Assembly: GCA_001563335.1 (NCBI GenBank) | Contig: LRSL01000113.1 | Span: forward strand, 1 to 21,868 | Length of the DNA stretch: 21,868 bases | Source of the DNA: Candidatus Thorarchaeota archaeon SMTZ1-45 | GTDB lineage: Archaea > Asgardarchaeota > Thorarchaeia > Thorarchaeales > Thorarchaeaceae | Direction of reading: 5' to 3' | Shown: positions 1 through 21,868 of the stretch, piece after piece | Position numbering within the stretch: the stretch's first letter is position 1 | Layout: each line of letters starts with the position of its first letter | Program-made: the position numbers and the translations under genes | Notes under the pieces: generated by a model | What the model was told of the DNA's origin: nothing | The model's input: the letters and a program-made list of their open reading frames with translations, nothing else | Database searches by the model: none

Positions 1-631
1 TCAGAGCAATTGCTGCAAAATTGTTATCATAGACTGTGTTTTTTATGAGTGTCGTATTATGTGAATGTCTTGCTTCGACACCAGACCATGAATTGCAAAC
101 ATCATTATCAATCATGGTACAGTTTTTGGAGTTCATTAAGAAGAATCCCGTTTCATCATTATTTCGCACTGTGTTGCTGAACATCGCGCATTCGTCGGAA
201 TACTGGATTTTCACTCCTATATGCTTGGACTCTATTACACAGAACTCTATTATTCCATGCGGGGCGTGGTCCAAATAGACGCCAGTGGCATTCGTTTCAG
301 CTTGTGATGTCAGAAGGCAGTCCCGGATCACATAGTAAGCGTCCACATTGACAATACAAACACAGTGGCCATCAGTTGTGATACTGACCCCCTCAAGTAC
401 ATACGGGTCGATCTGCGTGCCACTTCCTATGAACCCGCTTGGTGAGAAATCCTCAAGAGTGTTGATGTTGATTGGGTCACTTGGGGTGTAGCTGGATTGC
501 AACCAGTTGTCACCCTGTGGCATTAATGATGGAGCATTTTCATTCATGTTGGTAGTATGTGTATGAGTGAGAAAGGAGGACCAAACTAGAATGACCAAGA
601 TGATAAATACGACACAATGATAATCTCTCAA
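1..631 (-). CDS. NosD/CASH-like parallel beta-helix surface protein, N-terminal part (runs off the left edge)
   Basis: Absent from the ORF track because it has no stop in the window. Manual translation from TTG at 631: MRDYHCVVFIILVILVWSSFL (signal/TM) ...YTPSDPININTLEDFSPSGFIGSGTQIDPYVLEGVSITTDGHCVCIVNVDAYYVIRDCLLT... followed by Asn-rich turns. It is paralogous to the N-terminus of the 18077 protein (GFLGSGSESSPYLIE...FIVRKCLLT). Confidence 0.85.
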   Translation of the reverse strand, partial: MRDYHCVVFIILVILVWSSFLTHTHTTNMNENAPSLMPQGDNWLQSSYTPSDPININTLEDFSPSGFIGSGTQIDPYVLEGVSITTDGHCVCIVNVDAYYVIRDCLLTSQAETNATGVYLDHAPHGIIEFCVIESKHIGVKIQYSDECAMFSNTVRNNDETGFFLMNSKNCTMIDNDVCNSWSGVEARHSHNTTLIKNTVYDNNFAAIAL

Positions 632-960
632 TGAAAATCCTTCTATTCCAGCATAGATGGGGTCGCGATTGAGGTTGTAAAAATTCTCGAGTCAATCCTG
701 GCAAACAATTTTTGACCCTGACTTGTTATTTCTTATTCATTATTATGTGTTTAACCTTTTGGAATCAAGTGAGTTACGTTTGACTAGCACTCTCTCCAAC
801 CTTGTTATTCTTTAGGATGAAATGGACACCAATTATATACATGGTATGCTGGTCTGAATTACAGGAATTGAAAGATAGCTAGAAAATAGTCGTATTAGAA
901 ACAATAGGAAGAGTGAAAGAGGGGATGAGGTAGTGTAATAAATTTGAAGGTTGCAGAGCA

Positions 961-1491
961 TTGAGAAGAGGTTCATTGTGCATCTTTTGCTTTGAGGGAA
1001 CCCCTCGAGAGTTGGTTGATAGGCTAGTTGATACAAATCAAGACTGGTTCAAACGTCATTTTACTGAGGTCTTAATCCATTCAGAAGACCTTGCTGTCCC
1101 TGAGTGGTCGTTTGTTGCAAATAGACAGCAGTATAAAGCCCGATTCTTCTTACAAGCCCTTGAAGATCATGCATATCTCTCAAATCACGCTCTTGGTGTT
1201 GTCGATCTGGACCTGTTTGTACCAGATCTCAATTTCATCTTTGGAAGTGCTCAGTTCGGTGGTAATGCAATTGTTGCACTACCAAGGCTTCGTCAGTCCT
1301 TCTATGGTCTTCCTAATGATGACACCATATTCTTCCAACGCACCGTGAAAGAGGTATTTCATGAACTTGGTCATGTCATGGGACTTCGTCATTGTACTAA
1401 CTATTGTGTCATGCAGTTCTCCAACTCTCTTGCTGATACGGATCACAAACCAGATACTTACTGTAAAGACTGTATTCGAAGGTTGGAATAG
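961..1491 (+). CDS. Archaemetzincin-family Zn-dependent metalloprotease (peptidase M54)
   Basis: Metzincin motif HELGHVMGLRHC, then CVMQFSNS (Met-turn) and a C-terminal YCKDC Cys cluster. Also contains DLFVPDLNFIFG, typical of AmzA-type proteins. Confidence 0.9.
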   Translation: MRRGSLCIFCFEGTPRELVDRLVDTNQDWFKRHFTEVLIHSEDLAVPEWSFVANRQQYKARFFLQALEDHAYLSNHALGVVDLDLFVPDLNFIFGSAQFGGNAIVALPRLRQSFYGLPNDDTIFFQRTVKEVFHELGHVMGLRHCTNYCVMQFSNSLADTDHKPDTYCKDCIRRLE

Positions 1492-1751
1492 GTCATAGCG
1501 ACTTCAATCATCCATCTAACAGACTCTTGAAGAGTTAAACCCTAACCCGCAATCAATATCATCGTCTCCTATATAGCGCAAATCCTCCTAACAGGACCAA
1601 AGCAGCGGCACTTACTGATACTCCTATGATTAGTGTGTTGAAGGCATGCTATCTGTCTTGAATTGCTTTCAGTTCCATGAAAATCATTCCGCACTGGATA
1701 AGGAGAGGCTTGAATAAGAAAATTGGTGTAAACCAATTTAGCAGTGAAACC

Positions 1752-2132
1752 CTAACAAGCTGATATATTACTAGTAGGATCACTGAAGTTGTTGCCTTTC
1801 TCCGCCCAATATCGCATTTGAATGATATGTCTATAGAACTCCTGACCAATATTTGTCAGACTATATCCAGCTTCAGGATTGGATAATACTTGGTCAGTTC
1901 GTTTCACAAGACCAAGTGCGGTCAGATTGGCTAGGCACTTTGATATCTCTGATTTGCTTACATTCCTACCATTGTTTGAGCCTATTTTCTGGCGGAGTTC
2001 TCGGACACTTGGATTGTAGGTTCGCTCGCCGAGAGTAAGTATTACAGGAACTGCACAAGTACGCCCTAGCTGAGAAAAAATCTCACTCAAGGGCTCTTTT
2101 TTATTTAGATGGGTTATTTTGTTAGCTATCAT
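1752..2132 (-). CDS. Winged-helix transcriptional regulator, HxlR-like
   Basis: VSKSEISKCLANLTALGLVKRT...YSLTNIGQEF matches the HxlR/MarR winged-helix pattern; 126 aa. Confidence 0.7.
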   Translation of the reverse strand: MIANKITHLNKKEPLSEIFSQLGRTCAVPVILTLGERTYNPSVRELRQKIGSNNGRNVSKSEISKCLANLTALGLVKRTDQVLSNPEAGYSLTNIGQEFYRHIIQMRYWAEKGNNFSDPTSNISAC

Positions 2133-2409
2133 CGCTCTAGTTGATCTAGTTTTTCAAAAATATATTGCAAAATCGGCTATATTATTTCATATTGTTATTT
2201 TAATGCATTATATATCAATTAAAATCGTTTCTGGACATTGCTGCTTCAAATTCGTCTATCAGAAGATACGTGAACACCTTACACCTCATGCGGAGCTATT
2301 CCCTGGGACCCGCTAATTTGCACATGATAACACAAGCTTAAATCGTCACGCGTACATCATAGCAATTGGAATGTGACGACTCATAATCAGAGATGGTGCA
2401 GAACATAGA

Positions 2410-2850
2410 TTGATTGAATCAAAGTCAGATGTCGCAAATAGTATGCGAATTGTTATCTTCATCTTACTCGTATTGTTATGGGTGTTTGGACCATCAGTTT
2501 TTACTATCGCAGATCTTAACTACACAATAGCATCATTTGTTTGGATTCTGCAATATAGCTATCTATGGTTGGCAGTTTCATATGGATTTATTACTCCCAA
2601 TATTTTGGGATTCCTTTTTCATCTACCTAGATTCCTCTTCCTTTTGTATGTAATGCAAGCATTAGGAAAAAGTACAGAGTTCAAGAAGGCACTCTCTTAT
2701 GGATTTTTAGCAGAACTTCCATTCATATTAGGGGCTGTTTATTATGCGCTTTTTCCTCCAGGTGTCTATTCATACTATTTGGTAGTTCCAGTCCCAATCA
2801 TAACAATAATCGGAGTTCTGTTATTAATGCGGAAACCGCATGTCAAGTAA
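2410..2850 (+). CDS. Hypothetical multi-pass membrane protein
   Basis: 146-aa ORF with about 4-5 hydrophobic segments. TTG start preceded by a GGTG SD-like sequence. Confidence 0.7.
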   Translation: MIESKSDVANSMRIVIFILLVLLWVFGPSVFTIADLNYTIASFVWILQYSYLWLAVSYGFITPNILGFLFHLPRFLFLLYVMQALGKSTEFKKALSYGFLAELPFILGAVYYALFPPGVYSYYLVVPVPIITIIGVLLLMRKPHVK

Positions 2851-2876
2851 TTTGATTCCGCTGTTACATATGCAGA

Positions 2877-2938
2877 GCCGCATACGAACAAACAATAAGA
2901 TGGCACTCTCAAGACTCGCCAGCTGGCAAGACTCAAGC
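2877..2938 (+). repeat. Promoter repeat P5: longest displaced copy of the ACAD upstream region
   Basis: gccgcatacgaacaaacaataagatggcactctcaagactcgccagctggcaagactcaagc aligns along its whole length with 8707-8769 (gcctcatacgaaggaactataagcagggtactctcccctctcgcccgctggcaagactctagc). Confidence 0.85.
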
Positions 2939-3022
2939 CACTCTCTCAATAAACAGGAAGATTCAAATTTCTGATTCCATTTTGCTAATGTCTTATTCAG
3001 ACAAGCCTGAAGTGTGAGTTCT

Positions 3023-3706
3023 ATGTTCATTGGACATTACGGTATCGCTTTCGCTCTGAAGAAATATGCACCCAAGACATCGCTTGGAATCCTGTTCATT
3101 GCTGTTCAACTGGTGGATATTGCGTTCTTTATCCTTGTTCCACTGGGAATTGAACACCTCCGAATTATCCCTGGTTTTACCGAAGCCAGTCCCTTCGACC
3201 TCTATGATTATCCAATCACTCATAGTCTTCTTGGAGCCCTTGCATGGGCTGTTGCAACTTATCTCGTATTTCGCTTCATCCTCTTGAGAAGTACAACTGA
3301 TTATACCTATAGACTAAGCACTGCACTTGTCATGAGTGTAGCAGTGTTTTCCCACTTTATCTTGGACATTGTTGTCCACACTCCTGATCTGCTGCTTGTT
3401 CCAGGACTTGACATAAGAGTGGGACTAGGACTCTGGAACAGCATTATTGCTACTGTTGCAGTTGAACTTGCCATTCTTCTTGTGGGTTGTTGGATATACC
3501 TCCATTCAACAACTCAGGGGGTAGGATTGTTAGGAAAGTATGGAATGTATGTCTTCATGATTGTGCTTGCCATCATCACCATAGTGACACCATTCACGAC
3601 TTTTCCTGATGTATTAACGGTCGTAATAACATCAGAACTATTGTATGCAGTTTTCACTCTGTTAGCATGGTTGTTGGATAGTAAGAGGTATGTTGCTGCA
3701 GATTAG
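3023..3706 (+). CDS. Membrane-bound metal-dependent hydrolase-like protein (YdjM-like)
   Basis: Motifs MFIGH, QLVD, YPITHSL and SHFILDIVVH plus several TM helices. The ATG at 3023 is preferred over the GTG at 3014. Confidence 0.75.
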   Translation: MFIGHYGIAFALKKYAPKTSLGILFIAVQLVDIAFFILVPLGIEHLRIIPGFTEASPFDLYDYPITHSLLGALAWAVATYLVFRFILLRSTTDYTYRLSTALVMSVAVFSHFILDIVVHTPDLLLVPGLDIRVGLGLWNSIIATVAVELAILLVGCWIYLHSTTQGVGLLGKYGMYVFMIVLAIITIVTPFTTFPDVLTVVITSELLYAVFTLLAWLLDSKRYVAAD

Positions 3707-3901
3707 ATATAAGAATCCCTTCCCAGTATCGCGAAAGGGGAGGTTGAGTTTCAAAGGGACTAGCACTTCGTGACAAACAGAGCCTTTCCAGACTCGCCAG
3801 ACTCCAAAAATGGTAATAGAAAATACGGAAAGAATGAAAGTGGTGATGAGTATTACTACAAAATATATAATATTAGTTTCTATTAGATTATACGTATAGG
3901 A

Positions 3902-4225
3902 ATGTATGCGGTACTAGGTTTCATTGTCTTCATTGTGCTCATTTCAGTTTCGTTGCCAATTATCTTCCCTTCTATCTTGACAGGATGCGTCGCATTCCTT
4001 ATTGCCTTGAAGCCTGAAGACCATGAGGGCTGGCTCTATTATGGTGATTTGTTGATTAAGCAGAACCAATACATTGAGGCTCTTGATGCGTATCAGACGG
4101 CGGCTAAGTTGCGCCCAGACATTACTAAGATTTGGATGAAGCTTGGAAACCTCTTTAATGAGTTGGGTCAATTTGATGAAGCGGACAAGGCATTCCGAAC
4201 AGGACTAGGCTCCAATTTTCTTTGA
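3902..4225 (+). CDS. Membrane-anchored TPR-repeat protein
   Basis: Hydrophobic N-terminus followed by two TPR units (WLYYGDLLIKQNQYIEALDAYQTAAKLRPD; WMKLGNLFNELGQFDEADKAFR). Confidence 0.8.
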   Translation: MYAVLGFIVFIVLISVSLPIIFPSILTGCVAFLIALKPEDHEGWLYYGDLLIKQNQYIEALDAYQTAAKLRPDITKIWMKLGNLFNELGQFDEADKAFRTGLGSNFL

Positions 4226-4422
4226 AGAGTTTTAAGCACAGAATGAGAACAATTGATAGGAGAATTGATCGCTCTTTCAGATTTCTATTTGATACTTTGA
4301 AAAGAAAACATCAATAGCTTCTCCTGATTGTCTAGAAGATAATACACCATTTTATCAGGGACTTAAGTAAGTTCTATTGCTTTTGTAACTTGAAGAGAGG
4401 TATGAGCTAGCTAGATGATCAT

Positions 4423-4911
4423 TTACGATTTTACAATTCTCCTCTCGAAGTCATGGACATAGTATCTTTTCCCCTTTTTTACCACACCATGACCTTCAGC
4501 CTCAAGTAATGCTTTGTGTGATTCAAGACCTCCAGGATACTTCTCATTTAAGAATCCATCAGTCTTCAAGGTCCGCCAGTAAGGTATTTTGAGCCTTTTT
4601 CCTTCTTTTGCTGCTTCTTCTACAGCATTTGCCGCGGTCGTAATGAATATGCCAGCAGTTAAGGAACAGCATCCCTTTACACCAAAGTTTTGAGCAATTC
4701 TTGCACAGATCTCTCTAATGGTAATCAGTTTCCCTCTTGGAACAGATTTCATTACTCCGATGACATGACTCGGGTTCACTAGAACAACATCGTCTCCTTC
4801 TTCAACACCCATCTTCTGAAGCGCTTTGTAACAGGGAAAGCTCTTCTCGAGTTTCAAGACCTTTGGATATCCATCTTTGTCTTCCATCTTCTCTCGCCAA
4901 GTCTTCTTCAT
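4423..4911 (-). CDS. MGMT-family / alkyltransferase-like DNA-binding protein
   Basis: VPRGKLIT...EI and IPYWRTLK, with PYWR in place of the catalytic PCHR; C-terminal LLEAEG. Confidence 0.75.
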   Translation of the reverse strand: MKKTWREKMEDKDGYPKVLKLEKSFPCYKALQKMGVEEGDDVVLVNPSHVIGVMKSVPRGKLITIREICARIAQNFGVKGCCSLTAGIFITTAANAVEEAAKEGKRLKIPYWRTLKTDGFLNEKYPGGLESHKALLEAEGHGVVKKGKRYYVHDFERRIVKS

Positions 4912-5027
4912 AAGACCATTCTCCTAACAATGAACTCAATACTTCAGTTACGTGATTTATTTAATAATCGGTTGATACTGAGGTTCTTCACAATCAAATA
5001 ATAACCGGAGATTCTGTATATACCCAG

Positions 5028-5060
5028 CTCATACGAGGTAACAATAAGCAAGGGGCTTTC
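5028..5060 (+). repeat. Promoter repeat P4 (diverged)
   Basis: ctcatacgaggtaacaataagcaaggggctttc versus native ctcatacgaaggaactataagcagggtactctc. Confidence 0.75.
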
Positions 5061-5074
5061 GACCGGGTCATCAT

Positions 5075-5776
5075 CTAGGGTGAAGATCCATATGTATTTT
5101 CGAGAATCCTTTCAACATGACGATAACTCTTTGAAGTCATTGTTGGAATTAGAATTAAACCTAGAAGCAAGACAACAAAAGCAAGTAACATGGTAGTTAC
5201 CCAGAGTTCCATGGTAAGGAACTCGTCATAGACGAAGAAGAACAACTCAGAAAATGAAACTCCCCAGAATCCGAAAAGCCCTAATGCAAATCCACGGATT
5301 GGATTCACCCGGCCTAGCATGAGTACCTCTCTCGCAAGAACAACCTTTCCTTTCTCTCTCTTTCCAAGAATGTTGCCTATAGCACTCTCTGAGAGGAGAA
5401 TCGCTTTGAATAGAAGATTAGAGGTAGAGAGAAAGACGCCTTTATCAGTGCTGCGTGACCAGAGTTGGATTCGTCTGCTGGCACCGAGTTCATCCCTGAC
5501 TTCCTCAAAAAGGGTTAAAATCTCTGCATTTGTAACTGGATTTCGAAATAGTATCAACTTCAGACCAAAGACAATGAACTGTACAGCTGAACCAACTAGT
5601 AATGTAGTTATAGTCCACTGGAGTATATTAAACTCAATATTGGCAAAGAGTCTAATTCCTATCAGTCCAAGAGTCCAGACTAAGCTGCACATAACTAGCC
5701 CCTCTTGAAATGCCATCGTGAAAAGAAACACCCCTGACTGATTCTCAATAATGTCTGGATCGCCTAGCATACTCAA
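5075..5776 (-). CDS. Hypothetical membrane protein, possibly a degenerate M48/M56 peptidase-like fold
   Basis: TM-soluble-TM architecture. AILLSE...VVLAREVLML resembles the context of VLAHExxH but lacks the His ligands. Confidence 0.6.
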   Translation of the reverse strand: MSMLGDPDIIENQSGVFLFTMAFQEGLVMCSLVWTLGLIGIRLFANIEFNILQWTITTLLVGSAVQFIVFGLKLILFRNPVTNAEILTLFEEVRDELGASRRIQLWSRSTDKGVFLSTSNLLFKAILLSESAIGNILGKREKGKVVLAREVLMLGRVNPIRGFALGLFGFWGVSFSELFFFVYDEFLTMELWVTTMLLAFVVLLLGLILIPTMTSKSYRHVERILENTYGSSP

Positions 5777-5906
5777 GCTCCCACTCAGAGTGTTTCTTGA
5801 AGCGGTATGCTATAAGGATAACTGCGAATGGATGCTTTCAAGTTTTTAGTAGGAGAAAGTCATGCAGTTACAATTCGAGTGTAGATCGCATAGAAGTGTT
5901 ATAAAA

Positions 5907-5950
5907 GCCTCAGTCGTAGGAACTATAAGCAGGGCACTCTCCCCACTCAC
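5907..5950 (+). repeat. Promoter repeat P3
   Basis: gcctcagtcgtaggaactataagcagggcactctccccactcac versus 8707-8750 gcctcatacgaaggaactataagcagggtactctcccctctcgc. Confidence 0.95.
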
Positions 5951-5981
5951 TTCAAGAGGAGAAAACAGGTGAATTGAATCT

Positions 5982-6716
5982 TCACCTAATGAATGGCGGA
6001 GGAACTAATCTGAAGTAATAGGATAGTAGTACAAGGAAGACCCAGAAGATGAGTGTAGACACAAGGTATCTAAGAGGCCGCCCACGCGCCAAGGCGCTGA
6101 AATGAAGTGATTCAGGCAACTGCAGTCGAATTGGTAGAATGAAGGGAGTGCTTTGCTGGTACTGCACAAATGAATCTCCAAACTCTTTACTCAACCAGTA
6201 ATCCTCAAGGTCAGCAACCAGAATTAATAGAAATAGAACTGAACACACAGACACCAGATCACCAGGTCTTGTGGCTGGAAGAAGCAGACGTGAGAAACTG
6301 GTCTTAAGTGGAAAAGCTAGAAGGTACAACATGAGTAGGATTCCCAAGTGTTGAGGATGCCGTACCCACCCATAGGGGCCGTATGTGACTAGACCTTCTT
6401 TATGTATACGTGCCCTAGCAAGAGTGACTAGCCCATAACAGAGAAGGAATAGACCAAAGCAGAACATAAGAACTTGCGAGAACCGGAATGCAACTGCTAT
6501 TCCGGTTTCAAGTCCTCCAGGAGAAGAAGGATCGAACATATACACATAGCCAGTCCAGCTATTTGAGTAGGGAACTATGTAGCTGAGGAGCTCCCACGAG
6601 AAATACCAGCTAGCTAGTATCCAGACCATTGGTGTCAGTATGCCAGCGACAATTGGCAGATAGAGGCCAACAGATATAGCGGCAGCGGTTATGTTGCTAA
6701 CGACCCTTTTTAACAC
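5982..6716 (-). CDS. Isoprenylcysteine carboxyl methyltransferase (Ste14/ICMT/PEMT)-family membrane protein
   Basis: Signature LVTYGPYGWVRHPQHLG, then LED..LSKEFG..F..YQ..TPFILP; multiple TM helices. Confidence 0.85.
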   Translation of the reverse strand: MLKRVVSNITAAAISVGLYLPIVAGILTPMVWILASWYFSWELLSYIVPYSNSWTGYVYMFDPSSPGGLETGIAVAFRFSQVLMFCFGLFLLCYGLVTLARARIHKEGLVTYGPYGWVRHPQHLGILLMLYLLAFPLKTSFSRLLLPATRPGDLVSVCSVLFLLILVADLEDYWLSKEFGDSFVQYQQSTPFILPIRLQLPESLHFSALARGRPLRYLVSTLIFWVFLVLLSYYFRLVPPPFIR

Positions 6717-6834
6717 TAGCTGAGTCCTCCCTCACCGAAAAGATGCTACAGTGCATATGCTATATTTCGACCTCCAATGTCAAGAAGATTTTGTTCTCGG
6801 CACGCTAGACAGACTCTAAGGGTATATCCGCCCA

Positions 6835-6865
6835 ATACGAGGGAACTATAAGCAGGGCACTCTCC
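6835..6865 (+). repeat. Promoter repeat P2
   Basis: atacgagggaactataagcagggcactctcc; the 20-bp core is identical to P1 and P3. Confidence 0.95.
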
Positions 6866-6907
6866 AAACTTTCTCTATAGGGATACAGAGCAGAGGTTAT
6901 CTATTAT

Positions 6908-7525
6908 TTACGGTTGTTTGACCATAACCCAATGGAGGATGTTGGCTATGGGCAATGTGAATGAGTCAATAACATCGAAGCCGTAATGTTTGTAAATTTG
7001 TACAAGACCTTCATCCTGAGTTTCAAGGACGCAGGGTTTGTTTTGTGAACTACACATTGAGAGTACAGGTCGGACAAGCTTGCTTGCAAGACCTTTCCCT
7101 TGATAATCTGGATGAACTGCCAGTGATCCTAAATACCAATGGGGCTCAGAAATACACTCATCTCTCTTACTGACTACAAAACTCTCTACTTCTCGCATTC
7201 TTCTTAGAGTCTTGGAACCAGCGGCTCGATACAGTCCTATCCCTCCCGTTCTAATTGCTCTCAACCAACTGAACTCATTGTACTCCGATTGTGTAAGGAT
7301 AACAACGCCCTCAATGTTTTCAGATGTAGCAAGGATTTTTCCATAGAGGAAGCCATTCTTAACACGGTAATTAAAGAACTTTGGAAGGAATCTCAACCTG
7401 CTTTCTGGTTCCGGTAAGAAATAACACAATAGATGATCATCAAAAAAAGCCTGAACTAAAGTTTCAGTGACCTTCTTTACGTCCCTTTTTGTTACATGGT
7501 AGGGTTCAGGACTCGTGTTTTGCAT
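6908..7525 (-). CDS. GNAT-family N-acetyltransferase
   Basis: WYLGSLAVHPDYQGKGLASKLV (acetyl-CoA motif A), then LET...YKHYGF. Confidence 0.9.
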   Translation of the reverse strand: MQNTSPEPYHVTKRDVKKVTETLVQAFFDDHLLCYFLPEPESRLRFLPKFFNYRVKNGFLYGKILATSENIEGVVILTQSEYNEFSWLRAIRTGGIGLYRAAGSKTLRRMREVESFVVSKRDECISEPHWYLGSLAVHPDYQGKGLASKLVRPVLSMCSSQNKPCVLETQDEGLVQIYKHYGFDVIDSFTLPIANILHWVMVKQP

Positions 7526-7622
7526 TGGTAGTCAGTTTTTATTAAAAGACCTTTCTGATATACCTTAGGATGGCTTGAGAATTAAGATTCATGAATATTA
7601 CTCTTCTTCAACGCAGGACAAA

Positions 7623-7653
7623 CCTTATGCGAAGGAACTATAAGCAGGGCACT
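7623..7653 (+). repeat. Promoter repeat P1
   Basis: ccttatgcgaaggaactataagcagggcact; ends 6 bp before the stop codon of the convergent epimerase gene. Confidence 0.95.
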
Positions 7654-7659
7654 TGTCTT

Positions 7660-8598
7660 TCATGGTCCGGATTGGTTTAGGACTGTGCCTTCATGTAGAT
7701 TCTCGATCGTGGCTTTGAGACCCTCTTTATAGGAGGGGTACTCCAGCTCCCAGTCAAGCTCTCTTTTGGCCTTCTCGTTAGTCACCACACAGTCTATCTG
7801 CATAATGCTTAGAAGGAAACCACCAAGGACGATTCGAGCGATGAACATTGGAATAGTTCGTGGCTTTGGCAGTCCCATGCACTCCGCCATGTGCTCTGTG
7901 AATTCTCGCGTGGTACACGGAGTATCGTCAGCTATGATGAATGATTCACTCACAGGCTGTTTCTCTACTGCAAGAACAAAGGCCTGAGCACAGTCATCGA
8001 CATGAACCCTCGGGATGTGGTTGTCACCTCTCCCGAAGACGCCGGAGCGCCCATTCTTCATCATCTCGTACATCTTGAGGAACTGGCCACCCGGTCCATA
8101 GATCTGACCCGGGAGCATTATGATGAGTGGTTGTCCCTCCTTCTTTGCCCTAGCAATAAGCACGTCAGCCTCTTCGCCAGCCTTCGTGAGACCCGTCCTG
8201 ACAAGTGGCCAAGACTCGTCAGCTACCTGTCCCTGCTTAGTGCTGTAGGCAGTGCCAAGAGTCAGTATGGTCGGGCAGTCAAGTTTCTTCCCGATAGTGA
8301 GAGCGGTCGACACGAACTTGGTCGTCCTCTGCTTAATCTGAGCGAACTTGCTCTTTGATATTCTTCCGAACTCGAGAGGCATGGCTACAGAAATCACACA
8401 GTCCTGGGAACTTATGTTGTCTATGAACGCGTCCGGCTCCATAAGGTCGCCGACTATTATTTCGATGCTCCTGTTACGAAAATATTCCGCCGCGTCAGTT
8501 CGACGGGTGAGTATTGTGACCTCATGACCATGCGACGAAAGTCTGGAAACTATCCTTGAACCCAGAAATCCAGTACCACCAAGCACAAGTACTCTCAG
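7660..8598 (-). CDS. NAD-dependent epimerase/dehydratase (extended/atypical SDR)
   Basis: (M)RVLVLGGTGFLG Rossmann motif, PGQIYGPG and VHVDDCAQA. The start is probably CTG at 8598 (GGTGA SD 6 nt upstream, in-frame stop just before) rather than GTG at 8586. Confidence 0.9.
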   Translation of the reverse strand: MRVLVLGGTGFLGSRIVSRLSSHGHEVTILTRRTDAAEYFRNRSIEIIVGDLMEPDAFIDNISSQDCVISVAMPLEFGRISKSKFAQIKQRTTKFVSTALTIGKKLDCPTILTLGTAYSTKQGQVADESWPLVRTGLTKAGEEADVLIARAKKEGQPLIIMLPGQIYGPGGQFLKMYEMMKNGRSGVFGRGDNHIPRVHVDDCAQAFVLAVEKQPVSESFIIADDTPCTTREFTEHMAECMGLPKPRTIPMFIARIVLGGFLLSIMQIDCVVTNEKAKRELDWELEYPSYKEGLKATIENLHEGTVLNQSGP

Positions 8599-8706
8599 AA
8601 TGAGTCACCGATTGGCAGTCATAAATAAGAGATATTTAACTTGTTCATTGCAGTATTTTTAAAACGTCACAAAGAAGGTTTCTCATTTTGCGAGGAGGGA
8701 TAAGAC

Positions 8707-8769
8707 GCCTCATACGAAGGAACTATAAGCAGGGTACTCTCCCCTCTCGCCCGCTGGCAAGACTCTAGC
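8707..8769 (+). promoter_or_regulatory. Putative BRE/TATA promoter of the acyl-CoA dehydrogenase gene (source of repeats P1-P5)
   Basis: Purine-rich CGAAGGAA (BRE-like) directly before CTATAAGC (TATA-like, ~8723-8730), ~60 bp upstream of ATG 8786. GAGGT SD at 8776-8780. Confidence 0.7.
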
Positions 8770-8785
8770 AATCAAGAGGTAGTTT

Positions 8786-10030
8786 ATGATGCATTTTGAA
8801 GAGTCGGATGAAGAAAAGATGTTCCGCGAGGCAGTGCGTGAGTTCGCTCAGAAATACGTCGCGCCTGCGTGGAAAGAGTATGATGAACACACTCACGAGG
8901 TTCCGCGAGACCTCATCAAGAAGATGGCAGACCAGATGTTGTGGGCACCCACTGTGTCAGAGGAGTATGGTGGAGCCAATCTCTCTTGGGTGATGTCATG
9001 CATCGCCGCAGAGGAGCTTGCGAAGGCAGACCTCTCCATTGCACTCCCAGTCATGTACCTTGTTGAGGCTTCATGGGCGTTTATCTTTGACAAGTATGGC
9101 ACTCCCGAGGCGAAGGCTGAGATCCTCCCGCGTGTCACAAAGGGAGACCTGTTCTTTGGTATCGCAACCACTGAACCAACTGGTGGCTCTGACCTCGTCA
9201 ACTCGACCAAGACCACGATCAAGCCAAAGGGTGACAAGTTTGTCATCAATGGTGAGAAGGTGTATATCTCCGGCGTGGCTGAGTCCGAGAAGTACGGTGG
9301 TGTATACTGGACACTGGCTAAGTCGGACCCGAAGGGCGACCACAAGGCATTCGATGGGTTCATTCTCCCGCTGAACATGGGTGATGGACTGCATCCTGGA
9401 ATCACAACCACGCTGTTTGAGGACATGGGGCGGATGGGTGTGTCCTGTGGTGGATTCAACATCGAGAATGTGGAGATTCCGAAGCACTACATCATCGGCG
9501 AGCGTGGGAGAGGATTTTATTATGCCATGATGGGTTTCAGTGCAGCCCGCGTGTTAATCGCAGCCACTTGCCTTGGTGCCGCACAAGCATGTTTTGACAT
9601 TGGTGTTGACTATGTTAAACAACGCAAGCAGTTCGGACGACCACTCGCGGCTTTTGAAGGCATAATGTTTGAAGGAGTCGATTCATGGATGGCAATTCAA
9701 GCTGACAGACATCTAACATATCATGCAGCCTGGATCATGGATGAAGTCTATAGTAGAAACAACAAAAACTACGACCATCTCGATATTGCCAGGTACACCG
9801 CTGCAGCCAAATACAAAGCACCACACGATGCTCTTGACATCATTACTCGTGCCATGACTTGGCACGGTGCCTTTGGATACTCCAAGGAATGTCCCCTCGA
9901 AGCTTCTTATAGGGGTGTTCGTTCATACACTGTTGGAGCTGAAGGGGGGTCTCATATACAGAAAATCGTCATGGGTCGAGAAATTTTCGGACCCGAATGT
10001 CTTCCATATCGTCAGGAAAAGCAGATGTAA
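8786..10030 (+). CDS. Acyl-CoA dehydrogenase (anchor gene of the array)
   Basis: Family motifs: SEEYGG, FGIATTEPTGGSD, INGEKVYIS, IGERGRGF, R-x-QFGRPL, HGAFGYSKE and catalytic-region GAEGGSHIQK; 414 aa. Confidence 0.96.
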   Translation: MMHFEESDEEKMFREAVREFAQKYVAPAWKEYDEHTHEVPRDLIKKMADQMLWAPTVSEEYGGANLSWVMSCIAAEELAKADLSIALPVMYLVEASWAFIFDKYGTPEAKAEILPRVTKGDLFFGIATTEPTGGSDLVNSTKTTIKPKGDKFVINGEKVYISGVAESEKYGGVYWTLAKSDPKGDHKAFDGFILPLNMGDGLHPGITTTLFEDMGRMGVSCGGFNIENVEIPKHYIIGERGRGFYYAMMGFSAARVLIAATCLGAAQACFDIGVDYVKQRKQFGRPLAAFEGIMFEGVDSWMAIQADRHLTYHAAWIMDEVYSRNNKNYDHLDIARYTAAAKYKAPHDALDIITRAMTWHGAFGYSKECPLEASYRGVRSYTVGAEGGSHIQKIVMGREIFGPECLPYRQEKQM

Positions 10031-10044
10031 TCAAAATCAATGAA

Positions 10045-10064
10045 AAGGGAGCCTATGCTCCCTT
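10045..10064 (+). terminator. Hairpin after the ACAD stop codon
   Basis: aagggagc-ctat-gctccctt, a perfect 8-bp stem followed by a T-rich run. Confidence 0.7.
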
Positions 10065-10079
10065 CTTTCTATTTATATC

Positions 10080-10382
10080 TCACTCTTCATATTCGTATAG
10101 ATTCTTGTTGCATTCTGGACATTGTTCAGGCGGTTTTTCTCCCTGATTAAATTTTAAATAGCATCCTCCAGACCTACATTCAACCCAATAGATATCATCA
10201 GAGTCAGGAGGTTCAAATTCAGCAAAGTGGTCATCAACAGGACCCATAAGTCTGAATCCTTCTTCCTTTAGCTTCGTAATAAATTTCAATCTGTCCTTGA
10301 GAGCCTTAATCACATCAGTGATGCTCTTACAATTATAGCCAGTAATCATTTGTTTGAAAAAGAATGCAAGGGCAATTTTCAT
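10080..10382 (-). CDS. Small hypothetical protein with C-terminal Zn-ribbon (paralog A)
   Basis: YWVECRSGGC...CPEC; aligns along its length with the neighbouring ORF. Confidence 0.75.
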   Translation of the reverse strand: MKIALAFFFKQMITGYNCKSITDVIKALKDRLKFITKLKEEGFRLMGPVDDHFAEFEPPDSDDIYWVECRSGGCYLKFNQGEKPPEQCPECNKNLYEYEE

Positions 10383-10414
10383 GTATTATTCCTGTATTAG
10401 GACACATTTCATCC

Positions 10415-10768
10415 TCATTCATGTGGCTTCACTCTATGACACTGGTTGCAGCTTGTTGGTTGCTGTGTTCTTTTTAGCAACTCTAGATGATATCCACAAG
10501 TCCTACAACGACCCCAATAGAATCCCTTACGCTTTGGAGGGATAATCTCGAGATAATCCTCAGCATCTCCCTCTCGGACTCTGTAACCTTCATTCTTCAA
10601 TTGATTGAAATATTCAATCTCTTTCTCAATTGCATGGATTATATCATCAATCGACTCACAATCTGCTTCAAGACTTAGGAATTTGAAACGATGGATACTC
10701 GGTATACAGTCAAGACATCCACAGTCGAATGAATCTAACCCAGTATTTCTACAACGTTCCTCATACAC
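10415..10768 (-). CDS. Small hypothetical protein with C-terminal Zn-ribbon (paralog B)
   Basis: YWGRCRTCG...CNQC, plus an extra N-terminal Cys cluster (C...DCGCLDC). Confidence 0.75.
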   Translation of the reverse strand: MYEERCRNTGLDSFDCGCLDCIPSIHRFKFLSLEADCESIDDIIHAIEKEIEYFNQLKNEGYRVREGDAEDYLEIIPPKRKGFYWGRCRTCGYHLELLKRTQQPTSCNQCHRVKPHE

Positions 10769-10950
10769 TCACCAACACCTCAAAAGAAAATGGAGTACTG
10801 TCGTATTTAGCCTCAACGGATTTTCAGATTCTGAGAGTTCTATCCCTTTTTCTTCATATTTTCAGAATTTTCAAGGGGATCTCCTGATGCATATCGACAG
10901 ACTGCGTTTTCTATAGTATTTCTGTGAACAGTAGTGCCATAGTCATCAAA

Positions 10951-10995
10951 TTTGGAGCAAATTATCTGCTGTACAAGCAGGAGAAACAAATGTAG
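10951..10995 (+). repeat. ACAD tail copy T1 (short, degenerate, no clear hairpin)
   Basis: tttggagcaaattatctgctgtacaagcaggagaaacaaatgtag = FGANYLLYKQEKQM*. Confidence 0.85.
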
Positions 10996-11086
10996 AATCT
11001 TTGAGTGAGTTTAGCTGAGATAGATGTAAATTACATGTATGTAGAGATGTTTCAAACTCTTATTCGAAGAGGGGGTACAGCAAACC

Positions 11087-11542
11087 TTGTCTAGCGAAAA
11101 ACTTCATGATGCTTTAAAAAATTGGATAATGGAAAAAGCTGAACTAAAGAAAGATGCAAGGAAAAACAAATACTACGATCGTGTCTTTTCAGGGGATATG
11201 GAGCCAGTTGACATCAGGGTCAGAATGAAGCATTTTGATTATCGACCAGATATTGTTCTAGTTCGGAAAGATAGAAAGTATCTTGTAGAGATTGCTTTAA
11301 GCGAGGATTGGCGTGCATTAGTCGGAGAGCTGTCACTTGCTAAAGCTTGTCGTGCTGCAAATGTACTTTTCATCGTTTCTGGATGGGATAAAGATGCGCT
11401 TGATGATATTTTGACTGTAATGGGGGAGGTTCTTGACTACGAAAAGTGGTATTATATCATCCTGGATGACAATGATGTAAATAATTTAGAAAAAGCAAAG
11501 AAAGTTGTAAGTAAATGGCTGACTGATTGGGAATGGATCTAA
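11087..11542 (+). CDS. Hypothetical protein, possible PD-(D/E)xK nuclease fold
   Basis: N-terminal helix S..LHDALK, then YRPDIVLVRKDRKYLVEIA (PD...E-x-A). Fold assignment is from motif only. Confidence 0.55.
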   Translation: MSSEKLHDALKNWIMEKAELKKDARKNKYYDRVFSGDMEPVDIRVRMKHFDYRPDIVLVRKDRKYLVEIALSEDWRALVGELSLAKACRAANVLFIVSGWDKDALDDILTVMGEVLDYEKWYYIILDDNDVNNLEKAKKVVSKWLTDWEWI

Positions 11543-11553
11543 ACTATGACCTA

Positions 11554-11645
11554 ATGTCACGAAAGATATTCAGACCAGACTATCTGCCGTACAGGCAAGA
11601 GAAACAGATGTAGTTTCAAGTTTCAATCGAGAGAGGTGTTCCTCT
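11554..11645 (+). repeat. ACAD tail copy T2 plus hairpin
   Basis: 11554-11613 = MSRKIFRPDYLPYRQEKQM*, then tttcaagtttcaatc and agagg-tgtt-cctct. Confidence 0.95.
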
Positions 11646-11714
11646 TTATCCCCTCATTTTTATATTGATTACTAGATTGGGTGGAGTGTGTTTCGTTCTC
11701 TGGTGGGGATTGAG

Positions 11715-13682
11715 ATGAAGGACCAAGATAGAAAACCGGACCCATTACTTCGAGCGATAGACATCACCATTATCATCTTGATTATCTCCTGCCTTGGCGT
11801 AGGAGTCATCGTGGGATATAATAAACCTTCAAGAGGGACAATAGAACTAATCGAGGGAACTGAGATTAGTGGGGTTCCTAGCCAGAATGTAACGAAATCA
11901 TTCTCTGCAACCGACTCAGACTTGGTTTTCCTGAATGAACCGCCAAGTGTGAATAGTCACTGGTTTTATTCATCTGACTATTATGGGGATGAATGGGGTG
12001 TCCCCGTCGTTGAATCAAGGAAGGCGAGGTCGTCCCTCTCCTCAGAGGGACTGTTGCTAGAACTGAGTGGAGCCGAGGTTCGTTTTACAACTGGAGTGAG
12101 GATTCCCCTGAACGCATGTAGCACTTTGAATTATGCAACCTCTTTGGGAGTTCTCAATGGACAGGTGGAGATAAACTTCAGAGTGTGGTTCAGAAAGAGT
12201 CCTTATACAGTCATGGGTGACAACCTAACTAGGGAGAAGAGCATAAGTCTAACTCCAGCTAATGGGACTGCAAATCTCTCATTCAATATTCCTATTGAAA
12301 GTTTCAATGCCTCTGTGCCTCAGTTGTCTATAGAGTCTTGGGTCCGTATCACAATAGAATCTCAGTTTCCGACTCGATTATTAGTTGGCAATGTAAGTAT
12401 AAGTGGTCAAGCAACATATGACCTTTGCAGGGTTTCAGTTGATGTCCAAGCGCTTGATGGGAGAAGCATATATGCACCTCCGTATATGACGGATCTTTGG
12501 CCCTACCCCCTCATCAACCTCACAAGACAGGACGCTCCTAGTACATCTTCATTGTTTTACATCCTGCGTTCAAATGATGTCCTCTATCTCGAGCCCGGAA
12601 ATTACTCGGGATTTGCGTACTGGTCGCCGAGAATAGTAAGTGATTCTGACAACCCTTATTGGCAATCAAGGTTAGCCATCAATATCACGATTGCCACAAA
12701 CGAAACAGCGATCTGGGAGATAAGGATGCAATGTACTAGATTGTTCATCACAATAGATCCTATGATTCCTGAAACGTTTGTTCAAATACAAACTGTGGAC
12801 GACCACTTATACTATTCAATTGGTAGTTTTAATGCTTCAGTGAGTGATTTCATCTACCTACCAATATCAAATGGTTCAGATTCTTTCGATATTTTTATTA
12901 AAACGAATCCCAGCACTCAATACAACTATAGAGATTTGCCCGTAGTTTCCTATTTCCCAATGGAGAATCCACTCGAAATTGATTCCAACCATGAGTGGCA
13001 TCTCGAAGTAAAGCTTCCAATCGATGTTTTCTTGGGAGTTGGCTTCATTGGCGAAGATATAACAATTATAAATCTAGGAGTTATTACGCTACTTCTTATG
13101 ATTGGGCGAGTCCTGATTCACTTCAAGAAGATAGGTTTCATTTCGATACTAAAAGACCCACGCCTTATTCCGTTCGTGATTCTGTGCATTAGTCTGATCT
13201 TTCCTTGGGCCGAATACTCACACACCACATCAGAATGGTTGGGATCGGACTCTACAATCCTTTTCACCAAAATAAGTCCGCTTGCCCTACTTCTAATGTG
13301 GAGCAAAGATAGCATCATCATTTTGCAACCGGGAATATACTGGTTTGAATCTTACATCCAATATCATATAGGATGGATGATAAGTATTACATATGATGCA
13401 TGCGCATTATTCCTAAGTTCTGTCTTCCTATTCTGGATTCCCGTTATCTACTGCTTTACTACGATTGGTAGAGGCGACAAGAGGAATGCAGACTATTTAC
13501 TGTATTATCTACTTGCATTAGGAGCACCGACATTGCTAGCCTGCTTGCCATTCATACCAAATTCGAGGTTGATTTTTGAGGGATTGGGAATAGGAGCATA
13601 CCTTGCAATGTCAACAATCCCAGTGTTCCTGTTGGTGAATTTGCTGTATCGATTTAGGACTCGTTTGATGGATACTCAATAA
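11715..13682 (+). CDS. Large hypothetical membrane protein with extracellular domain
   Basis: N-terminal TM, long beta-rich region with many N-x-S/T sequons, and ~5-6 C-terminal TM helices. ATG 11715 follows a GGTGG SD; an alternative GTG start lies at 11688. Confidence 0.8.
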   Translation: MKDQDRKPDPLLRAIDITIIILIISCLGVGVIVGYNKPSRGTIELIEGTEISGVPSQNVTKSFSATDSDLVFLNEPPSVNSHWFYSSDYYGDEWGVPVVESRKARSSLSSEGLLLELSGAEVRFTTGVRIPLNACSTLNYATSLGVLNGQVEINFRVWFRKSPYTVMGDNLTREKSISLTPANGTANLSFNIPIESFNASVPQLSIESWVRITIESQFPTRLLVGNVSISGQATYDLCRVSVDVQALDGRSIYAPPYMTDLWPYPLINLTRQDAPSTSSLFYILRSNDVLYLEPGNYSGFAYWSPRIVSDSDNPYWQSRLAINITIATNETAIWEIRMQCTRLFITIDPMIPETFVQIQTVDDHLYYSIGSFNASVSDFIYLPISNGSDSFDIFIKTNPSTQYNYRDLPVVSYFPMENPLEIDSNHEWHLEVKLPIDVFLGVGFIGEDITIINLGVITLLLMIGRVLIHFKKIGFISILKDPRLIPFVILCISLIFPWAEYSHTTSEWLGSDSTILFTKISPLALLLMWSKDSIIILQPGIYWFESYIQYHIGWMISITYDACALFLSSVFLFWIPVIYCFTTIGRGDKRNADYLLYYLLALGAPTLLACLPFIPNSRLIFEGLGIGAYLAMSTIPVFLLVNLLYRFRTRLMDTQ

Positions 13683-13691
13683 AGAACTTAT

Positions 13692-13785
13692 ATGGGCAGA
13701 GAGATATTCGGACCGGACTATCTTCCATATCGCCAAGAGAAACAGATGTAGTTTCTAGAAATGGAGAGAGAGGGGATTCCTCTCT
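13692..13785 (+). repeat. ACAD tail copy T3 plus hairpin
   Basis: 13692-13751 = MGREIFGPDYLPYRQEKQM*; hairpin agagagg-ggatt-cctctct (13767-13785). Confidence 0.95.
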
Positions 13786-13862
13786 TGCTCTTTACTTACG
13801 ATTGACTTTTCTCATTTGAGCCTTTTTTGAAAAAAGAGAAATAGAAGCTAGAACAAGTAGGA

Positions 13863-14060
13863 ATGATCAAAATGACGAGGGATATGTGGAAGGTAGCCAG
13901 GTGGATAGCAATCGTGTATTTGATACTTGGAGCTGTATTTACAGCCTTGTGGTGGTTTGGATTCATTGTACTTGGTGCTGGCAATCCGGTTTCGGAGTTC
14001 TTCTTTTATTTCTTCTTGCCAGTATGGGCTTTATTTACATCCTTTATTCCACCATTATGA
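13863..14060 (+). CDS. Small hypothetical membrane protein (2 TM)
   Basis: 65 aa, strongly hydrophobic; the only plausible gene between T3 and T4. Confidence 0.6.
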   Translation: MIKMTRDMWKVARWIAIVYLILGAVFTALWWFGFIVLGAGNPVSEFFFYFFLPVWALFTSFIPPL

Positions 14061-14136
14061 TATGATTGAAAACTTGGATTTCCCCTTCATGTTATCAACA
14101 CTTGCAAGCGGCAACTACAGGTGCATAAATGCTAAT

Positions 14137-14237
14137 ATTGTCATGGCACGCGAGATATTCGGACCCGACTATCTACCGTACAGGCAAGAAAAACAGATGT
14201 AGATTCAAACTTTCAAACGAGAGAGGAGCTTCCTTTC
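14137..14237 (+). repeat. ACAD tail copy T4 plus imperfect hairpin
   Basis: IVMAREIFGPDYLPYRQEKQM* (stop at 14202); gagagg-agctt-cctttc. Confidence 0.95.
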
Positions 14238-14268
14238 GAAGAAAAGTGGAGTCTGGACTGTCTACTAG

Positions 14269-14374
14269 AAGGTGGTAATGGCACGGGAGTTACTGGGAGC
14301 AGAAAACCTCCCCTACCGCCAAGAGAAACAGATGTAGATTCAAGCTTCAAATCGAGAGAGGGTTCTCCTCTCTC
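14269..14374 (+). repeat. ACAD tail copy T5 plus hairpin (divergent allele)
   Basis: KVVMARELLGAENLPYRQEKQM* (stop at 14337); gagagagg-gttct-cctctctc (14354-14374). Confidence 0.93.
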
Positions 14375-14384
14375 CTCACTATTT

Positions 14385-14894
14385 CTATCTCTGAAAGAAC
14401 TTCCGTGTGATCCTCTTTTCCTCTGAGAATTTCATTTCAGCCTCATCAAGGACAGAACGATAGCCTTCCTGTTCTTCACCTCTCATTTTGGCGGCTTTCA
14501 TTTGATCCAGTTTGTCTTCCCAGAATTCCACAATCTCAGGATGATTTTCAAAATAGTCTTCCAATCTATCATGTATCTGCCTAAGAAAGCCCTGGGGGTC
14601 ATACGCAATTCTCGACAAGATAGTTGTGTACCAAAGAAATGGATAAGTTTCAATAGACTGCAAAACCATATTCAGTGGTTCGACACTCATGTCGATCTTG
14701 ATTCCTCTTCGGTACTCCTCTATGAATTGATGTGTTTCAATGCTCTCTGAAATCACCCCGAGATCAACGTCAGAATCAGGTCTAATATCACCAGTCACTA
14801 GACTTCCAGCAATTTCAATACCAACTATTGATGGGTCTTTCTTGAGTTCCTCGACAACTTCTTCTGCAATTTTTTCCTGTAGGGTTTCCATCAT
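14385..14894 (-). CDS. Nucleotidyltransferase domain protein (Pol-beta/MNT/KNTase-like)
   Basis: IAGSLVTGDIRPDSDVDLGVI contains the GS...DxD motif; third Asp in GIKIDMS. Confidence 0.85.
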   Translation of the reverse strand: MMETLQEKIAEEVVEELKKDPSIVGIEIAGSLVTGDIRPDSDVDLGVISESIETHQFIEEYRRGIKIDMSVEPLNMVLQSIETYPFLWYTTILSRIAYDPQGFLRQIHDRLEDYFENHPEIVEFWEDKLDQMKAAKMRGEEQEGYRSVLDEAEMKFSEEKRITRKFFQR

Positions 14895-14918
14895 CTACAC
14901 AACTTTGGCTCATTCAAC

Positions 14919-15941
14919 TCATTCAACAGTATCGTTGAATAGGACTATCCTGTAACGTGCCTTGTTCTCCTTTACCTTCCGAATCGCCTCGTTTACCTTC
15001 GTCATAGGCATCAACTCCACTTTAGGCATGATGTTGTACTCCTGTGCGAACGAGAACATCTCCCGCATTGTGGTCCGATTGCCGAGGAAAGAACCAGTGA
15101 TCGACAGTTGACGTGCCACGAGTTCAGTCGAATTGAACTCCACGTCTGGAAAGCCGATAAGGACCAGCCTGCCCTTTTTCTTCAAGATATTCAATAGTGC
15201 CTCCCAGTTGATTTTGTTTGAGGCGGTGCACAGAAGCAGGTCAAAACTAAGCATAGCCTCTCGCAAGCTTGTCTGGTCGTCCGAAGAGAGGAAGTGGTCT
15301 GCACCAAAGGAAAGCGCCTCCTGTTTCTTCTCCGGAGAGGAGGAAATGGCTGTGACATCGTAGTCGAGAGCCCGTGCGAACTGTAATGCAAGGTGACCCA
15401 GACCTCCCACACCGATGATACCAATTTTCCGCGCGGGTTGCGTTGCGTACGAACGAAGCGGCGAGTAGACCGTGACCCCGGCACACGTTAACACAGCGGC
15501 CACCTCAGAAGGCATGTCGTCAGGCAGCTGATAGACAAAGCGGCTATCCGCGATGACGGAGGACGAGAAGCCACCATAGGGGACCCAGGTTCCTGATGGA
15601 ACAATGTCCAAGCAAAGCTGGTCTTCTCCCTGCAAACACCACTCACATTGCATACAAGACCGACCCTGCCAGCCGATGGCAACTCGATCCCCTTCCTTCA
15701 AACCGGATGCCGCATGGCCCACTTCCGACACATGTCCAACGATTTCATGACCTGGGACGAAGGGAAAGGTGGTTATATCGTAGTAATTGTCGATGGCATG
15801 GATGTCGCTATGGCACACACCGCAGTGCGTGACAGAAACCCTGACATCATGCTCCCCCAGTTTGGGTGGCTCGTAGGTGATTGGCTCGAGCGGTTGCCCT
15901 ACCGCCTTCGCTGCGTATCCCAAGACTTTTGAAGAAGACAT
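14919..15941 (-). CDS. ahr: Zn-dependent NAD(P)-dependent alcohol dehydrogenase / aldehyde reductase (CAD family, Ahr/YjgB-like)
   Basis: CGVCHSD, PGHEIVG, structural Zn site CMQCEWC...C, GVGGLGHLALQFA and the C-terminal ARYRIVL. Confidence 0.9.
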   Translation of the reverse strand: MSSSKVLGYAAKAVGQPLEPITYEPPKLGEHDVRVSVTHCGVCHSDIHAIDNYYDITTFPFVPGHEIVGHVSEVGHAASGLKEGDRVAIGWQGRSCMQCEWCLQGEDQLCLDIVPSGTWVPYGGFSSSVIADSRFVYQLPDDMPSEVAAVLTCAGVTVYSPLRSYATQPARKIGIIGVGGLGHLALQFARALDYDVTAISSSPEKKQEALSFGADHFLSSDDQTSLREAMLSFDLLLCTASNKINWEALLNILKKKGRLVLIGFPDVEFNSTELVARQLSITGSFLGNRTTMREMFSFAQEYNIMPKVELMPMTKVNEAIRKVKENKARYRIVLFNDTVE

Positions 15942-16043
15942 TCGCAGAACCTCTCCTGTTCAGTAGCGCGCATCCAATGGAACAGCTGAGCATGCTGTCG
16001 GACGTTGATTGAACAGAGAATATTAGTATTCCGTTAAACAGAG

Positions 16044-16149
16044 AAGATTGTCATGGCACGAGAGATCTTCGGACCCGACCTTCTGCCGTACAGACAAGAG
16101 AAACAGATGCAGGTTCAAGTTTCAAACCGAGAGAGGTTCTTCCTCTCTC
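16044..16149 (+). repeat. ACAD tail copy T6 plus hairpin (stop mutated TAG>CAG)
   Basis: KIVMAREIFGPDLLPYRQEKQMQ; gagagagg-ttctt-cctctctc (16129-16149). Confidence 0.95.
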
Positions 16150-16243
16150 AATCCCTTTTCTTTATCGACTCAATATTTTGTTCGAACAATTGATAAGATA
16201 ATATATTATCGGTGGAAACCGCGATACCTGCAATAGCTTTGAA

Positions 16244-17821
16244 TTGGGAGGAGAAAGGTTGAGAGAGAAGCAATTCAGAGTAGTCTTCCTATCTATCGCT
16301 TTGTGTGCATTACTCACAATACCTCAGATGGCGACAACAGGTAGGCAACAATCAACGAATGTCTTCAACTTGGGTCAAGACTCAGGCATACCGTATGAGG
16401 GAGCTGAAGTGGTTATTCAAGAGGGGAACTCCCGGACAAAATACAAATTCGTGGCAAGCTCATCATTCCAAGGAATTCCTGATTTCCGCATGGGAGCCTG
16501 TTTCTATAGTGTCTACACATGGCGCGATCTCCCATATCTGAACACGTGGATGCCAAACATCATTGAATTAGGCATATGGCGCTTCGATACATGTGTGGAC
16601 GAGAATGAACCACCAATTTATTGGGAATACAACAATGAACAAGAATTTCCTGAGGAATACGACCAATTTATCGATGGGTTGAATGAAAATGGATTGACCG
16701 TTAATTACATGCTGCACTTCTGGGACAAGACTGGCCATGCACTTGGGGAGGAACTGTCGACACCACGCTTCCAGTCTGAGGAGCAAATCCAAGATTTCTT
16801 GAACTACACACGCTTTGTGGTCAGTCACTTTGAAGGCCGTGTTCAATACTACACGATATGGAGTGAGCCAGATGCTTGTCCTGGAATCAAGTGCATTGAG
16901 GTGGAGGACTACATCAATCTCGTAAATCGAACTGTGCCAGTCATTCACGAGGAGGACCCTAAGGCAAAGGTGTCCATAGGCCCTAATGTTCTCTTCTTTG
17001 CGCAGGACTACCTCTCAGCTATCATTGAATCTGACATCATGACCATGGTAGACGTGATTCAATGGCATGGCATCTATAACGTGTTGCCTAACGATCAGTT
17101 TTATGGTGATTATTACTACCAATACCCTGCGATTGTTGAAGGAATCAGACAAACAGCTGCTGCCCATGGTTTCGACGGAGAGTGTTGGGCCACCGAAATT
17201 GGTTATAGTGCAGAGGAAAATGCTCCTGATCAGCCCTGGGGAGTAGTGGAAACCAGCAAACAAGCAGCCAAATATTCTTCACGCTCACTTGTCAAGCACC
17301 TAGGAATGGACATGGGCGTGGCTATGGGGAACTTACGATATGACAACCTTGAGATAGACCCTTGGTCGCAGCGTGCACTAGGCAACCTTTACAAAGTTTT
17401 GGCAGGGACTAACCCAGTCAGTCTTGCTGTTGAATTTGAGGATGAACCCACAAACGCCGTAACTAACTCATTTGCGTTGCCTGATGGCGACACGTTATTC
17501 GCACTATGGACTGATAGCGAAACAATTGAAAATGACCTAGGTGTAAGGACAACCCTTACATTTCCTGACCTGCCTGCTCAAAAAGTAACAGCGATTGATG
17601 TACTCAATGGCTTCGAGCAGGACCTCATCATCGGAGAAGTAAATGGGGATCTAGTCATCCGCAACATCTTCGTTATGGACTATCCAATCATCTTACTTTT
17701 CGATAGCGATGCTCCTTTTACTCTTGAACCAGATCTGAGTCCGTTTATGGTGGTGGGATTTGGTTCAGTGGGTGTTGTTACGATCTTGATTGTCATTCTT
17801 TTCATTAAAAAGAAAGAATGA
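16244..17821 (+). CDS. Secreted, C-terminally anchored clan GH-A glycoside hydrolase-like protein (GH5/GH39-like)
   Basis: Signal peptide, YYTIWSEPD (acid/base motif, cf. WNEPD), IQWHG, CWATEIG (nucleophile motif), C-terminal TM and KKKE. Confidence 0.75.
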   Translation: MGGERLREKQFRVVFLSIALCALLTIPQMATTGRQQSTNVFNLGQDSGIPYEGAEVVIQEGNSRTKYKFVASSSFQGIPDFRMGACFYSVYTWRDLPYLNTWMPNIIELGIWRFDTCVDENEPPIYWEYNNEQEFPEEYDQFIDGLNENGLTVNYMLHFWDKTGHALGEELSTPRFQSEEQIQDFLNYTRFVVSHFEGRVQYYTIWSEPDACPGIKCIEVEDYINLVNRTVPVIHEEDPKAKVSIGPNVLFFAQDYLSAIIESDIMTMVDVIQWHGIYNVLPNDQFYGDYYYQYPAIVEGIRQTAAAHGFDGECWATEIGYSAEENAPDQPWGVVETSKQAAKYSSRSLVKHLGMDMGVAMGNLRYDNLEIDPWSQRALGNLYKVLAGTNPVSLAVEFEDEPTNAVTNSFALPDGDTLFALWTDSETIENDLGVRTTLTFPDLPAQKVTAIDVLNGFEQDLIIGEVNGDLVIRNIFVMDYPIILLFDSDAPFTLEPDLSPFMVVGFGSVGVVTILIVILFIKKKE

Positions 17822-17883
17822 ATCATACTCGCACTAGTTCAGATTCAATGATGGATCGTAACTGCTAGATTAGCTGTACCGAG

Positions 17884-17990
17884 AAGATCGTCATGGCGCG
17901 TGAGATATTCGAATCTGAGTATCTGCCGTACAAGCAAGAAAAACAGATGTAGTTTCGAATTCAGTAGAGAGAGGTTCTTCCTCTCTCTAC
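17884..17990 (+). repeat. ACAD tail copy T7 plus hairpin
   Basis: KIVMAREIFESEYLPYKQEKQM* (stop at 17952); perfect 11-bp stem gtagagagagg-ttctt-cctctctctac (17964-17990). Confidence 0.95.
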
Positions 17991-18076
17991 GTTTCTTTTC
18001 AATACAATGGACAACGTGCAAATCTTATTAGAATCCACTTTGCATTCAAATCGGTTTAATACTGGAGGAAGTCTAA

Positions 18077-20264
18077 TTGAAGAGTAGGACTGCTACGATT
18101 CGCAACATCGTAGTAGTTGTCGCTGCGATCACTCTCATTTCAAGTTCCATTCCTTTTGATAGTTATTCAAATCCAACTGCGAGAAACGATATGATGAACA
18201 GTTCAGAGAAACCAATCAATGTCTACCTTGCGAATGTTCTACATGGACCCATCATCATAACCTCAAACAATGACTTCTCTGCACAGGGATTCCTAGGAAG
18301 TGGCTCTGAATCGAGTCCATATCTCATTGAGAACTACAGCATCAACACGACAGGCACCTGTATTTCTATATCGAACACTGATGCGCATTTCATAGTCCGG
18401 AAATGTCTACTCACGGGAGGGGATGATGGAGATGGGATACTCATGGACAATGTGATGAATGGGGAGATAAGTAACAACAGCATATCTCAAAAGGACAGAC
18501 CCCTACATCTTCTCCTTTCGTCTAATAATATGATAGTTAATAACACGATCTCAGAAAACCGCTTACAAGTGACCCTCCACTCCTCTACGAATAACGAGGT
18601 CCTTGAGAACAATATTTCTGACAACTCAGGAGGTCTCTACCTCTTATCGTCTCCAAACAACCTTGTCGCTAATAACAGCATCCTAGCAGGTTTTGGGACT
18701 GGTATAATTCTTGAAAACTCCCCTGAATCAACACTTACAAAAAACATCATCTCAAACAACCAAGGAGGAATTTACCTTCATAGCTCATCAAGAAGCATCA
18801 TTACAAATAATACATTATCAGAAAATATCGGATATGGAATCATTCTTGATGACTCATCGGAAGTCAGACTTTCATCAAACATCTTACTAAACAATGGATT
18901 TGGTATTCTGGGAAATAGCGTTGAGGAATGGAAGCACGATATTTCTACTGACAATCTTGTGAATGGAAAGCCCATTGGTTACTTCTGGGATTTGCATGGG
19001 GAACGCATAGACGAGAATCCATATTATCTGATGATCTTCGCAAACTGTACTAACATCACAGTAGAGAATATCGTCTTCGATAGAAGTAGCATTACCTTAG
19101 GATTTTCATCAAACTGCACACTGAATAATAACACCTCCTTAGAGAGTCAAGGATTTGGAATCTCCTTTTACTACTCCGTGGACAATAAAGTGACCAACAA
19201 TAGATGCAATAGTCTTTCTTTGAGGTATTCATCAAACAACGACTTGTTTTACAACACAATCTCCGGGACTAGTTATGTTGGCGTAAATCTCAGAGTATCC
19301 TCGTACAACAGAATTGAAGGAAACACTATTTCGGGATTTGAAGATGGTCTGTGGCTCTATGAGGAATCTACCCATAACCATGTGGTGAACAACACAATAT
19401 CTGAATCCCTTATGTATGGAGCAAATCTCCTTTACTGGTCCAATAATAATACGTTCTCAGACAACCATATCGACGGCGTGCATCTTCACGAAGCACATAG
19501 CAATGATTTCGTGAACAACACCTTTTCAGGTGGAGATATCGCGGGAGTAGACATGTTCGGTTCTTCAAATATCAAGATATTGAACAACAATATTTCTGGG
19601 AATAGTATCGGTATGTCACTCAAGTGGTGTCTTTCTAAATTCCGGAACACACGACAACCTACTGTGTCTCAATGTCTTTGGGAACAATGGAGATGCCGAT
19701 GCACGAGATAACGGTAATGGAAATCAGTGGAACAGCACAGGAATTGGCAACTATTGGTCAGACTATCCCGGAACTGGAGCCTACTACATTCCGGGAGATG
19801 CTGGCGCCATCGATTACCATCCCCACGGATACACTGACACAGAACCACCTATAATCAGCAATCCAGCAGATATTGAGTACATTGAGGGGACCTTGGGTAA
19901 TAGCATCACATGGAGTCTAACTGAAGATCATCCCTCTCACTATGTGATATATCGGAATGGTATTCTGGTTGATTCAGGAGATTGGGATAGTGATTTGATT
20001 AACACAAGCATCGATGGCCTGAATCCAGGAGCCTACTACTTCACAATTGTAGTCTTTGATATCTACAACAATTGGAGCAGTGATGAGGTCATTGTCACTG
20101 TGTTAGCAGCGGAACCTACTTCAATTCCAACAGTAACTACGACATCAACCATTCCCTCTGAGAATGATATTCCTCATCCTATTCTGGTTGTGATATTAAT
20201 CGCAGAAATTGGAGTCGTAATGATACTGCTGGTCTTACTCTCTAAACAACAACGTGGACTGTGA
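18077..20264 (+). pseudogene. Frameshifted NosD-like parallel beta-helix surface protein with Ig-like domain and TM anchor
   Basis: Frame 1 (from 18077) has Asn-rich beta-helix turns up to GNSIGMSL (~19620). A shifted frame continues SSGVFLNSGTHDNLLCLNVFGNN...GIGNYWSDY...DTEPPIISNPADIEYIEGTLGNSITW and runs straight into ORF 19893-20264. Confidence 0.85.
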
Positions 20265-20276
20265 AAAAGAGAATAG

Positions 20277-20379
20277 ATTGTCATGGCTCGTGAGATCTTC
20301 GGACCTGACTATCTGCTGTACAGGCAAGAGAAGCAGATGTAGTTTCAAACTTCAATCGAGAGAGGTTCGCCCCTCTCTC
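20277..20379 (+). repeat. ACAD tail copy T8 plus hairpin
   Basis: IVMAREIFGPDYLLYRQEKQM* (stop at 20342); gagagagg-ttcgcc-cctctctc (20358-20379). Confidence 0.95.
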
Positions 20380-20445
20380 CTCCACTCATTTTTCATTCAT
20401 TGATCCGCATAGGGTGTCCATCATTCGACCTGAGTCAAAGCTAGC

Positions 20446-21192
20446 TTAGAATAGAACAACCAATCGAATCGTACCCCATACTAAATGCCACCATATGTAG
20501 TAGATAATCCGAAACCAGTACATTGAGAGAAAGTCATACTTCTTGAGGATGGACAGCTGGACGTAGCTAAAAAGAAACAGACGTATACCCTCGATCGCTG
20601 AAATCCATATTGGATGTCCAGTACCACTGAAATCAAGCTGATATAGAGGCTCCAAGAGAGAGATGATGACAATGATAACGAGAAAGATTCGGTCGAAGTC
20701 CCTACCTTTGAATACTGAGGTGAGAAGGGCCAGTAAGAGAGTAAGAGGGAGGAGATGAAAGAGAATCTCCACAACAAAGCCCATTGTTGGATAGAAGAGA
20801 AGGGATTTCGGTAGGAGAACATTGGTGTCCTCAGGATAGGGAAAAACTAGATCTACCAAGATTGCACCAAGTGCGAATGGAACTGTCGGGAGTGAGATGA
20901 GGAGCAGGCTTTTCAGATTCTCTCGTTTGTAGATATCAACCCATTCCTGTGAGAGTAGAATGGACACCAACCCTAGTCCAAGGACGATGATGATTGAGAT
21001 CATGAACACAGGATTGATACTCCCGAAAAAGATTTCGAATCTAGGAGTTCCAATCAAATAGAGTGCTACCGTGAAGAAAAGTATAATGAGTGAAATCGTG
21101 ACAAAGACACCTATCTGCAATTTTTCGGTTGACAATAGTTCCTTCAGTGATGATAGTCTATGCATCCGCTCATCTATGGGATCCATTTTCAT
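20446..21192 (-). CDS. Hypothetical multi-pass membrane protein (weakly CPBP/CAAX-protease-like)
   Basis: About 7 TM segments; VVEILFHLLPL and YYIWWHLVWG motifs. Confidence 0.7.
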   Translation of the reverse strand: MKMDPIDERMHRLSSLKELLSTEKLQIGVFVTISLIILFFTVALYLIGTPRFEIFFGSINPVFMISIIIVLGLGLVSILLSQEWVDIYKRENLKSLLLISLPTVPFALGAILVDLVFPYPEDTNVLLPKSLLFYPTMGFVVEILFHLLPLTLLLALLTSVFKGRDFDRIFLVIIVIISLLEPLYQLDFSGTGHPIWISAIEGIRLFLFSYVQLSILKKYDFLSMYWFRIIYYIWWHLVWGTIRLVVLF

Positions 21193-21260
21193 GCATGATG
21201 AACAGCTTCACTCCCGCAAAAGTATTGTGCCGTGGTTCCATAAAGATGAGGTGCGTAATG

Positions 21261-21360
21261 GTCATGGCACGCGAGATCTTCGGTCCAGACTATCTGCTGT
21301 ACAGGCAAGAGAAACAGATGTAGTCTCATTTTGTATTTCGAGGGAGATTCATGCTCCCTC
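21261..21360 (+). repeat. ACAD tail copy T9 plus hairpin
   Basis: VMAREIFGPDYLLYRQEKQM* (stop at 21323); gagggag-attcatg-ctccctc (21340-21360). Confidence 0.95.
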
Positions 21361-21402
21361 ATTCTTCATTTTGGATTGTAGGTGTATAGTAGTAGCGAAC
21401 TC

Positions 21403-21868
21403 TCACTGGTCCGCTGAGTCAGGTTCAAGAAACTCGTCGATATCGATGTGCTCGAGGGGCCTTCTATTACGGAACCTAGAAGCTAATCTATACCCTATTG
21501 GCACAATGATTTCATCGTAGCCACCTCTTCTCTTACTGAACCACGAAGCTATGCTATAACTTGTTGGCACAATGATAGAATCCTTGACACCTCTAGCCGA
21601 AACCTTCCGCCATCCTGTACCTAGCAATGTGATTCCTCCGAATCCGATCAGGAGGAGAACTAAATAAACAGACTCCTTGGATAGAGTAGTTATATTGTTC
21701 TCCACGGTGTTGGAATCTGAGTCAACGAGGTAGATGTCATGTTCAGTGTTGTTCAGGCAGGTGTTGTGTGTCACGGTGTTGTTATCTGAGCGATAGAGGT
21801 AGATGCCAATCCTGTTGTAGTTACAGATGTTGTTGGACACAGTGTTTCGATGTGAGTCAGCGAGGTAG
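21403..21868 (-). CDS. C-terminal part of a NosD-like beta-helix membrane-anchored protein (starts beyond the right edge)
   Basis: Frame is open to the window edge (YLADSHRNTVSNNICNYNRIGIYL...), followed by a TM helix and a cytoplasmic tail with a 22-aa duplication. Confidence 0.8.
   Translation of the reverse strand, partial: YLADSHRNTVSNNICNYNRIGIYLYRSDNNTVTHNTCLNNTEHDIYLVDSDSNTVENNITTLSKESVYLVLLLIGFGGITLLGTGWRKVSARGVKDSIIVPTSYSIASWFSKRRGGYDEIIVPIGYRLASRFRNRRPLEHIDIDEFLEPDSADQ

Follow-up and report, generated by a model that had tools for sequence, protein, structure and literature searches.

The window, that is, the whole 21,868-nucleotide stretch of Candidatus Thorarchaeota archaeon SMTZ1-45 DNA analysed here, contains an intact, highly conserved acyl-CoA dehydrogenase (ACAD) gene which anchors two arrays of repeats, one upstream and one downstream. 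Orthologs of this gene are found in ~40 Thorarchaeota MAG contigs at 81-91% identity. The features of the locus are as follows, ORFs being mechanical calls of at least 110 aa.

961-1491, plus strand: M54 (archaemetzincin-like) peptidase gene, matching L020:8883-9407 at 67% aa identity
1752-2132, minus strand: outer upstream cargo, HxlR-like regulator
2410-2850, plus strand: outer upstream cargo ORF
2877-2940, plus strand: orphan promoter copy 5, diverged and long, reaching through the 5' UTR part (..GCTGGCAAGACTCAAGC); E=5e-8; repeat families D11 and D18
3014-3706, plus strand: outer upstream cargo, YdjM-like
3902-4225, plus strand: outer upstream cargo, TPR protein
4423-4911, minus strand: upstream cassette gene, MGMT-like DNA-binding domain
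5026-5060, plus strand: orphan promoter copy 4, diverged, with CAATAAG as its TATA; E=2e-9
5075-5776, minus strand: upstream cassette gene, no family
5907-5952, plus strand: orphan promoter copy 3, 20-mer intact, left part being the GCCTCAGTCG variant; E=1e-12
5982-6716, minus strand: upstream cassette gene, membrane protein
6830-6871, plus strand: orphan promoter copy 2, 20-mer intact; E=4e-13
6908-7525, minus strand: upstream cassette gene, GNAT
7622-7654, plus strand: orphan promoter copy 1, 20-mer intact, ending at GGCACT, where 5 nt separate it from the stop codon of the epimerase gene on the minus strand; E=1e-9
7660-8586, minus strand: upstream cassette gene, NAD-dependent epimerase family
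8707-8785, plus strand: native ACAD promoter and 5' UTR block, with BRE-like CGAAGG, TATA-like CTATAAG at 8722-8728 and SD-like GAGGTAG before the ATG
8786-10030, plus strand: ACAD gene, 414 aa, three ACAD Pfam domains
9965-10073, plus strand: native 3' unit, comprising the last 21 codons with the stop, then a spacer, a hairpin of 8 bp (AAGGGAGC..GCTCCCTT) and a tail rich in T
10951-21366, plus strand: nine orphan 3' units (profile E from 3e-7 to 5e-33), at 10951-11001 (truncated), 11548-11656, 13685-13795, 14134-14238, 14267-14381, 16042-16156, 17882-17993, 20273-20383 and 21257-21366

The upstream repeat is most easily recognized by the plus-strand 20-mer GGAACTATAAGCAGGGCACT, which occurs exactly at 5919-5938, 6842-6861 and 7634-7653 and with one mismatch at 8719-8738, in the native promoter block. 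These are the only four matches in the whole window when up to three mismatches are allowed; shuffled sequences gave a mean of 0.01 matches, and four were reached in 0 of 100 shuffles. The repeat extends beyond the 20-mer, its left edge lying ~12 nt before it (GCCTCATACGAAGG...), and the two diverged copies at 5026 and 2877 were recovered by a profile HMM. The right ends are ragged: the copy at 7622 runs to GGCACT, that at 6830 to CTCTCC, that at 5907 to ...CCCCACTCAC and that at 2877 to GACTCAAGC. A first-pass annotation of this DNA had reported the near-identity of the proximal copies to the native promoter, the more diverged distant copies (placing the one at 5026 at 5028), their ragged ends and the fact that each of the four intervals nearest ACAD contains exactly one gene, and its observations are confirmed; the ORFs concerned are 5075-5776, 5982-6716, 6908-7525 and 7660-8586. 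Position 1585, which it had listed as a possible further copy, was not recovered by the profile HMM at E <= 0.01; by eye, the right half alone matches the repeat, without the TATA.

In the upstream regions of 36 related loci with the ACAD 5' end in view, CGAA..CTATAAG is conserved ~60 nt before the ATG and GAGGTAG before the start, conservation ending ~10 nt upstream of the CGAA..CTATAAG block; homology between genomes begins at window positions 8700-8712 in more than 25 loci. CTATAAG is exact in 21 of the 22 native promoters found by a short promoter profile. The ACAD upstream region thus displays what characterizes an archaeal BRE/TATA core, namely an A/T-rich TATA preceded by a purine-rich BRE at a conserved position in orthologs. 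All 40 promoter-profile matches, from the window and 21 other loci, lie upstream of ACAD and in its orientation; neither the downstream side of ACAD nor the 33 loci lacking its 5' end yielded any. These comparisons support the proposal, already contained in the first-pass annotation, that the repeated 20-mer represents the central part of the conserved, BRE/TATA-like predicted promoter of ACAD itself and not a genome-wide element.

The genes at 4423-4911, 5075-5776, 5982-6716, 6908-7525 and 7660-8586 are all on the minus strand, opposite to the promoter copies. Each plus-strand copy lies 5-36 nt past the 3' end of the minus-strand gene to its right and is directed into that gene, so that it cannot be the promoter of that gene. 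The first-pass annotation had passed over this opposite orientation, as well as the larger downstream array and the recurrence of both arrays across MAGs. Within the window, the distance between a gene end and a repeat unit is 2-8 nt in six cases, and the cassette genes range in GC3 from 0.32 to 0.62. Further out, the M54 peptidase gene is a candidate for the ancestral left neighbour; it is present in one of the 72 loci compared, L020, where it and a TPR gene lie directly upstream of ACAD.

The downstream array is the larger of the two, with nine extra copies of the last ~66 nt of ACAD together with the terminator hairpin, separated by cassettes of 0-2 ORFs on either strand. The array continues beyond the end of the window. 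With a profile built from native gene ends only, all 165 orphan 3' matches are in ACAD orientation, and 133 of them start 61-80 nt ahead of the last base of the stop codon; in keeping with this sharp inner edge, the entropy of the 3' units falls between -67 and -66, and high-identity alignments between native genes often end at -73 to -88. The frame is open in 68 of 79 orphan units, which retain codon periodicity: entropy at the three codon positions is 0.59/0.52/1.11 in 79 orphans as compared with 0.26/0.15/1.18 in 12 natives. Beyond the stop there is a helix of at least 6 bp in all 11 natives examined and in 55 of 64 orphans; a T-rich tail accompanies it, and 51 distinct arm pairs occur among 66. 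Judging from these patterns and from the promoter copies upstream, the orphans of both arrays are evidently gene ends that were once functional.

Both arrays recur in Thorarchaeota MAGs. Profile searches of 72 loci gave 34 promoter-type matches in 21 other loci and 198 gene-end matches in 60 other loci; three loci (L015, L017 and L033) have no orphans in 10 kb of downstream flank each. The comparison DNA consists of MAG contigs throughout, many of which end at repeats, so some arrays may be strain chimeras; arrays are also found inside long contigs and in one complete chromosome. Units are 0.776 identical within a genome and 0.735 between genomes, the copies of one genome nearly matching the global pool in diversity. 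In the first orphan of L009 the sequence after the stop is the one native to L006 (91% over the unit), the native end of L009 itself being of another type, and the nearest relatives of the window's own orphans include the native ends of L007 and L009. Sequence relationships of this kind indicate that the orphan ends must derive from diverse lineages.

Between consecutive 3' units there are 146 intervals, with a median of 1234 nt, of which 94 contain one ORF, 27 two and 16 none; 12 of 18 promoter-to-promoter intervals hold a single ORF. The cargo is diverse, with 575 ORFs falling into 356 clusters, and shows no strand bias (106 minus, 86 plus). No integrase, transposase or recombinase, PF00589 included, was found by Pfam among the 23 window ORFs, nor any of these among all 356 cluster representatives from the 72 loci, a search in which divergent enzymes can escape; neither an integrase nor an integrase fragment was found in the 663 kb examined. 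The cassettes encode no recombinase that these searches recognize. An integrase encoded by the element itself beside the att site, as in integrative elements that regenerate a gene end, was likewise not found in the window ORFs or the cluster representatives.

Pairwise comparisons place cassette gain or loss exactly at the repeats. The epimerase cassette is common to the window, L039 and L036, with its bounds inside promoter copies; it adjoins ACAD in the window and in L039, and in L036 it is parted from ACAD by 6137 nt with three more copies, the junctions of this indel overlapping by 12 nt inside a promoter copy. L064 and L042 differ by 3121 nt with a 72-nt overlap inside a 3' unit. The breakpoints of shared cassettes fall at various places in the 3' unit, between -81 and +54. 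The placement of the newest cassette next to ACAD, suggested in the first-pass annotation, is consistent with the 6.1 kb between the epimerase cassette and ACAD in L036 but is not a strict rule. Compared among genomes, cassettes do not show the nesting expected of a last-in stack. Between the common 5982-6716 and epimerase cassettes the window has the GNAT cassette and L039 unrelated DNA in its place, and a downstream ADH cassette has rank 2, 3 or 6 in three genomes, with differing distal neighbours. The apparent age gradient rested on the window's five promoter copies, whose profile scores from ACAD outward are 37, 48, 47, 36 and 32, and it does not generalize, scores declining outward in one of seven downstream arrays. 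A fixed insertion point just downstream of the TATA, also proposed, finds no support in the inner ends of the promoter orphans, which lie anywhere between -44 and +66, counted from the ATG; some span the 5' UTR and continue into the CDS, within its first 66 nt (L011), and one in L036 is cut between BRE and TATA. The interpretation given in the first-pass annotation is partly supported; the orphans do have the appearance of cast-off former promoters.

The reading that we favour, with somewhat better than an even chance of being correct, is that DNA was inserted serially at the two ends of ACAD, with the gene end regenerated on each occasion, at a hot spot common to the Thorarchaeota lineage. 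The direct repeats are partial copies of the target end and the target gene is intact, as would be the case for a regenerating att site. Each 5' insertion would leave ACAD with an intact promoter and displace the former promoter copy outward; each 3' insertion would leave an intact C-terminus and terminator and displace the former last 21 codons with their terminator. The outcome would be two arrays in which compact cassettes, mostly of one gene and apparently with promoters of their own, are parted by orphan gene ends. The sharp edge at ~-66 suggests that an enzyme encoded elsewhere, acting in trans, carries out site-specific recombination at the 3' end. At the 5' end, where the edge ranges from -44 to +66 with one cut between BRE and TATA, either the join may be imprecise or the orphans may have eroded, possibly through the harm done by a live promoter that fires antisense into the cassette gene next to it. 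Recombination between repeat copies after insertion could then shuffle, replace and delete cassettes, and the lack of a preserved order or age sequence would follow from this. Several observations weigh against serial insertion. In the small cassette at 13863-14060, identity to the L050 counterpart is 96.6% and both flanking 3' units are clearly less alike, which argues that units do not simply travel with their cargo. Deletion between direct repeats would account equally well for every indel, and no enzyme, circular form or pair of empty and filled sites of known direction was seen. The ragged 5' inner ends do not fit a single crossover point, the breakpoints scatter over the 3' unit, cassettes are not nested and the age gradient is not general. 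Native 3' units are also decoupled from the gene body to a modest degree only, the tail falling below 80% identity in 4 of 7 close pairs and a control window in 1 of 7.

In a possible, though not probable, alternative, host homologous recombination operates with no dedicated recombinase, and the very conserved ACAD together with its repeats provides portable homology for DNA from related strains or species; crossovers in ACAD and in the repeats would add, swap and lose DNA, and an occasional illegitimate join at one end would make a truncated orphan. The ragged promoter orphans, the scattered breakpoints, the replacement of an interior cassette between common flanks and the negative recombinase searches are all in line with this, as are mosaic 3' units in which an identical hairpin is joined to differing coding tails. 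Random illegitimate joins would, however, not produce a sharp ~-66 edge in most of 165 copies from many genomes, units ~70-80% identical over ~120 nt are a poor substrate for homologous recombination, and random fragments would not be expected to form compact units of a single gene whose ends lie 2-8 nt from the repeat.

A purely local origin, by repeated in-place duplication of the ACAD ends followed by decay, whether through long target-site duplication or tandem duplication with internal deletion, would account for copies lying only beside ACAD and in its orientation; even the ~2:1 entropy ratio of third to first and second codon positions would be possible if the native end kept evolving while the copies decayed. 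We consider this improbable given that diversity within a genome nearly equals that of the global pool, that the L009 native end differs in type from the first orphan of that locus, which matches the L006 native end, that scores do not drop with distance from ACAD, and that cargo GC3 is heterogeneous.

Just as little probability attaches to the notion that the copies are not fossils but live promoters or insulators recruited with each cassette, serving as antisense regulators of the right-hand gene or as promoters of the next plus-strand gene. This could explain the perfect 20-mer in three window copies despite differing flanks, and the copy at 2877 does lie 73 nt upstream of the plus-strand ORF 3014-3706. 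Yet CTATAAG is retained in only 9 of 18 orphans and lost in 1 of 22 natives, inner ends are cut at many positions, and the 20-mer is the native sequence of the close relatives L001, L021 and L034, so that recent origin accounts for the identity of the window copies. The GCCTCAGTCG variant of copy 3 is found in the native promoters of L004 and L005.

Misjoining of MAG contigs at the repeats is very unlikely: many contigs do end in or beside ACAD or at a 3' unit, but the copies, 62-79% identical to each other, are too diverged for collapse or mis-join of short-read assemblies, and like architecture is seen in dozens of independent assemblies, including the long contigs and the complete chromosome. 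The sites known as attC have inverted R''...R' core motifs 57-141 nt apart and fold as a long imperfect hairpin. A canonical integron or integrase-less attC cluster (CALIN) is scarcely credible here, in spite of the mostly single-ORF cassettes, the lack of integrases and the enrichment of integrons and CALINs reported for Asgard genomes (PMC9668308), since R''/R' motifs at attC spacing occur on either strand in 0 of 75 units, Rfam gave no matches, the sole structure in the 3' units is a hairpin of 6-10 bp (8 bp in the window's native unit), ORF strand is unbiased where integron cassettes generally share one orientation, the units are copies of the end of a host gene, and no IntI was found among the window ORFs and the 356 representatives.

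Serial insertion with regeneration of gene ends has partial parallels elsewhere. In the tycheposon islands of Prochlorococcus, repeated site-specific integration at a conserved gene leaves partial target copies scattered in the island: incoming DNA brings a copy of the target end, later arrivals displace earlier ones outward and the cargo consists of accessory genes, but the target is a tRNA gene and the elements carry integrases, of which degraded fragments remain (bioRxiv 10.1101/2020.12.28.424599). At ACAD, a protein-coding target is hit at both ends, and the units are of ~1.2 kb, mostly with one gene, no integrase or fragment of one having been found in the 663 kb. Other elements integrate at one end of a protein-coding gene and bring a substitute for it, as phage 21 and e14 do at the 3' end of icd; the interrupted gene stays intact thanks to the incoming 5' or 3' end, and the displaced end persists as a partial copy differing mostly at silent sites. 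Islands at the 5' end of dusA are of this kind (PMC4482086). Such elements are single, large, integrase-encoding and bacterial, whereas the ACAD arrays are long series of single-gene units, free of integrases, that flank one archaeal gene on either side. Downstream of the rhs and cdiA toxin genes, orphan C-terminal modules, the displaced 3' ends of one gene, pile up in a row; those ends are variable functional toxin tips with immunity genes, whereas at ACAD it is conserved ends that accumulate, and the genes lying between them have no relation to ACAD. With integrons and CALINs, archaeal ones included, the arrays share a fixed platform, a growing row of compact, mostly single-gene cassettes, a recurring unit between them, the lack of a recombinase in the cassettes and highly diverse cargo (PMC9668308). 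They differ in having copies of a host gene end in place of attC, no IntI or attI, ORFs on either strand apparently with their own promoters, and two arrays with two different units. With no recombinase gene found, the flanks of ACAD appear to mark a lineage-wide hot spot of gene insertion in the Thorarchaeota.

On either side of the acyl-CoA dehydrogenase gene (ACAD; window 8786–10030, + strand; three ACAD Pfam domains) stands an array made up of copies of the corresponding gene end. Upstream, the 20-mer GGAACTATAAGCAGGGCACT occurs exactly at 5919, 6842 and 7634 and, with one mismatch, in the native promoter at 8719, all on the + strand, as the first-pass annotation had stated; no other match at up to three mismatches is present in the window, and shuffled sequences gave a mean of 0.01 matches, with four reached in 0 of 100. 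The repeat exceeds 20 nt, its left start lying about 12 nt further out (GCCTCATACGAAGG...), and the right-hand ends of the copies are ragged exactly as that annotation had listed. As for the more distant, diverged copies it had proposed, a profile HMM built from six window copies recovered those at 5026 and 2877 and nothing at 1585. Each of the four proximal cassettes, i.e. the intervals between successive copies, holds a single ORF as previously described; that these four and the ORF just outside them read on the minus strand had been overlooked. Since the + strand promoter copies lie 5–36 nt beyond the stop of the right-hand gene and point into it, and since the cassette genes' own 5′ regions (96–130 nt) are on the side away from the copy, the copies do not serve the cassette genes as promoters. 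Another eroded promoter remnant may be present at 3745–3800, where 11 bases (AGACTCGCCAG), lying between the YdjM-like gene and the TPR gene and missed by the promoter profile, match the 5′ UTR portion of the copy at 2877.

A repeat search revealed nine further occurrences of the final ~66 nt of the ACAD frame between 10951 and 21366, a larger family than that of the promoter copies. The copies, each also with stop, spacer, short hairpin and T-rich tail (together the 3′ unit), are all in the orientation of ACAD, share 62–79% mutual identity and, when translated, still read (K)IVMAREIFGPDYLPYRQEKQM followed by a stop. This downstream array, larger than the upstream one, was absent from the first-pass annotation. 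The unit nearest ACAD, at 10951–11001, is truncated on both sides and its hairpin is absent; the interval before it contains two small minus-strand ORFs, 10080–10382 and 10415–10768, of no clear Pfam family, the former having only a weak, sub-threshold rubredoxin-like match. At 14134–14381, a gap of only 28 nt without an ORF separates two complete 3′ units; loss of a cassette through recombination at the unit edges would leave such an 'empty cassette'.

A single scan of a genome collection with the ACAD protein yielded 72 loci (designated by L numbers), nearly all from MAGs titled Thorarchaeota; the sample is thus one of ACAD neighbourhoods rather than of whole genomes. An ortholog 81–91% identical is present in about 40 of the 72, and many contigs end inside ACAD or just beyond it. 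Profiles of the window copies gave 40 promoter-type matches (six in the window, 34 in 21 loci) and 208 3′-type matches (ten in the window, 198 in 60 loci), the scores being biased towards the training copies, whether from the window or native, that is, in place on ACAD. Every promoter-type match is upstream of ACAD and in its orientation, with none downstream and none on the 33 loci lacking the ACAD 5′ end; upstream arrays comprise four copies in each of L021 and L036, three in L039 and two in each of L034, L011, L006, L037 and L020. A profile from native gene ends only identified 165 displaced ('orphan') 3′ copies, all on the + strand, and the short profile gave one weak minus-strand match, which overlaps a plus match at a hairpin. 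L015, L017 and L033 have no orphan in 10 kb of downstream flank. On the complete chromosome CP070761.1 (L069), two orphan 3′ units (1089–1187 and 2807–2923) are located 7–9 kb upstream of a distant ACAD paralog (27% identity), thiolase and OB-fold genes; as the ACAD ortholog is absent from the 1.1 kb just upstream of them, arrays may extend far from the anchor gene or persist without it.

The upstream unit is ACAD's own promoter. Among the upstream regions listed for 36 loci with the ACAD 5′ end in view, CGAA(G)..CTATAAG precedes the ATG by about 60 nt, with GAGGTAG closely preceding the start; conservation of the native regions stops about 10 nt upstream of CGAA, and homology between genomes starts at window 8700–8712 in more than 25 loci. 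With the short promoter profile, CTATAAG is exact in 21 of 22 natives as compared with 9 of 18 orphans, and in the three inner orphans of L036 the TATA site reads CCGTAGG, CTGTGAG and CTACAAG. In 14 orphans delimited with a longer native profile, the outer edge lies at −85 to −98 relative to the ATG and the inner edge anywhere from −44 to +66. The L011 orphan spans the entire 5′ UTR and the first ~66 nt of the coding sequence; the L036 orphan beside the epimerase cassette (gene at window 7660–8586, minus strand) is cut directly after CATACGAAGG, between BRE and TATA. Accordingly, there is no single insertion point near the transcription start, and the earlier proposal of insertion just downstream of the TATA box is not supported.

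The edges of the 3′ units are more regular on the left, where 133 of the 165 orphans begin 61–80 nt before the end of the stop, three reaching −150 to −160; on the right, edges are most frequent at +40 to +59 (106/165). In 79 orphans and 12 natives anchored on the stop-codon context, a set that leaves out copies truncated or missing the anchor pattern, orphan homology switches on between −67 and −66 (after GAAG, at ATCGTCATGG). Entropy at codon positions 1/2/3 is 0.26/0.15/1.18 in these natives and 0.59/0.52/1.11 in the orphans, of which 68 keep an open frame; most orphan diversity therefore appears to have arisen while the sequence was coding, with decay coming afterwards. A helix of at least 6 bp, starting about 16 nt after the stop, is present in 11/11 natives and 55/64 orphans (median z against shuffles about −3.6 to −4). 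The 66 helices comprise 51 distinct arm pairs, and the next 15 nt are 55% T, so that the hairpin and T-rich run look like a terminator. RNAalifold found no consensus in the post-stop region because the stems sit in different registers, and per-sequence folds were used instead.

The 146 intervals between successive 3′ units have a median of 1234 nt. By mechanical calling of ORFs of at least 110 aa, 94 of them contain one ORF, 27 two and 16 none, with no strand bias (106 minus, 86 plus); 12 of 18 promoter-to-promoter intervals likewise hold one. Packing is tight, a gene end lying 2–8 nt from a repeat unit in six places in the window, where GC3 ranges from 0.32 to 0.62. The epimerase cassette (0.57) and the ADH cassette (14919–15941; 0.62) resemble ACAD (0.54) in GC3, most other cargo being at 0.32–0.49, and these two are also those common to other genomes. 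The 575 cargo ORFs fall into 356 clusters, including enzymes, membrane proteins, regulators, NosD/beta-helix surface proteins, PIN, HEPN/nucleotidyltransferase and restriction–modification genes. No recombinase family was matched among the 23 window ORFs, and a Pfam scan of all 356 cluster representatives detected no integrase, transposase or resolvase; the sole TnpB-like ORF is 9 kb from the array-free ACAD of L015. Three groups of genes were recorded at the following positions.

Window 18077–20264, 21403–21868 and 2–631: NosD/right-handed beta-helix cargo
L015 11313–21234, L017 11961–18211 and L026 5065–11186: defence-type genes beside ACAD
L051 115–895, window 14385–14894, L016 6525–7001 and L061 4274–4690: toxin–antitoxin-like cargo

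With 21 members across loci, the beta-helix proteins make up the largest cluster apart from ACAD; they contain internal repeats of 66–69 nt. ORFs 18077–19711 and 19893–20264 may be one interrupted gene or two domains; relatives of the latter occur separately in L003 and L004. The defence-type genes, found in loci with few or no orphans, encode type I restriction–modification subunits, OLD-family ATPase/TOPRIM and Schlafen/AlbA_2 proteins; the ACAD site is a variable island even where repeats do not remain. Within arrays, the toxin–antitoxin-like cargo consists of a HEPN and nucleotidyltransferase pair, a lone nucleotidyltransferase and PIN-domain proteins.

Where did the copies come from? Identity within loci hardly exceeds that between loci (60 versus 2715 pairs), being 0.776 versus 0.735 for the coding part and 0.686 versus 0.672 after the stop, and the nearest relatives of the window orphans are in other genomes, including native ends (L007, L009). 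By this comparison of sequences, import from many lineages is favoured over local duplication. Native and orphan 3′ units intermix, both classes containing both hairpin types. The first orphan of L009 matches the post-stop sequence native in L006 (91% over the unit), while the native end of L009 bears a hairpin of the commoner GAGGGAGG type; L009 has thus had its functional end replaced and the old one displaced. The same two loci were considered as a clean insertion polymorphism and rejected, the unit being common to both and the downstream DNA not. Window promoter orphans are about as near to other genomes' native promoters as to their own, though on few informative sites; one example is the copy at 5907, whose GCCTCAGTCG variant L004 and L005 have in their native promoters. 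Decoupling between the gene body and the native 3′ unit is no more than modest: Spearman correlations with the gene body are 0.42 (tail) and 0.50 (control window), and among seven close pairs identity falls below 80% in four for the tail and in one for the control.

The same cassettes recur in different genomes with boundaries inside repeats. The epimerase cassette (window 7628–8720) has an 86.6% identical counterpart in L036 and, in L039, runs on into ACAD. L036 carries an additional 6137 nt, with three more promoter copies, between this cassette and ACAD (junction overlap 12 nt), and L064 exceeds L042 by 3121 nt that include two more 3′ units (overlap 72 nt); both clean indels end in repeats and may equally be read as gain or loss. 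Across the 114 anchored copies, 37 alignments were in register and long enough to be kept; in these, high-identity breakpoints of common cassettes range from −81 to +54 across the 3′ unit, and native-to-native alignments often stop at −73 to −88. The small cassette 13863–14060 is 96.6% identical to that of L050; this match begins directly behind one unit and ends directly ahead of the following one, and the units on its flanks differ more than the cassette does. Cassette order is not nested: the space between the common membrane-protein cassette and the epimerase cassette is filled by a GNAT cassette in the window and by unrelated DNA of similar length in L039, and the ADH cassette, with distal neighbours that differ, occupies the second, third or sixth interval (L002, L035 and the window). 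This speaks against the earlier idea that the newest cassette adjoins ACAD, at least as a strict rule. Nor is the suggested age gradient general, profile scores falling with distance in one of seven downstream arrays having at least three orphans.

We lean, if not strongly, towards a model in which a very conserved gene has taken up insertions serially at its two ends, with later recombination between repeats. Every insertion would leave ACAD with a working end and cast off the old one, and recombination among the repeats would afterwards shuffle the arrays. The sharp edge at −66 favours a site-specific step at the 3′ end, and an enzyme responsible for it would have to act in trans, since the cassettes contain no recombinase. 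The ragged 5′ edges may reflect imprecise homology-driven joins, or erosion of orphans with loss of the TATA box, since intact orphans would otherwise fire into the neighbouring gene. That host recombination alone built the arrays is possible, if doubtful. Quite tentatively, and against our own expectation, one may envisage a Thorarchaeota gene-capture platform, integron-like in its working and different in build, with a trans-acting recombinase, compact self-expressed single-gene cassettes circulating among diverged lineages, two attachment sites (the ACAD promoter, and the last 21 codons plus terminator), a replacement gene end per cassette and an anchor never broken. Local duplication, functional recruitment, a canonical integron and assembly artefact have little in their favour.

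Phage 21 and e14, at icd, replace the end of a protein-coding gene. So do the dusA islands (PMC4482086). The nearest described process is tycheposon-type island building, i.e. repeated integration at tRNA genes that leaves partial tRNA copies (bioRxiv 10.1101/2020.12.28.424599), with the dusA islands and the icd elements close behind. Integrons and CALINs, reported as enriched in Asgard genomes (PMC9668308), have a similar cassette architecture, but the ACAD arrays depart from them in attC, IntI and ORF orientation: the core motifs of integrons, at the spacing of attC, occur in 0 of 75 units. The integrase-bearing elements with an 11-bp motif in the complete Atabeyarchaeia genomes paper are unlike the ACAD arrays in architecture. 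The window contains no tRNA gene and no Rfam match at gathering score, which sets aside a tRNA or known RNA family as the unit. With regard to an element using the unit as attP, the 3′ unit was unmatched in phage and plasmid collections, and the promoter block in phages, these collections holding few if any Asgard elements. A search of the openly available literature turned up no account of arrays around ACAD, of gene-end cassette arrays in Asgard archaea or of two-sided arrays of this kind, though an earlier one may exist.

Asgard genomes are large and gene-rich and contain much horizontally acquired DNA, whose entry routes are poorly known. The ACAD locus is a concrete site of accessory-gene pile-up in dozens of genomes, and it keeps a readable record because each event leaves a datable cast-off gene end. 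As the repeats break assemblies here, this flexible region is probably under-represented in Thorarchaeota MAGs. Should a trans-acting enzyme prove responsible, a cassette-capture system of a second kind would exist next to integrons; should host recombination suffice by itself, the locus would illustrate the use of a strongly conserved gene as a portable landing pad between species.

Follow-up and report, generated by a model that had tools for sequence, protein, structure and literature searches.

The 21,868-nt contig analyzed herein from end to end (the window; C113, LRSL01000113.1, from the Candidatus Thorarchaeota archaeon SMTZ1-45 assembly GCA_001563335.1) is best explained as the stretch nearest ACAD within a hypervariable gene-cassette island, a feature typical of one Thorarchaeota genus. 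An acyl-CoA dehydrogenase gene (ACAD) is flanked there on both sides by long, fast-changing arrays of unrelated genes, which are separated by copies of the gene's own ends. For the downstream side, we favor endonuclease-initiated copy-and-paste of cassettes flanked by copies of the ACAD 3' end, a process whose engine we infer and to which we assign a probability of roughly one in two.

Architecture of the ACAD locus

ACAD, whose orthologs in Thorarchaeota MAGs share 81-91% amino acid identity, carries its native tail and nine displaced tail copies downstream, while five displaced copies of its promoter lie upstream; every copy is in direct orientation (Table 1). A tail is a copy, ~115 nt long, of the ACAD end: its final 21 codons and stop codon, followed by a spacer, a short hairpin, and a T-rich run. 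An nhmmer profile built from the window's copies gave 10 matches on the contig, all on the forward strand, with E-values from 8e-15 to 2e-35. Nine of these fall at the displaced sites that an earlier, sequence-only reading had placed at 10951-21360, and the profile searches agree with its description of promoter copies lying only upstream and tails only downstream, all in ACAD orientation. Displaced tails 4 and 5 are just 11 nt apart, with no cargo in the gap. The core of the native tail, CAGGAAAAGCAGATGTAA, departs from the family consensus at four synonymous or stop-codon sites, and the native tail is the outlier among the window's tails: the displaced copies share 64-76% identity with it (45% for one degenerate copy), versus 77-89% with the ACAD ends of other species. 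Hence, the proposal that each event displaces the old end outward finds no simple fit, as the displaced tails are closer to the ACAD ends of other species than to the native tail.

Upstream, the native promoter contains a conserved core with a TATA-like box (CCTCATACGAAGGAACTATAAGCA, beginning at ~8707) and a Shine-Dalgarno-like AGAGGTAG immediately ahead of the ATG. Twelve loci of relatives align to ACAD; in 11 of them, between-species DNA homology begins at 8702-8712, and in the exception, L018, the alignment starts at the end of its contig. A second profile, built on 36 native ACAD 5' regions of relatives, recovered the promoter copies again. The promoter core and the tail core showed no significant similarity (score 17; null 95th percentile 19).

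Each downstream cassette consists of one or two unrelated accessory genes bounded by tails, and cargo genes occur in both orientations. The window's alcohol dehydrogenase cassette shares 80% DNA identity with a cassette at a different array position in another genome (G001). Homologs of the upstream cargo likewise occur at other positions in relatives, still upstream of ACAD, and the promoter-copy arrays show the same modular behavior as the downstream arrays. A Pfam scan of the 26 window ORFs found no recombinase or transposase family, in agreement with the sequence-only reading.

Table 1. Features of the window, with positions on the contig and the basis of each assignment
Feature	Position	Strand	Evidence
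Displaced promoter copy 1, longest, extends into leader	2843-2969	+	nhmmer E=1.9e-15; native-promoter profile positions 28-116
Upstream cargo region	2970-8670	.	Pfam
YdjM-like membrane protein	3014-3706	+	Pfam
TPR protein	3902-4225	+	Pfam
Protein with MGMT DNA-binding-like domain	4423-4911	-	Pfam
Displaced promoter copy 2	4994-5107	+	nhmmer E=4e-14; profile positions 46-88
Truncated M48/M56-like membrane peptidase homolog	5075-5776	-	Pfam; Atlas look-alikes for peptidase family
Displaced promoter copy 3	5869-5993	+	nhmmer E=6e-21; profile positions 41-96
Weak ICMT-like protein	5982-6716	-	Pfam
Displaced promoter copy 4	6795-6917	+	nhmmer E=2e-23; profile positions 44-91
GNAT acetyltransferase	6908-7525	-	Pfam
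Displaced promoter copy 5	7584-7711	+	nhmmer E=3e-20; profile positions 39-85
NAD-dependent epimerase/SDR	7660-8586	-	Pfam
Native ACAD promoter and 5' leader	8671-8798	+	nhmmer profile
Acyl-CoA dehydrogenase (ACAD), 414 aa, anchor gene	8786-10030	+	Pfam Acyl-CoA_dh_N, _M, _1
Native tail: last 21 ACAD codons, TAA stop, spacer, hairpin GGGAGC/GCTCCC, T-rich run	9944-10078	+	nhmmer
Downstream cargo cassettes region	10079-21238	.	Pfam
Small ORF	10080-10382	-	Pfam scan
Small ORF	10415-10768	-	Pfam scan
Displaced tail 1, degenerate, without clear hairpin	10909-11028	+	nhmmer E=8e-15; 45% identity to native tail
Protein of no assigned family, 151 aa	11087-11542	+	Pfam scan
Displaced tail 2	11528-11661	+	nhmmer E=5e-30
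Protein of no assigned family, 664 aa	11688-13682	+	Pfam scan
Displaced tail 3, mosaic: left coding part native-like, core and hairpin consensus-type	13664-13799	+	nhmmer E=3e-28; alignment
Displaced tail 4	14118-14237	+	nhmmer E=2e-32
Displaced tail 5	14249-14387	+	nhmmer E=9e-31
Nucleotidyltransferase (with Zn-alcohol dehydrogenase)	14385-14894	-	Pfam
Zn-alcohol dehydrogenase (with nucleotidyltransferase)	14919-15941	-	Pfam
Displaced tail 6, stop codon changed to CAG	16029-16162	+	nhmmer E=2e-35
Weak GH1-like protein, 525 aa	16244-17821	+	Pfam
Displaced tail 7	17866-17999	+	nhmmer E=5e-32
NosD/beta-helix surface protein	18077-19711	+	Pfam
ORF of no assigned family, paired with NosD/beta-helix protein	19893-20264	+	Pfam scan
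Displaced tail 8, 95% identity to displaced tail of another genome	20258-20388	+	nhmmer E=1e-33
Protein of no assigned family, 248 aa	20446-21192	-	Pfam scan
Displaced tail 9, mosaic: coding part consensus-type, hairpin native-type GGGAG/CTCCC	21239-21372	+	nhmmer E=3e-31; alignment

The source assembly is a MAG of 119 contigs (87.7% complete) that holds 34 firm tail copies, all on five contigs of one island and consistently oriented within each contig. Since 24 of the nhmmer matches lie outside C113, on C12, C116, C65, and C61 (with one further, weak match on C89), the ACAD array extends far beyond the window. The promoter repeat is restricted to C113. A genome-wide search found the repeats gathered in one island rather than scattered as a MITE/REP-like family, and a whole-genome self-comparison found no second locus carrying such arrays.

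Arrays across the genus

Tails are present in 24 of the 26 genomes of the genus. At least two occur in 49 of 77 loci from the genome collection, with a single reversed copy among them, and in 53 metagenomic loci, none of mixed orientation. Between the tails lie 182 cassettes (median, 1382 nt), 119 of them unique and the other 63 belonging to 24 shared types whose order and neighbors differ; clustering of the 392 array ORFs by protein gives 285 clusters. Homology blocks end at tails in 240 of 1111 cases, versus ~123 expected. The inter-tail units act as shuffled modules. Cargo content and order are therefore not fixed among relatives, and the view that both ACAD ends are recurrent insertion points holds genus-wide.

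In support of the sequence-only reading, the tails carry the signature of former coding sequence, visible in codon-position information (1.41/1.50/0.86 in displaced tails, 1.54/1.79/0.60 in native ones) and in the 85 of 212 displaced tails that retain frame and stop. The remainder have stops or indels; the tail copies vary as coding DNA does and are in decay. Third codon positions hold 0.9-1.6 bits in the last six codons and 0.05-1.1 bits (mostly <0.9) further upstream, which shows nucleotide-level constraint on the core. Further, the left boundary of the tails is sharp, at about column 24, and the hairpin is conserved with some compensatory change.

Comparison of 76 homologous cassette pairs maps the crossovers to an 18-nt core, CAAGAGAAACAGATGTAG, which comprises the last five ACAD codons and the stop. 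In the best recent pair, whose cassettes are 98.7% identical, the upstream tails are unrelated until column ~71 and identical from the core on, while the downstream tails are alike until column ~65. The window's mosaic tails at 13664 and 21239 fit a crossover at the core as well. Exchange at this site implies that the mobile unit begins with core and hairpin, continues with the cargo, and ends with the left, coding portion of the tail that follows, which amends the sequence-only interpretation.

A homing endonuclease tied to the tails

The only mobility gene tied to tail copies is found in relatives and encodes a LAGLIDADG homing endonuclease. Its Pfam LAGLIDADG_3 score is above the cut-off, and its two LAGLIDADG motifs have invariant D352 and D474/D476 in 17 sequences. 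For the AlphaFold model (pLDDT 85.3), LAGLIDADG homing endonucleases (e.g., PI-SceI, I-SceI, I-DmoI, and I-WcaI) head the list of PDB fold matches, and LAGLIDADG relatives (a maturase and WhiA) rank lower. The gene forms its own tail-bounded cassette, alone or often with a HerA/FtsK-like ATPase, and whole cassettes lie between two tails in L180, L163, L193, L029, and L133/L155. Where intact, it directly follows the native ACAD end (7/7 distinct loci); it is antisense to the tails in 13 of 14 profile matches in array loci, its 3' end at most ~100 nt from the upstream tail. C-terminal remnants adjoin tails in further arrays, including that of the closed genome. The tail next to the intact endonuclease gene has a variant core in 7/7 loci, and the far-side tail begins with the exact consensus, CAAGAGAAACAGATG, in 5/5. 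The seven tail-linked genes form one clade versus 12 paralogs elsewhere (SH-aLRT 97 in a quick tree). Of 13 paralog copies at sites other than ACAD, none has flanking direct repeats; therefore, such flanking is not typical of the family at large. The earlier statement that no recombinase is visible holds for the window, and the genome gave no tyrosine or serine recombinase match, but a mobility gene does exist outside the window, in the cassette after the native tail of seven related loci.

Only 12 of the 26 genomes gave a match to the family; the array-rich G004, G013, and G018 (13 BLAST-level tails each) gave none. The five array contigs of SMTZ1-45 yielded neither an endonuclease gene nor a remnant of one, and the two family members of this genome lie elsewhere, on C24 and C109, away from any tail. 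In L039, the 10 kb beyond the endonuclease-ATPase pair yielded no second tail, and because the ATPase resembles defense-type HerA models, the pair could be defense cargo. On the promoter side, no nuclease was found among 10 further upstream-array proteins or in the recurrent upstream gene family cl11.

Proposed mechanism and alternatives

In the copy-and-paste model, the driver would most likely be a free-standing, double-motif LAGLIDADG homing endonuclease that cuts a tail core, its predicted target. The break would be repaired by copying any donor segment flanked by two tails, from another genome or from the same array, thereby inserting a cassette and adding one tail, while single-strand annealing of neighboring tails would remove cassettes. 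Homing endonuclease genes usually decay and get lost, and the gene here would later disappear too, leaving arrays without it, such as the window's. Against this model stand the patchy occurrence of the family, the lack of an endonuclease match on the SMTZ1-45 array contigs, the paralogs without flanking direct repeats, the L039 pair with no second tail found, and the likeness of the ATPase to defense-type HerA models. Further, classical homing splits its target, whereas the target at the ACAD end is duplicated whole and displaced copies keep the core; any ordinary cassette would also inherit a constant geometry relative to the tails; and the promoter-side arrays are not accounted for.

One alternative, which we consider possible but unlikely, is site-specific recombination akin to that of integrons or Xer/dif modules, in which a not-yet-recognized recombinase of the host or of a passing element acts at the tail core. 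Cassettes would be excised as single-tail circles and reinserted at any tail, with the LAGLIDADG cassette either carried along as a passenger or parasitizing that site independently. The strictly direct orientation of the tails, their sharp left boundary, the conserved core at which crossovers map, the conserved and partly compensated hairpin, the integron-type shuffling, and the persistence of arrays in genomes without the endonuclease family all suit this explanation. Contigs of three runs also contain a hybrid tail joint (20345 to 14350) that the assembly lacks and that could be a circle junction. However, tyrosine and serine recombinases (PF00589 and PF00239) had no match in this 87.7% complete genome, PF00589 is sporadic (8/26 genomes of the genus), and the six fetched congener loci with such genes are free of tails. 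Further, no recombinase was found among 76 array or flank proteins scanned against Pfam, nor did the arrays contain a recurrent unexplained family besides the endonuclease and the ATPase. Viral contigs held no tail core and no free tail-bearing element, and cargo in both orientations is unlike integron cassettes.

A second, rather improbable alternative dispenses with a dedicated enzyme. Here, the tails are short portable homology patches between which ordinary homologous recombination shuffles genes, within genomes and, after DNA uptake or cell contact, between them, the first duplication having arisen once, for example through one endonuclease or integrative-element insertion. Crossovers do fall in the longest identical stretch, this genome lacks a recombinase match, and tails from a single genome resemble one another no more closely than tails from different genomes do (identity of 0.715 versus 0.745), which fits continual import. 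Stretches of ~65-115 nt at ~75% identity are, however, a poor substrate for homologous recombination. This explanation also leaves unaccounted for how new cargo acquires a tail, the sharp left boundary, core conservation beyond coding needs, and the tie of one endonuclease clade to the native tail.

The arrays could also be relics of serial, classical integrase-bearing elements that accreted through att duplication at the gene 3' end and have since lost their integrases, which we regard as quite improbable. Direct repeats of a gene's 3' end are what att sites that rebuild their target gene usually leave, and tyrosine recombinases do occur sporadically in congeners, but the cassettes are mostly single-gene and short (median, 1.4 kb), the scanned array ORFs include no integrase, and neither the six fetched congener recombinase loci nor the viral contigs offer a tail-bearing element. 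Lastly, an artifact (strain variants chimerically assembled through their repeats, or a REP/MITE-like family spread over the genome) is hardly credible: the MAG is fragmented, its island contigs break inside repeats, and unitig-like contigs of public runs branch at tails, but the tails are too diverged (45-76% identity to the native one) to be mis-joined, the native tail and several displaced ones are each spanned by independent contigs (four runs, four studies), the repeats keep to one island, and the same architecture recurs in dozens of MAGs from other assemblies, on contigs of 669 kb, and in one closed chromosome.

Relation to known systems

Several systems share parts of this arrangement. 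In yeast mating-type switching, HO, a LAGLIDADG enzyme, breaks a short site, and the repair copies in a cassette from a donor with two-sided homology, but one locus is replaced from two silent donors, with neither an additive array nor horizontal cargo. Integrative elements accrete at tRNA-gene or protein-gene 3' ends, whereas Rhs/CdiA toxins form C-terminal displacement arrays; in both, gene-end direct repeats separate successive insertions, with older ends further out. These need integrases or swap functional toxin tips fused to the gene, whereas the ACAD arrays have no integrase and their cargo is not fused to ACAD. Phages show intronless homing of free-standing endonuclease genes (PMC10448857). 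Here too, the endonuclease gene sits beside its presumed target in a conserved gene and the linked target copy is variant; flanking DNA is co-converted and neighboring genes travel along, with examples in T4. Phage cases are not known to duplicate the target or to build arrays.

Integrons, which have been reported in Archaea (PMC9668308), also form long arrays of small, mostly single-gene cassettes with a hairpin-bearing repeated recombination site, diverse and shuffled cargo, and the newest position beside a fixed anchor. The ACAD arrays differ in lacking the IntI tyrosine recombinase, attI, and attC architecture, and in having a site that is a host gene-end copy, cargo in both orientations, and two arrays around one gene. 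Among Asgard mobile elements, Aloposons, described in Heimdallarchaeum, share the archaeal host group and site-specific insertion; they integrate at tRNA genes and carry giant tandem genes (PMC8813620), and they are not described as having gene-end repeat arrays.

The closest likeness is to fungal mitochondrial mORFs, which carry genes for LAGLIDADG or GIY-YIG endonucleases, enter at the 3' ends of genes, and leave a second C-terminus that differs mostly at synonymous sites, as in Glomus atp6, atp9, cox2, and nad3 and Allomyces atp6 (PMC3630166). Both place a free-standing endonuclease gene right after a conserved gene, with a second, mainly synonymously differing C-terminal copy beyond, and in both the inserted material is foreign and the endonuclease genes decay. 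The mORFs are single organelle-genome insertions, often fused in frame, and bring no other genes. In contrast, the ACAD arrays lie in an archaeal chromosome and comprise as many as 34 cassettes or more, filled with unrelated cargo, with an antisense, unfused endonuclease that is often paired with a HerA-like ATPase and with a second array on the promoter side. The claim that this is not a described system goes too far for the 3' side; our literature searches turned up neither multi-cassette cargo arrays nor promoter-side arrays. In our best reading, cassettes are gained, lost, and passed between genomes through recombination at the 18-nt core, and endonuclease-initiated copy-and-paste would resemble mORFs scaled up to integron-like arrays. 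That a homing endonuclease is the sole mobility gene tied to the tails points to gene collecting without an integrase.

Two direct repeats mark one island around the ACAD gene

The window spans its contig in full, with the acyl-CoA dehydrogenase gene (ACAD) at its middle, in an assembly of 119 contigs that is 87.7% complete. Profile searches recovered the arrangement that the sequence-only reading had described from the window, that is, displaced copies of the ACAD promoter region and displaced copies of the ACAD 3' end (hereafter, tails), all in ACAD orientation, in addition to the native copy of each that is attached to the gene (see the table below). Each tail comprises, in order, the last 21 ACAD codons, the stop, a spacer of ~15 nt, an 8-bp hairpin with arms GAGAGAGG/CCTCTCTC (variant GGGAGC/GCTCCC), and a T-rich run. 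In a hand count, 88.6% of the hairpin cells were paired, and 8 of 43 sequences share one clear compensatory change, from A-U to G-C; a control slid by +2 was also high (80.9%) because of a GA/CT repeat, and the structural evidence for the hairpin is therefore modest. RNAalifold predicted no consensus structure for the 43 tails because the loop region was misaligned. The promoter repeat carries a conserved core, CCTCATACGAAGGAACTATAAGCA, ~60 nt upstream of a Shine-Dalgarno-like AGAGGTAG, and on its sequence and general knowledge of archaeal promoters this core looks like a BRE/TATA element.

Against the whole assembly, the tail profile gave 35 matches, 34 of them on five contigs (the window contig C113, 10; C12, 8; C116, 5; C65, 3; C61, 8), in one orientation within each contig, and one weak match on contig C89. 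All six firm assembly-wide matches to the promoter repeat were on C113, with a single chance-level match on contig C56 (E=0.84). A self-comparison of the whole genome found no second locus with local short direct repeats of the tail kind; the remaining matches were repeats within surface-protein genes, paralogs, and a duplicated tRNA. Both repeats belong to one island, not to a genome-wide family, and a dispersed repeat of the REP or MITE type does not fit, since the firm tail and promoter copies are confined to the ACAD island contigs. The earlier statement that tails occur only downstream of ACAD holds on the window contig but is not established for the chromosome, as the island contigs are unordered. 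On C61, clear tails end at ~16 kb and are followed by 30 kb of tail-poor sequence; therefore, this contig holds one end of the island.

Two of the window's tails stand in tandem, 11 nt apart, with no cargo between them, and similar tandem tails, with starts 38-167 nt apart, were seen in eight loci of relatives (L040, L077, L081, L117, L130, L150, L172, and L187). Excision between two tails, if simple, would leave one tail, not two as in these tandems.

Coordinates of the features of the ACAD island and related loci (L, loci of relatives; C, contigs of the SMTZ1-45 genome; window coordinates unless stated)
Feature	Location	Strand	Remark
ACAD	8786-10030	+	middle of contig C113
Native tail	9944-10078	+	tail profile search
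Nine displaced tails	10909 to 21372	all +	tail profile; E-values over the window's copies 8e-15 to 2e-35
Native promoter copy	8671-8798	+	profile search
Five displaced promoter copies	2843 to 7711	all +	profile search
Tandem tails	14118-14387		11 nt apart
NosD/beta-helix genes	2-631, 18077-19711, 21403-21867; C12 326-2017, 10939-14604; C65 2-1078
HerA/FtsK-like ATPase	L180 4797-7373; L039 14536-17118; L046 13568-15790		adjoins endonuclease
Orphan five-tail array	L105 10132-15211 (closed genome G031 ~3,060,132-3,065,211)		with endonuclease C-terminal remnant
CAAX-type look-alikes	5075-6716; L032 1132-2049; L040 8974-9903; L031 8079-9731
Genes past the C61 array	C61 23620-25190; compare L046 671-2262, L057 6686-8280, L102 14373-14965

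Variable arrays across the genus

ACAD orthologs with 81-91% amino-acid identity occur in many Thorarchaeota MAGs. Interspecies DNA homology begins at the promoter core (8702-8712) in 11 of 12 aligning loci, the twelfth (L018) starting at a contig end, and stops at the tail (10023-10126) in the eight loci with an alignment reaching the ACAD 3' end; the flanks outside this block are unrelated between species. Tails were present in 24 of the 26 genomes of the genus, at 0 to 24 BLAST-level matches per genome, with SMTZ1-45 having the most. At least two tails occurred in 49 of 77 loci from the genome collection, with a single reversed copy (in L103), and in 53 of 80 fetched metagenome loci, none of them with mixed orientation, while some species carry the native tail only (e.g., L039, L045, and L059). 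Displaced promoter copies, 22 in all, were found in 11 of the 37 loci with any promoter match, always upstream of the native copy and in direct orientation. One closed Thorarchaeota chromosome (G031) holds five tails and no ACAD ortholog, the best match being 33% identical, and therefore the arrays can outlive or leave ACAD. The array region of this closed genome showed no synteny with the flanks of the SMTZ1-45 island. The same orphan array includes an endonuclease C-terminal remnant.

Treating the intervals between tails as cassettes yielded 182 of them (median, 1382 nt; quartiles, 819 and 1923 nt), of which 119 had no relative in the data set. The 24 types that recur across genomes (63 cassettes) do so at other positions and beside other neighbors; for example, the cassette with the window's alcohol dehydrogenase (14932-16078) has an 80% identical counterpart at another position in the array of a relative, G001. 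Ends of homology blocks between arrays fell at tails in 240 of 1111 cases, versus ~123 expected from coverage. Cassette order and content, which the reading of the window as a gene-capture array had proposed to compare, are variable among relatives. The 392 ORFs of the tail arrays group into 285 clusters, and cargo genes lie on both strands. The top cargo class is NosD/beta-helix surface-protein genes (37 members in 23 loci), and further cargo spans beta-lactamase-fold proteins, TetR and PadR regulators, glutamine synthetase, nitroreductase, esterases, and sugar, glycan, and redox enzymes, along with many unknowns.

The internal 66-69-nt repeats of the NosD/beta-helix genes coincide with the ends of island contigs. 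The first cassette after ACAD (10080-10768) has two small ORFs, both antisense (100 and 117 aa) and without a family, one of them with a subthreshold rubredoxin-like match, and a degenerate, hairpin-less tail comes next.

Tail decay and the site of exchange

Conservation across 240 tail copies shows a three-base period, with mean information at codon positions 1/2/3 of 1.41/1.50/0.86 bits in 212 displaced tails and 1.54/1.79/0.60 bits in 28 native tails. The displaced tails divide into 85 that are still open through to an intact stop, 11 interrupted by internal stops, 15 whose terminal stop is gone, and 101 with indels. Codon-type conservation together with frame damage therefore marks the displaced tails as decaying relics of once-coding DNA. 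Eight of the window's nine displaced tails are 64-76% identical to the native ACAD end (the degenerate first copy, 45%); their best match among the ACAD ends of other species is at 77-89% identity, and identity with a displaced tail elsewhere reaches 95%. To judge from these identities, the window's displaced tails are not copies of the present ACAD end of their own genome. Tails are no more alike within a genome (identity, 0.715) than between genomes (0.745), which argues for independent imports and against local duplication. Mean pairwise identities among native and displaced tails were all 0.72-0.75 and gave no discrimination. A nearest-neighbor count (44/48) was set aside as biased by sample sizes.

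The 18-nt core at the end of the coding part, CAAGAGAAACAGATGTAG (the last five codons plus the stop), retains conservation at its third codon positions (0.9-1.6 bits, compared with 0.05-1.1 bits, mostly below 0.9, at those of the codons upstream). This 18-mer and its one- and two-letter variants dominate the displaced tails; the native ends show 23 versions among 28. Across 76 homologous cassette pairs from different arrays, the cargo was linked to the left part of its downstream tail and to the right part of its upstream tail, and the middle stood at background identity. In the most recent pair, with cassettes 98.7% identical and other neighbors on both sides, the upstream tails are unrelated to column ~71 and practically identical from the core on, and the downstream tails are alike to column ~65 and divergent after it. 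The window itself contains mosaic tails, one with a native-like left part and a consensus core and hairpin (13664-13799), the other with a consensus coding part and a native-type hairpin (21239-21372). Together, the cassette pairs and mosaics show that the mobile unit consists of core and hairpin, cargo, and the left part of the next tail; on these alignments, the core is the site of cassette exchange.

Recombinase searches

Neither PF00589 (tyrosine recombinase) nor PF00239 (serine recombinase) matched in the SMTZ1-45 genome, at 87.7% completeness, although both searches were positive in control genomes, and no recombinase or transposase was present among 76 array and flank proteins scanned against Pfam, which agrees with what had been read from the window by eye. 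Elsewhere in the genus, PF00589 matched in only 8 of 26 genomes and was not found in near-complete, array-bearing ones, such as G001 and G013. Neither tail nor promoter repeat was found at six fetched congener loci with tyrosine recombinase genes, and the core matched 0 stretches of viral contigs. Xer/dif modules (IMEX, pdif) are not supported, given the lack of a PF00589 match in SMTZ1-45 and in 17 of 25 other genomes, with genome incompleteness leaving some room. The 18 of 26 genomes in which PF00589 was not found include one that is 97% complete, and a Xer-type enzyme is not evident in most of the genus.

A predicted LAGLIDADG endonuclease beside ACAD in relatives

One recurrent cassette in relatives encodes a mobility-type protein of 560-1080 aa. 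It matches Pfam LAGLIDADG_3 (PF14528) above the cut-off, with weak N-terminal helix-turn-helix signals, and has two LAGLIDADG motifs in which G347, S351, and D352, and G471, D474, G475, D476, and G477 are invariant (17 aligned sequences). Its predicted structure (pLDDT 85.3) has PI-SceI, I-SceI, I-DmoI, I-WcaI, E-DreI, and PI-PfuI as the top Foldseek matches in the PDB (target TM-scores of 0.65 at most); a maturase and WhiA, both LAGLIDADG relatives, rank further down, and look-alikes in the protein atlas agree with this fold. The closest homologs are unnamed Thorarchaeota proteins. On both motif and modeled fold, the protein is a predicted LAGLIDADG homing endonuclease. Its gene is often followed by that of a HerA/FtsK-like ATPase, which matches the PADLOC HerA and mad8 models (E 1e-16 to 1e-18); no PADLOC model matches the endonuclease, and a LAGLIDADG-HerA pairing was not found in the PADLOC model library.

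In L180, L163, L193, L029, and L133/L155, the endonuclease, with or without the ATPase, fills the space between two tails as a cassette of its own, and 13 of 14 profile matches in array loci are antisense to the tails, with the 3' end within ~100 nt of the upstream tail. An intact gene directly follows the native ACAD end in seven of seven distinct loci (the foregoing plus L039 and L046). This is not so in the window, and neither gene nor remnant was found on the array contigs of SMTZ1-45, whose two family members lie elsewhere, without tails. C-terminal remnants beside tails were detected by profile in L035, L062, L065, L079, L135, and the closed genome, and by tblastn only in L036, L044, L047, L060, and L129. 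The seven tail-linked endonucleases form one clade relative to 12 paralogs elsewhere in these genomes (SH-aLRT 97, quick tree).

In all seven loci, the core of the tail directly beside the endonuclease is a variant, while the far-side tail starts with the exact consensus, CAAGAGAAACAGATG, in each of the five loci having a detected far-side tail. Such a pattern would be expected if the target copy linked to the endonuclease were shielded from cleavage. LAGLIDADG homing endonucleases recognize sites in the size range of the 18-nt core. No second tail could be located past the endonuclease-ATPase pair of L039, and 13 copies of endonuclease paralogs elsewhere had no flanking repeats. The family was found in only 12 of the 26 genomes of the genus, and several array-rich genomes lack it.

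Promoter-copy arrays upstream of ACAD

Arrays on the promoter side match the tail arrays in modularity: the window's genes for the epimerase, the GNAT protein, the ICMT-like protein, and the peptidase-like protein reappear in other species, again upstream of ACAD but in different combinations. The two-sided symmetry first noticed in the window is real and recurrent in relatives. No nuclease was found among the upstream-array proteins scanned, and a comparison of the promoter core with the tail core gave no significant similarity. A recurrent upstream gene of ~550 aa (cluster 11) was considered as a second nuclease and rejected, since its product resembles an M48/M56 membrane peptidase. Some displaced promoter copies precede plus-strand cargo, for example in L034, L040, L051, L063, and L066, where they could drive that cargo; most of those in the window face the 3' ends of minus-strand genes. 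The upstream arrays also repeatedly include membrane enzymes resembling three CAAX-processing activities (Rce1-like, M48/M56-like peptidase look-alikes, and weakly ICMT-like), which may represent a functional theme and not random cargo.

Island topology and assembly support

Two genes past the far end of the C61 array (23.6-25.2 kb) have orthologs 2-8 kb upstream of ACAD in L046 and L057, and orthologs of the same pair again follow a tail array in L102. A second array, a rearrangement, or a circular replicon are possible topologies, and synteny with L046 and L057 is too thin to fix that of the island contigs. C113 at its right end and C65 at its left end each run into a beta-helix repeat gene, and their adjacency is plausible; C61 overlaps contig C32 at its right end.

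Between 39 and 95% of sampled array words were present in four public runs of four studies, and contigs from these runs bridge the native tail into the first cassette as well as several displaced tails. The best-matching run may be the source sample, and this support is therefore only partly independent. The sides of the tail-to-tail joints in these contigs (11606>20277 and 14177>20318) are only 29 and 23 letters long, and loose contig ends cluster at 11581/11613, 20280-20340, and 21262/21325; both were rejected as evidence of excision, being expected from k-mers shared between tails. A hybrid joint, 20345>14350 (+7 letters), which is absent from the assembly, occurs in contigs of three runs and combines the coding part of tail 20258-20388 with the hairpin part of tail 14249-14387; a further copy of the tail, a different order of cassettes, or the junction of a circle could each give such a joint. 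After 10363, inside the small ORF 10080-10382(-), contigs from three public runs also contain 20 letters that the window lacks, which may reflect an indel in the MAG or a strain difference.

Proposed mechanism and alternatives

The most likely mechanism, to which we give a probability of about 0.5, is endonuclease-driven insertion of cassettes at tails, with cleavage of the core as the step that we infer. The endonuclease lineage would cut the core of a tail, and the break would be repaired by copying any donor segment with tail homology on both sides, thereby bringing in a cassette and adding a tail. Annealing between neighboring tails would delete cassettes. The endonuclease gene would afterwards decay, which would explain why intact copies occur only beside ACAD and remnants further out. 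This model is weakened because the SMTZ1-45 array contigs have no endonuclease gene or remnant and because the family is patchy and missing in array-rich genomes. It is further weakened by the paralogs without flanking repeats, by L039 without a second tail, and by a target that is duplicated, not split. The likeness of the ATPase to defense-type HerA also means that the endonuclease-ATPase pair could itself be cargo.

Of the alternatives, an unrecognized site-specific recombinase acting at the tails is the most credible, if an unlikely one; crossovers at one conserved core speak for it, and the negative Pfam scans of array and flank proteins speak against it. Plain homologous recombination between tails fits tails that are no more alike within genomes than between them, but it does not account for the nucleotide-level conservation of the 18-nt core or for the endonuclease clade tied to the native tail; we consider it a poor prospect. 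That the arrays are relics of classical integrative elements is improbable: direct repeats of a gene's 3' end could be read in this way, but the core was not seen in viral contigs, nor the repeats at the recombinase loci fetched. An artifact is very improbable, with tails bridged in public-run contigs and arrays recurring across the genus.

Known systems and implications

The ACAD arrays resemble integrons in being shuffled, highly diverse arrays of small cassettes, but no IntI-type tyrosine recombinase lies beside them. Nor do they have attC sites, the imperfect inverted repeats recognized by structure at the 3' end of uniformly oriented cassettes; instead, the site is a direct copy of 21 ACAD codons with an 8-bp hairpin, and the cargo is on both strands. 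The close precedent for the 3' side is the mORFs of fungal mitochondria, in which LAGLIDADG or GIY-YIG ORFs at the ends of atp6, atp9, cox2, and nad3 bring a foreign C-terminal segment with mostly synonymous differences and push the native segment downstream (PMC3630166). For a free-standing endonuclease gene right after the host gene, the picture is divided: the seven related loci have one, and neither the window nor the array contigs of SMTZ1-45 do. A duplicated C-terminal segment beyond the insert, with mostly synonymous differences, is shared, tails flanking the endonuclease in L180, L163, L193, L029, and L133, with L039 as the exception. Aloposons are different from the ACAD arrays.

Duplication of a 3' end by an endonuclease ORF is already known from mitochondria. 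The extension to long arrays with unrelated cargo on an archaeal chromosome appears to be new, as do the pairing with an ATPase and the arrays on the promoter side; we did not find such arrays described in the papers searched on Asgard mobile elements, free-standing LAGLIDADG proteins in archaea, or Thorarchaeota homing endonucleases. There is a substantial chance that the ACAD island is a new kind of gene-capture platform. More tentatively, Thorarchaeota may have an analogue of the integron that works without an integrase, a platform for capturing and exchanging genes. Here a lineage of homing endonucleases, and not a recombinase, would drive additive copy-paste of arbitrary cargo between copies of a gene end, with a second site at the promoter producing a two-sided array.

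Asgard archaea have large accessory gene sets enriched in bacterial genes, and, to our knowledge, how they acquire genes is poorly understood. The ACAD locus is a concrete hotspot, widespread in one genus. Unrelated accessory genes build up there by the dozen and pass between species at a single defined 18-nt site, and no integrase was seen. If the LAGLIDADG enzyme is the engine, homing endonucleases would build integron-like arrays, pointing to wider roles of selfish genes, and the core would be a programmable, naturally array-building target site; the hypothesis is reducible to one protein and one short DNA site. Even with another enzyme, the arrays would serve as a marker for strain-level gene flow in uncultured Thorarchaeota. 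An integrase-free integron analogue, if true, would constitute a new class of gene capture and a route of horizontal gene flow in the archaea closest to eukaryotes.

Follow-up and report, generated by a model that had tools for sequence, protein, structure and literature searches.

A probable recombinant acyl-CoA dehydrogenase gene between two cassette arrays of a Thorarchaeota archaeon

Contig LRSL01000113.1 of Candidatus Thorarchaeota archaeon SMTZ1-45 was analyzed over 21,868 nt, hereafter the window. Its anchor gene sits between two cassette arrays, one on each side, and the 5′ and 3′ halves of this gene prefer different synonymous codons. How did a conserved gene at such a position become a mosaic, and did its halves come with the cassettes that adjoin them?

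The anchor ORF was matched by Pfam families PF02771 (N-terminal, residues 7-121), PF02770 (middle, 126-229) and PF00441 (C-terminal, 241-400), all above the cut-off, and by 36 solved acyl-CoA dehydrogenase (ACAD) sequences end to end in a phmmer search. It is a full-length ACAD with three domains (N alpha, middle beta, C alpha), and the protein shares 79-91% amino acid identity with Thorarchaeota orthologues. Homology detected by blastn to at least 28 other Thorarchaeota loci begins at window positions 8702-8712. The gene and its parts are laid out as follows.

8707..8785, plus strand: conserved leader/promoter segment ('head') of the anchor unit, putative; its copies form the upstream repeat family D4/D9
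8786..10030, plus strand: ACAD ORF, the anchor gene, 414 aa; Thorarchaeota (Asgard archaeon)
8786..9505, plus strand: 5′ segment, codons 1-240; GC3-rich, with a preference for GAG and AAG; of the usual family type, near orthologues L001 and L006
9494..9583, plus strand: junction zone, codons 237-266; ML changepoint at codon 242 (nt 9509)
9506..10030, plus strand: 3′ segment, codons 241-414; GC3 at the genome background, GAA only; the most divergent of its clade
9966..10066, plus strand: resident tail unit, made up of the last ~22 codons, the TAA stop, the hairpin GGGAGC/GCTCCC and a T-rich tract; matched by the nhmmer model

The hand count of Glu codons in the initial annotation was exact: 19 GAG and 5 GAA are found up to nt 9500 and 0 GAG and 9 GAA from nt 9656 (Fisher p=5.2e-5). 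The Lys codons AAG and AAA are likewise distributed 17/2 in the 5′ part versus 3/5 in the 3′ part (p=0.011). A GC3 and codon scan bore out this contrast. Maximum chi-square on GC3 placed a changepoint at codon 242, where GC3 drops from 0.62 to 0.36; the observed value was never attained in 2000 within-gene permutations (p<=0.0005). The 2-lnL support interval of the changepoint spans codons 237-266, and GC3 by segment is 0.62-0.65 in the 5′ part and 0.36-0.40 in the 3′ part. Total GC is 0.532 (8786-9505) versus 0.467 (9506-10030). In 60-nt lines the 5′ part is richer, as annotated, but its range overlaps that of the 3′ part more than the lines sampled by hand had indicated (0.45-0.58 versus 0.38-0.52). 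The changepoint coincides with the Pfam boundary between the middle and C-terminal domains; the step is abrupt, being completed within ~30 codons, and the low level is uniform over 172 codons. Codons 277-279, for example, read GTT AAA CAA in the window and GTC AAG CAG in 10/10 relatives.

The orthologous loci, here numbered with the prefix L, indicate which half departs from the norm. ACAD GC3 exceeds the median of the neighboring ORFs at 27/27 loci for the 5′ part and at 23/27 for the 3′ part. As a high GC3 is the norm for ACAD, the 5′ half is ordinary and its likeness to the adjoining SDR cassette coincidental. The difference in GC3 between the two parts of the window gene (0.25) is the largest of 30, and no significant step (p>=0.05) is seen in 21 of 29 orthologues, of which many have arrays. 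The gradient is thus rare and not a property of the ACAD gene as such. The atypical half is the 3′ half, although being atypical does not settle which half is the newcomer.

Divergence changes at the same place as composition. Averaged over 10 clade members, the nucleotide identity of the window gene is 0.827 for the 5′ part, equal to the members' own mean, and 0.764 for the 3′ part, for which the other clade members have means of 0.777-0.841. The 5′-minus-3′ difference in identity is 0.064 in the window and -0.011 to 0.035 in the other members; at third positions it amounts to 0.154, compared with 0.076 or less in the others. The identity drop begins at codons 231-250, where GC3 falls, and the relatives, too, have a somewhat lower GC3 over codons 241-280 and in the tail. 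The dS of the 5′ part to the nearest relatives is 0.8-1.1, whereas that of the 3′ part is saturated in 13 of 15 comparisons. Median dN is 0.07 in the 5′ part and 0.09 in the 3′ part; values this low suggest that purifying selection still acts on the 3′ half. In protein and DNA trees alike, both halves of the window gene fall within one 16-member clade without supported conflict, and only the branch length differs: the terminal branch of the window measures 0.11 (5′) versus 0.25 (3′), with medians of 0.12 and 0.13. For the annotated claim of a mosaic this outcome is mixed, in that the common clade of the halves speaks against it and the orthologues lacking a gradient speak for it.

A donor was searched for with full-length proteins, with the per-half identities of 66 proteins and with a short-protein search using residues 200-414. 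The 66 database proteins, 29 loci and 17 short fragments compared yielded no donor and no closer relative for the 3′ half; the best amino acid identity for the C-terminal half was 0.89-0.91 and the best nucleotide identity for the 3′ half was 0.79. A paralogue was ruled out as its source, the identity being 74-91% to Thorarchaeota orthologues versus ~55% to the next family members.

Breakpoints recur at this place in other orthologues. In a two-tree scan of the family, the gain in likelihood peaked at codon 244 with a dlnL of 242 (range 97-242 over 56 breakpoints), and the peak stayed at codons 238-250 with the window left out. This gain takes in differences in branch length besides topology; the usable control is shuffled codon columns, for which it was 14-106 (7 permutations x 8 breakpoints). 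Both the annotated position of the junction and the notion of two gene parts with different histories were supported. Four orthologues, L017, L016, L013 and L027, pair differently in the two half-trees, and at least one of these trees gives the pairing starred support. L026 and L029 differ at 14/720 sites before codon 240 and at 59/522 after it (Fisher p=3.8e-12), the switch falling between codons 223 and 253, and a triplet scan placed the junction of L017 at codon 251. GC3 changepoints in other orthologues lie at codons 231-252 (L020, L007, L005, L032) or 331-349 (L018, L016, L008), and at all seven strong changepoints (p<=0.005) it is the 5′ side that is rich in GC3 (binomial p=0.016). For the window itself, triplet MaxChi over 378 parent pairs yielded no pair with a junction near codon 242; the top signal was at codon 169 (chi2 23.6, Bonferroni 0.076), all Bonferroni values in this test lying at the floor of 5000 permutations. 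Together, the scans support intragenic recombination at codon ~244 as a family-wide feature and a putative hotspot.

Reciprocal AU tests were also run on DNA and protein, and each half rejected the tree of the other (dlnL 231 and 149). As the odd/even-codon control gave rejections too (dlnL 125 and 86), these tests are not specific and were dropped as proof of recombination.

The mosaic most likely arose by homologous recombination with a related lineage that replaced one of the two halves. More specifically, and with somewhat better than even confidence, we regard the window ACAD as a recombinant of two alleles at the border of a hypervariable, two-sided cassette island. Codons 1-240 would then represent an ordinary member of the L001-L016 clade with the usual GC3-rich bias of the gene, and codons ~242-414 would stem, along with the resident tail and hairpin, from a different, more divergent allele of the same orthologue that lacks this bias. 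One crossover would have occurred in the conserved block just before the boundary of the middle and C-terminal domains, and a second one presumably downstream, in the tail repeat or beyond. With ACAD as the conserved border of the island, exchange of island-side DNA between lineages might drag the adjoining gene parts along. The discontinuity, its rarity among orthologues and the breakpoints recurring at one place are observed; from them we infer a recombination event in the window genome, its donor and its far end.

On both sides of ACAD, the arrays consist of copies of the ends of the anchor unit alternating with cassettes.

2876..7663, plus strand: upstream array, head units with cassettes between them; repeat families D4 and D9
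~2876-2938, 5907-5948, 6830-6871 and 7622-7663, plus strand: displaced heads
7660..8586, minus strand: SDR/epimerase cassette adjoining the 5′ end; Pfam Epimerase; GC 0.51, GC3 0.57
10080-10382 and 10415-10768, minus strand: two small AT-rich ORFs adjoining the 3′ end; GC 0.37-0.40, GC3 0.33-0.34
10951..21363, plus strand: downstream array, nine displaced tail units with cassettes between them; tblastn/blastn, repeat families D1-D3, nhmmer
10951-11002, 11551-11646, 13690-13788, 14138-14237 and 14273-14376, plus strand: displaced tails 1-5
16048-16151, 17888-17988, 20277-20381 and 21259-21363, plus strand: displaced tails 6-9

Head copies were also found in L017, L024, L038 and L057. The cassettes carry enzymes, secreted proteins and defence genes, with ORFs on both strands. 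The two ORFs within 10080..10768 gave weak rubredoxin-like and FmdB zinc-ribbon matches, below curated cut-offs, and had no homologue among 80 loci. The displaced tails of the window mostly have GAG codons, PDYLPY and a TAG stop, and the resident tail has GAA, PECLPY and TAA, as the initial annotation had noted. Consistent with its further remark that the process would need no integrase, no integrase or recombinase family (Pfam, NCBIfam) was detected in any of the 23 ORFs of the window or among 172 ORFs representing 42 loci, flanks of the gene included, and neither were replication or conjugation genes. The sole related match is a TnpB-like ORF lying far left in L014.

The initial annotation held that each half matches its adjacent cassette and explained this by a process resembling homology-facilitated illegitimate recombination (HFIR), in which a cassette joined to ~520 nt of donor ACAD would recombine homologously at one end and illegitimately at the other. 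We consider this improbable. The GC figures of the neighbors stand, the AT3-rich tract runs through the resident tail and abuts the AT-rich ORFs, the resident tail differs in type from 8/9 displaced tails, and the lack of an integrase would suit such a mechanism. However, the match of the 5′ half failed, as its GC3-rich state is normal at every locus compared, and the SDR cassette keeps its own GC3 (0.61) in L057, where a copy with 86.6% nucleotide identity lies 6.3 kb from ACAD. The proposed non-homologous far junction did not hold either: 25/27 displaced tails start at residues 388-395 (tblastn), 42/42 displaced copies lie on the plus strand (nhmmer) and most tails are full units including the hairpin, a regularity that random joins would not give. 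This shared boundary leaves HFIR unsupported and points to a targeted or repeat-mediated junction rather than an illegitimate one; moreover, the tail repeats offer ~105 nt of homology for a second homologous crossover. Nor does the evidence favor arrival of cassettes joined to a piece of ACAD, since sharing an adjacent cassette does not make two genomes more alike at the edge of the gene (p=0.78 for 6 upstream pairs and p=0.81 for 10 downstream pairs, few in both cases). L020 has a comparable gradient with no array within 4.5 kb downstream, and arrays are not associated with strong changepoints (4/15 versus 1/5, Fisher p=1.0). Little credence is also due to the idea that a long 3′ segment of ACAD serves as the attachment region of a mobile element or an excised cassette circle; untranslated while on the element, this segment would lose its codon bias and become the new 3′ end on integration. 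The uniform polarity, AT3-rich on the 3′ side at every strong changepoint, would fit, and longer 3′ fragments do exist: P0130 (162 aa, on a contig of up to 814 kb) comprises ACAD residues ~289-414 behind an unrelated N-terminus, and L004 holds a displaced copy starting at residue 371. Yet a long duplicate would be expected after single-crossover integration, and the longest displaced copy in the window has ~27 codons. The 3′ segment had no match in phage or plasmid collections, the ORF searches described above found no genes of such an element, and the low dN argues against a silent phase.

An artifact of assembly has a higher, though still modest, probability. The upstream array and 5′ ACAD of one co-occurring Thorarchaeota population may have been joined to the 3′ ACAD and downstream array of another, in which case no such molecule exists. 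This explanation retains weight because no donor was found, both halves lie in one clade and the junction is known from the assembled contig alone. Assembly is fragile at ACAD, as 14/42 orthologous contigs begin or end inside the gene (residues 112, 157, 208, 240, 248, 267, 272, 321, 338, 364, 385, 387, 395 and 400), and about ten further contigs end within ~0.5 kb of it. In addition, the exact window protein was absent from the protein collection searched (best match 90%), which thus held no independent assembly of the junction. On the other hand, codons 241-260 hold the fewest exact k-mers shared among the 16 clade members, with runs of at least 20 nt common to no more than 3/120 pairs and none of at least 31 nt, so a graph chimera between species would be least likely there. 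Chimeras would also give either polarity, in contrast to the 7/7 observed, and no clade orthologue sampled has a GC3 of 0.36-0.40 over the whole gene, the lowest being L014 (0.50/0.42). Less probable than any of these, in our judgment, is that no recombination took place and the 3′ half lost its codon bias where it stands, for example through locally relaxed translational selection or AT-biased repair associated with recombination by the insertion site. The placement of both halves in the same clade and the slight dips in the GC3 of the relatives agree with such a loss, but the abruptness and uniformity of the step, the many array-bearing orthologues without one and the onset of excess divergence just where GC3 drops all argue against it.

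Taken alone, a mosaic formed by homologous recombination is a familiar footprint, that of an exchange whose end point falls within the conserved gene bordering a variable island. As outlined by Lopez-Perez et al., 2014 (PMC4033161), replacement flexible genomic islands have a conserved border gene in which extra, mostly synonymous substitutions mark the end of the imported tract. The window resembles them in that composition and divergence change abruptly within a flanking gene that is conserved, and do so chiefly at synonymous sites, with the excess mainly at third positions and a low dN. Unlike in those islands, the border gene is flanked on both sides by additive cassette arrays that are made up of copies of its ends, and different species have the breakpoint at one and the same domain boundary. 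As the relatives are species-level MAGs and not clonal frames, neither donor nor date can be assigned for the window.

Arrays of displaced 3′ gene parts have precedents. C-terminal displacement has reportedly been found in Rhs proteins. For T6SS effector-immunity arrays, a model of sequential displacement by HFIR has been put forward, in outline with a homologous anchor upstream, older 3′ pieces pushed downstream and no integrase (Kirchberger et al., 2017, PMC5361080). The ACAD locus shares with these systems the conserved upstream gene part as an anchor, the 3′ pieces as a downstream array and the lack of an integrase. The displaced parts of T6SS and Rhs genes, however, are variable toxin tips with immunity genes, whereas those of the window are one constant tail of ~22 codons plus hairpin, encoding a single conserved C-terminus and no alternative variable ones, and its anchor gene encodes a metabolic enzyme.

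tRNA-gene islands, tycheposons and other integrative elements that insert at the 3′ end of a gene and restore it leave tandem direct repeats of that end flanking successive insertions, and the newcomer supplies the 3′ end. The window likewise has direct repeats of the 3′ end of its target, but no integrase-bearing element occurs in the cassettes examined, and a junction 170 codons upstream cannot be accounted for by site-specific crossing over in the last 22 codons. Archaeal integrons and CALINs are described by Ghaly et al., 2022 (PMC9668308) as short cassettes with structured repeats of ~100 nt, mostly without a local integrase, and as enriched in Asgard genomes. Cassettes separated by structured repeats of ~100 nt are also present in the window, and no IntI tyrosine recombinase was found beside the arrays in the ORFs of these loci, though one may be encoded elsewhere in the genome. 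Unlike integrons, however, the window has repeats that are the anchor gene's own coding tail or leader, and its cassettes occur on either side of the gene and in either orientation.

Literature searches found no paper describing an ACAD cassette locus. A 2024 paper (PMC11529989) named aloposons as the sole non-viral integrated elements reported from Asgard archaea up to that time. If the window ACAD is a recombinant of two alleles, it would provide evidence at the sequence level that Thorarchaeota exchange DNA by homologous recombination across species-level distances, and the ACAD-anchored island would be reshuffled in this way as well as by whatever inserts the cassettes. The recurrent junction is pinpointed at a protein-domain boundary. 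The locus also serves as a warning, being a weak point of assembly in MAGs.

A bolder and rather doubtful extension is a two-sided cassette system that works without an integrase, with ACAD as its platform and with the leader and the tail plus hairpin as recombination sites. Array-linked, AT3-rich 3′ alleles, starting at the domain boundary near codon 244 or near codon 340, might then form a pool that moves horizontally along with the downstream arrays and is semi-independent of the host chromosome, and the mosaic and the common polarity of the changepoints would be their footprints.

The resident tail type of the window recurs as displaced copies in L008, and its hairpin is the resident hairpin in L004. 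In the window, this hairpin has an MFE of -13.4 and a z of -4.2. Rfam at the gathering score and a tRNA scan gave no match, and RNAalifold on a MAFFT alignment of the 49 tail ends yielded a weak consensus. When each copy was folded separately, a short perfect hairpin followed the stop codon in 45/49 tail copies.

Around the acyl-CoA dehydrogenase (ACAD) gene, the window carries cassettes on both sides:

8786–10030, + strand: ACAD ORF, 414 aa
7660–8586, − strand: SDR cassette, adjoining the ACAD 5′ end
2876–8785 and 9966–21363: cassette arrays around ACAD, with leader copies upstream and tail units downstream; also listed for L002, L004–L006, L008–L011, L015, L017, L018, L021, L028 and L032 (L numbers denote compared Thorarchaeota or related Asgard loci)

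The Pfam N-terminal, middle and C-terminal domains of ACAD span residues 7–121, 126–229 and 241–400, and solved ACADs match the protein over its full length. All of its relatives at 79–91% identity carry annotations as Thorarchaeota or related Asgard MAGs. Among 80 loci taken from genome_contigs, 42 harbor an ACAD orthologue; this set is without the window's own genome, and its closest match is 91%. Literature searches made for the ACAD-anchored locus found no published description of it.

The initial annotation described the gene as a codon mosaic whose halves match the adjacent cassettes. Its hand count of Glu codons was exact (19 GAG and 5 GAA up to nt 9500, 0 and 9 from nt 9656; Fisher p=5.2e-5), and Lys follows the same trend (AAG/AAA 17/2 vs 3/5; p=0.011). 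The maximum chi-square changepoint of third-position GC (GC3) is located at codon 242, with 0.62 on the left and 0.36 on the right, a value matched by 0 of 2000 permutations, and its 2-lnL support interval (codons 237–266) corresponds to the border of the middle and C-terminal domains. Total GC is 0.532 for the 5′ part (codons 1–240) and 0.467 for the 3′ part (codons 241–414). The 60-nt lines overlap beyond what their sampling had implied. The descriptions of the neighbouring ORFs and of the differences between resident and displaced tails were correct.

We compared GC3 of ACAD with the median of neighbouring long ORFs, which was exceeded by the 5′ part in 27/27 loci and by the 3′ part in 23/27; thus, high GC3 and the preference for GAG and AAG are the normal state of this gene. 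The 5′ half of the window ACAD is ordinary (GC3 0.65 vs a background of 0.42), the 3′ half is at the background level (0.40), and the difference of 0.25 is the largest among 30 genes. Since the 5′ half is ordinary and the SDR cassette is similarly GC3-rich in L057 (0.61) and in the window (0.57), the match between the two is a coincidence. The DNA identity of this cassette between the window and L057 (86.6%) exceeds that of their ACAD 5′ parts (0.78).

Divergence was then compared between the window and ten members of its clade. The mean DNA identity of the window is 0.827 over codons 2–240, as central as any clade member, and 0.764 over codons 245–413, the lowest of the members compared. The resulting difference of 0.064 lies outside the range of the other members (−0.011 to 0.035), and at third positions it amounts to 0.154 (others ≤0.076). 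For the 5′ part, dS to the nearest relatives is 0.8–1.1; for the 3′ part, 13/15 comparisons are saturated. dN is low in both (medians 0.07 and 0.09). In the DNA trees, the terminal branch of the window is 0.11 for the 5′ part and 0.25 for the 3′ part (medians 0.12 and 0.13). The loss of identity sets in at codons 231–250, alongside the GC3 drop.

Evidence of recombination near ACAD codon 244 is much stronger for the family than for the window alone. A breakpoint test, proposed in the initial annotation and carried out as a GARD-like comparison of one tree with two trees at 56 breakpoints, peaked at codon 244 (ΔlnL 242), with a second peak at codon 40 (ΔlnL 170); without the window, the peak was still at 238–250. 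The gain was only 14–106 when codon columns were shuffled (7 permutations × 8 breakpoints) and 67 for an odd/even codon split. Reciprocal AU tests reject the tree of the other half, but they carry no weight because an odd/even control rejects as well. L017, L016, L013 and L027 group with different partners in the two half-trees, at least one of which gives starred support; the triplet scan places the L017 junction at codon 251. L026 and L029, which differ at 14 of 720 sites before codon 240 and 59 of 522 after it and switch between codons 223 and 253, are a cleaner and more recent case of the window-type junction. L026:10001–11242 and L029:1125–2366 share 98–99% identity in the upstream region and in ACAD codons 1–240, and just 88% past codon ~250. 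Six other loci have GC3 changepoints with p≤0.005, at codons 231–251 (L020, L007, L005) or 331–349 (L018, L016, L008); that of L032 is weaker (codon 252, p=0.04). The seven strong changepoints, counting that of the window, all have their GC3-rich part on the 5′ side (binomial p=0.016).

Recombination tracts apparently reach into ACAD from the 5′ side as well. Window 8707–8875, which covers the leader plus the initial ~30 codons, is 90–96% identical to L001, L038 and L006, and the next 80 codons about 77–80%. L017 has a displaced head containing ACAD residues 2–23.

The phylogeny of the window halves is the weak point of the recombinant reading. Separate trees of the halves were another proposed check: both fall inside one 16-member clade (L001–L016), and neither protein nor DNA half-trees contain a supported conflict involving the window. 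The 66 best database proteins, 29 full-length loci and 17 short fragments contained nothing more closely related to the 3′ half. A triplet MaxChi scan of 378 parent pairs found no junction near codon 242 for the window; the strongest signal lay at codon 169, with all corrected p-values at the permutation floor.

On balance, we lean slightly toward the window ACAD being a true recombinant, with its 3′ tract joined by homologous recombination at a family-wide hotspot. The source of the tract would be another allele of the same ACAD orthologue, more divergent and with a weak codon bias, and the hotspot used would be the one adjoining the boundary of the middle and C-terminal domains. A footprint of this kind is described for replacement genomic islands (PMC4033161). 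The ACAD locus is a systematic assembly breakpoint: 14/42 orthologous contigs (L003, L022, L024, L025, L030, L031, L034–L036, L038, L044, L057, L072 and L073) have an end within the gene, in four cases at residues 240–272, so the risk of a chimeric join is real. These ends also fit population-level variation of the 3′ half. However, codons 241–260 have the fewest exact k-mers shared among clade members, and one shared polarity of changepoints is unexpected for chimeras; an assembly chimera is considered rather unlikely. About ten further orthologous contigs end or begin within roughly 0.5 kb of ACAD, and the L073 and L044 contigs of a single MAG share a 404-nt overlap with 97.8% identity and a frameshift.

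The initial annotation had cassettes arriving with a donor ACAD piece by homology-facilitated illegitimate recombination, which we consider improbable. There was no sign of cassettes moving jointly with ACAD pieces. Pairs sharing an adjacent cassette have no more similar gene edges (6 upstream, p=0.78; 10 downstream, p=0.81), and the uniform boundaries and orientation of tail units argue against an illegitimate far junction. Strong changepoints are not tied to arrays (1/5 loci without, 4/15 with); L020 steps from GC3 0.69 to 0.43 at codon 247, yet has no tail copy within 4.5 kb downstream. A second crossover could use the homology that tail units offer (about 105 nt). A 3′ half borne by a mobile element, similarly doubtful, is favored by the polarity of changepoints, by a small number of longer 3′ fragments, among them the database protein P0130, and by a displaced copy in L004 beginning at residue 371. 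That the 3′ half drifted in place is very improbable. P0130 (162 aa, on a contig of up to 814 kb) carries ACAD residues ~289–414 after an unrelated N-terminus. Another database protein, P0136 (88 aa, on a 536-nt contig), carries residues 159–233, matches the window at 97% identity across residues ~200–233 and turns into unrelated sequence directly after K233, near the hotspot.

A cassette island extends on both sides of ACAD, which forms its conserved core. Homology of the window to at least 28 other loci starts sharply at 8702–8712, which defines a conserved unit of about 8707–10066. Upstream cassettes are split by copies of the ~65-nt leader preceding the ACAD start codon; downstream, nine extra ~105-nt tail units, each comprising the last ~22 ACAD codons, stop, hairpin and T-rich tract, lie between cassettes. 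Tail-unit arrays occur in 14 other loci, and the 42 displaced copies, including the nine of the window, are all on the + strand. tblastn detected 27 displaced tails, 25 of which start at ACAD residues 388–395. Cassettes of the window turn up again in other genomes, at different positions around ACAD: the SDR cassette 6.3 kb from ACAD in L057, the GNAT cassette in L022 and L036, the ADH cassette downstream in L005, and the M54 peptidase and TPR protein just upstream in L020. L018 has cassette cluster c44 upstream, L015 has it downstream. No integrase or other recombinase family was found in the 23 window ORFs, nor in 172 representative ORFs (≥140 aa) of the 42 loci; searches for tRNAs and Rfam families found none.

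The hairpin follows the stop codon at window 10031–10066 and in each tail unit. It is short, perfect and variable in sequence with pairing kept (GAGAGAGG/CCTCTCTC, GGGAGC/GCTCCC, GGGGGC/GCCCCC), has a stem of ≥6 bp in 45/49 copies from the window and loci (median z-score −4.3), and is followed 3′ by a T/C-rich tract. The hairpin may serve as a terminator or as a site of recombination. In the displaced tail at 16048–16151, CAG replaces the stop TAG of the others and the reading frame continues into the spacer.

The ACAD cassette island also acts as a defence island. Defence-type genes lie downstream of ACAD in many loci and include type I restriction-modification, HerA-like ATPase, GmrSD, OLD-family, Schlafen/AlbA and STAND NTPase genes. 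The defence regions are:

L014:11313–21225
L020:11245–15790
L033:5065–11186
L018:19063–20910
L023:11961–15895

The window also contains NosD/right-handed beta-helix cassettes at 2–631 (−), 18077–19711 (+) and 21403–21867 (−). Some of these cassette proteins have internal repeats (families D5–D8 and D10), and the family is also present in the arrays of L004, L018 and L028.

Follow-up and report, generated by a model that had tools for sequence, protein, structure and literature searches.

Displaced copies of an acyl-CoA dehydrogenase gene end delimit gene cassettes in Thorarchaeota

In Candidatus Thorarchaeota archaeon SMTZ1-45, short copies of the 3′ end of an acyl-CoA dehydrogenase (ACAD) gene recur downstream of that gene, separated by cargo unrelated to it. 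How did the end of a metabolic gene come to alternate with other genes? This question was addressed by computational analysis of a 21,868-nt stretch of DNA (GCA_001563335.1 LRSL01000113.1:1-21868), hereafter the window, and of 72 related loci.

Anatomy of the arrays around ACAD

The gene that anchors both arrays described below (8786..10030, + strand) encodes a 414-aa protein in which Pfam recognizes the Acyl-CoA_dh N, M and C domains, and its identity to ACAD in the Thorarchaeota MAG loci L001-L041 is 81-91%. The native tail and terminator (T0; 9966..10072, + strand, by profile match) comprise the last 19 codons MGREIFGPECLPYRQEKQM, a TAA stop, a hairpin with the arms GGGAGC and GCTCCC, and a T-rich run. 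In addition to this native tail, the window holds nine displaced copies, every one of them on the ACAD strand. A repeat search placed the native tail and eight 94-nt copies in one family, with a second family, of 52 nt, adding a truncated copy at 10951-11002, and a profile built from the tails matches the window 10 times at E<=1e-3, always on the + strand. Rfam and tRNA scans of the window yielded no matches.

The first displaced tail, T1 (10951..11001, + strand; repeat search and profile), is a stump of approximately 50 nt without a hairpin, and the first-pass annotation, which had described all nine copies as tail plus terminator, therefore holds for the other eight. These eight, delimited by profile matches on the + strand, are T2 (11551..11655), T3 (13691..13793), T4 (14138..14238), in which the hairpin is weakened, T5 (14273..14379), which follows T4 after approximately 34 nt and bounds an empty cassette, T6 (16047..16154), T7 (17888..17990), T8 (20277..20382) and T9 (21259..21365), whose hairpin is of the GAGGGAG/CTCCCTC type. 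The positions first given for the ends of the nine tail reading frames are right, but T6 carries CAG in the stop position (16110-16112), leaving its frame open at 16112. Left edges in the window range from approximately 16 nt upstream of the ATG that encodes the methionine of the K-I-V-M sequence to that ATG itself. Beyond T9, the array may extend past the window.

Cassette 1 (10073..10950, - strand) contains ORFs for two small paralogous Zn-ribbon proteins (10080-10382 and 10415-10768), neither of which has a Pfam family above the cut-off or a relative in the 72 loci. Single ORFs without a Pfam family make up cassette 2 (11087..11542, + strand; 151 aa), cassette 3 (11688..13682, + strand; a 664-aa membrane protein) and cassette 9 (20446..21192, - strand; a 248-aa membrane protein). 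Cassette 4 (13794..14137, + strand) is short, with a 91-aa ORF running into T4; the surrounding region (13701-14229) is 89.6% identical to positions 2187-2721 of locus L050. Pfam identifies a nucleotidyltransferase (NTase; 14385-14894) and a Zn-dependent alcohol dehydrogenase (ADH; 14919-15941) in cassette 6 (14385..15941, - strand), and gives a weak, sub-threshold GH1 match for the 525-aa secreted or anchored protein of cassette 7 (16244..17821, + strand). Cassette 8 (18077..20264, + strand) holds an apparently truncated NosD/beta-helix ORF (18077-19711) together with a TM-anchored C-terminal piece of 123 aa (19893-20264). The cargo thus follows the order originally proposed, although the label of putative nuclease for cassette 2 is not backed by a Pfam family and that of glycoside hydrolase for cassette 7 has only the sub-threshold match. 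The short gaps noted between cargo stops and the tails that follow them (11542/11554, 13682/13692 and 20264/20277) agree with the ORF list.

A second set of repeats, unexpected and absent from the first-pass annotation, lies opposite the tail array, where the promoter-like region of ACAD is itself repeated. The reference copy, P0 (8696..8782, + strand; repeat families D4/D9), consists of a promoter-like segment and 5′ UTR directly before the ACAD start. Displaced copies of this upstream segment occur on the + strand at 7611..7688 (P1), 6819..6897 (P2) and 5896..5973 (P3), with a weak copy at 5020-5060 (P4; E about 1e-3) and a more diverged one at 2876..2931 (P5, + strand). These 6 window matches and 35 more in 22 loci are all on the ACAD strand, and all lie at the ACAD start or upstream of it, none downstream. 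When loci were compared with themselves after masking of tails and P copies, a search for further families of gene-tail repeats returned only intragenic beta-helix repeats and paralogues.

Distribution and cassette recurrence

Outside the window, 60 of the 72 related loci contain 191 further matches to the tail profile, without exception on the same strand as ACAD, and chance is thereby excluded as the origin of the pattern in the window. Of 55 species-level Thorarchaeota genomes, 36 carry one or more displaced tails. Dispersed repeats of the MITE or REP type, which would be expected in both orientations and at scattered positions, were considered and rejected, as the 201 profile matches in total are confined to a single strand, that of ACAD, and are clustered in arrays within the fetched loci. 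As the reading in the first-pass annotation requires, arrays directly adjoin a full-length ACAD in relatives (L002-L007, L009, L013 and L016), and individual cassettes turn up at other array positions: the one with the ADH gene in L035 and L002, the one with the 91-aa ORF in L050. In the window as in L035 and L002, the ADH gene lies between tails, but its neighbours differ, and the NTase gene is missing from the latter two. Contigs L069 and L049 carry tails with no ACAD within the fetched 1.1-3.1 kb upstream, and many related contigs terminate in ACAD or in a tail.

Across the 60 loci and the window there are approximately 170 mostly single-gene cassettes, whose cargo includes enzymes, surface beta-helix proteins, proteases, regulators, toxin-antitoxin pairs and membrane proteins. 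The 140 inter-tail intervals have a median length of 1.4 kb, 90 of them contain a single ORF, and the ORFs within them lie on both strands (90 on +, 121 on -). Two cassettes that are adjacent in L042 are three cassettes apart in L064; nevertheless, a single ancestral order and nothing but deletions would suffice to yield the orders of shared cassettes in L042, L064, L054 and L071, and insertion of cassettes is for that reason something that we infer rather than see. No pair of empty and occupied sites was found among the loci compared. One candidate pair, L006 and L009, was discarded because the two are similar only over the 103 nt of tail and hairpin, with unlike cargo on the far side.

That the cassettes lack an integrase was an early observation, and it is borne out by Pfam, which detects none among 24 ORFs of the window and 311 proteins of the loci. 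The latter are 311 of 389 cluster representatives of at least 100 aa, the remaining 78 coming from loci without arrays. Integrase (Phage_integrase and related), transposase and Cas1 families are absent from the 335 proteins scanned, and neither an integrase nor a fragment of one was detected in the approximately 170 cassettes. Cassette proteins without a Pfam family could nonetheless hide a novel enzyme.

Break zones, constraint and competing explanations

For 143 displaced tails, the extent of similarity to ACAD was measured. In 104 of them the left edge lies 19-27 codons before the stop, with a sharp peak at 21-23 codons and a mode at 21 (36 copies), which bears out the preferred but inexact junction described in the first-pass annotation. 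This measurement also bears on whether the tails are the remains of decayed tandem duplications of the entire ACAD gene, whose only support is the presence of ACAD-derived sequence. The far-upstream similarity that such duplications would leave is not observed: the farthest edge, in one copy, lies 37 codons before the stop, tblastn with the full ACAD gives only tail-sized matches in the arrays, and the pattern of substitution is not neutral. Whole-gene duplication is thus refuted by the left edges, and we assign it next to no probability.

Comparison of cassettes shared between loci reveals breaks in two zones, one where the tail begins on its left and the other at the stop codon. The 40-nt core that separates these zones often shows no linkage to the neighbour on either side. 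Sequence to the left of a tail tracks the cargo on its left, at 82-97% identity in 11 high-identity pairs and at lower identity in 5 others. Conversely, the stop and hairpin track the cargo on the right at 82-98% identity in 6 of 12 left-hand tails, compared with 49-80% in the other 6; on individual reading of nine left-hand tails, five track the right cargo, two do so partly and two do not. The type of stop codon and the type of hairpin go together (counts 37/7/2/10; Fisher p=2.7e-5), whereas tail-core variants exhibit no association with hairpin type (p=0.51), and in the tails flanking a shared cassette, left or right, identity over the first 30-40 nt is near background (means near 73-78%). 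This background-level start, together with the lack of association between core and hairpin, implies at least two break zones. The first-pass interpretation is sustained in part. Its reading of the tails as attR-type remnants may apply but needs a single crossover point, which the data do not uniformly show: the left edge is sharp, yet a second break zone is found at the stop codon.

No shared motif of the kind expected for an arm-type binding site was found upstream of the tails beyond ACAD-derived bases. An inverted repeat at the left edge, GAAGAT...ATCTTC, was considered as a recombinase core and rejected, with pairing at its key position equal to the shuffled expectation (14/24 native tails versus 13.6; 45/123 displaced tails versus 48.0). 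Among the window copies this repeat appeared to show compensatory changes, an appearance that is gone in the 24 native and 123 displaced tails.

The tails show a constraint of the coding type. Within the window, pS is 0.67 and pN 0.10 over 36 pairs, and in 123 displaced full-length tails the differences from the consensus number 765, 276 and 264 at codon positions 3, 1 and 2, respectively. Frame and stop are intact in 92 of these 123, with an ATG start in 71 of the 92, and a stop codon (TAG, TAA or TGA) is in place in 145 of 175 tails. Among the sequences examined, three tails of L003 encode the same peptide and differ only synonymously. Because differences between tails are mostly synonymous, the tails are not copies decaying in place. 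Compensatory changes have preserved the hairpin, whose arms measure 8 bp and whose loop has 4-5 nt (at one pair, AU in 81 and GC in 25). A comparison of synonymous-site conservation between native and displaced tails was set aside, as the two sets derive from different genome samples and are confounded.

Constraint of this kind might mean that displaced tails function where they lie, with the small ORF MAREIFGPDYLPYRQEKQM and its terminator selected as, for example, a translated peptide or a translated insulator/terminator module between cassettes. The intact frames with their ATG starts, the strong third-position bias and the preserved hairpin would all fit, as would the peptide variants that are common to the tails of one genome while synonymous sites differ (L003, L013 and TM2M.152). 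However, about one quarter of the tails are broken, truncated or stop-less, no conserved ribosome-binding or other motif lies upstream of them, the ATG is simply the conserved Met of an ACAD helix, and to our knowledge no role has been described for such a peptide; we consider function in place rather unlikely. The two break zones, and a core often linked to neither flank, are what would be expected if a transposase, casposase or Cas1-like integrase made staggered cuts at the ends of a 60-nt core and thereby duplicated its target, as in CRISPR repeats, and one pair of neighbouring tails in L009 is indeed identical over 45 nt, with a pair in L072 matching at 44/45. Yet adjacent tails are in general no more alike than non-adjacent ones (32.0/45 versus 32.7/45; 82 and 109 pairs), and only 2 of the 82 adjacent pairs reach 44/45 or better. 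Moreover, cassettes that are 94-99% identical between genomes have unlike flanking cores within a genome, exemplified by an L054 cassette that is shared with L066 at 98.7% and flanked by unlike tails, and neither Cas1 nor transposase families occur in the 24 window ORFs and 311 locus proteins. Target duplication consequently has very little probability.

More weight must be given to homologous recombination acting without any dedicated recombinase, in which tails and promoter copies would serve as portable homology and arrays would change by tail-tail deletion and by uptake of array pieces from relatives, the 1.2-kb ACAD body providing one arm and the tail the other. The lack of a cis recombinase agrees with this explanation, a two-sided layout around one conserved gene follows from it naturally, and the shared-cassette orders need only one ancestral order and deletions. 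In addition, several left-hand tails switch linkage within the near-invariant CAAGAGAAACAGATG block, where identity is highest. For 17 of 52 displaced tails, the most similar native tail is that of the same genome, against approximately 2 expected by chance; this similarity favours the same explanation and hints at copying or conversion within the genome, which recombination in trans would not require. Against it stands the behaviour of right-hand tails, of which the four clearest examples examined (L054/L066, L045/L053, L042/L064 and L071/L072) lose identity right at the left border of the repeat, with no homology further left, a drop for which homologous recombination alone does not account. 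Tails of the same array are approximately 70-90% identical over 60 nt and would be poor substrates, and the many different junctions of cargo and tail at nearly one codon are left unexplained. We regard homologous recombination alone as improbable, though well short of negligible.

A proposed mechanism and its relation to known systems

The explanation that we prefer, and to which we would give a little less than an even chance, is that recombination at either end of ACAD, catalysed in trans, adds and removes cassettes, with the tails reused as the working end of the gene. This explanation is built on the anatomy and distribution of the arrays, the edge statistics, the signature of selection, the fact that cassettes recur, and the absence of a recombinase in cis. 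ACAD would be the docking gene of a two-sided, additive cassette island. On the 3′ side, one- and two-gene cassettes would recombine in and out within a module of approximately 105-120 nt comprising the last 19-23 ACAD codons, the stop, the terminator-like hairpin and the T-rich run. Insertion would fuse the gene, close to its K-I-V-M codons, with foreign DNA and leave the gene with a complete tail and terminator, the former tail being displaced outward as an att-like remnant. Successive rounds would produce tail-cassette-tail arrays in a single orientation, tail-tail recombination would delete or reshuffle cassettes, and a mirror process at the 5′ end would shift copies of the ACAD promoter and 5′ UTR leftward. 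Tails would keep their coding capacity because a tail repeatedly becomes the working end of the enzyme. As the cassettes lack a recombinase, the enzyme would act in trans, being either host-encoded or carried on an element outside the loci; its catalysis would presumably be site-specific, arrays would grow from the gene outward, and cassettes may pass through circular intermediates.

Archaeal elements are known to enter the 3′-distal parts of protein genes and to reuse sites, giving rise to arrays (PMC6563490, which mentions arrays at reused sites with 'Das et al., 2013'), and repeated integration drives older elements into tRNA-seeded islands, leaving partial tRNAs (10.1101/2020.12.28.424599). 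The islands that tycheposons seed in Prochlorococcus and the elements integrated in Thaumarchaeota are examples of tandem integrative elements, with their att remnants, at the 3′ ends of tRNA or protein genes, and are among the known systems closest to the ACAD arrays. They have in common with ACAD arrays a directly repeated gene 3′ end beside an intact target gene, the reuse of a site that pushes older material outward, and adaptive, variable cargo. Such elements range in length from kilobases to tens of kilobases and encode tyrosine recombinases or casposases, with integrase fragments among their remnants, whereas the ACAD arrays have intervals of median 1.4 kb and no recombinase domain in 335 proteins, and the locus possesses a second array at the 5′ end of the gene. 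Integrons, including those reported from archaea (PMC9668308), resemble the arrays in their mostly single-gene cassettes without a recombinase of their own, a structured repeat and a fixed platform. However, no IntI gene adjoins the ACAD platform, and the repeat is a coding tail with an 8-bp hairpin rather than attC, which is an imperfect palindrome with R″/R′ cores; the core sequence GTTRRRY occurs within 70 nt on either side of 3 of 123 tails, compared with 21 in one shuffle. Integron cassettes also lie mostly in one orientation from a platform promoter, whereas ACAD cassettes face both ways (90 + and 121 -).

IMEX elements use host Xer recombinases, and CIMEs are the cis-mobilisable elements of streptococcal ICEs. 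By analogy, the ACAD arrays may likewise represent integrase-less DNA stacked at one chromosomal site by an enzyme in trans, although here the target is the two ends of a metabolic gene, and the ACAD-tail hairpin (8-bp arms, 4-5-nt loop) appears unlike dif sites, with their 11-6-11 organization. CRISPR arrays and casposons similarly show a repeat that alternates with unique inserts in one orientation beside a fixed 'leader', but adjacent ACAD tails are not fresh duplicates, Cas1 was not found in the proteins scanned, the inserts consist of genes, and the repeat itself is coding sequence. Displaced 3′ pieces downstream of a full-length gene are likewise a feature of the orphan cassettes of polymorphic toxins (such as tpsA, cdiA and rhs; PMC3848433). 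In those systems, what is displaced is a toxin domain that varies beyond a conserved junction and comes with its own immunity gene, whereas every displaced ACAD end encodes one and the same stretch of 19 residues, and it is the unrelated cargo that varies.

A literature search found no description of tail-bounded cassette arrays of this kind. It is conceivable, though we are doubtful, that the ACAD locus represents a previously undescribed gene-capture platform of Thorarchaeota, combining an ACAD anchor, a promoter segment and a tail/terminator as attachment repeats, a trans-acting recombinase that inserts and removes single-gene cassettes there, and selection on the C-terminus that preserves the sites. 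If so, the platform would be integron-like, though assembled from other components, and would be a main route by which genes flow in an Asgard lineage. Such gene flow is relevant to gene gain by the archaeal ancestor of eukaryotes, and we know of few mechanisms for it. The ACAD locus offers a concrete, sequence-defined hot spot for genes that lacks a mobility gene in cis, and its arrays provide a tractable case in which to seek a trans-acting archaeal recombinase. The tails, in turn, would be a natural example of an attachment site preserved through selection on a protein C-terminus. Finally, the many contigs that end in ACAD or a tail indicate that MAG assemblies are broken by the arrays, and the accessory genes of these organisms are therefore under-counted.

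Repeated ends of the ACAD gene

The acyl-CoA dehydrogenase gene of the window (ACAD; 8786-10030, ACAD strand, with three ACAD Pfam domains), which belongs to a Thorarchaeota-like Asgard archaeon, is followed by nine additional copies of its own end. A repeat search of the window recovered these tails in two families: one of 94 nt, comprising the native tail and eight copies, and one of 52 nt, which contributes a further, truncated copy. A full copy consists of a few bases of the K-I-V codons, 19 codons with the consensus MAREIFGPDYLPYRQEKQM, a stop codon and, about 15 nt further on, a hairpin (mostly GAGAGAGG-N4-CCTCTCTC) with a T-rich run, which together look like a terminator. The tail frame ends reported in the first-pass annotation are correct apart from that of the sixth displaced copy, T6, where the position holds but CAG replaces the stop (16110-16112); the first copy, T1, is a 50-nt stump from which the hairpin is absent. 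Most of the 133 aligned copies retain the hairpin, in several sequence types linked by compensatory changes; at one pair, 81 copies have AU and 25 have GC. A native tail with its hairpin (L006:3315-3417) is 91% identical to a displaced module in another related locus (L009:3037-3139), and the DNA beyond differs. The 103-nt module of tail and hairpin behaves as a unit, with its right-hand boundary after the hairpin.

The left edge was measured by extending each of 166 tails, 23 of them native, leftward in frame against 13 ACAD C-termini. Similarity to ACAD stops 19-27 codons from the stop in 104 of the 143 displaced tails, most commonly at 21 codons (36 copies), 22 (19) or 23 (15); 38 are shorter stumps, and a single one extends to 37 codons. 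This distribution bears out the earlier proposal of a preferred but imprecise junction, and the junction is therefore strongly preferred without being exact.

The tails carry the mark of coding constraint. Among the nine tails of the window (36 pairs), pS is 0.67 and pN 0.10, and across 123 displaced full-length tails the differences from the consensus number 765, 276 and 264 at codon positions 3, 1 and 2, respectively, with frame and stop both intact in 92. The stop is correctly placed in 145 of 175 tails (TAG in 113, TAA in 25, TGA in 7). At L003 the native and both displaced tails encode an identical peptide, and the printed sequences differ at synonymous positions only. Copies made in place and then decaying freely would show a different pattern; judged from the codons, the tails would either have served for most of their past as the functional end of an ACAD gene or be under selection at their present positions. 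The native tail of the window (9971-10030; MGREIFGPEC..., TAA, GGGAGC hairpin) is unlike the displaced tails at 11554-21323, which it matches at 39-48 of 60 nt, ranking 10th to 24th of 24 native tails; it resembles the L003 tails instead. In several other genomes, displaced tails are nearest their own genome's native tail, which holds for 17 of 52 cases overall.

Arrays and cassettes in related genomes

The window ACAD is 81-91% identical to genes on Thorarchaeota, 'Hermodarchaeota' and 'Promethearchaeota' MAG contigs. A genome search with the ACAD protein gave 72 related loci, which include tail-only contigs, since the tail peptide was among the search patterns. Searching with a profile of the window tails (E<=1e-3) gave 201 copies, every one of them on the ACAD strand: besides the ten of the window itself there are 191, spread over 60 of the 72 loci and numbering at most nine in any one locus. 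Counted per assembly, displaced tails number 162 and occur in 36 of 55 genomes; the remaining 19 are mostly represented by contigs that end in or just past ACAD. The profile search found no displaced tail in the 4.5-10 kb 3′ of ACAD at L015, L017, L020 and L033. The relatives compared are MAG contigs, many broken at the repeats, and contigs that end inside ACAD or a tail occur in many MAGs (L010, L012, L021, L022, L027, L028, L043, L055, L060 and L065). Two loci have tails with no ACAD in the upstream DNA fetched: L049, in the middle of an 87-kb contig (tails at 3105, 10015 and 10909; 3.1 kb upstream), and L069, within a complete 3.16-Mb chromosome (tails at 1091 and 2809; 1.1 kb upstream). 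At L049:2658-3161, a 167-aa non-ACAD ORF ends in a tail-like peptide. Two relatives have small Ras-family GTPase genes, a type characteristic of Asgard archaea, close to ACAD (L003:6240-8252 and L011:7474-8133).

Between the window tails lies the cargo that the first-pass annotation listed there, from a Zn-ribbon pair to a membrane protein, and scans of the window found no tRNA and no Rfam family. The 140 tail-to-tail intervals have a median length of 1,386 nt and hold no ORF of at least 80 aa in seven cases, one in 90 and two in 30, with 90 ORFs on the plus strand and 121 on the minus strand. The ~34 nt between T4 and T5 (14239-14272) amount to an empty cassette. The cassettes are modules found in different company: the window ADH cassette is also bounded by tails in L035 and L002 (~80-82% identity), where its neighbours differ and the nucleotidyltransferase is missing; the short T3-T4 cassette recurs in L050 at 89.6%; and two cassettes that lie side by side in L042 have three others between them in L064. 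Between species-level genomes, identity is 92-99% for some cassettes and ~82-86% for ACAD DNA. The cargo is ordinary accessory material, comprising dehydrogenases, glutamine synthetase, acetyltransferases, proteases, NosD/beta-helix surface proteins, transporters and regulators. Defence-type cargo includes a PIN-MazE pair as a cassette (L016:6525-7237) and a PIN protein (L061:4274-4690), and a pair of type I restriction-modification S and R subunits lies downstream of ACAD at L026:6650-11186. In the window, the NosD/beta-helix ORF at 18077-19711 has an odd terminal part. The 123-aa ORF after it (19893-20264) is similar to C-terminal pieces beside NosD genes in L003, L004, L039 and L059; the NosD gene may have been split by a frameshift.

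The 5′ side of ACAD has repeats of its own. The segment directly 5′ of the start codon (8696-8782) includes GGAACTATAAGCAGGG and the 5′ UTR and is promoter-like. Displaced copies, all on the ACAD strand, sit leftward between cassettes at 7611-7688, 6819-6897, 5896-5973, 5020-5060 (weak) and 2876-2931, and a profile of the segment found 35 further copies, at most four per locus, in 22 loci; each of them lies at ACAD or upstream of it. An epimerase cassette adjoins ACAD in the window and in L039 and lies ~6 kb from it in L036. These upstream repeats form a second array that mirrors the one on the 3′ side, and both ends of the transcription unit therefore appear to be docking points.

Position of the joints

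For cassettes common to several genomes, we compared the flanking tails piece by piece. Sequence immediately left of the tail tracks the left cargo at 82-97% in the 11 high-identity pairs read, and at 50-71% in five other pairs. The stop and the next 90 nt track the right cargo at 82-98% in six of 12 left-hand tails and at 49-80% in the other six. The first 30 nt of the tail are near the background of unrelated tails on both sides (means ~73-78%), with largely synonymous differences; in L054/L066, for example, the cargo is 98.7% identical and the tail differs at six of 60 positions, all of them third positions. Among right-hand tails, the four clearest printed cases (L054/L066, L045/L053, L042/L064 and L071/L072) lose identity right at the repeat's left boundary. 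Left-hand tails vary in where linkage starts: of nine cases, by our reading, five show it over most of their length, two over part of it, and in two it sets in only with the near-invariant CAAGAGAAACAGATG block. Stop-codon type is linked to hairpin type (37/7/2/10, p=2.7e-5), and the same testing gave no association for variants of the tail core (p=0.51). The piecewise linkage therefore places two break zones, one to either side of the 60-nt coding core.

Origin of the arrays

We tentatively favor a reading in which cassettes are gained and lost through recombination at the two gene ends by an enzyme acting in trans. On the 3′ side, foreign DNA would be joined near the K-I-V-M codons, with the gene retaining a complete tail and terminator and the previous tail being displaced outward; tail-to-tail recombination would then remove and reshuffle cassettes. 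Supply of the recombining enzyme in trans would explain the absent mobility genes, as the mechanism would the single orientation, sharp edge, coding-type constraint and modular cassettes. That the cassettes lack an integrase, as claimed from the sequence at first pass, stands: Pfam found no integrase, transposase, resolvase or Cas1 in 24 window ORFs or in 311 of 389 locus cluster representatives of at least 100 aa. The only nuclease-type matches, none of which recurs among the loci, are a small HNH protein (L004), a PD-(D/E)XK protein (L025), a TatD DNase (L050), a LAGLIDADG segment in a 737-aa protein (L020) and PIN toxins (L016, L061). The proposed mechanism explains the pair of break zones and the unlinked tail core only in part. 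Gain by insertion is something we infer, because deletions from a single ancestral order would suffice to give the orders of the shared cassettes.

Homologous recombination alone would fit the arrangement on both sides of the gene and the linkage switches within the invariant block. It does not fit breaks located where the homology ends, or the many independent junctions at one codon, and we regard it as rather unlikely. That the displaced tails function in place as small ORFs is more improbable still, as about a quarter of them are broken and no common signal lies upstream. Neighboring tails are no more alike than distant ones, which makes target duplication in the style of CRISPR repeats very improbable and separates the arrays from a CRISPR/casposon-type process. 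Decayed whole-gene ACAD duplications are refuted by the left edges, at 19-27 codons in 104 of 143 tails and at most 37, which leave whole-gene duplication a negligible prospect.

Compared with known systems, the arrays behave like an additive island that grows as one attachment site is used again and again, and two published accounts describe a precedent, namely arrays that formed where integration sites within protein or tRNA genes were re-used (PMC6563490; 10.1101/2020.12.28.424599). They resemble integrons in cassette size and in the absence of mobility genes, but lack what defines one: IntI is absent, the attC core occurs in 3 of 123 tails and gene orientation is mixed. They share with tandem integrative elements the repeat of a gene end but not the integrase, and they do not conform to orphan toxin cassettes. 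The literature searched yielded no description of such arrays; there is a real, though less than even, chance that the machinery behind them is new. The tail arrays occur across the lineage and are no local oddity. Since the repeats break short-read assemblies, Asgard MAGs probably contain too few of the arrays and of the genes they carry.

Follow-up and report, generated by a model that had tools for sequence, protein, structure and literature searches.

A cassette array anchored on the ends of an acyl-CoA dehydrogenase gene in a Thorarchaeota genome

The window analysed here is the whole 21,868-nucleotide stretch of DNA from the MAG of Candidatus Thorarchaeota archaeon SMTZ1-45, and its anchor is an acyl-CoA dehydrogenase (ACAD) gene of 414 codons on the plus strand (8786..10030). 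The N-terminal, middle and C-terminal domains of ACAD are all present, with Pfam matches to Acyl-CoA_dh_N, _M and _1 (PF02771, PF02770 and PF00441; E values of 1e-29, 8e-13 and 1e-29) that each exceed the cut-offs, and orthologues with 80-91% identity are found in many Thorarchaeota MAGs. The last 19 codons and the stop codon of the gene (9971-10030, plus strand, repeat family D1) constitute the resident, working tail. Together with a spacer and the hairpin GGGAGC..GCTCCC, they form a unit at 9971..10064 that is translated as MGREIFGPECLPYRQEKQM followed by the stop. The hairpin 3' of the ACAD stop is also present in species that have no array. Nine full copies of the 19 codons plus stop start at positions 9971 (resident), 11554, 13692, 14143, 14278, 16053, 17893, 20283 and 21264, and the 60-nt frame contains no indel in any of the nine, as an earlier note on this DNA had stated. 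A truncated tenth copy, comprising the 3' part only (10951..11002, plus strand, family D3; nhmmer match 10951-11000, model positions 46-95), was overlooked in that note.

The eight displaced full copies all lie on the plus strand, and each is followed by a hairpin. The units at 11554..11647 (MSRKIFRPDYLPYRQEKQM) and 13692..13785 (MGREIFGPDYLPYRQEKQM) are identified by repeat search, nhmmer and translation, and those at 14278..14371 (MARELLGAENLPYRQEKQM), 16053..16146 (MAREIFGPDLLPYRQEKQM), 17893..17986 (MAREIFESEYLPYKQEKQM), 20283..20376 (MAREIFGPDYLLYRQEKQM) and 21264..21357 (MAREIFGPDYLLYRQEKQM again, with the hairpin GAGGGAG..CTCCCTC) by repeat search and translation. The unit at 14143..14236 (MAREIFGPDYLPYRQEKQM) has on its left a cassette (13786-14142) that is about 97% identical to a cassette with different neighbours in another species (L076). 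Each displaced frame ends in a stop codon except that at 16053, where the stop has changed to CAG. The general repeat unit is about 110 bp long and consists of two to four codons before the Met, the 19 codons, the stop, a spacer and a terminator-like hairpin. The spacing between tails in the window ranges from 135 to 2390 bp, and the unit at 14278..14371 starts just 41 nt past that at 14143..14236, leaving an empty cassette. The tail array extends past the contig end, and further copies on contigs C116, C12, C65 and C61 bring the number detected by nhmmer in the MAG to 33 on five contigs. Rfam matches at the gathering score, tRNA genes and tmRNA genes are all absent from the window.

ORF calls and Pfam searches place cargo cassettes between the tails from 10065 to 21263 in mixed orientation. 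The cargo comprises two small zinc-ribbon-like ORFs (10080-10768, minus strand), an ORF at 11087-11542, a membrane protein of 664 aa (11688-13682), an ORF of 65 aa (13863-14060), a nucleotidyltransferase (14385-14894, minus strand) paired with a Zn-alcohol dehydrogenase (14919-15941, minus strand), an ORF of 525 aa (16244-17821), a NosD/beta-helix protein (18077-19711) with a further ORF beside it (19893-20264), and a membrane protein of 248 aa (20446-21192, minus strand). When 579 array ORFs were clustered, the NosD/beta-helix family was the commonest, with 37 ORFs in 21 loci, and the other recurrent families were metabolic according to representatives run through Pfam, which cover part of the 579 ORFs. 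A weak match to LAGLIDADG_3 (E value of 3.5e-5) in a single cassette ORF of locus L029 was dropped as not recurrent.

A mirror array lies on the other side of ACAD. Six copies of a segment from the 5' upstream side of the gene (2875..8757, plus strand; families D4, D5 and D8, confirmed by alignment) separate other cassettes at 2875-2926, 5020-5076, 5900-5956, 6824-6881, 7618-7670 and 8703-8757, and the last of these heads ends 29 nt ahead of the ACAD start. In this genome the head repeat is confined to the window, whereas in relatives nhmmer places it both at ACAD and upstream of it. No common core links the consensus sequences of heads and tails (local alignment scores of 5.5 and 6.0 versus a shuffle mean of 6.9), which is in keeping with a process that relies on homology and is sequence-agnostic. 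When the genome was compared with itself by BLAST to find local dispersed repeats, no second array of this kind emerged, the other hits being intragenic protein repeats (contigs C91, C66 and C114).

Related arrays are widespread. Of 77 related loci retrieved, 65 contain tails according to nhmmer, with 220 copies in all. Within the order, 55 of 87 genomes have tail matches, spread over 11 of 17 genera, and the site seems to be an important route by which accessory genes enter genomes family-wide. The cassettes carry cargo only and reshuffle as those of integrons do: among tail pairs from different sources, 8 have the right cargo alone in common, 18 the left cargo alone, and none both. One complete chromosome retains a five-copy array even though an orthologue of this ACAD is missing (the best match has 33% identity), indicating that arrays can persist in the absence of their anchor. 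The present region belongs to a large cassette array, of which it is the portion nearest the gene, and the array is a flexible genomic island with the conserved ACAD as its anchor.

Slippage or unequal crossing-over can make direct repeats, and MAG contigs misjoin at repeats. The tails might accordingly be local duplicates of the resident one undergoing neutral decay, or an assembly artefact, but we regard either as scarcely credible. Arrays occur in MAGs of many independent studies as well as in the complete chromosome, single Logan contigs of run X1 bridge seven of the ten window tails, and the stretch is found in four runs from four studies, none of them an RNA run. The assembled contigs of these runs display no skipping or back-joining joints at the tails, which speaks neither for nor against excision. 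Loose contig ends are seen at 11564, 11614, 11617 and 21283, where cross-mapping of other tails or branches of the assembly graph are possible. Local duplication makes a prediction about silent sites, for which we derived a yardstick of pN/pS of at least 0.5 under neutral decay. The nine window copies give a pS of 0.669 and a pN of 0.105, a ratio of 0.157 (Nei-Gojobori, all 36 pairs; codon bootstrap 95% range 0.076-0.259), and the eight displaced copies alone give 0.179 (0.095-0.292). Because all bootstrap ranges for the window stay below 0.5, local duplication with neutral decay is excluded.

The silent-site bias is the feature from which the earlier note had started, and a ratio far below 1 bears it out. 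The codon variants it named are all present: CGA, AGA, CGC, CGG and CGT for the Arg of M-A/G-R, CCA, CCG, CCC and CCT for the Pro of G-P-D, GCA, GCG and GCT for Ala, and CGT, CGC, AGG and AGA for the Arg of Y-R-Q. So are the conservative variant, which is the copy at 14278 reading KVV-MARELLGAENLPY, and the changes that it took for later decay, namely TAG to CAG at 16053, G to R at 11554 and G to E at 17893. For 130 displaced tails without gaps the ratio is 0.208, and for 29 working tails of different species it is 0.148. At locus L029, three copies encode an identical peptide at a pS of 0.67 (pN/pS 0.021), indicating that donors can be close kin. The information content of codons 1-14 in 218 displaced tails from many genomes is 1.37, 1.46 and 0.64 bits at codon positions 1, 2 and 3, and the three-base pattern is therefore general and not a chance property of this window. 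Codon-like conservation also reaches the Ile-Val codons upstream of the ATG.

The displaced tails resemble the gene ends of other species. The eight full displaced tails in the window agree with the resident tail at 39-48 of 60 nt, and each agrees better, at 48-54 of 60, with a working tail from some other species, so that in a nearest-tail comparison they side with foreign alleles rather than the resident one. A more distant clade (L040, L049 and L050) has GAENLPY working tails, and it is these that the variant MARELLGAENLPY matches. Together with the low pN/pS, this nearness rejects local duplication plus decay and supports an origin from different alleles. The earlier note had proposed that each tail was once the working C-terminus of an orthologue from a different donor lineage. 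Its reading was largely right about origin, although it overlooked the cassette array behind the copies. The tails are mosaics: in cassettes common to two species, the tail body is linked to neither adjacent cargo, and former service in one donor is thus not demonstrable for a single tail. Furthermore, an incoming cassette at the gene must provide a functional end, and such an integration filter would give an identical silent-site signature. In the reading preferred here, the silent-site excess reflects a shared pool of tails shaped by service as the real ACAD end.

The earlier note had also raised the alternative that the 19-codon ATG-to-stop frame is a selected micropeptide, in which case the tails would be a multicopy gene. 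The ATG, frame and stop are kept in seven of the nine displaced copies in the window, and pN/pS is low, both of which speak for a micropeptide. Across genomes, however, only 80 of 218 displaced tails are intact, 50 having start or stop lesions and 88 being gapped, and within this genome intact tails number seven of nine on the proximal contig and none of nine on the contig with the far end of the array. Several working genes have Ile or Gln as the first codon, the codon-like conservation runs upstream of the ATG, and the copies match the working-gene ends of other species. The micropeptide alternative is therefore poorly supported, and we consider it very improbable. In relatives, the first 10 kb or so present no rank-wise decay gradient (rank-1 tails intact in 6 of 14 cases; Spearman coefficient of rank versus score +0.33).

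Tail pairs that have cargo in common on one side indicate where cassettes are joined. At tail positions 19-30, mismatch is 0.16 in left-shared pairs versus 0.42 in right-shared pairs and a baseline of 0.48, and at positions 106-127 it is 0.22 in right-shared pairs versus 0.37 in left-shared pairs and a baseline of 0.40. Among nine high-identity pairs with common left cargo, after one mis-paired row was left out, seven junction estimates lie at positions 27-46, and the remaining two are 15 (interval 15-38) and 82. Linkage to right cargo begins at 69, 92, 114 or 130, with a further pair, judged by eye, at about 49. Such scattered estimates, from about 27 to 130 with one at 15, suggest that the crossover is variable rather than fixed as in a site-specific element, the pairs being few (9 left-shared and 5 right-shared) and the MAG contigs possibly misjoined at repeats.

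A dedicated site-specific recombinase of an unrecognised family, encoded elsewhere or borne by a helper, might instead act at the tail core, for example at GAAAC-AGATGTA-GTTTC, in which case the array would be a true analogue of integrons or pdif modules. Codons 15-19 and the stop are the most conserved block (mismatch 0.15 versus 0.30 in the remaining coding part of unrelated tails), left-shared pairs lose similarity directly past the stop, the short dyad can be read in the consensus over the last codons and stop, and the cargo-only cassettes with reshuffled neighbours and diverse accessory functions are built as in integrons. However, most of the block conservation is explained by the one- and two-fold degenerate codons Q-E-K-Q-M, position 75 alone clearly exceeding the 1-bit expectation. 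The variable junctions and the lack of a motif common to head and tail repeats also speak against such an enzyme, as does a search of IMG/VR with the degenerate tail motif, which gave no match.

Searches for the enzyme itself point in the same direction. PF00589 has no match in this MAG (87.7% complete), in the array-bearing complete chromosome or in a third genome, and none in 33 of the 55 tail-bearing genomes when these are cross-tabulated by hand. The domain is present in 22 of the 55 tail-bearing genomes and in 7 of the 32 others, somewhat more often in the former, kin among them not being independent. Among the matches listed, none lies on a tail contig save one 1 Mb away, and no tyrosine recombinase is linked to the arrays as an integron integrase would be. 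PF00239 has no match in this genome or the complete chromosome, and Pfam finds no recombinase in the 23 ORFs of the window, in 32 ORFs on the other array contigs of this genome or in the representatives of recurrent cargo families. Either strand of the unit folds to an 8-bp terminal hairpin only (z of -1.14 and -0.64), unlike an attC site, and conservation of the repeat is at the level of sequence and follows codon periodicity, in contrast to attC, in which structure prevails over sequence. Taken as a whole, a dedicated recombinase is an unlikely but serious contender, and the entry point appears to work without an integrase.

Tandem accretion offers another explanation, in which the cassettes are decayed integrative elements (virus, plasmid or island) that once had their own integrase and an attP rebuilding ACAD and have since lost the integrase. 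It is a known route by which partial 3' copies of a target pile up beside a gene, as in the tRNA islands and tycheposons described in 10.1101/2020.12.28.424599. As in 3'-end integrative elements, partial copies of the 3' end flank the inserted DNA here, and the tails do rebuild the ACAD end. However, the cassettes are short, as the tail spacing indicates, no integrase or fragment of one is found in the array ORFs scanned, the same small cassettes turn up again as cassettes in other species, where they lie beside new neighbours, and the 5' mirror array is not predicted. We therefore consider accretion improbable.

The reading that we prefer, with a probability of roughly 0.6, is that cassettes are inserted and excised at the ACAD ends by homology-driven, Campbell-type recombination and that selection keeps whichever tail works. 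A cassette would leave as a circle formed by recombination between its two flanking tails and would enter by a single Campbell-type crossover with a tail in another array, often in another lineage. The crossover could fall anywhere within the common 110 bp or so, which favours RadA-type homologous recombination of the host over a dedicated site-specific recombinase. Insertion at the working tail would produce a hybrid ACAD end, part resident and part cassette-borne, and would move the old end downstream, where it would decay. A cassette would survive at the working position only if the C-terminus encoded by its tail is still functional. The circulating pool would in this way remain subject to purifying selection, with silent sites free to drift between lineages. 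The same process at the ACAD 5' end would generate the upstream array of heads. The data themselves show the array and its spread, the bias towards silent sites, cassettes common to several species amid reshuffled neighbours, junctions within the tail, and decay. The circular intermediates, homologous recombination as the agent and selection through the working position are what we infer from these patterns. Homologous recombination over about 110 bp at 70-85% identity should be inefficient, which counts against the model, as do the array that persists without its anchor, the missing rank-wise decay near the gene in relatives and the somewhat higher frequency of PF00589 in tail-bearing genomes. 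Moreover, neither a circular cassette nor an excision junction was seen in the contigs of the four runs. More tentatively, and with somewhat less than even odds, Thorarchaeota may possess an integrase-free cassette platform in which both ends of ACAD are landing pads, circles move between lineages by homologous recombination, gene function polices the handles and the donors stay on record in the silent sites.

Asgard archaea hold a central place in thinking about the origin of eukaryotes, and to our knowledge little is known about the turnover of their gene content. Cassette boundaries made of coding sequence are a readable record, in which silent changes point to donor lineages and lesions to age. 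We know of no such record of donor and age in tRNA-based islands or attC sites. Should homologous recombination indeed be the agent, DNA could be directed to this site by nothing more than a short gene-end copy, which may be useful once Thorarchaeota can be cultivated.

pdif/Xer modules have no recombinase of their own and are bounded by short repeated sites, at which they depend on XerC/D-type tyrosine recombinases acting on 28 bp. The cassettes described here are likewise bounded by repeated short sites, with no recombinase of their own found, but neither a fixed site nor an XerC/D-type enzyme was detected. In tRNA/tmRNA islands and the tycheposons of Prochlorococcus, partial copies of the target 3' end separate successive insertions, according to 10.1101/2020.12.28.424599. 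The resemblance extends to incoming DNA supplying a replacement end that leaves the gene intact, to older material moving into the island and decaying, and to a cargo of accessory metabolism. However, the target here is protein-coding, so that the copies hold a codon record, the cassettes are 0.1-3 kb long and have no integrase and a variable junction, a second array occupies the 5' flank of ACAD, and the host is an Asgard archaeon.

In Rhs systems, displaced 3' ends of a conserved gene pile up downstream, each with a conserved piece, and for C-terminal displacement the authors propose homologous recombination via a circular intermediate from a pool common to strains (PMC2935791). Displaced ACAD ends likewise lie downstream of the intact gene, keep conserved homology and have variable crossover points. 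In contrast to Rhs, whose tips differ and are the payload, the tails here encode the same peptide, the payload is the unrelated cargo between them, and both ends of the gene are used.

The available parts of the literature, including PMC9668308 and PMC8813620, contain no description of these arrays that we could find, and their supplementary integron and attC tables could overlap the loci. Integrons are enriched in Asgard archaea according to PMC9668308, and the present arrays resemble theirs in the long one-directional run of cargo-only cassettes, the repeated bounding site, the reshuffled neighbours and the diverse cargo. They differ from integrons in that IntI or another tyrosine recombinase is missing next to the array and, for the majority of carriers, from the whole genome, in that the repeat duplicates the end of a host gene in conserved form instead of being a structure-defined attC, and in that cargo orientation is mixed and the junction variable. 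If the platform is truly integrase-free, it would be functionally analogous to the integron yet independent of a dedicated enzyme.

The repeated ends of the acyl-CoA dehydrogenase gene (ACAD) are the boundaries of a cassette system that is two-sided and extends family-wide; no description of it was found in the literature searched, supplementary material lying outside the reach of that search. The ACAD ORF (8786-10030, plus strand) retains all three Pfam domains and ends in the resident tail, which comprises the final 19 codons and the stop (9971-10030, plus strand). Eight displaced full tails lie downstream in the same orientation as ACAD (plus strand, starting at 11554, 13692, 14143, 14278, 16053, 17893, 20283 and 21264), together with a truncated copy at 10951 (plus strand). 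The earlier note described these copies as a 60-nt frame; the copies are present as described, but the repeated unit is longer on both sides. Its left limit lies roughly a dozen bases upstream of the ATG, where the frame is continuous with the ..K-I-V of the gene, and on the right the stop is followed by a spacer and then by a GAGAGAGG/CCTCTCTC-type hairpin. Among the 145 displaced tails extending to the hairpin, 89 have a stem of 7 bp or more, compared with 21 of 145 shuffles. Because a similar hairpin follows the stop in working ACAD genes of species without any array, the repeated unit is simply the native ACAD 3' end, including a terminator-like hairpin. At 14237-14277, a mere 41 nt separates two full tail units, representing an 'empty' cassette.

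The source MAG consists of 119 contigs and is 87.7% complete, and the window is one entire contig. A profile of the window copies detects 33 tail copies on five contigs of this genome, with a single orientation per contig, and therefore the array is several times the length of the window and has been fragmented by assembly. A protein search finds ACAD orthologues (80-91% identity) in many Candidatus Thorarchaeota records. Among 77 related loci fetched, 65 carry a total of 220 tail copies, and tail matches occur in 55 of 87 genomes and 11 of 17 genera of the order. Some species (loci L039, L045, L046 and L059) have no extra tail copy despite the presence of ACAD and 10 kb of downstream flank. 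In the complete chromosome CP070761, a five-copy tail array (L104 14132-19210, about 3.060-3.065 Mb) adjoins a minus-strand NosD gene. This is an orphan array: it has no ACAD orthologue upstream, the best match to the window ACAD in that genome is 33% identical, and its tails have a common signature of their own (MGRE.., TAC TTG CC.).

The tails differ from one another mainly at silent sites. Every codon usage listed in the earlier note is found in the window copies, and the silent-site excess that it proposed is borne out by a pN/pS ratio far below the neutral expectation (0.157; pS 0.669, pN 0.105; 36 pairs of nine full window copies). Bootstrapping over codons gives a range of 0.076-0.259, and the ratio is 0.179 for the eight displaced window copies alone. 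If displaced copies decayed neutrally and selection acted on the attached copy only, a ratio of 0.5-1 would be expected by our own derivation. Because the measured range lies entirely below 0.5, this scenario is excluded. The ratio is 0.148 among working tails of 29 species and 0.208 among 130 gap-free displaced tails, and the information content over codons 1-14 of 218 displaced tails from many genomes is 1.37, 1.46 and 0.64 bits at codon positions 1, 2 and 3, respectively. In related locus L029, three tails (one working, two displaced) share one peptide sequence but have diverged at the majority of their silent sites (pS 0.67, pN/pS 0.021).

The earlier note attributed this pattern to ACAD alleles from different donor lineages, and an origin from different alleles is supported: each of the eight full displaced window tails matches the working tail of another species (48-54 of 60 nt) better than it matches the resident one (39-48 of 60 nt). 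Still closer matches, 49-58 of 60 nt, are provided by displaced tails of other genomes. The resident tail encodes MGREIFGPECLPYRQEKQM, and most displaced window copies encode MAREIFGPDYLPYRQEKQM, the peptide with which the working gene ends in four other species. The variant at 14278 carries GAENLPY, as in a more distant clade. The interpretation in the earlier note is largely right, but it missed the role of the tails as borders. ATG, frame and stop are all preserved in 80 of the 218 displaced tails; a further 50 carry lesions of the start or stop, and the other 88 show gaps or truncation. Within the source genome, 7 of 9 tails are intact on the proximal contig versus 0 of 9 on C61, the contig that holds the far end of the array, with other genes beyond it; the profile was made from proximal copies, which biases the scores but leaves frame status unaffected. 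In relatives, no decay gradient by rank is seen within the first ~10 kb.

Genes between tails are unrelated and lie in both orientations; among their products are a nucleotidyltransferase, a Zn-alcohol dehydrogenase, several membrane proteins and proteins of the NosD/beta-helix type. Recurrent cargo belongs to the ordinary accessory repertoire (NosD-like surface proteins, glutamine synthetase, hydrolases, dehydrogenases and flavodoxins). The most frequent cargo by a wide margin consists of NosD/right-handed beta-helix surface-type proteins, with 37 ORFs in 21 related loci, and in the window they occupy 18077-19711, 2-631 and 21403-21867. The first cassette contains two small minus-strand ORFs of 100 and 117 aa (10080-10382 and 10415-10768) that carry CxxC..CxxC motifs at their C-termini, match no Pfam family and look like paralogues by eye. 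The first cassette of L029 contains a 606-aa ORF (11343-13163, minus strand) with a weak LAGLIDADG_3 match (E 3.5e-5) that does not recur in other arrays. On another contig of the source genome, C12 (L024), cassettes at 4379-9920 encode a metallo-beta-lactamase-fold protein and two PF00144 (beta-lactamase family serine hydrolase) proteins and adjoin TetR and PadR regulators. Compared with the window, public-run contigs from three runs have 20 additional letters after 10363 and 53 between 19623 and 19624, the latter close to where the NosD ORF at 18077-19711 ends; a short stretch is probably missing from the MAG contig at each of these two sites.

The cassettes are mobile. Among tail pairs from different sources, cargo is shared on the right only in 8, on the left only in 18 and on both sides in none. 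The small window cassette at 13786-14142 is ~97% identical to a cassette of L076, where its neighbours differ. At unit positions 19-30, the mismatch fraction is 0.48 for unrelated tails (baseline), 0.42 when the right cargo is shared and 0.16 when the left cargo is shared; the corresponding values are 0.30, 0.31 and 0.22 at positions 31-50, 0.30, 0.25 and 0.22 at positions 51-72, and 0.40, 0.22 and 0.37 at positions 106-127. The pre-ATG bases are linked to the left cargo and the hairpin to the right cargo, and the coding body is near baseline for both. Likelihood change-points were estimated for pairs with cargo at least 90% identical; an estimate was obtained in 10 of 13 left-shared pairs, one of which, the genome's own 14250 copy against L076, is left out as an artefact of two tails 135 nt apart. 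In the other nine, the left linkage ends at positions 27-46 (seven pairs), 15 (one pair, interval 15-38) and 82 (one pair). The right linkage starts at 69, 92, 114 or 130 in four pairs and at ~49, read by eye, in a fifth. Because these change-points are scattered inside the unit, the crossover lies within it but not at a single position; the pairs are few, and repeats can cause misjoins in MAG contigs. Single contigs of run X1 bridge 7 of 10 window tails. The tail body also turns over faster than the flanking cargo on either side, as expected from repeated single crossovers at varying points.

A mirror array lies upstream of the gene, where six copies of a ~50-nt ACAD 5' upstream segment (core CCTCATACGAAGGAAC) extend over 2875-8757, the last ending 29 nt ahead of the ACAD start. 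The cassettes between these head copies are mostly on the minus strand and encode a protein with the 6-O-methylguanine DNA methyltransferase DNA-binding domain (DNA_binding_1), membrane proteins, a GNAT acetyltransferase and an epimerase. The head segment was not found elsewhere in the source genome. In relatives it lies just upstream of ACAD, with additional copies further upstream (L051, L061, L063, L066 and others). In L063, four head copies with their cassettes separate ACAD from the epimerase gene that directly adjoins it in the window, and one head copy retains a degenerate ACAD start. No relatedness was found between the head and tail consensus sequences. Because their common property is only that they flank ACAD, these two different sequences favour a process based on homology over one site-specific enzyme.

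A dedicated recombinase acting on the tails would be the alternative. PF00589 matches occur in 29 of 87 genomes of the order, 22 of 55 tail-bearing ones and 7 of 32 others by hand cross-tabulation. The other 58 genomes have no match to the family, among them 16 of the 24 of high quality (completeness of 90% or more, contamination of 5% or less) and one complete chromosome, and therefore no universal XerA-type gene is detectable in the order with this model. PF00589 has no match in the source MAG, in CP070761 with its five tails or in a third genome; among the matches listed for the order, no integrase shares a contig with a tail, bar one at a distance of 1 Mb. The resolvase family PF00239 has no match in the source genome or CP070761, no attC-like fold is seen in the tail unit, and the tail motif has no match in IMG/VR.

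In the homology-driven process, a cassette bearing a copy of the gene end would insert via one crossover with the matching gene end. Because only homology spanning the end would keep the gene intact, only such insertions would persist. The displaced end would then become a cassette border marker, and a cassette at the working tail would contribute part of the working C-terminus. The tail pool would be policed at the protein level by use in the working position, with silent sites drifting among lineages. However, no circular cassettes were seen, the shared homology is short and diverged, and CP070761 has an array with an ACAD match of 33% identity at best. The nearest parallels are the partial-tRNA borders of accreted islands (10.1101/2020.12.28.424599), integron arrays, including ones reported in Archaea (PMC9668308), and Rhs C-terminal displacement (PMC2935791), for which the same scheme of a circle and homologous recombination has been proposed.
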